DNA from: Thalia democratica | Lineage: Eukaryota | DNA: 64,000 nt | Direction: 5' to 3' | NCBI GenBank assembly: GCA_965202585.1 | Contig: CBDBBG010000089.1 | Span: forward strand, 1 to 64,000 | In this document: one piece after another, positions 1 through 64,000 of the stretch | Numbering within the stretch: position 1 is the stretch's first letter | Layout: each line of letters opens with the position of its first letter | The notes under the pieces: model-generated | The model's database searches: none | What the model was told of the DNA's origin: nothing | Seen by the model: the letters and a program-made list of their open reading frames with translations, nothing else | Made by a program: the position numbers and the translations under genes

Positions 1-3000
1 GAACTAAAATCCCATATATAGAAAAATTTGGTTTTATCATAGCTTGTCTCTTAAAAACTTAAAGTAAACTTCAAGTTTTTTATAACTTTCATAACATCTT
101 AAGTAAGGTTAATAAGTAAAAATAAGAGTTAACTAGTTTTTTAACTACGTTGATGGTTGTACTTATTTATTTTTGGGTTTGAAGTATGAAGTTTTAAAAT
201 CCACACTAATTTTATGAAGTTTAAAACAAATTTATTGATGTACGAATTAACTCATTAGACAGTGTTTTACTCTGTTAATAAGATTAATGAGATCGCAAGT
301 TATGAAAAAACTGAAATTTAAATGCATTCGTTTTATAGGAACACTAAACCTTAACCTACGGTTATAAATTGTATATAAACCAGTAACAATGGTTTATGGA
401 ATCTGATGAAAAAAGCTTAACGATAGAATAAATAAAACTATTAAAGAAATTTGTTAACAACTTTTAATGGACGTAAGTAAAGCTTGTTATTAAATACTAA
501 TGAAGCATTTTATCTACTCAATATAATTATAATGCTAATTTTACAATTATTATGATTATCACTCTTTAAGTTAATTTAAACCATACAAAAAAAGATGTTT
601 ACAAGTAAAACTATTAGCCTGTAAGTCTTATCATATAAACAAAAGGCTAGTTAATTCAAGATAAACTTCTAGAAAAAAAAGTCATTATATATGCATACAG
701 TAAACTTATAACTAAATTTTGGTGATAAAGATTTTACCGAGCTATTAGTAATTAAATTATTTTACTATGGTAGAAACAGAAAAATGAAAACTAAACAAGA
801 ATTTAAAAAAGTGCTAAACGGATATTCTATTACCAAATAAATCTATTATAAATGTTTAAAATTGAAAACTTTTTATTTTGTTTCAAGATTGTAGACATTA
901 CCTCAAAAAAATTTTTTATATGATTTGTTTAGTATATAGTCACAAAAATTACAAAAATAGTACAAAGTTTGTATACATAAATATTTTACTTTAGATTTTA
1001 GAATATTAGAAAACAATTTTAATAAAAAAATTAAAAATAACTACTTCCTTCCTAAAACTATCTGTAGTTTGTACTATTCTTAATTTTAAGATAATTAAGT
1101 GAACCAAAGAAGTAATCTGCTTGTAAAGGGATGAATTTCATGTAAATAAAAGTTTAAAACTAACATATAAGTTTTAAAATTTTTAGATAACCCACTTTAT
1201 CATTATTAATAAAAATACTGCTACTAGAAATTCATCTAATCACATACTAAAATATTTTCTTTTTTTTTAGTACTAAGCTTGATAATGATTAAAAAAACCT
1301 TACATCTCACTAGAACGAATAGTTAATTAAGCTGATAGAACTTACGTCCACTAAGTTTTGTGAAACTTGATATTATATGCTCATTATTCAAAATAGTAAT
1401 AAATTACTAAACTGCATGTCCGAGAAATTGAGGTAAAGTTTAAAGTTTACTAATAGAAAACCAAATGAAACAAATTTAACTATGATTATTTTGCTGATAA
1501 TTTACAAATAAGTGCAAAATTATGAAAAAGTAGATAAGCATGAATTATACTATGTTGTTATTATATTACAAACAAATTGAACATAACGCTTAATCAAACT
1601 AAAATAAATTTCATTACTAACTTCTATCAGAAGTTATCTAAATAAAGCTAATTTAAAACACTTATAATCTTTAAAACTTTTTGATAAATAATCCAAGAGT
1701 CTAAAACAAAAAAAACTTTTGCGAGTTTTGCTTTGTTTATTGAAATTTAAAATAACAGTTTAACTGTCAGAACTCAGGGTCGCTAAATATTAAAATAATC
1801 TGAACAAAAAATGATAATTTTTTACTTTTTATAAATAAATTATAAGTAACCTGTAAAGCAGGGTTTCCCAAACTCGTTTACTAAATCGCCCCCTTTTTAG
1901 AAATTTGAAAAAAAATCGCCACCCAAGTTTTTATAAAGTATTTTTTTCTTCTCGAGTACGCACTTTTGAGCCAAAAAAGTTGTATTCTTAATATAATTTG
2001 TTCTGGAACTTCTTATGCACGCACTTTTGTGCTGTGCTTAAAGTAATTTACAGGGCTTGAAAAAATAATTTACAGTTATATTCTTATAAGCCCAGTAAAG
2101 TGTATTAAAATACCTAAATATTAAAAAGCCTTTCGTAATCTGTAAACAATTATGTTTAAATATGAATTGTTTTAAAACTAACGAAACCTTTAGGTTAGTT
2201 GTGGACAAGTTTTGTAGTCAGCAAGTCATTTTTACTAAAACATCCTTTATAGTGTCGACTCGTTAAAAAAATTTACTTGCGGGCTGCATAATTTTAAAAA
2301 CTAACATATAAGAAAATTAAAAAATCGAGCAAATGTGTAATAAGTTGAATTACTAATATTGTGATCTAGGAAGTACAATTGTGAACTGAATACCAAAATG
2401 AAAGCGTATTTCAAAGTTTTTAAGTATCAAAAGGCTAAATTTTATTTGTTTTGCAAAAGTAATTTTCAAGGTACTTAGCGAGCCGAAATTTTACTGGATC
2501 TGGACCGTACGTTACCCATCTGAAATCTTAACTGAAACCTGACATTATAATAATCTCTTATATAACGAAGTTCGGACATTTTGAAGTGAATGCTAAGTAA
2601 CTTATTTAAATCGCACAACATAAATAGGCATATTCTAGAATTACTTTACCATAGATTAAAAAACTACAAAAGAATAAACAGGTTATTTTACACATAATGA
2701 AACAAATATTAAAACATCATTGCTGATCTAGTTTTAGGAAGTTTGAACTACTGGTTGATTATCTCACATGAAAAGTGGTTTTATCAATAGCTTCTTTAAT
2801 GCGGAAAAACTAATAAATTTAATGCTAAAAGATATTATAAGCAAGTTAATTGTAAGGTTAAAATCCTAATATTCAATTTGTAAACTATATGTTTCGTAGT
2901 AGAATACCATGAAAATTTATTTGACTTGGAATAAACTTTCAAAAGCTATACCTTAATCCTAACAGTAATTTATTTTTTATTATAATTTAAAAAATTAAAG

Positions 3001-3329
3001 GTTTTACAGTTAATTTTGTGAACAGAAAGTAATCAGTTAAAAAAATTTTTAATACATTAAAGTTTATTTTTGTAACTGTAGCAGTATTTTCGATGGCTTA
3101 TTTTATTCTGTTCAAAAATTATATTGTTTTCTAATTATCAACCTAGCGAAACTATCAATCTAGCGAATAAAATATACAATTTGCATAAATCTTTTTAGCT
3201 ATCAACCTATAATAATTTAACAGTAGAAAATAGTTAAAAATTAAAAGCTAGGATTGAAATATTAAAAAAAACAACATATTTTAATAGTCAAAATATTTGA
3301 ACTAAGACAACAACATAACAACTAAGATA

Positions 3330-4170
3330 ACAACTAAAAAGAAAAGCTATAAACAACAATTTAACTTCCTCCCAAATGATTAGATACTTTTACCTTAGTT
3401 TTTTTTGAGTCCAAAAGCTTTCATATCGTTTTTTGAAAACATTTAATTTAAGCTCAAGGTCAGTTTGTAAGTCTGAGAAAGTTTCCTGTAAGTCAACGTT
3501 TACTTCAAAAAGATCTGCTTCGAAGGGATCCATAATCCACTTAAGGACGTTTAATTGAAAAACGTTAGTAAACCGTTTATCAATGTCACTTTAAGCTGTT
3601 CCAGATAAGATTAAAATACTTTAACTTCACCTTCACTTATTTGAATTGAAGTTTTCCAAACTTGCAATCTGTGAAAACTGATTATTTTTGAAATTTTTTC
3701 CATACAGTTCAAGTTGGTTTCTGAAACTGGTTTTCTTACTTTTGACTTTTACAAGAATCAAGTTTTTACCTTGTAAAGTCTTGTTCAAATTTTTGATCTT
3801 ACCATATAAGTCTATACAAGCAATGTTTATTTTTTTTAAACAAGATTGTCTGCCAATCCCAATACCTTATCCTTTTCAGAAAAAAAACTAACTGAGTTAA
3901 AAACAGCCAAAGTCTTTCTTAACATTTTCCTTTTGATAACCATTTCACTTCTGTATGCATTATTAACTTATCAAAAATTTCATCAATGTCATTGCACAGC
4001 TGTTTAAAAAGGCGACTTTGTAAAGCATGCCTTTGTATTTTGTTGACAGCTTTTATCGTAAAGTTTAATGAGTCATTTAGGCGGACGCTCAAAATTTTAC
4101 CAAGTTTACTAAATTACCACTGTTTTTGAAGTGTGAACAACAAAATTTGATGGAAGTTTAAATTTACGCG
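3330..4170 (-). mobile_element. Decayed hAT transposase (Buster/Charlie group, SCAND3/ZBED5-like), C-terminal part, with multiple stops and frameshifts
   Basis: Manual minus-strand translation gives IKAVNKIQRHALQSRLFKQLCNDIDEIFDKLIMHTEVKWLSKGK (the HTEVRWLSKG motif), then LNKTLQGKN, WIMDPFE and LQETFSDLQTDLELK...YESFW. These match the SCAND3/ZBED5-type transposase pattern as I know it. Boundaries approximate. Confidence 0.85.
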
Positions 4171-5634
4171 GAAAATTACAACGAGTTTGTTATTTTTATA
4201 ACTGAAGTAAGAGCTAAGGCTTTTTGGATTTCAAAACTTATTATGCTAGTTCATTTACATTGAAAAAGATTTAAAATGTTTAATCATTAGAAAAAATTGA
4301 GCTTTATTGACGCCAATTAGCTTTGTGTAACATACTTACCAGTTTTTTTTTCAATAAATTATTCAAAAGCCCTCCAAGTGGGCTCTGTTGAAGGTGTTTA
4401 AGTTTGTTAAATATTATAAATGAAGAAAAGTTTAAGTTTAAAATGGTTTTATTTATTTAGACATATTGTTTAATAATCAAAAAAAATGATAATAATAAAG
4501 AAAACTAGTTTAGCATCTCAAAAATTTTTAAAACCTTGTTTGTTAGACATGTATGAAATTGAGATTAAAATCAACAAAGCACTACTTGATTATAAATCTA
4601 AATAAGAATTTTCAAAGTAAAAAACTCTAATAAATAAAATTATAAGTAAAAAATCTAGATATATTTGTAAATTTACGAAAATAATTTTTTATTGGGTAAA
4701 AATTATTCAAACAATACACTAAAACTAAAAATTATAACGATTCAATACTTAAAAGGTCCTAAATATATTGGTATGTTCTAACTTTTGTTTTTAATTTCAA
4801 AGTTAACTGTATTTGATTACATAAACATTTTGGGAACACTAATTTTAGTTTGAATAAAATTATTGAAATACTAATTAGGGGCCTATTTATTTTCTAGTTT
4901 CTAGAAAAGGCCTTAAGAAAATGTTTAAGAAACCACGACATAGTTTTATCGTGATTAAGAAGTTTCAGAATCTCTACTTATTATTGTTTTCATTGCTTTT
5001 ACTCTTACGATGTTTTTTTTGATTTAAATGCATCTTCTAGTTATGTTCAAAAAATTAGTGAGATATAATTTACTTATAAATCATATTAATATAAGTAGTG
5101 CTATGAACAGCCTAACAACTATGAGTTAAGTCTATTTATATGAATATTACAAATTTTTGTTAAACATCTGTAAAATAAAACTTGTCTATCACCATAGTTT
5201 CTTAATTAAAGTAAAAATTCTTTTTTTTACTATTTGTAGGAAGTATATAAGCTAAAAAATCCTTAGTTTTTTAAAAATCAACATTTTAGTTTTTGTTTAA
5301 AGGTTAATACACACATAGTAGGTATAATATTATTTTACAGACAGTTGTTGGACAATTAAGTTTTTGTTCATTTATTTATTAACTTATATACATACACAAA
5401 ACTAAACTGAAAATAAATCTAACAAATTTAAATAAAAACACACAATAAGCGCTAAATAAATAGAAAAACTTGCAATCTAACAATTTTTAAATACAGAAAA
5501 AATTAAAAATTTTATAAAACGAACTCAAACATTCAGACTTCAGTTCAGCCAAACACGAACAAGTTAAAACTCGTGAACAACAATTAATAACATAAACGCT
5601 TTAATATTTCATCTACGATACTGTTTAAGGAACA

Positions 5635-6490
5635 TTAGATTCTACAATTTCGTCTACTAGTTCGATTCTTGTTAAAAACATGATTGCAGATAAGACATTT
5701 GTTGCGATCTTAAAACAACTCATCTACACATGTTTGGCACAAATAATAACTTTCGGGACAGTCCAGACGGACCATTTCGTTTTCATGGTGTTCAAAGCAA
5801 ACCTTACACTGGTGTTTCAAATGAAATCGTACTTTAACAATCTGTTGTTGTAACCTAACCTGCACTTCAACTTTTTCTTGTGATATTGTTGTTGAAGTAA
5901 TTGCTGCAGACGCTTCGGGAATTTTAACATACGTAAGTCTTCATCCTCATCATCTCCAATTGCTATCTTATCAGGTTGCATCGGCTCTCTTAATTCTTGA
6001 AGTTCTGGCAAAATGTGTTCATTGGCTTGGTATACTATTTGTTGTAATTGTTGCTGCATACGCTCTCGAAGCCTACTCTGATAATTCAGATCAACTTCAC
6101 GCTGCGGTTTTAACTCTTGCTGTTCTTGTAGTAAAAACCAGTAGTTTTTGTAGTGTTCGATCTACTATTTGTCTAGCATTTACCTTCTTGTCGTTGTTCC
6201 GGACCTTGTGCAACATTATCAATTACGTCATTGAAGTTTTGTTGTTTTTCTTTTTCCAGTCGATTATTTCGTAATTCTTCTTCAAGTCCAACTCCTATTG
6301 GTTCATTTTCTTGTTGTTGTTCCGGATCTTGTGTAATAACATTAACTACGTTATTAGGATTACGTTTTTGCTGTACTTCCTGCTGAATATTTTGTACTTT
6401 TTCTTTGAGACCAACTCTTATTGGTTTATTTCGTTGCTGTTCCTTATCTTGTACAACATTTTCTACTACATCAGGATTCTCTTGGTCCAT
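5635..6490 (-). pseudogene. Disrupted RING-finger gene of the VRLDC family, with a Q/E/N-rich repetitive N-terminus
   Basis: ATG at 6490 in the context acaacaATG; track ORFs 6490-6173 and 6059-5817. A third frame (codons from 5820) reads LKHQCKVCFEHHENEMVRLDCPESYYLCQTCVDELF*DRNKCLICNHVF and ends at TAA 5637-5635. In-frame TAA at 5712-5710, His ligand replaced by Tyr, and frame discontinuities near 6180-6130 and ~5885. Confidence 0.78.
6190..6490 (-). repeat. Coding tandem repeat, about 2.4 units of 40-41 aa (~120 bp)
   Basis: VVENVVQDKEQQR-NKPIRVGLKEKVQNIQQEVQQKRNPNN / VVNVITQDPEQQQENEPIGVGLEEELRNNRLEKEKQQNFND / VIDNVAQGPEQRQE. Confidence 0.8.
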
Positions 6491-7789
6491 TGTTGTTGAT
6501 TTTATTTTTTTTATGTAAAACTGTAGACGAGTATAACAAATATTACAAAAGTGTTTAGTAAACTCTTCTACAACAATTTAAGTATATTTAAAAAAAAGCT
6601 AATTGAATTTTTTGAAAGAATAATAGAAAACTATGATATTTTTTTTACTTTACAAAAAAAAAATTAACCTTTTTAATTTATTTTATATAAAACTTATTTT
6701 TTATACAAAAATATTAACAAGATTTTGAATACTTATTTTCTAAGATAATAAGAATTTCATATAGATAAAGTGTAGTTTTTGATTTTTTCTATACAATTTT
6801 TAATTAAACCGTTTTAAAATATTCCTTGGAATTAAAAAAATTATCTATACTTCTAAATATATTATAAATATTTCTATTTCCTCAAATGATAAAGGCTTTT
6901 GAGTTTTAATAAATCAACAGTAAGTAAAACAAACTCTGAAAATAAACGTAAATGTTCCATACGAATATTAAATTAAGTTTTATAAAGGTGTTCTTAATTT
7001 AAACTTCTGATTTAACATGACAAAATAAATTTAGACTGGTCCTTAGCATTACAAAAGTTATGTTAAGTTTTAAATTTTAGGTGTTTGTATAATATGAAAC
7101 AACAGTCTACTAAGCACTTTTAAGAACAAATAAGGATTTTCAAAACAAAAACTGTAGTACAAAATTACCTTCATAAAGAGGCTAGATAAGTTTGTAATCT
7201 ATACAACAATAGTTCGATATCAGTTCGTAAAAAATTAAAAAAATAAATACTGATAATAAACTAAGGTTAAAAAAGTAGTAACTAAGTACATTAACATGTT
7301 CCAAGTCAGCTGGCATATCTAAAATTATAAAAATTTATATTTATATTTAATATTTCAATTAAGCTAAACTCAAAGATAAGACATATTGGTTACGTGTTCC
7401 ATAAGTTTGTTTATAACATTAAAATAAGTTTTAACAAAAATGTTACAAATCAAAATTATAAATGTTTAAAATAGGTTCTAATTTACAATAGAGTTCTAAA
7501 AGCATTATGACATAGTTTATAGAAAATTATTATTACTTTTAGGAAACATTAACATTAATTTAATTTATTACGTATCTTTTGCACTAGGATATTTGTACTA
7601 TTTAAACAATATTTAAAGAAATCAATTTAGTTTTAATTTATCATCTCAAAATCCTTCACAAACCTTTTTTGTTGCACATAACACACATACTTTTAGTTCA
7701 AAAAGCACATTAAATATTTAAAACTATTAAACATTTTAAGCGTGAGTGAGGTATTTTAATTTCTATGCATAATTTGATCCTTTTAAAAC

Positions 7790-8770
7790 AAACTGTTTTT
7801 AATGCAAGAAAAAATATTGCTTTAGTGTTAATTCTAAAATGAATTCTTATAGCTTTTAACTTTATTAATGAATAATTTTATTTTTTTTCATTACTTAGAT
7901 TAAAAGTTCCAAAAAAACATTTTTTTAAGGGGCCCTGATAAAATTCGAACCCAATCCAAAAGGTTTTTTTTTAATTTAAAGGCAAAGAAGCATTCTCTAA
8001 AATTAAAAAAAAGTTAGCTTTAAAGACAAGCTAAACAATCGGATCTAAAAGTTGAACTTGACCAACTAAATTTAGTGATCAAAAATAATCACCAGCGACA
8101 AATGTTATGTTTTTTTTTGATTTATGCCTCTTATTTTCAGGTAACGTAGTATTTCATTTACAAACCTCAATTTATGTGAGTCTAATTATATATGTATCGG
8201 ATCCGTAAACTAGATGACTATTTTTAATCAAGATCCACAGAATTCATTATATGTTTGAACATCTTTTTCATGTATAACAGTAGACTTTATTCTTATAAAA
8301 GTTACTCAGTTTGATTATGAACATAAATCGAAGCAATCCTACTATTTTAGCAACCGTTTTATTAACTAATTGACGGTTACAGGACAGTCGGAATTAGGAA
8401 ACTTTAAACTCTTGTTAATAAAACTGCTTAGAGTGCGAGATAAAAATACTATTTGATATAATGAAGAATATTAATATCCTAAAGTCTTACAAGTAACAAT
8501 ATTATGCAAAAAACATACTTTAAAAATAGTTTGTTAAAACAAAAACTTAATAATCACTAAAAATAGTCATATGACTATAAATTTCAAAACGTTAACCTCT
8601 TTAAAAATGTGTGTTTAAAACAAATCAAATAATAAAGGTTTAACAATAAAGATAATAGTGGTGAAAAAAAAATATTATCAAATAGATAGCTCACAAAATA
8701 TCAGAACTATCAGAACTTTAACTGTCAGAATTTTAGTCGTCTGGGACCTAAACTAACATAGTTGTATTCT
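7790..8770 (+). repeat. Dispersed repeat family, copy 1 (probable non-autonomous element or old duplication)
   Basis: Aligns by eye with 12395-12985 (same strand; shared ggggcc..aaattc.aaccc, gtgatcaaaaa..atcaccagc and gaagcaatcctact) and with 22835-23560 (opposite strand). Confidence 0.75.
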
Positions 8771-8951
8771 TAAGTGAGTAAAAAGTTTTACGTGTTTAAT
8801 AAAGATAAATGTTATTAAAACAAATATCATTTTTGTTATAAGTTCTAGTTTATTGTAAAGACATTTAAATTCAATCTTTTAGACTAAAACAGAGTCTTAA
8901 AGTAAATGAAATTAAAACCTTTGCCTGGAAAATAATATATATATAGCATTT

Positions 8952-9146
8952 TTACAATTTTGTAATGCTTTGTAGTGCTCGATTTACTATTTGTCTTACA
9001 TTTACCTCTTGTCGTTGTTCCGCATCTTGTGCAACATTATTAACTACGTCATTGGAGTTTTGTTGTTCTTCTTCTTCCAGTCGAATGTTTCGTAATTCTT
9101 CTTCAAGTCCAACTTCTATTGGTTCATTTTCTTGTTGTTTGTCCAA
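8952..9146 (-). pseudogene. Partial duplicate of the Q/E/N-repeat region of the 5.6-6.5 kb RING gene
   Basis: QQENEPIEVGLEEELRNIRLEEEEQQNSNDVVNNVAQDAEQRQEVN aligns with QQENEPIGVGLEEELRNNRLEKEKQQNFNDVIDNVAQGPEQRQE. The nucleotide match covers ~8960-9145 vs ~6140-6325. It begins at TTG and no RING follows. Confidence 0.8.
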
Positions 9147-10636
9147 CTACTATAAATAGTATATTTAAATATATAAACTTCCAATATGGTTAACTTCCAT
9201 AATTACACTTCTATATGTGGTTGACTATATGCAAATTGACATTTTTTAAGGATTTTTCTGGTTGACTGACTCCACATTACTCGAGATCCAAAACATTTAA
9301 ACAGCATTTCAAAGCCGCACTTTAGTTTAAACAAGTAAAATTGATGTTGCTTTATTTCAAAAAAGATTGAGTTAAGTTAGAATAAGTCATAAAATGATTT
9401 TAAGATTTTGAATTGAGTTTAAATGGCAAAAGATAATTCGCTAAAAATTAAAAATTGTTAGTTTTTTTTCTACCAACAAATTAAAATCACCAAAATAAAA
9501 TTAAATACATAAACGCTGAAAAACACGCACTAACTAGAAATTTCAACAATGTTATTAAATTATATTTTTGTAGTTTAAATGTACAAATTTCAATAGCCTT
9601 TAAAGATCTTTTCAAATTGAAAGCTTTTAATCTGTAAAGCAAAACAACAGTTTGATAGTTTTAGTTCTATAAGGTTAGTTTAACAGTATAGTAGCTTTAT
9701 TACCTTTCAGTTAAAAAACGTTTAACTCACATCTTAAAAATTTACTTATACTTGTATGTTAAAGTACTTTACAATTATAGAAAATTAAATTATAAACATT
9801 AGAATAAATTAGTTTCTTAGAATAACAAGGACGTTTAGTCTGAAAAAATTAAAATGTTTTATTTTTAACTATTTGCCCTGTATCGTGTGTAAGTGTAGTT
9901 TTAAGCAATAAATTAAAAAAATAACTATTTTTTTAATAAAATTTTACCAAGACTCGTGTGTAAACACTGTTATAAACCCTTATTATTTATCAAGTCTATT
10001 TTTAAAAATCTCAATCTACAGTATAACAAAAAAAAAGTGATTGTTGTAGAATTTATGTACTAGTTTGTGAACTAGTGTGCCTTTCAAATGTTTTTTTTTT
10101 CGTTTTAAAAGTAAGTCGGTGTAATTTTGAAACGACTTACACTTAATAAGGCTTCAATAAACATTAAAAATTATAGGCTGAAACTATTAAAACTTACTAA
10201 TATTAATTTTTTGAACTAATGTAGCAGGTAAGGTGTCAGAATTGCACTATCGGAAACTTTTGCACTAGGAGTGAATTTTTCACGAATACACTATTGCACA
10301 AGTTGAAAAGCTTTTAAATTTTACTTTTTTTTTATATTACTGTCATCCCTTACCTATATTAATTATTATTTTACCATTGTTTAAAAGTGACTCTTTGCAA
10401 AAGTGTCTTCGTGCAAAACTTGCCCGTCTTAATTTCAGAAATTAGTAATCTTAAAATAAATTACTAATTTAAATATGATATAAATTTTGTAGCTTAAATT
10501 CCAAAATAAAAATTATTGGTTTTATAGTCAGTAGTTAACTTGTCTTGAAAAGTTATAATGCAATAAGACTCTCTTTTTCAAAAGATTTTGTTTAAAAACT
10601 TATAATTAAACGTGAATATTCGGATCTGGTAGTATA

Positions 10637-11007
10637 CAGTATACTACCGCTTAAGTACGCACTTTTTTTGGTACGCATCACGCCTTAAGTACGCACTTAT
10701 CCAGGAAGACAAAGTAAAGGATGTTATACAAGACTGACATTGACTTTTTATATTAAATGTATGTATTAATTATGTAGAAGCTTTTTATAGTTAAAATAAA
10801 TCATTTTGCAAATTAGAATTATGTATTAATGTTATTTAAAATAAAAAGACTTGTTTATTTGGCTTAATTATTTGGTGGCTAGTTGTAAAAAGGAAAACAA
10901 ACAACTAAATTTCATATTACACTGTGTCATCAAAAAGTACGCAGTATCGTGCTAAGTACGCAATTTTTGGTCGGGTTCAATTTGCGTACTTAAGCGGTAG
11001 TGTACTG
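10637..11007. mobile_element. Tc1/mariner-type MITE (371 bp, TA target duplication)
   Basis: TA|cagtatactaccgcttaagtacgca ... tgcgtacttaagcggtagtgtactg|TA, a 25-bp TIR with one mismatch, plus repeated subterminal aagtacgca motifs. A related end fragment lies at ~48095-48150. Confidence 0.85.
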
Positions 11008-12120
11008 TATATGAAAACAACAACATCAAAAAAAAAAAAAGAAATTTAGTACAAAAAACAAAATTTCAATGAAAAATTTTATCTCTGAATCGTCTATATT
11101 TTCTTTAAAATTAAATGTGATACTCATATATTCTTTTAATTAAAGTAGTTTTAAATTATATTTTAGTTATATTTAGTTTTACTTATTTTATGTCTAACTT
11201 AGTTTAATTTATATTCAAATTTAGTTTGGCATTAGTAAGTATTTGATTTATAAACAGGTTATGCTTTAGTTTTTTTACAATTTTAGTTTAATTTTAACAT
11301 ATTTTATAAAGATAAATAAATTTCTTCAACCTTATTTTATAGAATTTTTTTTTAAAAGTAGCCGTGCAAAAATATCGACTGATGCGTAACATGACACCTG
11401 TGAAACATTGATGACACGTTAAGAGAATCTTTAAATAAATTAGCGGGCAAAAATTAACTACCAAGTTTAAAACAAATCATTAGTATAAAACAAAGCTATC
11501 ACATTTAATTAGTATGTAATTTTGTCTATTTATTAATCTGTTTTAGTTATCGCTTATATATACGGCTCTGAATTGAACACTAAACTTTTGAAAACTAAAA
11601 TGAAAAAGTTATGTTGCTGATATCTTTAGTGTTTATATATAAGTCTTAAAATCTTTTACCGATATAAAATGTAGCTTTTTTTGAAACTTTGTTTAACATA
11701 GTATTAAATAGGAAAATTTTACTTATAAAAAAATTTCATATAAGTTTAGTATTTATTATTTAGTGCTAATTCAGTTTCATTATTAAAACTTTATTTTAAC
11801 TTAGCTAGCTTTTATTATTTAAATAATAGTTAGTATTTAACTTTAACTATTTATATGCTAGGCTATGTATAGCTTTTTAATTTATTTGTCTTAATACAAA
11901 AATAGACTTATAGAAAAGTATCTTTATATAATTTAACAAAAGCCATAAACAAAAGGAATAGTTTTAACGAGAGTTGACTTAGCTCGATTAGCTTGTTTTG
12001 CAATTTAAAAAAAACGTCCAAACTTTAGATCCAATTATTTTCCTTATCTTTAAAGGTAACTAAGATTTTTTTAATTCTAGAAAACGCTCCTATGCCTTTA
12101 ATTGAAAAATTCCATTGGAT

Positions 12121-12530
12121 CAGGGTTTGAATTTTTGAGTGTGGCCCCTTAATAAAAACTTTTTTTTCTTTGAATTTTTACTCTAACGGATGTCTAGCCA
12201 AAAAAAAATACATATTTTTTTAGATATTCTTAGTTTGCTGTGTTCTCGAGGGTTGTTGCTTTTTTTTCAATGCTCTAATATTTTATTAATATATACAAAT
12301 ATTTTCGATTGTAAATTCCAAAAACCTTCAATTTTCTAATGGTCGCTGTAGCAAAAAAAAAATGTTTTAAATAGTTAACGCATTTTTTTTATCTAAACTG
12401 TTTTTATGCAAAACATGACCCTTGTACGTTTTACTAAAATTATTACTACTTAAAAATGAAACTCTTCATATTTTTTTATGAGTCATTTTTTTTTTTTTTT
12501 ATGGGGCCTTTCTCATAAATTCTAACCCAA
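12121..12530. mobile_element. Degenerate hAT-like MITE
   Basis: Left end cagggtttgaatttttgagtgtggcccc; right end ggggcctttctcataaattctaaccc is an imperfect reverse complement. No clean TSD. Confidence 0.5.
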
Positions 12531-12985
12531 ATTCAATATATATTTTTTTATATCTAAAGGCAAAGGAGCATTCTCTAGAATCGAAAATAAAATTAGTTTG
12601 TTATAAAGTTAAAGAAAATAATCGAATCTAAAAGTTGAAATTGAACCATTAAATATAGTGATCAAAAAATGATCACCAGCCACAAATATCATGGTTTTTT
12701 TTATTCGTGCCTCTTGTTTCAGGTAGTAGTTCATGCATAAATCTCAATTATGAGAGTCTAACTAAAGATGCATCCGATCCCTAAACTAAGACAATTATTT
12801 TTAATCAAGATTAGCAGAGTGCGTTATTTGTTTGAACATCTTTTTCATTTATATATTTTCACTAGACTTTATTCACATATATGTTACCCAGTTTGATTAT
12901 AAACAAAAACTGAAGCAATCCTACTTTTTTAGCCACTTTTTATTAATTATCTGACGGTTCTAGGACAATCGGAATTAAATAATTC
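12395..12985 (+). repeat. Dispersed repeat family, copy 2 (truncated on the right)
   Basis: Collinear with ~7790-8400; ends near tgacggttctaggacaatcggaatt. Confidence 0.75.
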
Positions 12986-15900
12986 AAATCTATGAAAGTA
13001 AAGAAAAAAAGCAATAAAAATTAAAATATTTATTCAGTTTATGATAGCACTTTAAGCAAACTCTCAGAATAACTTACACAAACTTTTATATTAAAATATG
13101 CAAACTTATGATTGAAAAGCAAGTTATAAAAACAAAACATTTTTATGTAAATACAGTTAATTACTTATGTAAATTCTTAGATACGGAAATAGCAAATATT
13201 CTTATATATTGTTTCCTTAATACTAATAGTTTATAAAGATCAGTATACATTAAACTAGTCAACTACGGTGTTTTTTTTGAATAACTATCAAAAAAGAAAC
13301 TTTTTAAAATAAGAATATTGAAGAATTAAGTACAAAATGAACTAGATTTGTTTTTCAATAGTAATACCATTTGTATCATTAATTCATAATGATTAGAACT
13401 TGTAAGTGTTAAAAAACATCATAAAATAATAATAACATACTTATTGGAAAAAAACTAAATGCGAATTTTTGCTGATTATAATTTAGAAAGTACAAAATAT
13501 ATCATTTTTAAAGGTAAATTCTAAGGAAAAGGTAAGTATTTATGTTCTTTAAGCTATTTAAATTGTGTTAAGCTTAACATTATCGATAAATTTATTGAGT
13601 TTTTGTTTTTACTTTAAGGTAGTCAAAGTTTAAGTGTATTTAAGATTTGAACGGTGACATTTAAAAATAAAAACTAAAGTAAACAAAATATGACGTTTAA
13701 AGATTAAAAAAAACAATGTGTTTTTAAGTTTGCTTAATATAAAACTAAGAAATGTTTGTATGATTTCAAAAACAAAGCTAAATCGGAATAAATAAAACAT
13801 TACGCTTCATATCAAACACCAGCAGTAACAAATATTGTACAAAACATTTTACTTATGTTACGTATGGTGACGTCAATAATTATCTAGTGGTGGAAAAGTA
13901 CGGCCCGCCAATCAGAAATCTTCTGACTGTGAAATTTTGTTCAGCTTGATAAAAACCTGCCAAAACATTTAAAGTTAGCATTTAAAGTCATTTTGAGTTT
14001 AATTATCAGTAGAAAGTAGTTTTTGATACTTGAACATTTTATTTAAAATTTTGTTTTAAATATAAGTTTTACTTTTTAAAGTATATTTTTATTAAAGTTA
14101 CGGTGAAGCTAGTGAAGAGTTTTCTTAATTCACTTGACATACAAAAGTAAATTTTGCCAGCTGCCCACAAAATTCCCTAACTTTTATCATAACCGGTGGG
14201 GAGTAATCTCTGTTAATATTTTGAGTCTTTTCGTTACTTAATTGTTACATATCTTATATGTTTTGATATGAGCTATTTATTAAAACAGAGAAAAAAAAGT
14301 TATTGATGTGGCCTGTAGTCATTATGACGTCATCACGCTTCGCCTTACTTAATAATATAGTTTCTTAATGATGTATATAAATTTTATTTTGTTTTTCTTG
14401 CTAAAAAAAAATTACCAATTAAATTTTCGACCCAGTTAAATGTTTATGTTTACGACGCGGTTTATCGAATCATCAGATTAAAGAAAATTCTCTTTTTACA
14501 CCCTACGGTTGTTTTATAACTTTTTATAATTCTATTTATTAGTGATACAATCTAGCGTAAAACATATTTAAAATTAATCGATTTTGAAATATTACCTGCT
14601 GAATCATGAAATCTTAAAGTTACAAAAATATTTCGACCAAGTTGATTTATTTTATATTATGACGTAATCATTGGGTGCGTGCTACACAGAAAAAAAAAAT
14701 TAAAAGTTAACATAACAGAACACGTTTTACTTAAACAAAGTCTATTCATAATAACTTTAAAATACTTTTTACAAACCGGTTACATTACAAACTTTCTATT
14801 TTTACTTGATCCTACAGAACTTATTGATCAAAATAAGTTGAACGCTCCATGTATGCCGCAAACTTCTTTGCGAATCTTGTGATTGTCCTTTGCTATTCCC
14901 TTTTAGACCGTCGATTGCTGCTAGAAAAACCAACCACCGTCGTTTTTTTTTGTCATTACCCTTCTACTAATGAAAGAACTTGTCCATCCTTCGTTTATTT
15001 CATATTGAAGATCTGATCAAAATTTAGTCATATAAAAATTCTAGTATGAAACAATATCAAATAAATGCACTGTTTATTACAGGGGTTGGTAGATTGCTAA
15101 AAGTCGCTAATCAATTATCTTTTAAAAGTTGCTGGCGGGCTGTGCTACATGGAAAAATTCTTTTGCGAGCCGCATTTATTTTAGATAATTGCATAAATCG
15201 TTAAAAAAAATACTATCTCAAACAACAGACTTGATAAAACAATCATTCATAAAGCACTGTGAGTGGCTAATAGTCAAATTTAGAACCTAACTTTAAGTTT
15301 TTGTTACCAAAACGTTTATTTCCATAGTTTTGAAAAGGAAATTTTTAGCTGAAAAACACTATAAGGGTTCATATTAATGCTTTAAGGGCTGAAATTTGCT
15401 AAACACTGGTCTTTTGAAAATTTTAAGCAAAATAATTAAAAACAAATAATTTAAGTCTAAGGTACATTTTAAAATAACTTTTGTTTTGGTGTTTTATGTT
15501 ATCATTAGAACACTTTAATAAAATAGTTTAAATAATCAACAGAATAATATTCTTAAACATGTCTTGATAGTATTTTTAGTTTATTTGATAAATACCTAAA
15601 CGAAATAAACTTTTAGAAGCAAGTTTTAGTATGAACTGTATTTTCATTCTTTTTGTAGTTTTACCAAATTTATTAATAAAAGTGTAATAAGCTTAAAAAG
15701 TTATCTATGTTATAGTAAAACTTAATATTAAAAAAGAACAAAATCTAATTGTACACGTATTTAAATTAACTTTAAAACAATAATTAAAATAGCTTAATTT
15801 AGCTATATGATAGGTTATGGTGATCAAAATCTTCAACTGAAGATAAACTATGTTTATTTTGCTATAACTTTGCTATAATTCAGATTTAATTTTCTAATGT

Positions 15901-18811
15901 TAACACCTAATTTACATTAAATAGGCAACTATATTATTCTATTTATTATATTTCACTTACTTTTAATAAAAAATAATTTATTGTAATATATAACATATTG
16001 TGCATTGAGGTGCTATTATCACTGTTGTATTGCATATTAAAGAAATTGAAATTTATTCGTAAATAAAACACATATTTTTCTATATAGATATTAAGTTTAC
16101 TGTAGTTAGTATAATAAAACTATTTAGTAAGTTTATATTTATACAAGTATAAGTAATTCTATTAAGATTTATATGCTTTTTAAACTGTTAAATTTTGTAT
16201 TATATAAGTAAGTTTTTGAACTGTAACTTCGAATTTATTAAATTTGATGAAATTATTTAATTTTAATGATCAAAAAGATCTGTTTATAGCTGATTACAAA
16301 GTCCTAAGTTAAGGGATTGATTTAGAAAAAAATACAAACCCTGACCAGAATACCACGCTACGCCACTGATAGATACTACTTTAAAGCTTTAAAAAAATTT
16401 ATTTTTCGATATAATTATGTTTCAAAATATTGTTGCAATTGTTACCGTTTTTTTTTTTTCAAAATTCTTAAAATATAAGTCAATATGTTATTAGTTTTTT
16501 TTTTTTAATTTAAGTAGTTTTATGAACACATAGTTATTTTCTTTTTTGCAACCCCTAACCACAATACCACTCGTCATCACTGATGATTACTAAAAAGTAA
16601 AAAAAGGAGTATTTGCTGTATTTTTTACAGCAGTTTTCGCTGCTAAAATTATAAATTTACTCTAAAGTTTACAAAAATAAATTTAATTTAAAAATTCCTA
16701 TCTATATATTTTCTAAATTTTTTAAAGCTATAAACATCGAACTAAAGATACAATATTTTAGCTTTGTTAAACTACAAAATAGTATGAGAAAATCTTTTTT
16801 AAAATAACAGTTTACAATTGCAGTCGATTATTTTACAATCGTAAAGTAGTGAACCACAAAAACCATAAAAATATATAAACACTCAATGTAGCATAACATG
16901 TTTATTCTGTAATTTTCAAAGTTTAATAAATTTAACATCATTTTAGAGAATTATGTTTAAACTCTAAAAAAACATAGTACAGGGGTTTTAACACTGTTCC
17001 ATGTCTACTTTATTTCTAAAATCAAGCTTCAAAGTTGAAACAACAACAAAAACTTTTTTTTTTAATATAAACGTCCTTTACTAACAAAAAAGTTAGCTTA
17101 AAACTTGCATAAAATTCGGCATATAGTTATAATACTATGCAAATACAACAGAAACGATCGCTGAACCGGTCAAAACAGCTCTGCTACAACTTTTCTAAAC
17201 GAATTTCGTAACTCAACAAAAAGTTTGTTAAAAAATTATTAAAATTCACAAAATAATTCAGCTAAAAACTTTACACAATTAGCTTGAAGCGTCATAGCAA
17301 TTTTTAAGAAAGGTTGCCAAAAAGCTGCATGTTAAAATTGTGACGTCACTGAAAAACCACCAGCAAGTTTGCACGCAATTTGTCACCTTGCACAAGTCTA
17401 AAGAAGAATTTTGAGAAGAGGTTTTTTTCGTTACGTCATAATAAATTGATAAAGAGAAAATTGTGACAGCTTGTGTTTGGGAAGGTGAACGTGTTCAAAA
17501 GATTTCTCAATGAGCAGTACCGCATATTAAAAAGTAATTTGTAAATAGTTTGTATGATTTAACACTCATATTATCTTGTTTTAAATCAAAAAAAAAGTTT
17601 GTGTTTCTTTTAGCAACTTTTTGATTATATACATTGTGCTATTTCTGATCATTAAATGAAAGTTGTATATAGAAAACAATGGGACTTTTAAAGTGTTATT
17701 TTTAATAGTATAAAATATACATACTTTAGATATGTAATATAACAATTATATTTTATAAATATTGTAGTAATTTTAAGCTATTTTGGTATAAAACAATAAA
17801 TGCTTGTTTTTTACCGAAGCAGATCTATAAATAAGCAATTAGTTTTGTACTGATTACAACTTTTATTTCTATAAATTACAAGCTTAAACAAATTAGATAG
17901 CTAATAAACACCTAACTGTCCCACAAAACTTATATGAAGTTTAGTTTTTTTTTGTGTTAATGAATCTTAACAAAATTTAAAATAAAATATTACAAACTTC
18001 AACTAAACTATAAATATTCAACTAATAATAAAAATGTATTGTATAACCTAACGAATGTGTGATTTTAAACAAATTGATTCAAAATATTATTGAAATATAC
18101 TATCTACATAAAATACTATCTGTCAGCAACCTTGAGCTAGCTGACATAACTTTATCTATAGACAGTTTTATTAACTTGGTATGAAACTGTTCGTTTACAA
18201 TGGTCATGGCTTTTTGATCAAAAGTTATCTATAAACTTTAATTGTAAGTTGCGGCATGACTTTGTAAACCAAAATTTAATTCACATAAAGTGTTCTTTTA
18301 AACCAGGAGTTTAAAGCTTAAATTTTTATCTAAATAAATATTGTAATAGATATGACATCAATAAGTTTTAAAAATAACCTGCTTTGAAAAAAAATTGTAT
18401 TAGTTTTATTTATCAATTGATATAAAAAAAATAATTTTTTAAAGTTCTTTAGAAAGTATATTTTGCTTTATTATTAGTAAAAAACAGTGTATGACTTTGT
18501 CAAAAAATTTTTGAAAAAATGTTGTTCAAAGTTGCAGTAGTAGCAACGGAATATGATAGTCTTTAGAACAAACTCATTAATATGTTTTGACTTAGTATGA
18601 AAACTATATATATATATATATATACTTCTATTGTATTCTATATATAAAAGCTAAAATAAGAGAGGCTGTCTACAATGAGTTGTAGGTGCCAATGTATATT
18701 GCAATTATATACACGTGTATGATTTAAATTTACTGCTGAAGCCTTAACTCAATACGAAAATATAGTATGAAAAAATATAGAATGTTGCACACTTTTAATT
18801 TATACTCTTCT

Positions 18812-19492
18812 TTAAACAAGTATCCACTGTCTCTTCTCAAAGGTATATCTACAGTTAGGACAAGTCTTATGATCAGCAAACCATCTTTCAATACAATTTT
18901 TACAAAACACGTGCTTTCCAGTGCAGTCGAGACGCACCATAGTCATTCCAACTTCAACATCTTCAAGACAAATCCCACATTCACCAGAGAATGACTCGTC
19001 GGCTTCAAATCGGTCAAATTCCTGGATCCTCTCCAAGCTGAGACCTCTCCTGCGGTTCTGAGCTACACGTGGTACGTTGTTTCCATGCTGCCCACTAGCG
19101 GTTATTTGATTATCGAACAGTTGTATCATCGACTGCATTTCATAGTTCAGTTCGATTTTTTCCTGCATGACGTCAGCCTGCTCCTGCAGCTCCCTTTCAA
19201 ACTGTTCGAGTTTGGCGCAGTCTTGTTCCAAACTTCTGATCACAGACAAATAAGATGATGATGATGATGTCATAAAGGAAAACATACTGTGTGAGTTTTC
19301 GTGAATTTTTCTTCTGTAGTACGCTATACTTGTTTGCTTTTCTATTTTTGTTCTTATGATACGATTTAGATAAAACCTTGTTAGTCGGGGCACAAGGTCC
19401 TCTAGAACGTGCCAGTTGTTGTATGACTCTAAAGTGAACCAATGATTGTAAAGCCGCTGAAGATCACGCTCTATTATAGTTTCAACAGTGAC
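18812..19492 (-). CDS. RING-finger protein (coiled-coil + C-terminal RING with C-x3-H spacing), probable E3 ligase; terminal exon, 5' start unresolved
   Basis: The frame is open upstream of the track GTG to an acceptor ttttcaag| at 19493/19492 (VTVETIIERDLQRLYNHWF...). RING: C-x2-C-x14-C-x3-H-x2-C-x2-C-x10-C-x2-C (CGICLEDVEVGMTMVRLDCTGKHVFCKNCIERWFADHKTCPNC). All eight ligands and the Trp are intact. Confidence 0.88.
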   Translation of the reverse strand, partial: VTVETIIERDLQRLYNHWFTLESYNNWHVLEDLVPRLTRFYLNRIIRTKIEKQTSIAYYRRKIHENSHSMFSFMTSSSSSYLSVIRSLEQDCAKLEQFERELQEQADVMQEKIELNYEMQSMIQLFDNQITASGQHGNNVPRVAQNRRRGLSLERIQEFDRFEADESFSGECGICLEDVEVGMTMVRLDCTGKHVFCKNCIERWFADHKTCPNCRYTFEKRQWILV

Positions 19493-19900
19493 CTTGAAAA
19501 TAAATTTATTAATTGCTTTACTAGACAGTCTAGATATAGAACAAACATCACAAATGAAAAAGTATATCCTTTAATAGTACAATCTTCATTATTTTGTCAT
19601 CATTGAACTAAGTTTCATGTTAATTTTTACAGACAAGCAGTATGACAAACAAATGCGAATAACTGATTTGAAAACTTTAAATAAATATTATAATGTGTCT
19701 AAAGTTTATATCTATCCGTGCTAGAATATCTTTTGATTAGACCGGCTCAAGAAGTAAATAAACAGAAACTTTACACGTACTTTGTTTAAAAACTTGTTTA
19801 AACATCTATCAAAAAAACAAAGAAAACAACGAAGAAAGTCTACAGATCATTAATCTGAACTTTTTTCTGTTGTGAGACAATTTCAATTAATTAATAAATT

Positions 19901-20039
19901 AACATAAAGATTTGATCATACAACTTCGATGTTTAGACCACAAAACTGACTGATGGGCATCATTAAAGCGAAACCTGGTTCTAATTCTACCGTAAGCTTG
20001 TGGTCTGATGATCGAAGTGGTATGATTAGACTTTTATGT
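19901..20039 (+). ncRNA. Long hairpin capped by a degenerate type I hammerhead-like core (candidate)
   Basis: Arms 19901-19942 and 19999-20039 pair (atcatacaacttcgat/atcgaagtggtatgat at 15/16; agaccaca/tgtggtct perfect). The loop holds CTGATG(G)-GC..GC-GAAAC and GTA at 19992-19994. A9 is G and the junction has extra bases. Confidence 0.4.
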
Positions 20040-22834
20040 AAAATACAGCTTGAATTATGAAACTAGAAAGTTCAGATTTAGACTATTTAGATTTTCTCCA
20101 GTGTTTCTTTATATTTTTTTGATAGATCTTTCTAGACGTTTACAAACTTAGTACAAGTAAGATTTGTATTAATTTAATTATAGTTTAAATTCAGTACTTT
20201 AATAATATATCACTAAATTATATAGATTAGTTAATACTAAAAGTTTAGCTAAAATAATAAATATATTATTTAAAAGTAATTTAACTTTAAAATAAGATAT
20301 TTTTCAAACCGTATTACGTGACGTATTACATTTAAACAGTATTACTTATGACTATTTTATTTTACTTGAAGAGGTCGCAATTTTTTATCACCGAAACTTA
20401 GCTGTAAAAAAAATATTTGATTTTCACATCTTTATTTAAACCTTACTACAAAAAAAATTTCAAATAAAGGTGTTGTTTTGTTGTTTTTTTTTTAAACATA
20501 GTCAATCTTTTATTTCTATTTTTTACTTTATTTTTTATAAATCAACTAAAATATCGTTCAGTTAAAATTTTTATCGAAACAAGTTTATTTAATTATTGTA
20601 ATTCTAGTTAACTTTATATTTAGTTGGAATTATATATTTTTTAACAACATTATTTTAGTAAACAAAAAAGTTACTTAAACTAAAATTGTCTAGATGGAAT
20701 TAATATCATGGAAAAAATTAATTTGTAAACAAACTCTTTCTGTTGAACGTGTATTTGAAGTTCTAAAATTTATTGACATTAAGTTTCCCATACTATTCTG
20801 TTTATTTATTTAAAATCTGTTTTAAAATAGAATAATGAAAGTTATTTTAATAAAAAACAGCTTTTATTACATATTGGTTGATGTTAAAATATTTTTAAAT
20901 TCGAAAATATATTTTTACTTTGTTTATAATCTAATTAAATTTATTTGCAACGTTATCAACAGTATCTAAAATATAAGAGCTTAATTAAAACTAGCACTTA
21001 GAAGAGAACGTATTAACCTAATTGCTTGATATATATATTTTAAATATTTTTATATCTGATGAAAGTATGAATAAAGACCATCTAAAAAGAAAAATCTGTT
21101 TAAGTCTATGAGTACTTAAGCTAGAGAGAAATATCCGTTTTAAGTTGATCAATATCTGTTTTAAAAACACTGTTTAAGTTAAAACTATAAAAAAGAACCT
21201 TTCAATGCAAATAAAATCATTTTTAAGTAGTGACCAGCATTTCAATTGTTTGTCTATTATATTGAATAATCATTTATCATTTATATAGCTTATAAAATTC
21301 AATTGCTCTTATTACTGCTTACAAGTTTAATGGTTATTTGAAACAAACGTTTACTATTCACTTTACAAAATAATTACCACAATACAAAAATTTCAATGAA
21401 TACCTAAGTCAAGTTGTTTATTTTCTAACTAGATAGATTGTAAGTTTTTACTCTATTTCAAACTACCAAAATTATATTTTTTGAAGACTATATCATACAT
21501 TGATTTTATAAAAAATATTTATCTTAACTTTATACTATTATTAGGAAAATAAAGCATAACGGCTAGGATGTTTTTTCATTAGTCTTAAATATTATTGATT
21601 GTTGAATACTAGTGTACTTGATAAACTAAACTTTAAATGACTTCTTTTAGTGTAATCGATATTTGGTAAAATTCTTTATACGTAAATATATTTAGTTACC
21701 TAATAGTAATCAATTATTTAAAAGAGTTTGTTTGACTTTTTTTATAAGTTATTTAGGTAGTTAAACTTATAGTACTTATTATTAATGTTATTGCAAAAAT
21801 TTTAAAAAGTCTTTATAATTTTTTCAGAACTGTCTACTTTTCAGCTATTGTAAACTTAATTTAAACTTAGTAATTAAAAATATCTTAATTTAAAATTCCT
21901 CAGAAGTAGCCAAAGCACATAGTTTTAACCTAAGTTTTGCTAATTTACTACAATTATTATTTACTTAGTGTAAGTAATAGTAATTTGTTCACTATTGATA
22001 TAGATTTAGTTAATTTTAGATGCTAACTAATTACACATATTAACTATAGTAGACTCTAATATACTTATTACAACTTTTTACCGCATATTTTTAAAAGCAT
22101 ATCTGAGAAAAATGAACTATAAAAAATTAATTAAGCTATATCTTCGAGCATCAAAACTAAGTATTTAAAAAAAGACAAAAGGCTTAAAAAATAATACTCA
22201 GTATTTTTCTGACAAAGATAAGACTACATATTTAAATGACTTTAAATCCAAGTATTACTTAAAGTCTTAGAGTAAGCTATTTATAATTCTTAAGATACTT
22301 GTACAATTTTGTAGCTATAAGTTTTAAATTTAACATAATACTAGCAACTTTCTAGAAGAATTTTCCATAATACTTAAAAGCAATTATGTTCAAGCACTGT
22401 AAGAAAAGAAATATAAGAGTTTAAAGGTTAGGAATTATGGCAATTATGCTCATTGGAGTACGTAACAAATCTTATTGTCTTACTCTTAATACAATTATTT
22501 TCTTTCTAAGAATATCTAAAATATCTATCGCTCAAATAGATGGAGAAATTGTTATAGACTTGATTGTAAAAGAAAAACGTTGATTAGTTTTGTTCTATAC
22601 TTAGGAAATGTTTGTTTAAGGCATTGATGTTTTGACACATTCGAAAACTGTTTGTAAAATTTTTTTAATTAATTTAAAAAAGATAAAGTCTTTGATTTAC
22701 TTTACTTTAAGATCTTGCTTTTATTTTAAAGATTGAATTAAAAAGTCTTTACAGAAAATTAGAACTTATAACAACAATAATAATTTTTCTCAAAAAACAT
22801 TTTTATAAGAGATAAACTTATTACCCACTTAACT

Positions 22835-23560
22835 GTACAACTATGATAGTTTAGGTCCAAGACAACTAAAATTCTGACATTTAAAGTTCTGTTAGCTTTG
22901 AGTTTTGTGGGCTCTCTTTTTGATAATATTAAGAATTTTTTACCATCATTTTATATATTGTTAAACCTTTATTATTTGAATTGTTTCAAACACACATTTT
23001 TAAAGATGTAACTAAGCAAAGTTTTAAAGTATATAAGAAAATGACCATTTTTAGTGATTATTTATTTTTTCTTTAACAAACTATTTTCAAAGTATGTTTT
23101 TTGGATGATAATGTTTCTTGTTGAACCTTAAGAATATTTCTATTCTTTTATATTTCAAGTAGTATTTTTACGACGCCCTTAAAGCATTTTAATTAACAGA
23201 AATTTAAACTTTCTTAATTTCAAATGTCCTGTAACTGTCAAATAATTGATAAAAAGGTGGCTGAAAAAGTAGCATTGCTTCAGTTTTTGTTTATAGTCAA
23301 TCTGAGTAGCGTGTATGTGAATAAAAACTAATAATATACATGAAAAACATTTCAAACAAATAACAGACTCTGCGGATCTTTATCGTAAACAATCATCTTA
23401 TATTAGGATCAGATACATCTGTAATCAGATTCACATAAATTGTGTTTTGTACATGAAATACTACGTTACCTGAAACAAGAGGCACGAATCAAAAAACCAT
23501 GACACTTGTGGCTGGTGATGATTTTAGATCACTAAATTTGGTTGTTCAAGTTTAACTTTA
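22835..23560 (-). repeat. Dispersed repeat family, copy 3 (inverted)
   Basis: The reverse complement matches ~8040-8770 continuously (e.g. ttacctgaaacaagaggcacgaatc and tagtttaggtccaagacaactaaaattctgaca). Confidence 0.78.
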
Positions 23561-25476
23561 TAATATATTAAAACTACTCCCTTAGTTTGTGTCTTTTGTT
23601 AATTTATGTAAAGGAAATTTTTTAAAAGTCAATTTTTATTTAGCATTAAGACAAATAAATTAAAAAGCTATAAATTGCCTAGCATATAAACAATTTAAAA
23701 CAAATTTTAATTATTATTTGATTAATAAAAGCTAGCTAAGTTAAAATAAGGTTTTATTATGAAAACTGATTAAACATTAAATAATAAATACTTGATTTGT
23801 ATGATAAATTTTTTTGTTATTTTTTAAGTTAAATTTCTTGTGTAATACTCCATTAAACAAAGTTTCGAAAAAAACTACATTTTATATCGGAAAAAGGTTA
23901 ATAGAGTTATATAGAAACATGAAAGTATCAGCAACATAATTTTTTTTAAATTTTGTTTTCAATTTATAGCCGAAAATATAAGCGGTAGCTGTAACAAATT
24001 TATAAACAGACTAATTAAATACTAGTTAAAGTTGATAGTTTTGTTTTTTACTAATGATTGTTTAAACTTGTTAGTCAGTTTTTCCGCTAATTTATTTAAA
24101 TAAACGTTTTGTTTAGTTTAAAATTAAAGAGTAGTATATTTAATACTAATTGAATTAAAAGACAAATGATAAACTATGTAAATTATTCTCAACAGTAGAT
24201 ATTAAAAATATATATATTTTATGCATTATCATTGGCTACTTATCTGTACAATATAATCGGTTGTATTACTTTGAAAAACGAAAAACAAATATATACTGTT
24301 TATTGAACGACAAAAAGCGATACAAAAGTTTGGTCCAAGGTCCTAGTGTACGAAAAAATCTTCTGGTTGTAAAGTCGTACACTACATGCTTTTCAATTTC
24401 TTACGTGCTAAAAAATTATGTTTTTAAATCTGAACTTTTAAACTTTAAGAAATAAAATAATCAATAAAGAATAAATTGAAGAAATAAAAATAAAAATAAA
24501 CGAAAATTAATTAAGTTATTTACTTAAAAAAAAAAAATATTTATGATGTAGTCTTAAACTTGTCTAAACAGATAAAAATAAAAGTACATGCGAAGCCTAA
24601 AACTTAAACTAATAAAACAAGAAGTAGATAACATTTTTAGACTTAAAAAATTTACTTCTATTTTATTTACAAAACAATAAAAACAATACATGAAAATACT
24701 AAAGAATAGAAAATTGTAATTATTTAAAAGAATAAAAAAATTGTAATAAACTGAAATATTTTTACGTTTTTTATCAGTATTTTATGGTAAAAGCTTAATT
24801 TAATTTTTCAATAAATGATTGAAATATTAAAGATGTCTATACATGAATAGACCTTAATATTGCTTATTTTTAAAACTTTTAGTTATTTAGTTTTCAAACA
24901 AAGAACTTATATATATATTTTACTTTATTTTTATTAACTTATATTAAAAGGCTAAGTCTTACTAACTTCGCTTTTTATAAAAAAATTTTTAACATTAAAA
25001 TACTTTATTCAAAATTTGAATTTTTAAATAAATATTTTTCGTTAATAGATATTATTACCAATATATGGTTTTAAAAACTTCAATCTAATTCTAGGTAAGT
25101 TTTAACTGTTTTTTTTTCATTAGTAATAAAAATCTTAGATGTTTAAAATAATTGATATTTTTATTTAGGCTTTGATAATCTGTTGTTTTCTATCAAATTA
25201 TTTCATATATTTTTTATTTTTTTAAAGCATTGTTTCATATAACTAGTTAGTTAAGTTTTAAATTTAAGTTGGTAAAATTATAATTGTGCAAAACTTCCAT
25301 GGCTTATAAATTGAAAAATAGCTGTAGCTGTTAAGTAAGGGTGATGATGTACAAAGGTATGAGATATGTTTTATATTCATAACTGTATTTATTTTCTTAT
25401 GTTAGTTATAAAATATATTTCGTATTTTTTGCTTTAAAAGGTTGCAATCAAAGTTCTCGACTTAAAAAGGAGAATG

Positions 25477-28400
25477 ATTCAATGATAAATTTTTAAAATT
25501 TTATTACAATACAATGTTTCACTCGTTTAAAAAAACGAGATCTTCAGTTGTTTATAATTTGTAAAAATTTATGTGATAACAAGTAGGAAGAAATTAGGCT
25601 AAACTTGAAATAAAAGAAGTTAAAAAGAAAAAATGTATAACAAAAACTGAGTAAATCTAATTAAAACCTATAGTTTAAAGTTACTAGCGTATGATGATTT
25701 TAATGTTGCTAGACTAAATTTAGGAAAATGCACGTTACTTAATAATTATACAATCTTAAAAATTAAACAAATAAAATAAAAAAATAACAATAAAAAATAA
25801 TTATACTAACATTTAGTAGCCTTGTGAAATCTGTAGATAACTAACAAAGAAAAACATCTCTTTAATTAAACCTTTAAGTTAAGTTTACTCGTTTAAAAAA
25901 AAAAAGTTTGGCCTATGTATTATGACGTAATTATATATTGGTTTAAATACTTGTACAAATTAAAATAGATATTTTTCTATCAAAACGCTCTTAAGTTTTG
26001 AATAAAGCTTCCTAAAGTGTATACAAGAGCATATTAACCCGTTCCTTTTATTTAAAGATGTTTCCCCGTCAGCGTTCGCTATTTCCATTTTTTCATAGGA
26101 GCAGGTCCTGCAGATTCTCTGCGGTTTCCTTATGTGTCCGATGTGGTGTAAAATTTCCCATTTGATGTTGTAGTTAGTGTTGTTGCGTTTCAGCTTCCAA
26201 ATATACTTGGGTAGTTCGGTTCCGTTCTCCTTGTAAATTTTTATATCTCTTATGTGCTACACCACCTTTTCTTGAAAGTTCCTCCTGTGCTTCCAACGTA
26301 TTGCTTTAATTATTTTTTCGTCGTGACCGTAGCTTTATAGATAAAATTCTTAGTTAGGCATTTGTTTTTTAGCGGGCATAAATTTTTGTTTCTACAAATA
26401 CATAGTGACTCTCCTTTGTCAGTATTTTTAGTTTTTTCTGCATTAATTAAAGTTTTTTGTTTTGTCCTTGGATTAGCATTTTTATGTTACTCATGCAACT
26501 ATACGCTAACTTACAGTTGCTTTTATTTATTAACTTGTTCAGACTGTTGTTCTGATTAAATGCTTGTTGATTAATTCAAAAAACATTTTCCTATGTTTGT
26601 TTTTACTGATTCGCAAAATGGTGGGTTGAAATAAATTATTTTTCTTTTTCTGTTTATTTTCTTTTTCTGTTTGTTAAAGTGTTCCTTATAAGTCAGTTTA
26701 TGTTTAAAATTTGATTTGTCTAAAGCGTTTTGGTATGTGTATGCATTTTGATCAAAATATTTTTGTTTTTAGGTAATTTAATCAGTCTATTTTCTATCAT
26801 TGCCGGTAAGTTCTTTTAATAATTTTAGGATGGTTAGAGTTTCTATTAATGTATCTTATTTCTGTGTTTTCTTTTTGGTAGCGTTTAAATAAGTTTTTGA
26901 AAGGTCTAATGTTATATCTAAAAAGTTGCATATAGTTGCACCGGTGTCTATCGTTATTTTAAAACCTTTTTTTTTATTGTTTTTTTCTTTTTATTTTCTA
27001 AATCTTGGTTGTTTTTTGGTTGGATAATTGCAAGGCCGTCGTCTCTATACAAACCGATCTCTTTAGTATCATAAAGAGATTCAAGCTTGCTCAATGCATA
27101 TAGCCCGATTAAATCGCATAACTCGGCGCCGAAGAAGGAGCCCATGGGAACGTCGAATAGTTGTTGTTATCTTTTTTGATCCAGGTTTTTTTGTTAAAAG
27201 TCAAAATTGTTTTGCAGGTGTGCTTAATTAATTTAATGTCCCTGTCTTCTATTATGGTGTAATTTTTGCAAAGTTTATAGCATTAGTTAAATGATTTTCA
27301 GTGATACTGGGGTAGAAATTCACAATATCGAAGTTTATAAAGCATTTTTTTGATTTAAATTGTACATTATTGAACCATTCGATTACTTCAAATGAGTTTT
27401 TTCACTGGACCAATCTTGACGCGTATCTTATTTTCGTCACAGCTCTTTCTAAGATGTTTTTGCTTATCCTCCCAAGCTCGTTTTTGTCTGGGTTTAATAG
27501 TCTGCACTCAACATTAAAGGGGAAATTGTTTCTTGTGATCCTTTACTGTTATAAAGGCTTCCGAGGTTGAGAACTTAGGTAATTTTTTGTTTTTGTATTT
27601 TCTGTCGGTGATTAATTCTTGTGACTCGGTATTTATTTGTTAGATTAGGTTTTTGTTTGAAGTTTTGTAAGTTTTAGTTATGTTGTTAGTTAAGAGTTTC
27701 TTGTAGTTGCTTGGGTTTGTTTGGTATAGGTTTCTTGTTTTAATGTTAACTATGTAATTACAAAAACTTATGCCCGCTAAAAAACAAATGCCTAACTAAG
27801 AATGTTATCTATAAAGCTACGGTCACGACAAAAAAATAATTAAAACAATACGTAGGAAGCACAGGAGGAACTTTCAAGAAAAGGTGGTGTAGCCACATAA
27901 GAGATATAAAAATTTACAAGGAGAACGGAACCGAACTACCCAAGTATATTTGGAAGCTGAAACGCAACAACACTAACTACAACATCAAATGGGAAATTTT
28001 ACACCACATCGGACACATAAGGAAACCGCAGAGAATCTGCAGGACCTGCTCCTATGAAAAAATGGCAATAGCGAACGCTGACGGGGAAACATCTTTAAAT
28101 AAAAGGAACGGGTTAATATGCTCTTGTATACACTTTAAGAAGCTTTATTCAAAACTTAAGAGCGTTTTGATAGAAAAATATCTATTTTAATTTGTACAAG
28201 TATTTAAACCAATATATAATTACGTCATAATACAATAGCCAAATTTTTTTATTTAAACGAGTAAACTTAACTTAAAGGTTTAGTTAAATAGATGTTTTTT
28301 CTTTGTTAGTTATCTACAGATTTCACAAGGCCACTAAATGTTAGTAGAATTATTTTTATTGTATATTTTTTTATTATTTGTTTAAGTTTTAAGATTGTAT

Positions 28401-28671
28401 AATTATTAAGTAACGTGCATTTTCCTAAATTTAGCCTAGCAACATTAAAATCATCATACGCTAGTAACTGTAAACTATAGGTTTTAATTAGATTTTACTC
28501 AGTTTTTGTTATACATTTTTTCTTTATAACTCTTTTATTTCAAGTTTAGCCTAATGTCTTCCTAATTGTTATCACATAAATTTTTACAGATTTTAAACAA
28601 CTAAAGATCTCGTTTTTTCAAACGAGTGAAACATTGTATTGTAATAAAATTTTTAAAATTTATCATTGAAT
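25477..28671 (-). mobile_element. Penelope-like retroelement (RT + C-terminal GIY-YIG), 5'-truncated and decayed, with an inverted copy of its 3' end
   Basis: Minus-strand RT: FINFDIVNFYPSIT, MGSFFGAELCDLIGLY, GLYRDDGL, CNFLDITLDL, SNHPKII, IIYFNPPFCESVKTNIGK. Endonuclease (read from the + copy): CPLKNKCLTKNVIYKA..QYVGSTGGTFKKRW..H..ICRTCSYEK..LNKRN..CIH. Arms 25477-26389 and 27760-28671 are reverse complements. Confidence 0.93.
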
Positions 28672-29233
28672 AAAATTTATTTAAAGAATTTTTTTAAAGC
28701 TTTTTCAAAAAATTAGTTTATTTCATTACAATACCTTTATGATTTGTATCAAGTATTTATAACTAAAGGACTTTATAATTTGACATTGTAAATCTTATTG
28801 TACGCAGCGTAGTTATGTGATCCTGTATTTAGGCGGGTTACTTTTTAAAGTTATCAAAAGCATTTAAGTCATAAACTAAATCAAGTTAAACACTAAAAAA
28901 TTGTCTAGTATAATGAAATTAACAAAATAATATGCTTGATGTTTTTTTGAAAAGTGTAGTATTATTATTAGAAAACAAAAAAAAAAACAGCAAGCAAAAA
29001 TAAAACATAAATAAACTAAAAATAACGGAACAGTTACAACAAAAATGATATAACGATGTAGCTTTGCACCAAATGAAATCTATTGTAAACTAAAAAGTTT
29101 AAAATACTTAAGAGACCTTGTAAGAAATTGAGAGAAAAATTATTTGTATAAAAGTAATATCGTTTTCAAAAAATATTTAACATTTAAAAATTTAAATGAC
29201 TTTTTAGTAACATAACATTTAACAACCTACCAA

Positions 29234-29620
29234 TTACTGAAAAAGCAATAGTTTGCTGAGTGAAACATGCCTACAGTTTTGAGACGTGTTATGGCGGGAA
29301 AACCATTCTTCAATGCAGTTCTGGCAAAATTCATACCAACCTTTGCAGTCTAGACGTACAACTTTTTCCACTTCAACGTCATCCAGACACATTCCGCATC
29401 TTTCACCTGCTAGCGACTCGCAAGCTGCAAACTGATGAAGCGTATAACCTTGCAAGTGACAGACGTTGTTGCTGTTGATCAGAGCCACGCAGAAAATTTC
29501 TGCCGTTTTCTGGATCTTTGCCGGAGACTGTTGAGACTTTGGAATTAAAGATATTTCACACTTCTTTGATATCTTCGTAAAAATTGATGTCTTTGAAAAT
29601 ATACCGAGTATATTTCATTT
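29234..29620 (-). pseudogene. RING pseudogene, paralog of the 18.8-kb gene
   Basis: CGMCLDDVEVEKVVRLDCKGWYEFCQNCIEEWFSRHNTSQNCR has lost two ligands (H to Y, C to S). The upstream frame IFNSKVSTVSGKDPENGRNFLRGSDQQQQRLSLARL aligns with LFDNQITASGQHGNNVPRVAQNRRRGLSLERI but is frameshifted and follows a TGA. Confidence 0.85.
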
Positions 29621-29830
29621 TTGAAATTAACCTTCTATAGAATTAGTAAAACAAAGTTTGTTTTGAACATAAATATAGTAAAAGTAAACAATTTAAACCT
29701 TTTAAGGAGAAAATAAAGATGAAAAAAATTAGTTAAAAAGTTCAGCAGCCAGAGTTCATTAAATCTGCTAGTTGTTAAGAAAGACTGTTATAAAACTATA
29801 AAGATTGAACATTAAAAAAAGCGCAAAAAA

Positions 29831-31144
29831 CTTATTCTAACCTGATCACTTATAACCCGATCGTTTCTAACCAAATCAGTATAAAATTATTTTTTTTAGA
29901 TTTATTTAAATCATCTGTATTTGATTTAAAAGCAAACTGATCGTAAGAAGATTGTTCTATTTTTAACACAGTTTATTTTGTCTTAACCAAAGCGTAATGT
30001 TTATTTACTATAATTTAAAATAGTGTTTTGTAATCATTTTATTTTAACTTCTTCTAACTTTAAAACATTTTCACGATATTGTAACTTTTTCTTCATTCGA
30101 ACTTTTATTTCATTAAAAAATTTTTACTTGTTTTTATTATTATTTTAAAATTATACTTCGTTTTATATTTTAGAGTAAGCTGTTTTAACTAAATTTAAGT
30201 TATATCTTTTTGTTATTTACATAACTAGAATGTGTTAATAATGTGAAAATTGTATTACAAATGTAATATTCAGATCCAAGGAACTTCTTTTACAGTCTGT
30301 GTTTTTTTTTTGAGTTCGAGTTTATTATGTTGAATCTAGAGCCGATAGAAAAAGTGGGACATCTTGGCTATTTTTAGCCCGCGTAGCGTATTTCAAAAAA
30401 TTCAATTAACTTTTACTAAGATTTTATTAATGTTATTCAGTAAATTAGTTTTAATAGTCAGTGCCTTTTCATTTTATATAAACTTAATCTTTTTTAGCAT
30501 ATTGGTCATTTTTGGTTATTTTCAGTTATAGTCCTTAATTAGATCTTCTTGCTTAGTCAGACTTTTTTAATCTCTTTTTTGTTATAAAAACAGGAAATAA
30601 ACGGATGTGTGGTGAAATTTTAAAGTCAAGATTTTTTTGAATATCCACTCATTTTTAGATGATTGTCGTTAAGTGAAACTTAAATAATTAAAAATAATTT
30701 CAATCTAAGTAGATTGATATATAGTAAAAAAATCAAAGTTAGAAAACAAGAATTAAAGTTATAATGATTTGAAAAAGAATAATAGCGTATTTATATTTTA
30801 AATATAAATATATAAACAGTAAGTTTGCTTTGCAACAAAAAAACTTAACTTTCAATACAAAAACAATTATGTAAAGTTTAGTTTGTTTTTGAAATAAATC
30901 CCGATCAAAATTCTATAAAGAAATATTTTTTTTACTAATTGAGTTATTTATGATCGAGTTAGATATGATCGACTTAGAAGTATTCGGGTTAGAAGAAATC
31001 AGATTAGAAATTATCGGTTTAAAATTATCAAGTTAGTAGTGATTGGGTTAGAAACAATCGGGTTAGAAGTGATCAGGATAAAAATTGTCGGGTTAGAAGT
31101 GATCAGGTTAGAAGTGATCGCAGGTGTTAAATGATCGGCTCCTG
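29831..31144. mobile_element. Foldback-type element with inverted subterminal 15-bp arrays
   Basis: About 11 units of gatcgggttagaagt at 30952-31120, ending in caggtgttaaatgatcggctcctg; about 3 reverse-complement units at 29831-29878. The left terminus and TSD were not found. Confidence 0.55.
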
Positions 31145-32442
31145 TTTTAAGCAAAGGTTCTAGATTTATATAAGAAATTATCACAAAATCACTTTAAAAA
31201 ATGTATTTAGTCAGACTTTTTAAATATTTAATCCTGGAATATCAGCATCTCAGATTCTAAAATTATTCAGTATAAAGTTGCCAGCTCTATTAGTAGACTA
31301 CTTTCAAATAACAGAATAAATCACACATTAATAGAATTTTGCTAAAACTTAGCAGTTCTTAATTACATCCACGTTTGTTCACGGGTTTGATTTTCAAATG
31401 TTTGTGAAAAAAAATTCAGACAGAAGTAAAATCTAAATTTATTAGTGGCGTTATGCCTGAAAAAATAAATAAATTGATAAAATAAAATAAATTTTTTTAA
31501 ATCTATTTGTCAAAACGTTTTGTTAATAAACATCATTTTTTCTTTATAAAATGATAATACAATGTAATTAAAATAAAATTCAAATGCTTTATAATTTTGT
31601 TGTTTTGTTTTTAATAATTTTTTTGTGTCAAGTTTATCACAAATCGTGTTTATAATATACAATGTAAAAAGTAAAATAAACTGAAGAAAAGATGATTATA
31701 ATGTTGAGTCATTTATACAAAATTGTCAAAACAATACAATTATATTTTCAATACAAAAACAAACAACTAAAAAAAAAATAAATAGTTTTCTTCACAGAGA
31801 GAAAAATAAATAATTTAAAGTGAACTATCTAAAAAGGTCTCATACAGTTGATTCCTATACTAAAAAAAAGAAAAGTAACTGATGCTTGTTAACGTAATAT
31901 GTTCTTTGGTGTAGACAGTTTTGATGAGTGTTAGTAGAACAGATATTTATTTGTTAACACTCATCAATAAGTATATGTGTCAACTAATTGGTATTTGATT
32001 TTTATGAGTTTAATTTTTAGTGCAAATACTATTTTCTTGCTATATTTACTAGATTAAATTAAAACTTTCTATTGACTGTAAATAAATTGTTTTTTTTTAC
32101 TAAAAATAAATTAGCATGTAACATTCAGTAAATAAATTTATCTATCAATATTTTATTTATTTTAAGCGCATAAAATTTTATAATTAGACTCAGTTTATTT
32201 TAACTTGTTATGAAGACAGTCTAAATCAATCTTATTTTCAATTAAATCTTAAGTATTTTCTATATGGATAGGTACTATATACTATTCAAATATGTTTCAG
32301 TTTTCATATACATTCAGTGATAGTTAAAATAAAAACAAAACAATTAACTAAAATAAGTATTTATCGCATACAAACACAGTTAGAAGACAATAACGAAAAA
32401 CTAAACAATCAAATAAAGTTCTCCATTCACACAATCGTGCTT

Positions 32443-33467
32443 TTAAATCATTGGGACCTTGAGGCAGCTGAATCTCTGAAAGTTTTTTATCTCCAATGAA
32501 GTTTTGAATGTAAAAAGATCGTTTTGCACATCATACTTGTGTAAATTAACTTTGTTGTTTTTCTCATTGAGAAAAAAAATGTTGTTACCAATGGCAACTA
32601 CCCGGTTTGGATTGTCAAGTCTATTACTATAAAACTCTGGTTTTGATATTCTTACCCATTTTGGAAGAGTGTTAATATACGTGAATTTTCTTGTGATACT
32701 ATCAAATACTTCTGAATAGTGACTACTACCTCCAATCATAAACATCTTGTTACTGACACTAATTGCAGAATGGTTATATCTTGGTGATAACATATCAGGA
32801 AAATAAGACCATTTATTTTCATGAAAATCATAACTCTCAATGGAATAGAGATTTATAATACTATAACGTGCAGTTTGTTTTATCCTACTACTGCCTGGAA
32901 AAGGAATGTTTGGAATATTTTTTCTTCTTGAACCCCCTGAAACAACTGTTTTGCCTTCAAAAACTGTACATGCTGATCCTTCCCTTCTTTCCATTATAGA
33001 TGCAATAGAAGTCCACTTGTTACTATCTTCGTTATAAAACCAAGAAGGCCTTTTGTACCATGTTCCATTAATGATAAAAACTTTTTGCATGAAAGAACAC
33101 ATTTCATAGTCTAGGTTTTTTTCTTCTAATAAATGTAACTTGGTGCAGGTTTTTGTAGAAAACGAATATTTTACAACAGACAAATTATTGTAATGTTCAA
33201 ACTTACCTGCAAAATAAGCCGTAGAACCACTAACAATTGCTTTACAATTGTATTTCGGTATAGGTAGACTAGGAAGATACATTTTTGTATCAAAGTTGTT
33301 CAACAAAAAATGCTTATGATTTGATACATCTCCGCTATAATTGACTTCACTGAACACACCAATACTAAATTCTTCCTGATCACAATATCTATTTTGATAC
33401 AAAACAGGAAACTGATCACTCAATTTTTTGCCAAGATTTTTGAAACTAGATACCATTTTTAAATATA
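32443..33467 (-). CDS. Kelch-repeat protein lacking BTB/BACK (orphan propeller exon or truncated gene)
   Basis: 337-aa ORF with Kelch motifs (RREGSACTVFEGKTVVSGG, IESYDFHENKWSYFPDMLSPRYNHSAISVSNKMFMIGG). The start NRYCDQEEFSI matches SRYCSQKKFNL after the BACK domain of the 54-kb gene, and the C-terminus SCLKVP matches SCVKFP. ATG at 33456; possible phase-1 acceptor caacag| at 33468/33467. Confidence 0.85.
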
Positions 33468-34499
33468 CTGTTGATGAAACTTATATATATAAATAGGGTT
33501 TTTTTTGTTGACTTTAATAGTCTATTAATAACAACTATAAGTTAATTTTATAGAAATCAATTTAGTAAGTAAAATAAAAATTGAAAACATTCTTTTAATT
33601 CTACTCAAATAGATTATTCATTTAAGTAAATTATTATTTGCTTAGGTTAAAAAAACTAAATTATTTACTAATATTTTAAATTCAATTTTTTTTTTTCAAT
33701 TTTTTAACCTAGATTTTCTTAAACAGCCTACTAATAAAATAACTCTAGATTGAATAATCTATTACCAACTGTTTGATAAAAAAATTAAATGTTTTATTGT
33801 TAATTAAGAAAATATTTATTGATGTAAATAAATTATAGTAAATATTGATATTTATAATAAATTATTTCTAAACAGCCTACAAATAAATTAAAATGTTCAC
33901 AAAAACGTTTGAAACAACCAATCATTTTGACTTAAGTATAGTTAAGCTAAAAAAAAAGTGTAGTAATAATGTTTTATAATAAACGAAAAAAGATAACAAA
34001 GGATATCTTTAGAATGCAACTATATTTAATGTAAAAATAAATGAATAGAAAAACAAACTGCTTATATAGTTTTTTCCTTAATAGTTTTTGATTACCAAAA
34101 TCAAAAACGAAAAAAGAAATCTTTTCTTTAAACAATTTTTTATAATAACTTCTATTGCGACAAAAAAAATCACATGTAACTTTTATTCACTAGTTTAGTG
34201 TTTAAATAAGTTATGTTTTACTGTGAAATTAAACATAAATTACTGTACTGGCTTTAAACCAAAAAATAAAACAGTCACAAAACTTAGATAGATAAAAAGT
34301 CAAATAGAAGATTATATTTGCAATTGGTTATAGTAATAAAATAACAGTTTCATCTTTTTAAATTTGTAAAAGTTTAAGAAATTTCACATTTTTTTTTTAT
34401 TACCTCAACTAAAATTTAATAGTCGTTAAAAATAATATAATCGTAAATGTGTTATAAAATGCTTGAGATTAGATCAAAACACACAAATAATATTTAAAT

Positions 34500-34549
34500 G
34501 TATAAAAGACTGATGAGAACTATTTGTCGAACTGTTTGTGCTTTTGTAC
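34500..34549 (+). ncRNA. Minimal degenerate hammerhead-like motif (candidate relic)
   Basis: gtataaaag-a-CTGATGAG-A..T-C-GAAC-tgtttgtg-cttttgtac: the 9-bp flanks pair and CUGAUGA is intact, but GAAA is reduced to GAA and the NUH site is not canonical. Confidence 0.25.
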
Positions 34550-35910
34550 TCTGTGATTTTGTACTTTGCTTAATTGTTGGTCTTTTTAAATTTTAATAAA
34601 AGAAAAAAAAAATTTGTTTTACTACTGAAACAAACAATTTTTTTTTTTCATCGTATAAAGTATATAATTGGTATTTTTCAAAATAAGACATTTTTTGAAG
34701 CTTTTACCATAACTTTAAAAGCCCTTTATTCTAAAAATTTCAAAAAGTTAAAAATGTTAATAACATAAAGTAAGATTAAACCTTGCGTTTAGTTTACAAA
34801 AACTTTTACACGGTAATTATGCAAGTTATATAGCATTTTCGTATTTGCTTTTTAGTACTGTTTGCCATAATGCAGACTGCAAAAACTGATCTATCGTGGT
34901 ATTTAAAACAGATTCTTTATTTATCATAAGAGCTTGTTTATATATTTACCATACTCTTTGCAATTGATGTTGTTCTTTTTTTCTTAATATCTAAAGCTAT
35001 TTAGGTTTTTTAAGATTTAAATTTCAACAAACCTAAAGTTGCAAAATTTCATTTCGTTTTTTAAATAAATACACAATTTTTAGCTTACAATAATTGCCAT
35101 ACCCAAAAGGCAAGTGTTGTTGCTATTTAAAACACGTTTTAAGTTTATGAATATTGTAACACTAAAAAAAATAATAATAATAAATTTCTTCCTAAACTTT
35201 GCTTAAACAAATTTAAAGTGTCAAATTTCAAATATTAAAATGCAAACATAGAAGTTAATTTGTTAATTTTTAAGTTAAGTAAATAAGAAGACGATCGTCT
35301 TTGTCTTTAACTCTTTTTTTTTTCCAAAGTTAGTTAGTTAAATTTTCAATCAATTATTTTTTACTACTTTTTTACTTATAAACTTATTTTTATGTTATTA
35401 TATTTCTAACTAATAACCGTATATAGACTTGATAAAGTATCACTTGTGTTCAGCAATAAAAATGCTGAACGAATTCCATGTTCAGCAATTTGTCCATTCC
35501 CTATAGGCATTAAGATTTTTTTATTAAGTAGCTTATTTATTTAGTTTTTTTTTCATAACTAAAATTCGAATAAAGTTAGACTGCACAAAACGGTAGCTTA
35601 CTATACACAATAAGTATATAGTATAATTATTATGACTAGCTCAAGTTAGAATCTTTTTGATAACATATATTAACAGTTTATAAAGTCCCTGTAAATCGTT
35701 TCTTTTTCAAACTTTTTAGTATACAACTTATCACTTTGAAAATATAAAATAGTTGAAACTAAAAAATAACAAAATAATTAAAGTTTCCATAGTTTCCAAA
35801 CTGTCTTTAATGCAACTTATTTGAATTAGTTGGAACCGCTCGATTCCCACTAACTTTTTATTTTTATTTTACAATCATTAAAACCCTTGGTCGTTCGCGG
35901 TTCTCGAGTT

Positions 35911-36605
35911 TGATTGAGTTGGAATTGTACGCGGTTGGAACTAAGTGGTTTCCATTACAAACAGTTTTATGATTGTCGTAATTTAAAGAAAGTATTAATT
36001 TCAGATACTTGGCATAGTAGCTTATGTAACGTAACATTTATGCTAGATCCCTGAAATTTTAAACAATCATTATTAAAGAAAAGTACAAAATGTGTAAATT
36101 TTAAAAACAACAAAGTTTGGAATAATTATAACTAATCTCTTACTTATCGAAACTCACAATTTGAAGTTACAAGTGTTAGAAATGGCTTTGTCATGAGTGT
36201 CCAACTTATTAAAATAAAGCTGTTAAGAGTTTTAATTTAAGTTAAGTTGATGGATCATAATTGGTAACAAATATGTTTAAATCAATAGCTAATTTATTAG
36301 AATATTTTTTCAGATACTAAGCATACATGCTTATGTGACGTAACAATATGTAAAATGTTTAAAATACCCATGCAGTTAACAAGTCTTCAGAAGCTAGCAT
36401 GATTTGAATACTCAAAGAATAGTGGTAAATTAAGATTTTCAAATCTTCTTGGTATGTCAAGTCAACCGTTAATTGTGATTTTTTTTTACTTACTTATAGC
36501 AATAAAATGAGTTTATATAAAAGCTTTGTGATTTTTTAATTTAAAATTATATACATTTAATTGGAACCGTTCAGTTCCAACCCGCGCACAGTTCCCACTC
36601 GATCA
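35911..36605. repeat. Imperfect ~46-bp inverted repeat pair (probable old MITE ends)
   Basis: tgattgagttggaattgtacgcggttggaactaagtggtttccatt (35911-35956) vs aattggaaccgttcagttccaacccgcgcacagttcccactcgatca (36559-36605). Confidence 0.55.
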
Positions 36606-36633
36606 CTTCCCATTTGAATCAATTCTCACCAAA

Positions 36634-36830
36634 TCAGTTTTGCACATCAGTTTTACACAGCATCACTTTTGCTTGGAGAGTTATTTTTTCATAGCGTCAG
36701 TTTTGCATAGTTGTCAATTTTCCACGAGCTATTACTTTTTTATGATTGCACTTTGCACAAAGCGTTCTGTTTGCGTGGCATCATTTTTAATGGTGCCATA
36801 TTTTGCGCCAATCGTCACTTTGACTCGAAA
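36634..36830. repeat. Degenerate minisatellite with a tca(g/c)ttttgcac core
   Basis: Recurrent tcagttttgcac, tcagttttacac, tcacttttgc, tcagttttgca, gcactttgcac, tcactttgac at irregular short spacing; this explains spurious ORF 36640-36858. Confidence 0.55.
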
Positions 36831-37660
36831 GAAAAATTATAAAACTAAGCTGATGTAATTTATCTAAATACTTTAAAAAAAACTTAAGTTGCATTAAATG
36901 TAAATTTAACCCGTTTAAATATTAATTTCGTATTAGTGTAAAACTGAACTTAAACATAAATTGAAACAACTTGGACATAAAATTAAAACAAATCTAAATA
37001 CAACTAAATGCTATTTGAAAATTATTTTAATTAAAGTAAAAAATTAGGTATTATAATATTGCAGAGGTTTAAGGAAACAAATTATAAAATTTAAGTTTTT
37101 TTTTTTTTAACCAACTTTTATATTTTTACTTTGGAGTTCATTGTCTTTATTTTACTAAGTCCGAATATCCACACTTAATTACAAGCTATCAAAGCAAAAA
37201 AAGAATTTAAAAGAATGTCTGATAGCAAAATAACTTTCAAAGACAAGTTAATTGATGACATTAAAGCAAAAATTTTTTTTTCTTGAAACTTAACTTACAA
37301 AAAGCTTATATAAAGGTTACAAAAAGCTTATATAACTCTAAAAGACCTGAACTAGGTTAATCGAAAGGTCTTTTTTAAACTACAATTTATATTTAATTTA
37401 GTGCAAAATTTTAGGATACCATCTTTAAACTTATCATTAGTCGTTAATATATGACAAGAATGAAAGTTAAATGTCAGTATTCAGTAAATTCAAGAAATTT
37501 TGAGTACTCAAAAAGATCGAGTATAAGTTGTTATTAATATTCAAAACTCTTTATTGAAATTAATCACGGTTTGTTTAAAAAAAAAAACTATAATTTTTTT
37601 AAGAAGTTACTAAACATAAAAGTTTGTAAGTATAATGTCTTTTATTGAATAATAAGATAA

Positions 37661-40456
37661 CTAGTTGTAACTAGAGCAACTAAAAGAAGCTAACGGGATA
37701 GGTAAACTTGGACCTTTTGACCAAACATCGTTTTCAATGTCATAAACCTCCACGGAATCACTCATTTGATTTCCGTTCAAAAAACCCCCGAAGACGAAAA
37801 TCTTGTTACCAAGTACACTGCATCCAAAGAACGAGCGTGCTAGGTTCATTTCAGCTACACAAGTGAACTGATTCGTCACGCTTGAGTAAACTTCAACTGA
37901 ACATGTTTCTTTATTCATATCAATACCGCCGATGACAAATATTTTTTTGTCGTGAACCACAGCCCTGTGACCGCTTCGTTTTTGAAGTAGCCTGGCGTCA
38001 GCTGCTGTCCATTTGTTCTCACCTAAATCGTACGTCTCAACCGTGTCCAGTAGATTCATGTTCGAACCACCACCGATTGCCCACACTTTATCTTGGTAAT
38101 ATGTCAACGCGAACGCCATTCTACTTGTGTTCATGCTGCAAACTTCGGTCAATTCGCCACTTTCCGCGCTGTAAACTTCACAATTCGCGGAACTTTCCAT
38201 CTTCTTATGAGCTCCTCCGGCCATAAAAATGCAACCGGCAAATGAGCACATCCCAAAAAGTTTTCTTCCGTTACGCATTGGTGGAACTGTCAACTTCTGA
38301 CCAACTGATATGACCTCATTATCGGATGATGTGCTGTCATTCCTAATACCTCCGAATAAATAAATGTTACCACCAATAGTAGTAGATTGATGATTGAACC
38401 TTGAAGAACTTAGTTTTGAGTGAAAATTATAAGTGTTTGTTTTGAAATCAAATATGTAAACAGCATTACTGTCTATGTAAGGTTCTGATCCGCTCTGTGA
38501 TTTTGTTGTTAATCCACCAGTTATTACTATACTGTTTCTATCATCAATACTTTGTATATTATGCACATCATCAATATTTTTTGTCTTTTTTTCTGTTTAT
38601 TTTAAATTATGTTTTATCATGTAGTTCAATGTTGATCTCAAATAAAGAAAAAAATATCAAATTGTTCTTAAATTATTTCATTAGTTGTTATCACTCTTTT
38701 TGAGTTAATGCTTTATAGTATTTCTATATTTGTATAAAACATATACAAAATCTAGAACAGTAATGATGTGATACTTAAACTTTTTAAATCGTCCTTAAAT
38801 ATGTCAATTAATCTTTATGATTTTTTGTCGTTACCTTAACTCGATATAAAAGTTGTTATACTTCAAGAGAAATCGAATTTTATGATTATTTACTCATAAT
38901 ATTCTTCTTTAGCAAACACGTTGAATATAAACTAAATAAAATAAACTTGAGTTTATAGTCAACTTGTTTGCTATAGAAGAATTTAAAAGTACTTCAAACG
39001 ATATAATGAGTACAAAATGAAATATTTGTTGATTTTTTATTAAGTACAATAGTTTTTAGATATGGTAATGAAATTTTTAAAAAGGATCAAAAAATAAAAC
39101 TAAACTAGTTACTGTAAACAAACCATTGAGCTGGTCATTTTCTTCTTTTGTTAACTTTTTCTTTCTTTCATCTTTAAAGTGGTCAACTTTTACAGTTTTC
39201 TTTAAGCTTTTTATACTATTCAGTTTTGCTAAGATATTTTTATTGTGTATCTGCAACACTTTATAGTTTTCTTTTAAACATTCAGTATCTTTTTGAGCGT
39301 TCTTCAGAGAAGCTTTAAATGTTGTCAGGTCAAACTGAAATTTTTTGTTTTGTTCTTTTAGAAAAATGTTCTCCTTCCCAAACTTGATTATCTTTTCATT
39401 TATTAACTTAAAAGTTTTATTTTCGCAATTGCTCATGTCATTGAGGTTTTCTTTTACTTCGTGTAAAATACTCTTTTTTGGATATTTATCGAGTAAACTT
39501 ATCTTCAGTTTGTCATCGAAACTTTGCAGTTTATTGTTCTTTCCATCAAAGTCATTTTCGTTACTGTTATTGAAGTCTGTGAAAACTGTTTTGGAAAAAT
39601 AGAAAATATATTAATAATCAAAAGTCATTTTAAGCACAAAAAACTTCCTTACTTATAAAAATATTATTGTTAATATTATAAACAAAAACATCTATTATAT
39701 ATCATTAGTAATCAATAAATAGGTGTGAGGTACTAAAAGCATGTTAAGTAAAAACTAAAAACAAGTATTTTTTATATAAATTACAAAATCTATTAAACCT
39801 TTGTTTTCAAAAGATTCTAAACATCTGGAACAGTCATCATTACAAGAATAATAAGTTTCATCGCTACAACAACTATCACTACATGAATCATTAAAGTTTT
39901 CGCAAGAAAGATTGTCATTACGATAATCTTTCTGAATTTGCTTTTCATACTTGACATTTAACATTTCGGGTACGTTTTCATTGCCATTATCAAATTTTCT
40001 TATTTCAGCTAACAAGGTATTGTTCTCTGATGTGATTAGTTCGCTTTTTATTTTCAAGTCTTTAATATCTTTTTGGAAGCATTGTAGAAACACTTTAACA
40101 CTTTTAAGGTTGTTTTGATAACTTGTATTAGTTTCTTTTAGACTTGTGTTTTCTTTGTCTAGTTTCTTAATCATATTTAGAAATATTTCTCTTTTTTCTC
40201 TTTCGTAGTCTAAAATTTCTTTGATAAATTCTTTTGTATCATTTGAACAGCAACTATAATTAAGTTCTTTATAGACATTTGGGAATATGGTCTTTACAAC
40301 GTTAATGTTTTCAGCATTACATGTTGGACACCTTTTGTTAATCTGCATTGCACTTTCTAAACAAGATTTATGGTAAACGTGACCACATTGCGTAACAGAA
40401 ACATCAGTGTTTACTGAAAACAAATTATCTAAACATATACCGCATTCAAAATCCAT
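37661..40456 (-). CDS. Three-exon RING-H2 / coiled-coil / six-Kelch protein, 680 aa (exons 40456-39799, 39576-39124, 38592-37661)
   Basis: Exon 1: AAAATG, RING-H2 CGIC-x15-CGHVYHKSC-x10-CPTC resembling TRAIP, then heptad-rich helix. Intron 1: G|gtttaa..tttcacag|AC. Exon 2: Lys/Glu/Asn-rich coiled-coil, open upstream of the track ATG. Intron 2: G|gtttgt..taaacag|AA. Exon 3: six GG-containing Kelch repeats. Exon lengths 658+453+932=2043 nt =681 codons with no internal stop; AATAAA about 15 nt after the stop. Confidence 0.75.
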
Positions 40457-40691
40457 TTTGTTTGATTTTTTAATATATTTCCTTAAAAAATATTAATTTG
40501 TTAAAAATAAAGCTTTTCATTTTATTTTAAATTTAAAATACTAGAGGTTAAAGTATTTATTTAAAAATAATGTATTTATTTTACATATCTTCTTATATTG
40601 GCTAAGCAGAATTCAAGACTACTTTAAATGCACTAATCAAAGATAAAAATAATGTTAAACTACAAATATAACATATACTATTCTATTCAAT

Positions 40692-41098
40692 CAAGGTTTC
40701 CCAATTTGTTTTTTTTAATTACTCTTTTTATAGATTTCATAAAAAACTACTATTAAAAACGCATAAGACCTTTTTTTTTATCTTCATTATCAACTCCAAA
40801 TATCTGGTGTTAGTGTGTAAGTTTCAAGTTTTGACCTTGTGGCTATCCCTTATACAGCTTTTGTCTCCCTAAATTTCATAAATTTTTTCTTTGAAATCTA
40901 GTATAAGTTTCAACGTTACCTTTTAAAATCGCCCATGACCAGTTTATTATTGCTTTTGATCATCAATTTCAGAATGCCAAGTTTAAATCTCAATTTATGA
41001 CCGCATAGACCCCCCTTTATCATCTTTGCTGCTCATGGCCCCCAAAATTTCTATAATGGCTTCGAAGGGGGCAACTTGGCCTAGTTTGGGAAACCCTG
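40692..41098. mobile_element. hAT-type MITE (407 bp)
   Basis: TIRs caaggtttcccaa / ttgggaaaccctg; 8-bp flanks tattcaat / tattaaat (7/8). Confidence 0.8.
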
Positions 41099-41940
41099 TA
41101 TTAAATTCTTAAAAGTTGGGAATAATTTTAAAAACTGAATAGTGTTGAAAACTAACTTATGGTGTAAGGTTATAGTTTAGTGTATAACACACTAAAAACC
41201 ATAACTAAATGATATTTAAAGACATTCTATTCTATGCTACCTGTAAAAGCTAGGAATGACTTTTGATGGTTATGTTTATATATTTAAGAACATACCAAAC
41301 AATAAAAAATAAAGGATGTAATACTTTAGAAAATATTGTTAATTTTGTCAAAACTTTTACACAAAAGTTAAATCTAATAGGAATATACTATTAACTATAA
41401 CAATGTTTAATTAAATTAAGAACTATCTGCTTGGAATTAAACTAAAAAATCAATTTAAACTAACAAACATTAATTAAAAAAGAACTTTACAATGAACAAT
41501 ATAATAACAAAAAAGTTCAGTTATGGAACTAATCTCGAAGCTCTTGACTGACTAGAATATCACTGCAATCACACTGTGGCTAGTTTTTATAGCTATATCT
41601 TAAAAATGTAAACTTTTTTCAGATCAACTTGCTTTCTGGTTGAATGGTTTTATAATATTTGATGTTCAACTAACATGTTACAGTTAAACAAGTATTCCAT
41701 TAGACTTCCTCTTCCTCTTATTTTCAAATAGAATCTCACTCTAAACTTACTCTTCCTTTTTGCTAGAAGAGAATCACATTTTACTCTTCTTCATTCTTTT
41801 TCCTAGGGACAATGAAGAAAAAAAGTAATTTTTATTAACAAACAATGCAAATCCCCTAGTTCCAAAATGTTACACTAAAAGTTACAGCTAAAAGAAAATA
41901 GAAAACTATATAGTATAAAAATGTTCAATCAGTTTTAAAA

Positions 41941-42284
41941 CAGGGTTACCAGATGTTTTTGGATTATTTTTTTCCAGGTTTAAAAAAAATTTTTCGTGGT
42001 TTTCAAATAATATTTTCCAGGTTTATAAAACTGCACGTTTACGGGTCTATTTTTAATTTAAAACTTAATTTAGGTAAAAAATATTTTAAAGTTTATTGAA
42101 ATGTGTTTATTATTAAAAAACATTTTTTAAGATGCACAAAATTATTATCTATAAGATACAATTTATGTGTCAAATAGAAATTTTACTATTTTAGTTGTAA
42201 AAATAGCTTAGTATTACAGGTTTGTTTAGCAAAAATTGTCATATTTTAGATTTTTCTAGGATTCTAGTTTTTTTGGAAACCCTG
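41941..42284. mobile_element. hAT-like MITE (344 bp)
   Basis: TIRs cagggttacca / tggaaaccctg; no clear TSD. Confidence 0.55.
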
Positions 42285-42649
42285 TTAAAACTAATTAAAT
42301 AAAAAACATCTAGTAGACAAATATAAAAAAAAATATCAAAAGATGGTATTTAAGCTCTCACATGAAAAAAAAATAATAGCACACAGTTTCTCAAAGAAAA
42401 AAATCAGAGTATTAATTTAAAAATTTTCAAGTTGTTAGACCAAGAAATAAAATCAACATTATTTTAAAATCAACTTTTTCAACTAGAAATATCACTTAAT
42501 TGTCATGCCTATGCAAACCCCTATGATACAAGTTCCTAAATATTTTCTAGATGTATTGGTCATTGCTTCTTATTTATTAATAAGTAATGTCTTTTTCTAT
42601 AATGCTAATAAGATTTAAGAGTCTAATATATATTTAATATGACTTCTTA

Positions 42650-43000
42650 CGATTTAAAATTGGTCACCATTTTTATGACTTATTTGTACTCATATATTGT
42701 CAATATATCTTAACTATTTGGACTTATATTTTATCAGTTCTATTTTGACTTTGTGGACTAGATTTTGTTAGTTCTATAGTGACTTTGTAGAATTAAGATA
42801 TGTAAGTTTTAATTTGACTTAGTGGTCTTAAAGTTTGTCAATTTTATAATTAAGTTTTGGACTTATATTTTCTCAGTTCTATTTTGACTTTGTGGATTTA
42901 AACTTTTTCAATTTTATGGTGACTTTTTAGACTTAGAATTTGTGAGTTCAATAGTCACTTTGTTGACTTGAAATTTATTAGCTGTATAGTAGTTTTATAA
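42650..43000. repeat. ~35-bp minisatellite, at least 8 units, with a 4-unit higher-order period
   Basis: ggacttatattttatcagttctattttgactttgt at 42720 recurs almost exactly ~140 bp later, with diverged units in between. Confidence 0.75.
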
Positions 43001-46000
43001 CTGTGACTATACCCTTTGTTGTTTACAGTATAATAAACCTATTAAAAAAATAAATTTTATTAATTTAAGACTTAAAATAACAATATTAAAATTATTGATT
43101 ACCAAAGCTTTTGTAGGTTTAAATTTTTATACAAATATTTCAACTAAACTTAGGAAAATAATCAAAATTTTACATGAATTTGAATACTTAACAATCGAGC
43201 AAGTAAGTTCATTGTTTTAAATTGAGAATAAGTAGTTGTTTAAGTCTTATAATGTAATTTGATAATTTATTTTGTTTATGCTTCATTATATAGGTTTTTT
43301 ATTTATGCTTATTTTAATAGTGAAATACAATTTACTTTTGCATTCTAAATATAATTAAGTAATTAAAACAAAATTTTATATACTTAATGGATATAATAAG
43401 GTTATTACAAATTAGTACTAAAGTTTCTTACTATTAGATTTATAAGTATATTGAATATTACTTAATAACTAATTAGTGTTTTTTCATCACTATAATTTCT
43501 TTCCTAGTAAATAACTTTTTATTACTTTCCCCATTTACAAATATAATAAAATTGTCAGAGGTAAGGATAAAAAATAATCATTAAAAGTTTTGATTGAATA
43601 CTTTTGTCTTTCAGTTTAATTGTTTGACTTAAAGTTATTTATTTTGTAAGGAAGTGGTTGCAACTAAACTATGGATATTATTTTAAAATTAAATCTCATA
43701 ATTTTTTTAATTATTATAAGTTTTGTTAAAACTCAGACTTTCTTTAATTCACAACTCTGCATAGTTTTAGTATACTTTATAAATTTATACTTAAAAAACC
43801 TAGAGTTAAAATCCTGGCTTTTGAGAATTTATAAGAAAATCTTTAAATCTTTTTGAACAAAATTTATTATAAATCCTGAAATTTTAAGATTTTTTTACAA
43901 GCTAAGTAGTAAAACTTTGATTTGACTGAAAAAATATTCCTAATGTTATCACCTAAATTTTATTATATGAAAAACACATTTAAAGTAGCTTTACATGATC
44001 ATTTTAATTTGTAAATACTATTTAACACAGTTAATATCATAAGTTTTTTTTTTAATCTAAGAAGAGAAGAGTAAATGTATACTTTCTTAGATCTGGAAGA
44101 AGTTAAAAATATCTTATATAAGTTCTTAAAATGAAAAGGGCATCATAATTATATTGCTAAAAGTATAAGAAAGTTTAGCTATTTATTTTTAGTGTTAATT
44201 ACATTAATAGCAAGGCTTCTAGTTGATTTTTACTCTGTTTATTCAAAGTAACTCATCAAATATTTGAGTTAATTTATAAGAGTTTCATAGGTTCAGGGTT
44301 GCTACTTTTTTTGGTATTCTCAGAATAACTCTTAATGTTTAGGATTTTGTTGTAAAACTCAAGCTAGTTTAGTTGTTTTTTTTTTGTTAATTCCAGGCTA
44401 GATTTTGGCTTTAAACAGGGTTGTTACACACCTTGAATACTCGGAAAAACTCAGATAATTTTGAAATGCTAAAAAATCTCAGGATGGTTAGGGTACCTTA
44501 AAAATTTTTACTCATTTATTTGTTTTAATTTTGGATGAGTCGAGATAGTTTTGAGAATTCTCAAAAATTTCAGGACATATTTTTCTAGTTTTAGAATGAA
44601 ATATAGTGGATCAGTTTCAAAAAGTTCTTGTTACATACACACAACTTTGTTCAACAAAATGATTTTTATTAAATTTGAAATGATTATTCAAAATCTCTAT
44701 ACCTTAATCTCTTAACCTCTTAATGTTTACTTTATTTAGAAATAGTATTAAAATTATGTTTTAAATTTTAAATTATAATTTATCGAGATTTAAATTTTAA
44801 TTAAACTGTTTAATTAAAGTTGAAGTACAAATAAGCATTCTAGTGCGTAATTTATGAGGTTAGATTAAAGATATTCAATAAAAAAAACATTTCCAATTAT
44901 ATTTAAAGTTGTTAACATATTTATACAAAATTATTTACAATTATTGTTTTTTAATCTCAACTGATTTACAACTTTAATTCTAATTTAGAAAAAACAGTAT
45001 TTTTTAATTTTAGTAAATACCTAATGCAGAAGAATACATAAACAGCCTTTTTTTCAATTATCTGAAGAAAAAACTACATGAGGTGTTAATAGTATGCCCT
45101 AGAAGCAAAAAAAAAATGCTTTATTGAAAGGAATGTTAAATTTAACATTTTTTTTAAACTTTTTATAGTTATAATACTATTATTTTCAACTATTTAAAAG
45201 TGTTTAAAAAATAATTCTTTTAATTTTCATCAAAAACGTATATTCTTGCGAGGGGTTAGTTTGCAAAGTTATTTTTTTACAACTAAAAAAAAACATTTAA
45301 AGCCTCAGGTTCAAAATAGAAATTAGAGAATTTTGGACAGGGATTTATTACTGCTTTTTAGGATGTTTAGTGATTACCCTAAACATAGGAAAATATTTAA
45401 AAGTGTTAAGGCCATTGGTGGTTAAGTATTTTTTTGATTAGTGACACTGCCTAGTATATGAAAGCTGAGAGCAAAAATAATATTTTTTAAGAGAGCTTAA
45501 TCTTAAAAATATTTTGAATTTTTCTTAATTTTTTTTTTGAAATACCAATAATTTTGAACAAAAATCACTAAGAAACGGAAGTTATAAATAATTTTTACTC
45601 GCAAAATATTAATATTTAGGCTAGATACAATAAATTTACTTATCAATATATTTTTTTAAGACTTTGTTTTACAAATTAAGTTTCGGTCAAAATCCTAGTC
45701 AGTGGTCAAATAAACCTAAACAGATATGTAACATTCATGGAAAATAGCATTTAGACAGTTAAATAAAAACAATTTTTTCTTAAAACTTTTACTTAAAAGC
45801 AAAACAATCTAAATTTTAATATTAAGATTTTATATTTATTTAAGCACTAACGAGGTTTTTGAACGAAAATTAGTTTTTAAATAAATGCATTAAAAATATA
45901 TTCATTATTTCTCCTCTAGTAGTTAGGATCTCTTCATTTGTTTTCTAAAAATCAAAACATAGAATATTAAATAACATAATTTTGTATTATTAAGATCTTT

Positions 46001-47653
46001 TCATAATACCCATTTGAAAAATCATAACAGTATTTTTCAATACTTATGTACCATTTTAGACCTCAATTTCTGTTTTGTTTGAAAAATGTTTTTTATTATA
46101 AAGACTTAGGCTTACTTGTAAACTTAGATTAATCTCAAGATAATTTAGATTAAAAAAAAATAAATTGGTTGTTATAAAGATTTGAATTTTTTTTTTTTTT
46201 TCTATAAATATTAAGTATAAATTTGCTGTTTTCTAGAATGTTTTAAAATTTTCTAGTTTAAATAACAATATCTTTAATAACTATTATTATTTATCCTGAG
46301 ATTGTAGTTTGTTTTAAATCAAACAATGGAAAGTTCTCAATTTAAGTAAAGATTATTAACATTTTTTTATTCTACTGTTTTATATAGACAAATTAATGTA
46401 TAAGAGTGACAAATTGATTTTTTAATGGTCAACTGTAAATTAATAAATACATAACAATAATTAATTCAGTTTTGATCCTTACTACATTTTTTTTTAGTTT
46501 TAGGATAATTTTAATCTTATTTTATTCAGATTTAAAAAAGAGGCAGCCTTCAAATATATAAAATGATATTATGAGTTTTCAATAATCTCCAAGAACAAGA
46601 TATTTGCATTAAAAAATTATTAAATTTATTTTTATGAATTTTTCCACAAAAAGTCAAGGCTTACGACTATAAATAGTATCATAAGCAGCTTACCACAAGA
46701 TTAGTTATTAATTAATAAATTAAAATAAATAAATAAAATACATAAACAGATAGTAAAGACTTTTCTCATTATACAAAATTTTTTATTAGATCTGCAATGA
46801 CTTCCTTATCTAATTAAAAGGTTAAAACTGTAATACATTAATTAAAAAAGTTTCAAGTATCTTATAATAAGAAAATAAAAGATACTAAAATCTTAAATTA
46901 ACATCAATATTCTTATTTTTAGGTAATAATTCCTTTTCTATGGTTTTTCTTTCTTGAACACCTTTAAATCAAATACTTAGTTTTTGTAGTTAAATGGTTT
47001 TTTTAGTTAATTAATGCAAAAAGTATCTAATTTCTAAACTTTTTTATTTCTGCACTTTAGCTAAATTTATAAATTGTTTATATTAAATATTATCATTTTT
47101 AATCATAACATATATTCGAAATATACTCCAATTTAAATCATTATTATTTTTTATATATATATATACTTCTCTATAGAAATCATTTTTCAACTATCCTAAC
47201 AGTTATATATTTAAGTTTTTTGAACAATAATTTTTTTAAATAGTTTTACTACAACATATCTAATTTTAACATATTACATACAAGCTCCCAATAAAATTAG
47301 TTAATTTTAAATACTATCGTTTTTTATCATAAAAGTGACCCAATAAACTTTTTTAACTCAACAAAATTATCCACAACATATCTAAAATATTGATATAAAA
47401 AAGCCTAAAATTCTTCAGTTTGTTATTATCCTAATTTTATTTTGTTTAAAATCTTTTGTAGTATTAAAAATTTTATTTTGATTTTTTCTTAATAATTATA
47501 AAGTTCTTTCAATTATTCAGAATTTAATGAATACAAGCTTAGACATTTTTTTTAAGTGTTTTACTTTATGCTAAGTTTTAACAAATTCTTAGTATTTTCA
47601 AACACAAGAAACTATTATTTTCAGCTTTGTAAGTAAACATTGAAAGTTTTTAG

Positions 47654-47751
47654 TCATGTTGAAATTAGTAGATGTATTCAATTCAAGAGAAACGCTCAAA
47701 AAAGATTTGATGAAAATATTGATACATTTTTAAAAGAAAGTTGTAAAAAAG
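47654..47751 (+). CDS. Candidate upstream coding exon of the BACK-Kelch gene
   Basis: tttttag|T CAT GTT GAA...HVEISRCIQFKRNAQKRFDENIDTFLKESCKK G|gtaaga. A strong phase-1 donor compatible with the phase-1 acceptor at 54345. No in-frame ATG was found. Confidence 0.35.
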
Positions 47752-48371
47752 GTAAGAATAAATTAAAATACTTATAGTTAAATTTTAAAAATATTTATTT
47801 GTTGTTAAATCATAGCATTGAATAATATAAAAAAAGTTTAACAAACCAAGTTTCCTAACTTAATAGTAAAAATTGGTATTATAATATTTTAAAAAGCAAT
47901 TTTGAATTACAAATGTTTACAAATTTGTATAATTTTATTTTAAATATAGTTTTCTAACAAATTCAAAACTATTTATTATTAAAAATAAATTATCCTAAAT
48001 TGAGCAGTGTTACAAATAAATTATAAGATACTGAGACCAGGGGCGTGTCTATACTCTTTTCAAAGAGGGTTCACAGTTTTTTTTTTGTATTTAAATTACC
48101 GCTAAGTACGCATTTCTTAGGTATGCACTGCCAGTTAAGTACCCAGTATTTAGCCGAAAAACTCTGTGTTTAATATGCGTTTTTCTGCTTAGAAATAAAA
48201 AAAAAAAACATATAAGTAGTAATGGAAAAGTATTATATATTTTTATTTATTATACTGTATTAAATTTAGATAAATTAAAACAAAAAGAGCCGGAAAAAAA
48301 TATATTTATAATAAAATAAACTTTTTCAAGTAATTTATTCTATAAAAATTTGAATTTCACTAAAAAAAATG

Positions 48372-48753
48372 GGTAATTACCTAGGATGATGTCGCACCAA
48401 TATCAAGCTATAACTATATTTAATTCAATGTTGTTTTTTACCATAATAATAGGCTTAGACATACATAAAAAACTTGTTTAACATATACCAATAAAATTGA
48501 AATATTTAATTGCTTTTATTTTTATAATAAAGTAAATGATACAATAACTTGTATACATTACTATACTGTAAAATAAAATCAATGAAGTATTTTAGTTTAT
48601 AACAAATGAATTTAATTCTTAATATGTATTTATATAGCTTGTTTAAAACGAAGTATAATTTTAGATAAATTATACAACTTATGGTTTAAAAAGATATTAA
48701 ACATAATAAAATTTCAGCTTGATATTGGTGCGACATCATCCTAGGTAATTACC
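48372..48753. mobile_element. MITE with perfect 38-bp TIRs and an 8-bp TSD (Merlin-like)
   Basis: ggtaattacctaggatgatgtcgcaccaatatcaagct (48372-48409) and its exact reverse complement (48716-48753); flanks aaaaaatg on both sides. GG termini plus an 8-bp TSD fit Merlin; the superfamily is inferred. Confidence 0.85.
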
Positions 48754-49479
48754 AAAAAATGTTTAGACTTTTACAAATAAATTGAAATATCTTTAAACTA
48801 TAATTAAATGTTTGCCTGATGGTGCAGGAATTCTTATAATGATTTTGAAATCTTTTTAAGTTAAAAATTTCAAAAAATCAAGAACTAACTTTGTGGCCAA
48901 CAGATATACAAAAGTAAAACAATTTAAATAAAAAATATTTAAATACTATTAAACGATAAAAGAGAAAATTGCCATGTGGTGTAGTTGTATAAAGATGATT
49001 TTGAAAATTCTCTGAATTGAATTTTACAAGATTTAAACCCAGTTGGTTGACACATAAACAAATAATATAAATGCTTAAGTATAAACACAACATTATCATT
49101 AAACAGCATAACACAAAAGCTTCACACAACATTATTATATACAATAAACTAACTAAAATAAAACTTAAGTGATTATATTGGACATTTTTTTAAGTAAAAT
49201 TGTACTTACTAGTTCAAAAACAATACTGTATGAAAAGTTATTTAAACTAAGTTACAATTTATAGTTGGAACCAGTGGCGTCGCGTGGTATTTTTTTTAAG
49301 TGGTGCAGAATTTAAAAAAAAATCCCCTACTTTAAAACTCTTTTTTATCTTAAATAAAGACTTTTTTCTACAACAATTACATTAAATTGCTAATGTAACC
49401 TGGGAAATTTTGTTGAGAAATAAAACATTTATATTTTCAAAAAAATTATGTAAGAAAAAAGGTAAATACTTTGAAAATT

Positions 49480-50720
49480 TAAGTAAATATAAGAATAAAA
49501 GAAAAATAATTATTTTAAGTAATTTACAAGACTCGAAAAATGTTAGCTTACTTATGAGTATTAATTTTAAGAAGGCTTTAAAATTTAAACTCACAGTAGA
49601 AAAAAAATTGGACAAAACAAATTTTTATTATATTGAAAAACACAGCAACTTTAATAGTTTTTCTTTTGACTCAACTTAATTTAAAAAATATTTGATTAAA
49701 TATCATATTAAGAATGGTTATTTTACTAGTATTTAACTTAACAAAAAAAAGAAATGTCTTATTAGACTTGGCAAGAACATTAAAAAGTCTACAAACAAAA
49801 AAATGTTATGTACACACTGCAAGTTTATTTTAAGTAAAATTTATTAAAACTCAGTAGAAAAAAATTGCTTATTTACTGATGAATATTGAAAAAAATAAAC
49901 GAGTATCAACTTATAACTAATGAAAATTTTTATGTTTGAAAAAAAAACAGCTTGACTACTAAGTTAAAAACACAAAAGTAAAATAAGCAAGCTCATAAAT
50001 ATCAAATTTTACGAAGTCTCTAACTTAAAATTTAGATTAAACAGATTAATATTATAATAAGAAAATACAGCAACTTCAATAATATTATTTTAGCCTCAAC
50101 TTTAGTTAAAAAGTATTGGATTAATTAAATATCAAACTATTAATAATTGTTTAACTAATATTTAATAAAAAAAAGTCTAATTATACTTGGCAAGTAAATT
50201 AAAAAGTCTACAAACAAATAAAATGTTGTGTAGAAATTGAAAATTTTTTAAAGAACAACTTACATTACTCAGTAAAGAAATTTAAAATTCATTTATGATA
50301 AAGAAAAAAAATGTTAAATAAGTAAAAAACTCAAAAAGAAAACAAGCAAACTAAATAATATTAAGTTTTACAAAGGCTCTAAAGTTAAAACTAAAAGTAG
50401 CTTACAATTTAGATATAAGAAACTTATATTATAATAAAAAACACAGCAACTATAATAATATTTCATTTTAGCTTCAACTTTACTTGAAAAATATTGGATT
50501 AAATACCAAACTAAAAATAATATTTTTACTTATTTTTAACTAAACAAAAAAAAGGAATGCATAATGAAGCTTGGCAAGTAAATTAAAAAGTTTACAAACA
50601 AAGAAAAATTTATGTACAAATTACAACTTTTTAAAGAAAAACTAAACTTGCTTAGTACAGAAAATAGTTACTACTGAATGTCTACCTAAAAAATTAAATC
50701 TAAACTTTAACTTTGCAAAC
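49480..50720. repeat. About 3 diverged tandem copies of a ~400-bp unit inside the inner hAT
   Basis: cttggcaag..ttaaaaagt(c/t)tacaaacaaa at ~49767, ~50185 and ~50570; cagcaact..aata...tcaact at ~49643, ~50068 and ~50443. Confidence 0.75.
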
Positions 50721-50736
50721 ATAAATACTTAGACTC

Positions 50737-51220
50737 TTACTTTTCACCTTTGTAACTAAAATTCATTCTTCTCTCCTTTTGGATGATAAATTTCTCCATC
50801 ACCTCTTCTTTGAAACTAGTACAGTTTTTAAGTAAGTCCCTACCAATCGAAATTACACTCAAAGAATTTAATCTTGACTGACCCATGATGTTTCTCAAAA
50901 ATGTTTTTATCCTTTTCAAAGATGAAAATGTTCTTTCAGCGTCTACACTAGTCATGGGAATAGTTATCAAAGTTCTAAGAAGCTTTGTAGTTTCGTTAAA
51001 TATTTTAGTCAGGTTATGTTCTTCAAAATATAACAGTATTTTCACTAAATAATCCTGATGCATGTGAATAAAATGTTTTCAGTTCTCTTTCTAACTGTTT
51101 ACATTCAACTACAGGATAACACTTCTTCACTGTTTCTATAAGTTCTAAAAGAAAACAGGATTTATAAACAGTAAAATATTTTGCCAACAATAACGGTGAA
51201 GTTCTTAAATTGTTCTAACT
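50737..51220 (-). pseudogene. hAT transposase C-terminal dimerisation domain remnant (ZMYM1-like)
   Basis: LLRTLITIPMTSVDAERTFSSLKRIKTFLRNIMGQSRLNSLSVISI...KERRMNF; the upstream frameshifted segment reads ELIETVKKCYPVVECKQLERELKTFYSH. Confidence 0.9.
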
Positions 51221-51273
51221 ATACAGAGTAAACTAATAAATAATTTCAATATTGAAAAAAAAAAATATAAAAG

Positions 51274-51444
51274 CAAGGTTGCCACTCTTTGAGTCAAAAT
51301 AAACTGTCCTGAGTGACCTTAAAATGCCCTGAGTCACCATGTGTTTTTGAGAAAAATTCAAAATACCCTGAGTTTCCCTGAGAATTTTTAGAACTTAAAA
51401 CATCATTAAGTTTCACTGAGTACCCTGAGTGTGTGGCAATCCTG
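51274..51444. mobile_element. Small MITE with repeated internal cctgag motifs, nested in the inner hAT
   Basis: caaggttgccac ... gtggcaatcctg; related degenerate pieces at ~44416-44590 and ~52735-52920. Confidence 0.6.
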
Positions 51445-54344
51445 AATATAGCTAAAAAAAAGATTAAAATAATTTCAAAAACAAAGAGTTTCATTTTATC
51501 AATAATTTTAAGGACATGAAGATTTTTTTTTAAATATATTTTTACTATCAAGTTTGAAAACAACTTAACTTTTGCTACACCTGAATATAAGCTTTGCTTT
51601 TAAGGAAATAGGGAGGATGAAACACTTTCTTCACAATTTGATCTTATTTTATGAAGTTTTTACTAAGCTACAAGATGCTTTTTACAGATTTAAAAAATTC
51701 AAAATACTTTTTTATATATAGCCGGTCAAAGTCGAAGGCAACAAAAGGTTCCTTACAGGTGGCACAAACTAAAACAGCGTTTAAAAAAAGTGTTTTACCC
51801 CCCTTTTATGCCCTTAACATATACTTTAGAATTATTTTACTGAACTTATTTTATACAGTTTTAATTTAACTGCATGGCTTATTTTATCAATATAAAAAAT
51901 CATATTAATTTTTAAGATACAATGGTAATTCACAGTCAGAGATACAAAAGAGTCCTTAAAAATATAATATAAACTCAAACAACAAATAAATCAAATCACT
52001 AAAATCATATCTTTTTTATAAGTTGGCCTCAAAATCTTTAGATGTTTCTTTTATAAAATAAAACAATTTGCTAAAATAGATATTTAAAAAACTAAGAAAA
52101 AAAAGTTATAACGAAAGTAATATTTTTTGTATATATAAAAATATATATTGATAGTTAAAAATTTAAAACTTCTCTTCAACAAAAGTATAAAATTTTATAA
52201 AGATTAGGATGAAAAAGTTTGATAAAAATTGCTTTAAAAATGATGGAGAATATAGGTTTTTAGTAAAATTGTATTTTTTTGCTGTTTTAGTTTGCTCCTT
52301 GTATAATAAATCAATGTAATTTCTGGCCTGACCGGTTGTATCTAAAAGTTTAATTGGAAGTAAGTTTATTAAAGAGTAACTATTAGCTTTCTGAAAAACT
52401 TAGAATAAGAACAACATGTAGAAAAGTGCCTATACACCCTCCCCCTTACCCGTCACTATTTTGCACAATTTTTTTCAACAAATTTTAAGATTTTTATTAA
52501 CTTTTTTTCTAAACTTAATGTTTTTTGTTGGAGGTTAAAAATTCAATACTTTTTTAAGGGTATCTTTTCTGTATTTAAATTTAATTTATTTTTCATTTTG
52601 ATGACAGTATTTTTCTCAAGAGCTCAACTTTTTAAAGTTTAGTTGGTGAGGCTGTCGAACTTTTCAAGAAATTTAAAGATAATTAATAAATATGTAACCA
52701 TTATAACAGTAAAAAACTGGTTAGTTAGTTTTCATGTGGCCATAGGGGTAAAACACTTATATTTTAACTTAAAATATGCTTGTTATTTTCAGAGTAAAAA
52801 ACTAAAACTGCTTTAGTCAGCCTGAATATTTTCTAATTTGGTCAGTTTCAATTTATCTTAGGTCATCTTGAGTTTTTTTAACATTTTTAAGTTATCCTGA
52901 TTATAAGGCAAGGCAACCATGTTTCAACAACTTTATCTAAAATTTTTGCTTTGTTTATGAAAAAACTAAACCAAAAGTCAAATAAAGTAGACTAAAATGT
53001 TAAACTACTCTAAGTAATTAAAGTTTCTTGGGGGGTCAGACCAATATTTTAAGTTTAGGCTATTTACTTTATCTAAATATGTGACTGTTTCAATAATTAT
53101 ACTTTTTATTTAATATAAATCTAATTTATTTTCCTGTAAGAGTAAACTAGAAGTTTATAATAAACTGCTTAACATTTTTTTAAGAACTCAAGCTTTGCAT
53201 TTAAATATAATTTAATTAAATATTTTATTAACTTTATGATTACGATAATCAGTTATAGTTAAGTTTATGTATGCAGATTAAAATAAAAAATCAAATTTCT
53301 TAGATTTTGGTTATTTAAGTTTCTTATCTTTTTTTTTTCAAAATATTTAATTTATGACAAGTTTAAATTTAAAAAATTATGTAAGTACATAAACTCAAGT
53401 TTAATTCTTTGCAGTAGCTTAGCTTTGTTTTTATTTTATGTTTACAATAGCTTGTAGATGATACTTAAGCATGTCCTGTTTTAGGGAATTTTCAACTTAG
53501 CTTACTTACCTCAAGATATTGATTTTGCGGTAATTCTTGAAGAAAATTTGCTTTTTTGAGTTCATTTGCGGCAGTCAGCTAAGAGTTTGCAGCAGTGAAG
53601 TGGGCAAAATGGTCGTTTTCTAAATTGGAGTTTTAAAAGAGATTTCGTTCTAAAAAATAACTAAAATATTATAGATACTTAATTTTTTCCTAACAAAATT
53701 TCCAGGTGGTGCAGTTGCGGCAGTGCAACACCCCACGCGACGCCCCTGGTGGGAACTAAAGCATCTTAGTAAAAAGTTTCCTAGAAAGAAAATGCTACTT
53801 TAAAACTTTTACCTATTATGACGTCACAATTGAAAATTTATTTATAATCTATTTCAGCTGGGCAAAATAGAGCATTTTTTGTTAAGGAAACTTTTTAATC
53901 TTTCAGTGTTATAAATTCAACATTCGTTATTAAAAGTTTATCAAAGAACCAAAAGAAAGTCAATAAACAACGTTTTTAGTGTTATTCTAAGATTTTTTTT
54001 TCTTTTTTCTTTTCTTTTTTTTTCAGGGGGTTTACAAGAAACAGGAAACCAATCAAAACACGCCCCTGACTGAGACTAAAACTTTTTGTTTAAATTTCAA
54101 CCTCTAGTGTTTTTAGAGTCATTTTTACATTAAGTTTACTTGAATAAAGAAATAGAAGTTACAAAAAAGGTTTATTAAACGTATATTAGCCTAACAAAAA
54201 CTAATTTCATTTGAGATTAAAAAAAATATATTTAAGTTGGTGCATGTAATAATTTAATACTTTACGCTATCTTTCTTGATAAGTAAATAGTTAACATAGT
54301 ACAAATAACCTGTAACTAAGATTATACAATTTAACATTTATTAG

Positions 54345-55756
54345 GTAAAACAAAGATAGAAGAAATTGAACTAGCAGTAGCTCTAAATCGCAATAAGTTG
54401 ATACTGAGTGAAGGTGAAAGTTTAAAAATTTCGGATTTTATAAAAGAAAAAGTGAACAAAGACAATGTTCTGACATTTCATAGTTTAGGAAAGCTTTACA
54501 AACTACCCACTACTTTTAAGTCATCCTTGCTTTGTATAGAACGTTGTTTTCCAATGGTAGTTGAAACTCAAAACTTTTTGTATTTAGATTTTAGTATTGT
54601 TGCAAATATACTTGATAGTTCTGAATTAAATATTCACTCAGAAATTGAAATATTTAATGCAGTTATTGCTTGGTTGGAACACAACAGTGAAGAACGTATC
54701 AAATATGCAAAACAGTTGTTACTAAAATTCCGTTATAGATTATTATCAGAAGATGCTTTAAAACACATATTTAATTGTAATTCAATTTTTACTAAAAACC
54801 ATGAGTGTATTAAAACATTAAAAAAAGTAGTACTGAACCAGAAAAATTTTTATTCGGCAAAAACAGATAAAATCTACACAAGTAGGTATTGTAGCCAAAA
54901 AAAGTTTAACCTATTATTATATGGTTTCAGCCCTGATGTGTATGGACCTGTAACATATGTACATCAATTTAATGGAAACACATTGAAGTGTTTGAAAGAT
55001 GTTTCTTTAAATACAATTGCGAGAAGAAATTTTGAAGTTGTTTGTACGAAAGGAGAGGTTTACATGTTTGGTGGTCGTAATAACAGTGGTGCTGGACGTT
55101 TATCAATGTCTGTTGTAAAATTGTCACCTCCTACTAATACATGGAATGTAGTAGCTAAAATGTGCGATGAACGTGAATTCTTTTGTGCTTGTGCATTTAT
55201 GGATAAAATATTTATTTTGGGGGCTTTTTACTATAAAAACAATAAGGTAACTAGTTCCTGTTTTCAATTTGATATAAGACAAGACTCTTTTGAAGAAGTT
55301 TCTAGAATGCGTCAACGAAGAATGCATGCAGCATGTGCAGTGTTTCAAGGAAATATTGTTGTTTCTGGTGGAATGAATTATAGTAATAATTTTGGTTTGG
55401 AATCAGTAGAATCATATGATGTAATTTCCAACAAGTGGTCACCAATGCCTAATACGACAAATTTGTACTTTAATCACAACTTAGTTGTGGTAAAAGATAA
55501 ATTGTTTGTTATTGGATATGATCGAAACACTTGTGAAGTTTTTGACAATGTTTCTAAGAATTTTGTTTCTCTTAAGCCTCCACCCAGTATTTGTTTAAAT
55601 AAATCTGTGGCAATAGGTAACAAAATCGTAGTTTTTCAAGAAAAAAGACTTTCAATAATGTGTTACGATGTTAATAAAGATGAATGGAATGAAGAACCAT
55701 GTGAAATAACGAAAAATCTTTATTATTTGTCTTGTGTGAAGTTTCCTTTGTATTAA
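54345..55756 (+). CDS. BACK + Kelch protein (KLHL-like), large terminal exon; N-terminus in upstream exon(s)
   Basis: BACK: ERCFPMVVETQNFLYLDFSIVANILDSSELNIHSEIEIFNAVIAWLEHNSEER. Kelch: GEVYMFGG, NIVVSGG, VESYDVISNKWSPMP. The frame is open upstream of the track TTG to an acceptor tttattag|GT at 54344/54345; no ATG near the start. Confidence 0.88.
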
Positions 55757-57208
55757 TTTATTGTGTAAATATAAACCACTTAGTTTTGTTTAAAGCCAAA
55801 TATTAAATTGATAGATTAGAAATAATTGTTTATGTATTGATGAAAACATTTTTAAAAGTAATTTCATTGTTGATTACAATAAACTGTAGTATTATTTATT
55901 ATCTGATAAGCATTTATAATAAAACACTAAACTCTATTAAAACTTTTATTGTAGTCATTGTCGAAACAAACAAAATCTAGTTCAGATTTTTGATAATAAA
56001 CGTATTTGATATATGGCAAAATAGTTGTAACTAGTTTTAAAAAGTATAGTTAAAGTTAACTTCTACAAATGTTTTATCACTGAAATATAAAAGCAGGAAA
56101 AATAAATAAGTATGAACAAAATTAAAATAAGTTTAGATAAGATTTAAATAAACTCCAACCGATTAGTTTAAGATTACTTAATTACTTAAAGCTTAATCTT
56201 ACATTGTGTAATAAGCAATTAAAAATAATAAAAACTGTTTTTATTGAAACTTAGAATCAAATCTAGTGAAATGATTGAAAAAACGAACTTTGTTGGTTGA
56301 TAATAACTCTTGTAAAAACAAGCATTAAACCACTTATATTTATTTTGTTATAAAGTATCGGCTAAGCATCTATATAAATTAACTATTTTAGGTATTTTTC
56401 TGTTAAAACATCCGAGCATTAAAAAATGGATTTGCATCTAGGAAGTTGAAATTAAAAAGGTTAATCTTTTTTTTTTTTTTACAAAATTTTAGTTTATTGA
56501 TGAATTTAATTGCGCTTAGCATAATTTTCTTTAATATGGATTAGAACATGAAAAATCAAGTTCAATTCTGAAGAAGAACACATGTACTTCATAAATGAAT
56601 AAAGTCCTTGATTAAAAATGCTTAACAAGCTTTCAAACAGATGTTCGAAGTTATTTCTCTGTACTTAATTTATAATAAGCATTTAAATAAAGAAAAAAAA
56701 CGTCTTTTGTTATCTATAAATTTAACTAAAATAATTATAACCTTCAGTTTTACAAACACAATTGTTTAATGTTCTCCTACACAAAAAAGTTTTTTAAACT
56801 TTTTTATATTAGCATTTTAAGCATATAACAAAATGTACATACACAAGAAAACACAACGTTTTAAAATTGCATTTTTTCACCGTTGATTAAAGAGAAAAGA
56901 TCTTCAGTTTGTTTGTTGTGATATTATCTAAAACATAAGTTAAAGTATACATGACATTAAGAGAAAACGTTACGGATTGTTACGTCACTCAATAAATCAT
57001 TAAAAAATAAAAGACACACTAATGTTCAAAATCATTTAAAATAAAAGCTTGAAATTTTTTTACAAAACTAAATCATTTCGTTAATTTAAAGCTAGATTTA
57101 AGCTTAACTTTGAGATGTCGTGTTTTTCCTTATTGCAAAGAGTACGGCCATGTATTGTTAGAAAAACGTTTTAAACTGTGTTAGAAACATGTTTTTAGCT
57201 ATATTGTA

Positions 57209-57308
57209 NNNNNNNNNNNNNNNNNNNNNNNNNNNNNNNNNNNNNNNNNNNNNNNNNNNNNNNNNNNNNNNNNNNNNNNNNNNNNNNNNNNNNNNNNNNN
57301 NNNNNNNN
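57209..57308. other. Assembly gap (100 N)
   Basis: Run of exactly 100 n, probably a placeholder of unknown true size. Confidence 0.99.
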
Positions 57309-60300
57309 ATAACACCGATTTCATCTTAATACTATTTTAAACAGAAAGTTATTTAGGTTTAACCAACTTTTTTTAACACAGACAATTTTTCAAGTTTTAA
57401 TTCTTACAGTTCAGTTTTGACAATGTTATTTCAACTAAATTAATATAAATATATATCATCATCAACAAAAATTTATTAAAATTATTTTGAATTTTGTTAA
57501 ATATAAATGTTGACCACTTTGTTTGTATGTTAGAAGGTTTAACTCAAAGAGATTTCAAAACTATCATTCGAACCCTTAAATATCAGACCACACATTACTT
57601 AAAGTTATTTTAATTTTGAAACTTAAAATTACTGTTAAACCAATATTTATTCAAGTAATATTCCATATTTTATAAATTAAATTACTTAAAACAAGTAATT
57701 TTTTTAACAAAAGATATCTTAAGGCAAACAAAATTATAAGTAAAATTTTTACAGAAAACTTGAAAGGACAGTATTTATAGTAAAATGTTCAAGTTTTCAA
57801 TATATAAAATTTAGTTTATAACCATTTACTATAGTTTTAATTATTTAATAATACTATTTTTTAAGTAAAAGGCTAAACATAATATCAAGTTATCATAAAC
57901 TAAATGCTATAACATAATAGTAGAAATTGAATTCGTTTTCTAAAAAATTTTATTAAAAACTTCTACAAAAAAAGAATAAATTGTGCTACCCCACTAAGAA
58001 AGTCTAGACACGCCCCTGATGCTGGCATAAGTATTGCAGTTTTTGAAGTTTTTTAATATATGTTTTAATTAGTTTGATACAAAAGTCTAAGTTGGCCACT
58101 TTAATATTGTGCAACTAATTTGATACTATTATGATACTCATGGTAATTTCAAAAAAAAAAAATTTACTTACATATTTAAAACCTAACAACTTTAACTTTT
58201 AAATCATAATTGGAATTTAAATAGCTTTATAACTTTTAAGTTTACCTGATTAACTAAATTACATAAAACTAAAAACTTATTTTATTTTATTCAAAACATA
58301 TAAAAAATGTTTTTAATATACCTTTCTTTTAGAAAAGCATATTAAATTAGCAGAAAATTAACACAACTTGTTTTAGATAAGATACTTAAAAAAAATTATA
58401 GTGTTTTTGTAAACAATGATTTCAGAATTGTTGAAGATATACTTGTTAAAAATTTTCATTGAGTAGAATATTTTAATTTTTTATACTAACTAAGCAAGGG
58501 CAAGAAGTATTAATTAATTTATACAAAATGATATTCAACATTTATACATAAAAGTCAATGCATATATATGTATATATATATATATATATATAATGTTACA
58601 TAAATTATTTAACGTACCGTGTTTAAATGTTTAACTATGTCAGATAAAATTAGTATATATTTTTGAAGGAATATTTTAAGATTACATATTTAAAATAAAA
58701 TTATGCTATCAACTTACTAAACAAATTTAAGTTGTTATTACTTTTATTAACATAAAACTTCTATAAATCTCTTCCTAATAAATATATTATTATTATATAG
58801 ATAATTTATAGTAAAAGTAACTATGAATTTAATTTAAACTGTTTTTATATGATATATTTTATGAGTCGCACTATGATATAAGTTTGTATGAGTTACATTT
58901 ACATTTACAACTAACAGTAACAACTTTCTTATCTTATTTAATGTAAGTATTAATAAAAAAAAAAAGCAAACTTAATAACCAAATCATTAGCAGGATTGCA
59001 AAAAAAAAAAAAAGAAACTCTCAACATTGATACTTGATAAACTTTGCTTGTTTTAGATTATTACTTCTGTCTATAATAATTTGTATTAGTGAAATGCAAT
59101 CTTGACCGTATTCATGTTTTTAAATACTGGAAGATATGGCCTATTTGCAAGAAAACTAAGTATCAAATGAGCAAGCTATCTTTTATCGTTTAATAAATAA
59201 TTAAATATAAAAATTCACACAAAATTTGCTGGACAAATTCCATTTAAAAATAGACTACGCAAGTAAAACTAAAATACATTTCTATACTAATATAAAAAAT
59301 TAATCTTATAACTTGTTTAGAACGTAATAAAAGTGTTATTAAAATAATTTAAATGCTATTAAGATAGAACGCAGTGAAGCAAGTTGAAATAACGAGTTTA
59401 TTAAATTGAAGTAAGCCATCGCTGTGGTAAAGTACTTGGATTAATATGACCAGTTTATAGCATGGTTTACAAAAAAAAATTTTTCATAAGACCCGCTTTG
59501 AAAAACAAAAAAGCTATGACCCCCTTTAACACAATTTTTCAAAAAACTACCCTAAAACGTGTTAGCCTTTTTCCTTATTTATCATCAACTATAGAATATC
59601 TAGTCTTTCAAGTTATGGTTTCATGTCCCCTTTTAAAGCCCCTTTACTACTCACACCTCTTTCCCATTAGCTCCTTTGCAGGTCAACTTTTGGAAACCCA
59701 AGTTTATAGTTTATTATACTTAATCAAAACTTAGAAATTAGAACAACATTTCTTATGGTAAAATGAGTGTGGAAAATGTGTTATGTTACTGTTACTAATG
59801 AGACTTGTTTAGTAACTATAAAAAGTTAGATTTTAAATCATACTTGCTAATAAATTGGTTTAATGTTAAGCTAAAGTTTTATATAGTTTTTCTACCAGTA
59901 AGTTATATAACTTAAAGACCAAAAAAGTGATGTTTGAATTCCTAAATCATTATAGTTCATTTATTACGAAGGTTTATTCAAGAAAACATTTAACTTGCTT
60001 AAATTCTTAATTTACTAAGTTAAAAAGATTGAATTCAACTAAATCAAAGTGTTGCAATCAACTTTTTTTGTTTGCAAAATACCTTTAAAAAGTTAATTTT
60101 ATCATAAAATCGAGTTTTTATTAGATTAATGATTATTGATTCTTTTTTGAAACTTTTGTTCTTAATATCAAGTACTTAAATCATTTTGACTGAAATTATT
60201 TTTTGAACGTATTTAGTTTACGGCTGGTTTTTTTGACATATTAGGAATTTATTCACTAAAATTTTACATTTAGCAAAGATATTACAACTTTCAAATAATT

Positions 60301-61421
60301 AGTCTAACATTGTTTATTTAAAGTATTATTAGCTATAGAAAGAAACATTTTCTGGGTAATTAGTGAACTTTAGAATTTAGTTAAACTTAAGCAAATTTTG
60401 TTAGTTATGAATAAATGTTATCATAAAGTTATTATTCAAGTTAACTTTATTGTTATGTGTACATTATCTATTAAAATTTGACTTTAAAATTTCTGTCCTT
60501 TAAAAACTTCAATAAACCATGTTTTGTCTTTGGATTCAAATAAAGTTTGTATTTAAAACTATAATATAAATATTTTTCAAGTATTCAACTTATAAAAGTT
60601 AGTTGTCTGTACTGTAATATAATTTTATACATAAATATTATTTTTATAATCAGTGCTTTTATTCTAACCAAACTTACCCAAAACGAGCATGACGTTGTGA
60701 ATATTTTTTCACACAAATGTTTAAAGTATTAATTTATATTTGTTACATGTTTTAAGTATCGTGTTATAAAGGTTGTACACCTTAATAACTTACGAAACAA
60801 AAACAATCATCATCTATTACAAAAAATATAATGCATACTAAGATATACTGCTTTTTTATTTTAGTCATTACGTTTTATTACATCATAAATTGAACTTTTG
60901 CGGTAAATTTTATACATTTTTTACAAACTTTAGTAATATTAAAATTAGTTATAATAATTAATCTGTTTAGGTATTATTATTTTTTTGTAAAGTTAAAGTC
61001 AATTGAGCTAAAATGAGTACTAAAATATATACTTTTATTCAGCAGTTACAAATTTTGTAAAAATATTCTGTCAAGGTTTTAAACTTTAAAACTGAATATA
61101 AAAATAACCAAAAAAAGCAACCTCATGAAGAAAAACATTTTTTTAACAAGATCTACGTCTTTTTTTATTGATAAACTATTTTTGATTAATATAACTTATA
61201 TAAATCAAAAGTTTATAATAAAAAAACTTTATAATCAAAACTTTGTTGGAATAAATGTTCTTTTTAGTAAAATTGTTGATATTTAAAAAGCAAAAAAAAA
61301 GCTTTAGTTATAAAGTTTTGCTAAAATATAATCTTAAAGCGTAACTTTTTTTATAGATGTTACAATTGTAAAAGTATCTTTCTGTTTTTGTAGGTTTAAA
61401 CATTTTCTTATGGGTTTGTAT

Positions 61422-61429
61422 TATAAATA
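61422..61429 (+). promoter_or_regulatory. Possible TATA box of the RING gene
   Basis: TATAAATA about 47 bp upstream of AAAAATG; weak evidence in such AT-rich DNA. Confidence 0.25.
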
Positions 61430-61475
61430 AAACATTAATAACAGAAAATATTTTATAACAATACAAAGATAAAAA

Positions 61476-62132
61476 ATGTCATATAAATCAATCCTAATCA
61501 TTAGAACTAGTTTAAACAGTTCAAGTATACGCTTAGAAACTAATATAGTCAAAGATGACGGCTTGGCTTGTTTCAAAAATACTAGTTGGTACATGTCTGA
61601 TGAAGAAACCATTTTCATAGAACAAGAATATGACTTTGACTTCCTACATAGTTTCGGCTTGGAACACATGAAACAGGAAATAATCAGAGTTATCAATCAG
61701 TTGAGAGAAAACAATCGAAACAACATTCATCAATCGGTTGAAATTCCCGTGACGTCAAGAGAACTTTCCGAACCACACAGATCGTGCAAAATGAATCAAA
61801 ACGAAGCAACAGGGGAAAATCAAGTTTGCCAGTCTGAGCTACAACAAAAGTTGTCAGCTCTCGACGAAGAAAGTGAGTTGTTAAAACCATTTAACGAAAA
61901 CAAATGCTCAGTTTGCCTGAGTAGCTACAAAGAGATTCTTGATGACAAATTTCATGTAGTCGTTCCATCTTGCGGACACCCTTTGTGTTGTAGCTGTGCT
62001 GATAGAATTTTAGGTAATGCAAAGAAAAAGTGTCCACAGTGCAGGGAAATCATTAAACTTGAATCTTTTAATCCAATGAAATTTAATAGAGATTTAGGGA
62101 TAGACACACAAGATCAAAAGCTATTCTTATAG
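61476..62132 (+). CDS. Intronless C3HC4 RING-finger protein, 218 aa, unrecognised N-terminal domain
   Basis: AAAAATG start; RING C-x2-C-x18-C-x1-H-x2-C-x2-C-x11-C-x2-C (CSVCLSSYKEILDDKFHVVVPSCGHPLCCSCADRILGNAKKKCPQC); AATAAA at ~62203. Confidence 0.9.
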   Translation: MSYKSILIIRTSLNSSSIRLETNIVKDDGLACFKNTSWYMSDEETIFIEQEYDFDFLHSFGLEHMKQEIIRVINQLRENNRNNIHQSVEIPVTSRELSEPHRSCKMNQNEATGENQVCQSELQQKLSALDEESELLKPFNENKCSVCLSSYKEILDDKFHVVVPSCGHPLCCSCADRILGNAKKKCPQCREIIKLESFNPMKFNRDLGIDTQDQKLFL

Positions 62133-64000
62133 ACATTCAAAAAAAAACTTTAAGTCTGTATTTATAATTTGTTTGATCGACTTATTTACAATTAAAATTA
62201 GTAATAAATGACACACTTTTTCAAATTTTATATTTAAGTTTTTTTTAAAAAGATTATTTGTTAACAATTCTTGGATAATTTTGTAAGTCAAAACCTAATG
62301 TGTTCAAAAATAAAACAAGTGCCATCTAATTATAGTAAAGATGGTAATAATTTTGAGACAACAGGCTGAATTTAACAAAAAAAGTTTTCGCGGATTGGAT
62401 TAGTGAGAATTTTTAATGAATTAACGAATATTGAAAAGTTACAGAAAAAAAGTAAAAATACTTGTACAAAATAAATTTTGTATAAAAACAATATTTTTTT
62501 CAAACGTTACTGTGTGCTAAGTATCGTATACTCAGAAAATTCTAACTTAATTGTTAATAAAATCCTAAATTTATTTATTTTACAAGTTAAATATACGTCG
62601 CGGTACGTTATTTTGAGTCGTAAGACCTATTCAAAAATGTTTAAAGATAAGTTTAAGATAGCAAACAACGAAACTTTTATTATTCAAATTCACTACAAAC
62701 ATATTTCGAAAATACTTCAAAATTCATAATAATGTTCTTTAAAATGCAGCTTATTCTTAGTTATAACAGTGAATCTACTAAAAATAAGCATTCATTAATT
62801 ATGATATAAAACTTATGAAAAGCAGCGAAATTAAGTACTAAATGCTTGTTATTTACGAGTAAAATGTATTTACTAACTCATACAGTAGTATTAATTTTAA
62901 ATTTGTTCATGCGAAACTTGTTTAGAATTTTAGTTTTGTTTCTATATGTTACCTTAAAGGAAAACAATAGTTTTTTGTCAAGTTAGAACAACAAGTATTA
63001 ATACATTAGACTGAGAAAAAAAAGTACTAGCAAAAGAATGTTGGAGTTATGTAAAAAAATACTATTAGACTTTTTAAATTAAAAAATGTTTTGCAAAATA
63101 AAGTGAACATTTCTAAGCATCTTTTAGTAAGAAAATTCTACTAAGTATCTAAGTACTACAAACTTATCATCACAGACATAAGGATTTTCATAGTCGTATA
63201 ATTTACATTAAAAAAATTAGTTTTTCTTCCGTGACTTTTCACATATTTTATAACTATTTACAAAGTTTTATTTTTCATGGCTGAGTATTATATAACTCTC
63301 AAACCTGTACTTTCTAGGATTATTGTGCACCTTACCCATTTGGAAAAAAGGAAAAACTATAAATGTTATTATTAATGGTAAAGATGCGCTAGATAACTTT
63401 AACGAAAGAACGTATATTCTTACTATTAATGAAATTTATTACTGTAATTATATAAGCAAATGTATCATAGTTCGAAAACTTAATTAAAAAGTTCTTAAAA
63501 CTATTATTACTTTACAATTTTCAAGATTCACTGTCTACACACTGTATCATAATAATTCAGTAGAACATACATGTATAAAGCTTAGATCATACATTTATTA
63601 AACTTTTGATTTTTAAAATATTTTCTTGTTTTTGGCAAATCATCTAACTAAATAAAGGTCGTTTCTTTCTGAACATACACTTTATTTGAATATATAAATG
63701 TTTAACTAAATCTTAAAAAACTATGATCAGTTTATATAGGTTACATTAATATCTTATGTTCGTTTATTGTTTTAAGTTTTTAAAAAATACTGTTTCTAAA
63801 AACTATCTTTTCAGGTTGTTTATAACAGTTTTATACAAAAATAAAGAAACTTTTTATGAGCTATTTTTTTTAAACTGAGGTAATACCAAACTACTAACCT
63901 AAAAAACGTACAACCTAAGTTTTAAAAAAAACCTAAACTTTTTTAACTTAGTTTTAAAATAGATAATACTTTGTTGTCATTTATAATTCAGTTGTATAAA

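What the first reader, a model, noticed from the sequence alone, without database searches (positions are those of the whole stretch)
5635..62132. Window-wide cluster of ubiquitin-ligase modules in birth-and-death turnover
Seen: every recognisable non-TE coding sequence is RING or Kelch: five RING loci (5.6, 18.8, 29.2, 40.4, 61.5 kb), a duplicated fragment (9 kb) and three Kelch propellers (32.4, 37.7, 54.3 kb). They are intron-poor, highly diverged, and mix intact copies with pseudogenes. Known: rapidly turning-over E3 adaptor clusters (nematode F-box/MATH-BTB, fish finTRIM) are linked to pathogen defence. Inference: this may be an analogous lineage-specific immune or proteostasis locus in which RING and Kelch modules get recombined.
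Basis: partly seen in the sequence, partly recalled or inferred. Interest (0 to 1): 0.7.

Follow-up and report, generated by a model that had tools for sequence, protein, structure and literature searches.

The report
Mixed patch of fast-turnover ubiquitin-ligase genes
This stretch of an AT-rich marine animal genome holds a dense mix of live and dead RING and Kelch ubiquitin-ligase genes, but it is one ordinary patch of several genome-wide gene-family expansions, not a special locus where the modules are being recombined.

Summary
The window has five RING loci, one duplicated fragment and three Kelch propellers. The only other Pfam-recognisable ORF belongs to a hAT transposon.

The picture needs four corrections.
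1. The RING at 40.4 kb and the Kelch at 37.7 kb are exons 1 and 3 of one intact three-exon RING / coiled-coil / Kelch gene. It has at least 45 close paralogs elsewhere in the genome.
2. The eight loci come from about six different families. Each has its nearest relative on another chromosome, so this is a mosaic of dispersed duplicates and not a locally grown array.
3. Turnover is real. The RINGs at 5.7 and 29.2 kb are dead. The BACK-Kelch gene at 54 kb has a private 5-bp frameshift in a small 5' exon, and a hAT element sits in its intron. Its 98%-identical duplicate on C5 carries different lesions.
4. The RING at 61.5 kb is joined to the rest only by the assembly gap. Its flanks resemble C1, while the left side resembles C5.

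Nothing indicates in-place RING/Kelch recombination, because the fusion is old and family-wide. An immune role is untested: no RNA run was found. The scan had already found these families on other DNA of this genome.

The parts
5713..6577 (-). Dead RING gene. It has an acidic/Gln-rich 41-aa tandem repeat followed by a RING remnant, and is broken over three reading frames.
   Evidence: ORF pieces lie at 6176-6577, 5820-6161 and 5713-5940 in different frames. The RING remnant is 34-41% identical to the 18.8 and 29.2 kb RINGs, lacks the His ligand and stops before the last Cys pair.
9007..9144 (-). Orphan fragment: one copy of the internal repeat of the 5.7-6.5 kb locus.
   Evidence: It is 91% identical to 6186-6323 and 76% identical at protein level.
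18812..19492 (-). Last exon of a small RING gene with a C-terminal C3HC4 RING. The frame is open. The 5' exon was not found.
   Evidence: Pfam zf-RING_2 scores 46.8-48.1 bits. The conserved frame starts without an ATG at a conserved YAG|GT acceptor in 5 of 6 copies. The best paralog is C5:14230849 at 82% aa; dN/dS is 0.18-0.42.
25393..28692 (.). High-copy repeat with inverted arms of about 0.9 kb. It is probably a Penelope-like retroelement, judged by eye only.
   Evidence: The arms 25477-26396 and 27753-28671 are 91-98% complementary. Dozens of copies at 93-96% occur genome-wide. There are no Pfam hits.
29237..29440 (-). Dead, truncated RING: only the last ~60 codons of an 18.8-kb-type gene.
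   Evidence: It is 55% identical to the 18.8-kb RING. Two of eight zinc ligands are lost, His to Tyr and Cys to Ser.
32443..33456 (-). Intact single-exon stand-alone Kelch gene (337 aa, six blades, no BTB, BACK or RING).
   Evidence: The AF2 model has pTM 0.78 and Foldseek finds KLHL3, KEAP1 and KLHL7 Kelch domains. It belongs to a family of ~335-aa ORFs, the best only 56-62% identical. dN/dS is 0.46-0.58.
37661..38592 (-). Exon 3 of the RING/coiled-coil/Kelch gene: the six-blade Kelch propeller.
   Evidence: Kelch_1 E=1.6e-46. PDB sequence hits to KEAP1 and KLHL12 reach E~1e-35. The AG acceptor is conserved in all 9 copies and dN/dS is 0.40-0.61.
39124..39576 (-). Exon 2 of the same gene: a second helical segment, itself an old duplicate of the exon-1 coil.
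   Evidence: The acceptor ACAG| and the donor GT are conserved in 9 of 9 copies and both introns are phase 1. It is 32-37% identical to residues 55-152 of exon 1. dN/dS is 0.29-0.49.
39799..40456 (-). Exon 1 of the same gene: an N-terminal RING-H2, a ~70-residue helix and a Cys/Ser/Asp-rich tail.
   Evidence: zf-RING_2 E=2.7e-11. All eight ligands are invariant in alignment A1. AF2 predicts a helix at 86-156 with pLDDT 79-87. At least 44 full-length paralogs are 83-89% identical. dN/dS is 0.20-0.38.
37301..42979 (-). The 5.7-kb duplicated unit that carries the RING/coiled-coil/Kelch gene.
   Evidence: It is 83-85% identical to units on C4:99.70 Mb, C5:9.5-9.9 Mb, C5:76.47 Mb, C8:7.06 Mb, C64, C270 and C728.
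47656..47751 (+). Exon 1 of the BACK-Kelch gene. It is 30 codons + 1 nt in paralogs. Here a private 5-bp tandem duplication near 47674-47683 breaks it.
   Evidence: The ATG and the GTAAGA donor are conserved in 4 paralogs. The window copy reads to a stop at codon 26, whereas the C5:14.27 Mb duplicate is intact at this point.
49272..53748 (.). hAT transposon (4,477 bp) inserted in the intron of the BACK-Kelch gene.
   Evidence: It has CAG(T/G)GGCGTCGCGTGG terminal inverted repeats and 8-bp target duplications GTTGGAAC and GTGGGAAC. The empty site is at C5:14270668-75. A hAT dimerisation domain lies at 50737-51063. Dozens of copies at 93-95% exist.
54345..55756 (+). Exon 2 of the BACK-Kelch gene. 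The ORF is open and encodes BACK plus six Kelch repeats, with no BTB.
   Evidence: BACK E=1e-18 and Kelch_1 E=1.2e-22. The TAG|GT acceptor is conserved and in phase with exon 1. dN/dS is 0.79-0.81 against intact paralogs. It is 98.0% identical to the C5 duplicate, which has a 1-bp deletion and a nonsense codon; the changes are 19 nonsynonymous to 6 synonymous.
57209..57308 (.). Assembly gap (100 N) in non-coding DNA. It is the only link between the 61.5-kb RING and the rest.
61476..62132 (+). Intact single-exon small RING gene (218 aa, C-terminal C3HC4 RING).
   Evidence: All eight ligands are present. It is 94% identical at protein level to C1:40091358. The CDS is 96.9% identical against 91-93% for the flanks. 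dN/dS is 0.17-0.54. The family has hundreds of ~225-aa ORFs.

Best explanation
The window is a heterogeneous patch inside an E3-rich part of a genome in which several unrelated families of small, intron-poor ubiquitin-ligase-type genes have each expanded to hundreds or thousands of copies.

**The families**
- RING-only genes of at least two types
- stand-alone Kelch genes
- BTB-less BACK-Kelch genes
- fused RING / coiled-coil / Kelch genes

**How the patch arose**
- Dispersed segmental duplication of 3-6 kb units, transposon insertion and independent decay of copies built the patch.
- Duplication, decay and insertion are shown. The order of events and the mechanism of dispersal are inferred.

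**State of the loci**
- Four loci look functional:
  - the three-exon RING/coiled-coil/Kelch gene
  - a stand-alone Kelch
  - two small RING genes
- Four loci are dead or dying:
  - two RING relics
  - one fragment
  - the BACK-Kelch gene with a broken first exon

**Inferred mechanism**
- The fused gene most likely encodes a self-contained ligase. From its domains:
  - the RING-H2 would recruit a charged E2
  - the long helices would pair two chains, as in TRIM proteins
  - the Kelch propeller would hold the substrate
- The BTB-less Kelch proteins cannot dock on cullin-3 in the usual way. They would act as binders, decoys or partners of something else.
- No biochemistry or expression data exist for any of these genes.
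For: **Domains and intactness:**

**One gene, not two modules**
- The introns are GT..AG and both are phase 1. The joined frame is open for 680 codons.
- Splice sites are conserved in 9 of 9 copies. Exons are 87-95% identical against 70-89% for introns.
- All three exons have dN/dS below 1.
- A Kelch motif lies about 2.5-3.3 kb downstream of the RING on the same strand in more than a dozen paralog pairs, including subfamilies only 40-55% identical.
- P0092, an uninterrupted 507-aa ENA ORF, aligns to exon 1 (E=5e-18) and to exon 3 (E=2e-41).

**Mosaic origin**
- The nearest paralogs lie on C5, C1, C4 and C2.
- The window's own Kelch domains are 26-28% identical to each other.

**Turnover**
- Window 43.7-57.2 kb is collinear with C5:14256966-14274098 at 90-97% identity. 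The two differ by a 4.5-kb hAT insertion here and a 7.9-kb insertion there.
- The two BACK-Kelch duplicates carry different lesions.

**The density stops:** the remaining 40 kb of the contig holds only one decayed Kelch fragment.
Against: - There is no RNA evidence for any gene here. The only runs holding the sequence are DNA contigs.
- 'Intact' means an open frame, correct ligands and dN/dS below 1. It does not mean shown expression.
- The 5-bp frameshift in the BACK-Kelch first exon could be an assembly error. I could not check it against reads.
- The first exon of the 18.8-kb RING gene was not found.
- Whether contig C98 is a paralogous segment or a diverged haplotype of C5:14.26-14.27 Mb is unresolved.
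- Genome-wide counts are first-look candidates and truncated top-150 lists, not a census. The claim that such mixed patches are common rests on examples only:
  - C4:99.70-99.88 Mb
  - C5:69.6-70.1 Mb
  - C1:39.5-40.2 Mb
  - C8:27.4-29.6 Mb
Confidence: 0.8

Rival explanations
1. One reading: this is a dedicated, lineage-specific immune or proteostasis locus in which RING and Kelch modules are shuffled in place to make new ligases.
For: - A RING-Kelch fusion gene does sit in the window.
- Density is about 20-fold over the genome mean.
- Live and dead copies are mixed.
- Relatives outside the genome are only unnamed short contigs.
Against: - The fusion is old and family-wide. It is not specific to this locus.
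- No chimeric junction or hybrid copy was seen.
- Every element's nearest relative lies elsewhere in the genome.
- The RING of the fusion is only 41% identical over 44 aa to the neighbouring RING-only gene. Its Kelch is 26-28% identical to the neighbouring Kelch genes.
- There are no expression or infection data.
Confidence: 0.08
2. Neutral 'genomic drift': the families expand and decay at random in a permissive, repeat-rich region. There is no adaptive drive, and most copies have little or no function.
For: - About half the loci are dead.
- The BACK-Kelch gene has dN/dS of 0.8-1.0.
- Transposons of similar age (93-96% identical copies) fill the spacers.
- The same argument was made for plant F-box genes (PMC3030570).
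Against: - The open copies show purifying selection, with dN/dS of 0.2-0.6 on the fusion gene and both small RING genes.
- The coding sequence is better conserved than its flanks: 96.9% against 91-93% for the 61.5-kb RING, and 98.0% against 95.7% for the BACK-Kelch pair.
Confidence: 0.3
3. Part of the apparent cluster is an assembly product: C98 is an unplaced scaffold that joins unrelated repeat-rich pieces, or it is a diverged second haplotype of C5.
For: - The 100-N gap separates a left part resembling C5:14.2 Mb from a RING block resembling C1:40.09 Mb. The right flank has no match in the next 10 kb of C5.
- Identity to C5 is 90-97% over 43.7-57.2 kb.
Against: - Four RING loci and all three Kelch genes lie on the uninterrupted 57-kb left part, so the cluster does not depend on the join.
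- Identity to C5 is uneven: about 85% around the 18.8-kb RING against 95-97% at 54-57 kb. There is also an inversion. These fit paralogy better than allelism.
Confidence: 0.15

Closest known systems
TRIM / finTRIM ubiquitin ligases (RING, B-box, coiled coil, C-terminal binding domain; PMC3137616, PMC2657112)
   Same: - The fusion gene has an N-terminal RING, then a long helix, then a C-terminal substrate-binding domain.
- It belongs to a large multi-copy family with live and dead copies, like fish finTRIM.
   Different: - No B-box was found by Pfam in exons 1 or 2.
- The C-terminal domain is a Kelch propeller, which is not among the C-terminal domain types I know for TRIM proteins (my knowledge).
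- There is no sequence relationship beyond the RING.
- No immune link has been shown.
KLHL / KEAP1-type BTB-BACK-Kelch adaptors of cullin-3
   Same: - The Kelch domains are of this type: PDB sequence E~1e-35 to KEAP1 and KLHL12, and fold TM 0.73-0.77.
- The 54-kb gene keeps the BACK domain.
   Different: - None of the three genes has a BTB domain.
- One carries a RING and coiled coil instead. One has only a 30-residue first exon before BACK. One is the bare propeller.
Nematode and plant F-box and MATH-BTB families (PMC8120010, PMC4091423, PMC3030570)
   Same: They are lineage-specific, tandemly and dispersedly duplicated families of substrate-recognition parts of ubiquitin ligases, with many pseudogenes and rapid turnover.
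   Different: - The domains differ.
- Here several unrelated families are interleaved in one patch.
- Some members carry the catalytic RING themselves, so they need no cullin scaffold.
RFWD3-type ligases (RING, coiled coil, WD40 propeller)
   Same: Both have a single chain with a RING followed by a beta-propeller. An RFWD3-like protein (P0156) was a weak hit of the exon-1 search.
   Different: - The propeller is WD40, not Kelch.
- RFWD3 is a single-copy conserved gene (my knowledge).
- The match covers query residues 4-114 at E=2.5e-6.

Membership tests
RING-type E3 ligase domain | Eight zinc ligands in C3HC4 or C3H2C3 order and spacing | tested here: met
   Met for 18.8, 40.4 and 61.5 kb (regex; Pfam). 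Not met for 5.7 kb (His and last Cys pair lost) or 29.2 kb (His to Tyr, Cys to Ser).
TRIM (tripartite motif) | B-box zinc finger between RING and coiled coil | tested here: not met
   No zf-B_box hit at E<=0.01-0.05 in the exon-1 or exon-2 ORFs.
TRIM (tripartite motif) | Coiled coil after the RING | tested here: inconclusive
   AF2 predicts one uninterrupted helix at residues 86-156 with pLDDT 79-87. Pairing of two chains was not modelled.
KLHL (BTB-BACK-Kelch) cullin-3 adaptors | N-terminal BTB/POZ domain | tested here: not met
   No BTB hit in any ORF. The conserved first exon of the 54-kb gene encodes only 30 residues. No coding conservation was found further upstream.
KLHL (BTB-BACK-Kelch) cullin-3 adaptors | BACK domain | tested here: met
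   PF07707 E=9.9e-19 in 54398-55756 only. It is absent from the other two Kelch genes.
KLHL (BTB-BACK-Kelch) cullin-3 adaptors | Six-blade Kelch propeller | tested here: met
   Pfam and PDB sequence hits. The fold of the 32.4-kb gene matches whole KLHL and KEAP1 Kelch domains.
Birth-and-death multigene family | Repeated duplication with some copies kept and others turned into pseudogenes | tested here: met
   There are hundreds of paralogs per family. The window holds four dead or dying loci. The BACK-Kelch duplicate pair carries independent lesions.
Birth-and-death multigene family | Copy number and content differing between individuals or species | not testable with these tools
   No second genome or population data were available. 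Only one study holds the sequence.
hAT transposon | 8-bp target-site duplication, short terminal inverted repeats, hAT dimerisation domain | tested here: met
   The empty site is in the C5 copy.

The most novel reading that the evidence does not exclude
The fusion gene may act as a 'Rosetta stone'. The many separate RING-only proteins and BTB-less Kelch-only proteins encoded side by side in such patches would then work as split, two-part ligases that pair in trans. Their interleaving in the genome would reflect co-evolving RING/Kelch partner pairs that form a diversified recognition system.
Probability: 0.06. Interest if true: 0.8.

Novelty: new variant of a known kind. Interest (0 to 1): 0.45.

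Why it matters
Fast-turnover families of ubiquitin-ligase recognition parts are a recurring theme in host-pathogen and self/non-self biology. Examples are F-box, MATH-BTB and finTRIM.

This genome appears to have built such a repertoire from different bricks: RING-only, Kelch-only and a RING / coiled-coil / Kelch fusion that needs no cullin. The window gives a clean, datable snapshot of the process:
- a duplicate pair 2% apart that is dying by different lesions
- a transposon insertion with its empty site still present in the paralogous copy
- dispersed copies of very different ages

The window also shows that reading RING and Kelch ORFs as separate 'modules' overcounts genes. Its value is as a worked example. 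The families themselves had already been noted by this scan elsewhere in the genome.

Tried and rejected
**RNA evidence**
- The run search found no RNA library. The two holders are short DNA contigs that collapse the paralogs and show no splice joints.

The origin of the ENA contigs could therefore not be seen.
I therefore could not:
  - make a census
  - search for paralogs of the 5.7-kb relic
  - run a coordinate-only test of the right gap flank

**Searches that found nothing**
- A BTB exon upstream of the BACK-Kelch ORF: none found, only a 30-codon first exon.
- The first exon of the 18.8-kb RING gene: no conserved block stood out.
- Pfam on about 29 further ORFs found only the hAT domain. 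The GIY-YIG and reverse-transcriptase look of the 25.4-28.7 kb repeat rests on my eye alone.
- The ESM Atlas gave only generic small RING clusters with low feature sharing.
- Literature searches found no paper on RING/Kelch expansions in tunicates or on a RING / coiled-coil / Kelch family.

**Rejected readings**
- A simple haplotig reading of C98. Identity to C5 is uneven and there is an inversion.
- My first choice of the intron-1 acceptor (39587-39586). It is replaced by the one conserved in all paralogs, 9 nt downstream.

- No search or fold was run on the joined three-exon protein. Its frame was checked only inside scripts, and the exons were searched apart by reference.

Full report
**Setting**

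The window is the first 64 kb of a 104-kb unplaced scaffold, C98, in an 802-Mb assembly with about 25% G+C. Earlier notes of this scan call the organism a pelagic tunicate. I did not test that.

**Observation**

- Pfam and a ligand-pattern search find complete RING fingers at 18.8, 40.4 and 61.5 kb.
- The RINGs at 29.2 and 5.7 kb are degenerate relatives of the 18.8-kb one, sharing a 'VRLDC' core. They have lost two or more zinc ligands.
- The 5.7-kb locus is also split over three frames.
- The 9-kb fragment is one copy of a 123-138-nt internal repeat of the 5.7-6.5 kb locus.
- The three Kelch ORFs are real. The weakest by Pfam, at 32.4 kb, folds as a full six-blade propeller matching KLHL3, KEAP1 and KLHL7.
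- About 29 other ORFs gave only a hAT dimerisation domain. 'Everything recognisable that is not a transposon is RING or Kelch' therefore holds at Pfam sensitivity.

**The gap, tested first**

- The 100 N at 57209-57308 lie in non-coding AT-rich DNA. They are 1.45 kb after the nearest stop codon and 4.2 kb before the next ORF, so no frame crosses them.
- The left flank is collinear with C5:14270668-14274098 right up to the gap.
- The right flank has no match in C5:14274401-14284400. Its RING block is 91-93% identical to C1:40.09 Mb.
- Continuity is therefore unsupported, and the 61.5-kb RING belongs to the cluster only by scaffolding.
Locus L037 runs 67 bases past the last aligned base, and those letters were not printed or used.

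**RING at 40.4 kb and Kelch at 37.7 kb are one gene**

A lead from earlier notes made me test this.

- On the minus strand the exons are 40456-39799, 39576-39124 and 38592-37661. They join through GT..AG introns, both in phase 1, into an open frame of 680 codons.
- In eight paralogous copies both donors and the second acceptor are identical. The first acceptor is the ACAG conserved in all copies, 9 nt downstream of my first choice.
- Exons are 87-95% identical against 70-89% for introns.
- All three exons show purifying selection: dN/dS is 0.20-0.38, 0.29-0.49 and 0.40-0.61.
- Exon 1 has at least 44 full-length paralogs at 83-89% identity. More distant subfamilies reach down to about 40%.
- In more than a dozen cases a top-scoring Kelch motif lies about 2.5-3.3 kb downstream on the same strand. 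Examples are at C5:9.6-9.9 Mb, C2:69.9-70.0 Mb, C4:99.70 Mb, C7:41.4 Mb, C6:17.6-18.3 Mb and C5:62.4-62.7 Mb.
- An independent public protein, P0092, is an uninterrupted 507-aa ORF on a 4.3-kb ENA contig. It aligns to exon 1 (E=5e-18) and to exon 3 up to its last residues (E=2e-41).
- The exon-1 model shows a RING followed by a 71-residue helix.
- Exon 2 is an old duplicate of that helix.
- No B-box is present.
- No search or fold was run on the joined protein.

**The other loci**

- The 54-kb gene also has a hidden part. Paralogs share a 30-codon first exon with a conserved ATG and GTAAGA donor, spliced in phase to a conserved TAG|GT acceptor at 54344|54345.
- That gene has a BACK domain and a Kelch domain but no BTB.
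- In the window, the first exon carries a private 5-bp tandem duplication that gives a stop at codon 26.
- A 4,477-bp hAT element with an 8-bp target duplication sits in the intron.
- The 18.8-kb RING ORF starts at a conserved acceptor without an ATG, so a first exon exists that I could not find.
- The 32.4-kb Kelch and the 61.5-kb RING look like single-exon genes.

**Where the copies come from**

- Each element's nearest relative is elsewhere in the genome:

| Window element | Nearest relative | Identity |
|---|---|---|
| Fusion gene | units on C4, C5, C8 and small contigs | 83-85% over a 5.7-kb unit |
| 18.8-kb RING | C5:14.23 Mb | 82% aa |
| 61.5-kb RING | C1:40.09 Mb | 94% aa |
| Stand-alone Kelch | C5:70 Mb and C4:76 Mb | only 56-62% aa |
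| BACK-Kelch gene | C5:14.27 Mb | 98% nt in the coding sequence |

- Inside the window the Kelch domains are 26-28% identical. The 61.5-kb RING has no BLAST-level similarity to the others.
- The last duplications range from dS of about 0.02 to about 0.6.
- This is a mosaic of dispersed duplicates from about six families, not a local array.

**Turnover caught in the act**

- Window 43.7-57.2 kb is collinear with C5:14256966-14274098. The differences are the hAT insertion here, with the empty site in C5, and a 7.9-kb insertion there.
- The C5 copy of the BACK-Kelch gene has an intact first exon but a 1-bp deletion and a nonsense codon in exon 2. The window copy has the reverse pattern.
- Between the two copies there are 19 nonsynonymous and 6 synonymous codon changes, about the neutral ratio.
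- Both young duplicates therefore seem to be dying independently.

**Is the density special?**

- Against a uniform background it is about 20-fold enriched.
- The families sit in arrays, however, and comparable mixed patches show up in the hit lists:

| Region | Families seen |
|---|---|
| C4:99.70-99.88 Mb | fusion gene, 61.5-kb-type RING, stand-alone Kelch |
| C5:69.6-70.1 Mb | 18.8-kb-type RING next to stand-alone Kelch |
| C1:39.5-40.2 Mb | mixed families |
| C8:27.4-29.6 Mb | mixed families |

- The rest of C98 (64-104 kb) has only one decayed Kelch fragment and a receptor-like exon.
- I could not run a proper census.

**Relatives outside the genome**

- Word and full HMMER searches with exon 1 and with the stand-alone Kelch returned only unnamed ENA short-contig ORFs. 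No named protein was among them.
- No RNA run exists in the index. The two holders are DNA contigs.
- Literature searches found nothing on such a family.
- The comparison families are documented in PMC2657112, PMC3137616, PMC8120010 and PMC3030570.

**Verdict**

- It is partly wrong: there is no in-place shuffling, the window is not a distinct locus, and one 'RING plus Kelch' pair is a single gene.
- The scan had already described the fusion family, the stand-alone Kelch arrays and the BTB-less BACK-Kelch family on other DNA of this genome.
- This window adds:
  - the mosaic picture
  - the BACK-Kelch first exon
  - the paired-lesion example
  - the single-ORF homolog P0092

Noticed in passing
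window 49272-53748: A 4,477-bp hAT transposon with CAG(T/G)GGCGTCGCGTGG inverted ends and an 8-bp target duplication. Dozens of copies at 93-95% identity exist genome-wide. The empty site is preserved at C5:14270668-75.
   Followed up: yes
window 25393-28692: A high-copy 3.3-kb repeat with inverted arms of about 0.9 kb and copies at 93-96% on most chromosomes. By eye it carries GIY-YIG-like and reverse-transcriptase-like remnants, so it is possibly a Penelope-like element. Pfam gave no hit.
   Followed up: partly
G000:C10:25055107-25112280: A tandem array with a period of about 1.1 kb. It holds 40 or more 180-aa RING ORFs that all score an identical 54.1 bits, so it is very young or homogenised.
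   Followed up: no
window 39124-39576 vs 40001-40171: Exon 2 of the fusion gene is 32-37% identical to the helical part of exon 1. This is an old internal duplication of the coil.
   Followed up: partly
L010 (G000:C5:14229349-14232924): The closest paralog of the 18.8-kb RING gene has AC where the other five copies have the AG splice acceptor. It may be a dead copy despite its open frame.
   Followed up: partly
P0092 (ENA contig, 4.3 kb): An uninterrupted 507-aa ORF with a RING-H2, a helix and a Kelch propeller, about 30% identical to the window's fusion gene and lacking the exon-2 segment. Its organism is unknown.
   Followed up: partly
G000:C98:100183-100548 (-): A receptor-like exon, judged by eye to be a seven-transmembrane type with a 'GPAGAWCW' motif, at the far end of the contig. 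It is the only non-E3, non-repeat coding candidate seen on C98.
   Followed up: no
window 8006-11901 vs 12589-12941 and 22685-23925: Old dispersed repeats in direct and inverted orientation (77-85% identical) link the 8-12 kb and 22.7-23.9 kb regions. They are probably decayed repeat copies.
   Followed up: no
window 37600-40500: In the two DNA runs, summed contig depth is 3- to 10-fold higher over the three exons than over the introns. This mirrors how many paralogs share exon words.
   Followed up: partly

What the first reader, a model, noticed from the sequence alone, without database searches (positions are those of the whole stretch)
37661..40456. Hidden spliced RING-H2 + coiled-coil + six-Kelch fusion: a candidate single-chain E3 ligase
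Seen: three same-strand ORFs join through two GT-AG phase-1 introns (39798-39577, 39123-38593) into a stop-free 2043-nt CDS. Both acceptors sit just inside the nearest upstream in-frame stop. Known: animal Kelch propellers usually reach E2 enzymes through BTB-BACK/Cullin3, while RING-coiled-coil-propeller ligases (TRIM-NHL) use NHL repeats; the N-terminus resembles TRAIP (RING-H2 then coiled-coil). Inference: exon shuffling has produced a cullin-independent RING-CC-Kelch ligase, which I do not recognise as a described family. The usual RING Trp after the sixth ligand is Ala (CLESA), so E2 binding may be altered. Both donors (gtttaa, gtttgt) are non-optimal.
Basis: partly seen in the sequence, partly recalled or inferred. 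Interest (0 to 1): 0.85.

Follow-up and report, generated by a model that had tools for sequence, protein, structure and literature searches.

The report
Expanded RING–coiled-coil–Kelch ligase gene family
The three ORFs are one real three-exon gene for a RING + coiled-coil + six-bladed Kelch protein, probably a self-contained ubiquitin ligase. It is one of about 50 close and at least 150 total copies in a tunicate genome, and the copies differ most on the substrate-binding face.

Summary
Observation confirmed. Exons 40456-39799, 39576-39124 and 38592-37661 (minus strand) join through two GT-AG phase-1 introns into a stop-free 2043-nt CDS (680 aa).

No RNA data could be found, so the model rests on comparison with paralogues:
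- In 39 close copies both donors are GT in 39/39. The acceptors are AG in 38/39 and 37/39.
- Exon indels come in multiples of three; intron indels do not.
- All three exons have dN/dS below 1 (0.26-0.55).

The protein has an N-terminal RING-H2 with all eight zinc ligands invariant across the family. An 85-residue helix follows, predicted to form a parallel dimer, then a second helical exon, then a complete KLHL-type six-bladed Kelch propeller. No BTB, BACK or B-box domain was detected.

It is not a one-off fusion. The genome is a tunicate's by its mitochondrial code. It holds about 50 close and at least 150 total copies, in tandem arrays and scattered, and roughly 40% of the close copies are broken. 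The BC and DA loops of the upper Kelch face evolve at omega about 1.2, against 0.3 for the scaffold.

The only relatives found elsewhere are unnamed marine-metagenome fragments. Other first-stage notes of this scan flagged the same family on other pieces of this genome.

Most likely it is a cullin-independent dimeric E3 repertoire with diversified substrate specificity. Expression and activity are untested.

The parts
39799..40456 (-). Exon 1 (codons 1-219 plus one base): start ATG, RING-H2, long helix, acidic Cys/Ser-rich tail
   Evidence: ORF and translation. ATG conserved in 38/39 paralogues and donor GT in 39/39. dN/dS is 0.26 for the RING and 0.38 for the coiled coil.
40319..40444 (-). 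RING-H2 zinc finger, residues 5-46: C-x2-C-x15-C-x-H-x2-H-x2-C-x10-C-x2-C
   Evidence: Pfam zf-RING_2 E 2.4e-11. Best solved matches are RNF4, Pirh2 and Arkadia. All 8 ligands are invariant, and Ile7 and Pro44 are conserved, in 25 family members down to 38% identity.
39989..40243 (-). Single long alpha-helix, residues 72-156; predicted parallel dimeric coiled coil
   Evidence: AlphaFold2 gives helix 72-156 at pLDDT 87-97. The homodimer model of residues 1-160 scored 0.37, best of 3 controls 0.00; it is in register with heptad-spaced contacts from 78 to 155.
39800..39988 (-). Disordered acidic Cys/Ser/Asp-rich tail of exon 1, residues 157-219
   Evidence: pLDDT 32-48. Present only in the close subfamily and repeated three times in metagenome relative P0157.
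39577..39798 (-). Intron 1, phase 1, GT...AG, 222 nt, 19% G+C
   Evidence: GT in 39/39 and AG in 38/39 paralogues. Indels are not in threes and identity is 74-83%, against 93-95% in exon 1. G+C.
39124..39576 (-). Exon 2 (phase 1-1, 151 codons): second helical, coiled-coil-like segment, 32% identical to the exon-1 helix
   Evidence: Open frame. dN/dS 0.44. Indels of 18 and 21 nt in intact copies. Similarity to the exon-1 helix. About 50 close copies in the genome. Homologous to the coiled-coil part of P0127, where it is fused to Kelch in one ORF.
38593..39123 (-). Intron 2, phase 1, GT...AG, 531 nt, 21.5% G+C
   Evidence: GT in 39/39 and AG in 37/39 paralogues. The donor motif ATG|GTTTGT also occurs in 53-54%-identity paralogues L019 and L021.
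37661..38592 (-). Exon 3: short linker, six-bladed Kelch propeller and stop codon TAG (37661-37663)
   Evidence: Pfam Kelch_1 E 1.9e-46. The first in-frame ATG is at exon-3 residue 105, so the exon cannot encode a whole propeller on its own. dN/dS 0.55.
37667..38533 (-). Kelch beta-propeller, exon-3 residues 20-308 (full-length 391-679), six blades closed by the C-terminal strand
   Evidence: AlphaFold2 pLDDT 90.5, pTM 0.88. Foldseek TM about 0.9 to KLHL12, KEAP1 and KLHL3 Kelch domains. phmmer hits KEAP1, KLHL12 and KLHL20 at E 1e-30 to 1e-35. The variable BC and DA loops are at full-length residues 411, 456, 479-482, 498-502, 529, 546-551, 577, 594-597, 625 and 641-644.
37641..37646 (-). AATAAA polyadenylation-signal-like hexamer 15 nt after the stop
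   Evidence: Read directly from the sequence. Not conserved in most paralogues.
37314..41850 (-). Approximate extent of the duplicated unit shared by paralogues: about 1.4 kb upstream, the gene, and about 0.35 kb downstream
   Evidence: The blastn coverage profile drops sharply at 37314. Upstream identity of 72-94% ends near 41850-41900. There is no other ORF of 45 aa or more inside the homologous upstream part, 40457-41850.

Best explanation
This locus is an intact member of a large, lineage-restricted family of three-exon genes in a tunicate genome. Each gene encodes a single-chain RING E3 ubiquitin ligase.

Proposed mechanism:
- The N-terminal RING-H2 recruits a ubiquitin-charged E2.
- The long helix that follows, probably together with its duplicate in exon 2, forms a parallel coiled-coil dimer that brings two RINGs side by side.
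- The C-terminal KLHL-type six-bladed Kelch propeller binds substrate through its upper face (BC and DA loops).
- The Kelch receptor is therefore wired directly to a RING, without BTB-BACK, Cullin-3 or RBX1.

The family grows and decays by duplication of a 4.5-kb unit, giving tandem arrays, scattered copies and many pseudogenes. The copies differ mainly on the substrate-binding face, so the family most likely works as a repertoire of ligases with different targets. This evolutionary pattern resembles TRIM or F-box/MATH-BTB expansions, which are linked to defence or conflict.

Shown here: the gene structure, the domains, the family size, purifying selection on all exons, and fast evolution of the upper face.

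Inferred: transcription and splicing, E3 activity, dimerisation, and any biological role.
For: Gene model:
- The spliced frame is stop-free.
- Splice dinucleotides and the ATG are conserved in 37-39 of 39 close copies, and 22 copies keep the full open frame.
- Exon indels are in threes and intron indels are arbitrary.
- dN/dS is 0.26, 0.38, 0.44 and 0.55 for the RING, helix, exon 2 and Kelch.
- Of 10 sampled copies at 38-55% identity, 9 have the RING exon and the Kelch exon in the same order within 5 kb, and 7 of those also show the middle exon.
- A marine metagenome contig (L030) has the same three ORFs in order, and relative P0127 has the coiled coil and Kelch in one ORF.
- Exon 3 has no in-frame ATG before blade 3.

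Domains:
- RING-H2 by Pfam, with RNF4 as the best solved match.
- Zinc ligands, Ile7 and Pro44 are invariant or nearly invariant.
- Helix 72-156 is confidently modelled.
- The homodimer test passed: score 0.37, best of 3 controls 0.00. The mark was reached by 21 of 30 proteins solved as pairs of one chain and 0 of 23 solved as single chains. The runs agree in at least 75% of contacts and partner pLDDT is about 72.
- The Kelch model has pLDDT 90.5 and TM about 0.9 to KLHL12 and KEAP1.
- Pfam reported no BTB, BACK or B-box hit for any of the three exons.

Family: at least 150 scored matches of 1006 candidates for exon 1, and 78 matches for exon 2.

Diversification:
- BC and DA loops carry 3.3-4.1 non-synonymous changes per codon, against 1.3 elsewhere, with equal synonymous rates (Mann-Whitney p = 4e-9 versus p = 0.69).
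- Omega is 1.22 (CI 0.87-1.78) in those loops against 0.30 (0.22-0.41) in the rest.
- In solved KLHL structures these loops form the substrate pocket (PMC3597819).
Against: - There is no transcript evidence. No RNA run holds the locus, and the two runs I laid on it are DNA contigs with no splice joints. All database relatives are metagenome ORF fragments.
- The residue after the last RING cysteine, the 'linchpin' position that is Arg in RNF4, is Asn in this copy and its close subfamily. That could mean low intrinsic activity.
- The usual Trp is absent.
- Omega of about 1.2 in the loops has a confidence interval that includes 1. Relaxed constraint on loops cannot be separated from positive selection with these counts, and gene conversion among paralogues could distort the tree-based counts.
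- About 40% of the close copies are broken.
- The dimer prediction is a model score, and its calibration for eukaryotic proteins with no solved relative is weak.
Confidence: 0.65

Rival explanations
1. The gene model and protein are right, but the RING is not a ubiquitin E3. It could be a catalytically weak or inactive scaffold, a SUMO-type ligase like RNF212/Zip3, or a decoy or adaptor that dimerises with active paralogues.
For: The linchpin position is Asn in this subfamily, while most distant paralogues have Arg or Lys. No member has the canonical Trp. RNF212, Zip3 and HEI10 are among the fold neighbours of exon 1.
Against: All eight zinc ligands and the E2-contact Ile7 and Pro44 are conserved. 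The RING is the most constrained part of the protein (dN/dS 0.26). RNF4 and Pirh2 are active E3s that lack the Trp. RNF212-type proteins have no propeller.
Confidence: 0.12
2. The family is a selfishly amplified or decaying 4.5-kb repeat, possibly carried by a mobile element or derived from a virus. It is little or not expressed and has no organismal function. The open frames persist only because the copies are young.
For: The duplicated unit has sharp shared boundaries. There are tens of copies at 85-95% DNA identity on at least six chromosomes plus unplaced contigs, and about 40% are pseudogenes. An exact 19-nt direct repeat sits at the 3' boundary. No RNA evidence was found. One feature-based Atlas neighbour of exon 1 is a giant-virus RING cluster at 0.91.
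Against: dN/dS is well below 1 in every exon, while dS is 0.11-0.20 between copies. That requires long-term selection on the protein. Subfamilies at 38-55% identity still keep open frames, RING ligands and Kelch. The unit contains no transposase, integrase or other ORF and has no terminal repeats. It has ordinary GT-AG introns and host-like base composition.
Confidence: 0.1
3. The ORFs belong to separate or alternative products. One would be a 233-aa RING-coiled-coil protein ending in the retained intron 1. A Kelch-only protein would come from its own promoter. On this reading the full fusion is rare or never made.
For: The exon-1 ORF continues 14 codons into intron 1 to a stop. Metagenome gene callers report the pieces separately. 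No junction reads are available.
Against: Exon 3 lacks an in-frame ATG before blade 3, and exon 2 has none before codon 44 of its frame. Splice sites are conserved in 37-39 of 39 copies, while the alternative AG is not. The order and spacing of the three parts hold across the whole superfamily. P0127 fuses the coiled coil and Kelch in one ORF. Prokaryote-style gene callers cannot join exons, so the separate calls say nothing.
Confidence: 0.05

Closest known systems
COP1, RFWD3 and PRP19 (RING or U-box, then coiled coil, then WD40 propeller)
   Same: The overall layout and presumed logic match: an N-terminal E2-recruiting finger, a dimerising coiled coil and a C-terminal beta-propeller that binds substrate degrons, with no cullin needed for the RING. 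COP1 and RFWD3 are fold neighbours of exon 1, and COP1 appears among sequence hits of the RING.
   Different: The propeller here is a six-bladed KLHL-type Kelch, not a seven-bladed WD40. There is no sequence relationship beyond the generic RING. Those genes are single-copy and conserved, whereas this is a family of tens to hundreds of copies restricted to one lineage.
BTB-BACK-Kelch (KLHL/KBTBD) substrate adaptors of Cullin-3 ligases, e.g. KEAP1, KLHL12, KLHL20
   Same: The Kelch domain is of this type. phmmer gives E 1e-30 to 1e-35 and the fold matches at TM about 0.9 with six blades. The variable residues lie in the BC and DA loops, which form the KLHL substrate pocket (PMC3597819).
   Different: Pfam reported no BTB, BACK or 3-box, so there is no route to Cullin-3. 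A RING-H2 and coiled coil take their place. Human Kelch proteins are classed as KLHL, KBTBD or KLHDC, and the review describes them as cullin-RING substrate receptors (PMC12035522).
TRIM ligases, especially TRIM-NHL (TRIM2/3/32/71) and the expanded TRIM5/finTRIM groups
   Same: Both have a RING, a coiled coil and a C-terminal substrate-binding domain (a six-bladed propeller in TRIM-NHL). Both show lineage-specific tandem expansion with a fast-evolving recognition surface (my knowledge for the TRIMs; for this family).
   Different: No B-box is detected. The coiled coil is predicted to be parallel and in register, whereas TRIM coiled coils are antiparallel (my knowledge). The propeller is Kelch, not NHL or SPRY.
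TRAIP (RING-H2 followed by a long coiled coil)
   Same: The RING-H2 sits at the extreme N-terminus and is followed directly by a long helix. TRAIP is a weak fold neighbour (E 7e-4 to 1.5e-3, TM 0.33), and a 'TRAIP-like' cluster scores 0.88 in the Atlas feature search.
   Different: No sequence search singles out TRAIP. TRAIP keeps the RING Trp and has no propeller (my knowledge). The resemblance is shared with many RING-coiled-coil proteins.

Membership tests
RING-H2 E3 ligases | C3H2C3 zinc-ligand pattern with canonical spacing | tested here: met
   C5, C8, C24, H26, H29, C32, C43 and C46. Pfam zf-RING_2 E 2.4e-11. Invariant in 25 family members.
RING-H2 E3 ligases | E2-contact residues: hydrophobic after Cys1, Pro before the last Cys pair, Trp after ligand 6 | tested here: inconclusive
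   Ile7 and Pro44 are conserved. The Trp position is Ala36, and no family member has Trp there. RNF4 has Ser and Pirh2 has Met at that position.
RING-H2 E3 ligases | Linchpin Arg/Lys after the last Cys, which primes E2~Ub | tested here: inconclusive
   Asn47 in this copy and its close subfamily. Arg, Lys or Gln in most distant paralogues and metagenome relatives.
RING-H2 E3 ligases | Ubiquitin-transfer activity | not testable with these tools
   Needs an in vitro auto-ubiquitination or E2~Ub discharge assay.
BTB-BACK-Kelch (KLHL/KBTBD) | N-terminal BTB domain, with BACK/3-box, that binds Cullin-3 | tested here: not met
   The Pfam scan of all three exons reported only RING families for exon 1 and nothing significant for exon 2.
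BTB-BACK-Kelch (KLHL/KBTBD) | Six-bladed Kelch propeller of Kelch_1 type | tested here: met
   Kelch_1 E 1.9e-46. Model pLDDT 90.5. TM 0.86-0.93 to KLHL12 and KEAP1.
TRIM (RING-B-box-coiled coil) | B-box zinc finger between the RING and the coiled coil | tested here: not met
   No B-box hit in Pfam. Residues 50-71 are a short linker leading straight into helix 72-156.
TRIM (RING-B-box-coiled coil) | Antiparallel dimeric coiled coil | tested here: not met
   The predicted dimer is parallel and in register (103 with 103, 99 with 99). This is a prediction only.
COP1/RFWD3-type RING-coiled coil-WD40 | C-terminal WD40 propeller | tested here: not met
   The propeller is Kelch and Pfam gives no WD40 hit. 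The RING-helix part is a fold neighbour only.
TRAIP orthologues | Specific sequence similarity beyond the RING, and no propeller | tested here: not met
   Only generic RING hits in Pfam and PDB searches. Foldseek E about 1e-3 and TM 0.33. A Kelch propeller is present.

The most novel reading that the evidence does not exclude
Pelagic tunicates carry a previously undescribed class of cullin-independent Kelch ligases: RING-H2, parallel coiled coil and Kelch, in hundreds of copies. The diversifying upper propeller face would act as a germline-encoded recognition repertoire. It could restrict viruses or other parasites, or take part in self/non-self recognition. It would thus fill the niche that expanded TRIM families fill in vertebrates.
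Probability: 0.25. Interest if true: 0.8.

Novelty: new variant of a known kind. Interest (0 to 1): 0.6.

Why it matters
Kelch propellers are among the commonest substrate receptors of ubiquitin ligases. In the described systems they reach the E2 through a cullin scaffold: BTB with CUL3, the BC-box with CUL2/5, or the F-box with CUL1.

A family that fuses a KLHL-type Kelch directly to a RING through a dimerising coiled coil would show that this receptor can work in the simpler COP1/TRIM-like format. It would be a natural example of a compact Kelch-based degrader.

The scale of the expansion matters too. Together with the birth-and-death pattern and the concentration of amino-acid change on the substrate-binding face, it points to an arms-race or recognition function. 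Chordate invertebrates lack adaptive immunity, so the family is a concrete candidate for studies of tunicate innate immunity or allorecognition.

For annotation, the result also shows that hundreds of 'orphan' RING, coiled-coil and Kelch ORFs in this genome, and in marine metagenomes, belong to single spliced genes.

Tried and rejected
- **RNA evidence.** Two run searches found no RNA run. Runs X1 and X2, laid on the locus, are DNA contigs that cover the introns and show no joints at the proposed junctions. The question stays open; this is not evidence against splicing.
- **Full-length annotated homologues.** The spliced protein has no reference, so I searched it in pieces rather than typing it in. 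The Kelch exon against 1.8 billion representatives gave giant multi-Kelch proteins plus short unnamed fragments. Exon 1, and a coiled-coil+Kelch profile whose length window covers proteins of about 680 aa, gave only ENA metagenome fragments. The best named hit was a Hydractinia KLHL20 at 25% identity. Atlas feature searches showed no RING+Kelch cluster.
- **Literature.** Searches for a RING-Kelch family, for chaetognath or tunicate Kelch expansions, and for Kelch superfamily classifications found no description. An InterPro/CDART architecture query could not be run.
- **Splice sites in divergent paralogues.** Enumeration in 38-55%-identity copies gave too many GT/AG combinations in this AT-rich DNA to be decisive.
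- **Mobile-element signatures.** No terminal inverted or long direct repeats, and no extra ORF in the unit.
- **Species.** My early guess of a chaetognath (nine large scaffolds) was rejected once the mitochondrial code was read: AGA/AGG code for Gly. The species itself could not be named.
- **The 17 'hot sites' (omega 4.0).** These were chosen after seeing the data and are not used as a test.
Full report
**1. The observation**

The window is 25% G+C. On the minus strand, three ORFs lie at 40456-39755, 39436-39077 and 38566-37661.
- exon 1: 40456-39799
- intron 1: 39798-39577 (GTTTAA...CACAG)
- exon 2: 39576-39124
- intron 2: 39123-38593 (GTTTGT...AAACAG)
- exon 3: 38592-37661

Both introns are phase 1. 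The joined CDS is 2043 nt and 680 codons, with no stop before the terminal TAG. At this base composition about 8.8% of random codons are stops, so such a frame is not a chance event (about 1e-27 by my arithmetic).

Pfam finds a RING (zf-RING_2, residues 4-47, E 2.4e-11) in exon 1 and Kelch_1 (E 1.9e-46) in exon 3. Exon 2 has no significant domain.

**2. Is it one gene?**

No transcript data could be obtained. Two run searches returned no RNA run. The two best holders are DNA contigs that cover the introns and show no joint at the proposed junctions. I therefore tested the model by comparison with paralogues.

Exon 1 has at least 150 six-frame matches in the window's own 802-Mb genome (1006 first-look candidates). 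About 45 of them are 84-91% identical over the whole exon. Exon 2, which has no generic domain, has 78 matches, about 50 of them close.

I fetched 38 close copies and aligned them with the window:
- Donor 1 is GT in 39/39 and donor 2 is GT in 39/39.
- Acceptor 1 is AG in 38/39 and acceptor 2 is AG in 37/39.
- The ATG is kept in 38/39.
- In the seven copies compared segment by segment, exon indels in the intact copies are 3, 18 or 21 nt. Intron indels are of any length.
- In the same set, exon 1 is 93-95% identical against 74-83% for intron 1.
- Twenty-two of the 39 copies keep a complete open spliced frame. The rest carry frameshifts or stops.

Among the 22 intact copies, dN/dS is 0.26 (RING), 0.38 (first helix), 0.44 (exon 2) and 0.55 (Kelch), at dS of 0.11-0.20. 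All three exons have therefore been selected as protein.

Further support comes from more distant sequences:
- Of ten sampled copies at only 38-55% identity, nine have the RING exon and the Kelch exon in the same order within 5 kb. Seven of those also show the middle exon.
- A Tara Oceans marine-metagenome contig (L030) has the same three ORFs in order.
- A more distant metagenome relative (P0127, 488 aa) carries the coiled coil and the Kelch domain in one uninterrupted ORF.
- Exon 3 has no in-frame ATG before its residue 105, so it cannot make a whole propeller alone.

I put the gene model at about 0.9, short of certainty only because no RNA was seen.

**3. The protein**

*RING.* The pattern is C5-x2-C8-x15-C24-x-H26-x2-H29-x2-C32-x10-C43-x2-C46. 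All eight ligands are invariant in 25 family members down to 38% identity. Ile7 and Pro44 are conserved. The best solved matches are RNF4, Pirh2 and Arkadia.

It aligns with Ser in RNF4 and Met in Pirh2, both active ligases, so its absence is not a warning sign.

The residue after the last Cys is the linchpin position, Arg in RNF4. It is Asn in this subfamily but Arg or Lys in most distant members. This is the one feature that might lower activity.

*Helices.* AlphaFold2 models a RING fold, one 85-residue helix (72-156, pLDDT 87-97) and a disordered acidic Cys/Ser-rich tail.

A homodimer of residues 1-160 passed the complex test:
- The score was 0.37, and the best of 3 controls was 0.00.
- The mark was reached by 21 of 30 proteins solved as pairs of one chain and by 0 of 23 solved as single chains.
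- The runs agree in at least 75% of contacts, and partner pLDDT is about 72.
- The interface is a parallel, in-register coiled coil.
- This supports dimerisation but does not show it. The tool's calibration for eukaryotic proteins with no solved relative is weak.

Exon 2 is 32% identical to the exon-1 helix, which suggests an internal duplication.

*Kelch.* The model (pLDDT 90.5, pTM 0.88) is a closed six-bladed propeller. It matches KLHL12, KEAP1 and KLHL3 at TM about 0.9, and phmmer hits them at E 1e-30 to 1e-35. Pfam reported no BTB, BACK or B-box for any exon.

**4. Family, genome and evolution**

The mitochondrial COX1 of this assembly reads canonically only if AGA/AGG code for Gly, TGA for Trp and ATA for Met. 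For example, the Gly of FFGHPEVY is an AGA codon. This is the ascidian code, which is used throughout tunicates (PMC7047913). Family fragments occur in marine metagenomes from several studies, so the host is a marine tunicate, possibly a pelagic one. I could not name the species.

Copies lie in tandem arrays, for example C5:9.46-10.07 Mb, C2:68.8-70.0 Mb and C6:17.5-18.6 Mb. Others are scattered on other chromosomes. The shared unit runs from about 37314 to about 41850 of the window, roughly 4.5 kb. It has no other ORF and no terminal repeats.

Within the propeller, parsimony counts on the tree of 22 intact copies give:
- BC and DA loops: 3.3-4.1 non-synonymous changes per codon.
- Rest of the propeller: 1.3 per codon.
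- Synonymous rates do not differ (Mann-Whitney p = 4e-9 for non-synonymous, p = 0.69 for synonymous).

Pairwise omega is 1.22 (bootstrap CI 0.87-1.78) for these loops and 0.30 (0.22-0.41) for the rest. The most changeable positions recur at the same place in successive blades (482, 529, 577, 625 and 456, 501, 551, 597, 644). In solved KLHL structures, the DA and BC loops of the upper face form the substrate pocket (PMC3597819).

The pattern fits diversification of substrate specificity on a conserved scaffold. With these counts I cannot separate positive selection from relaxed constraint.

**5. Mechanism and comparison**

The most likely reading is a dimeric, single-chain RING E3 whose Kelch domain binds the substrate directly, without Cullin-3.

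In layout it works like COP1, RFWD3 or PRP19 (finger, coiled coil, WD40), which are fold neighbours of exon 1, and like TRIM-NHL. By the tests in the membership table it belongs to none of them:
- It has no WD40, no B-box and no BTB.
- Its coiled coil is predicted to be parallel.
- It shows no TRAIP-specific similarity.

Human Kelch proteins are classed as KLHL, KBTBD and KLHDC and are described as cullin-RING substrate receptors (PMC12035522).

I found no annotated protein with this architecture. That covers a search of 5.8 billion proteins, limited by its word filter and length window. It also covers the Atlas feature searches and the literature searches. A proper architecture query of InterPro/CDART was not possible, so the novelty claim is provisional. 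I rate the finding as a new variant of a known kind.

**6. Rivals**

- An inactive or SUMO-type RING (0.12).
- A selfish or decaying repeat with no function (0.10). This is contradicted by dN/dS well below 1 and by old, still-intact subfamilies.
- Separate RING-only and Kelch-only products (0.05).

First-stage notes of this scan flagged the same family on other pieces of this genome, one of them proposing a hypervariable substrate face. I tested that idea independently here on a different set of copies.

**7. Verdict**

Expression, ligase activity and biological role remain untested.

Noticed in passing
G000:C1833 (L062:1501-2817); also C4:56.84-56.94 Mb and C757:31.3-32.1 kb: The mitochondrial COX1 uses the ascidian code (AGA/AGG = Gly, TGA = Trp, ATA = Met), so the genome is a tunicate's. 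Several broken COX1 copies with many stops lie in nuclear contigs and look like nuclear mitochondrial insertions.
   Followed up: partly
window 18812-19393 (-), 32443-33456 (-), 54398-55756 (+), 61476-62132 (+): The same 64-kb window holds four other ubiquitin-system-like ORFs: two with C-terminal RING fingers, a weak Kelch ORF and a BACK+Kelch ORF that is probably part of a BTB-Kelch gene. None is a close member of the family studied (28% identity or less in Kelch). Their exon structures were not worked out.
   Followed up: partly
window 37295-37313 and 37317-37335: An exact 19-nt direct repeat (TTACAAAAAGCTTATATAA), with copies 3 nt apart, sits exactly on the 3' boundary (about 37314) of the 4.5-kb unit shared by the paralogues. 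It may mark the duplication junction.
   Followed up: no
window 40475-40490 (minus strand, about 25 nt upstream of the ATG): A T-tract followed by AAG is conserved upstream of the start codon in the paralogues. In a tunicate this could be a spliced-leader trans-splice acceptor.
   Followed up: no
window 39221-39475 versus 40001-40294: The helix of exon 1 and exon 2 are about 32% identical at protein level (the same cross-hits appear in paralogues). This suggests exon 2 arose by duplication of the coiled-coil segment.
   Followed up: partly
P0157 (marine metagenome, 285 aa) versus window 39800-39900: The acidic Cys/Ser-rich motif at the end of exon 1 (SCNDDCS.C.E..EN) is present once here but three times in tandem in a 74%-identical metagenome relative. 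This tail therefore varies in repeat number.
   Followed up: no
window 57209-57308: A run of 100 N (assembly gap or masked stretch). Left untouched.
   Followed up: no
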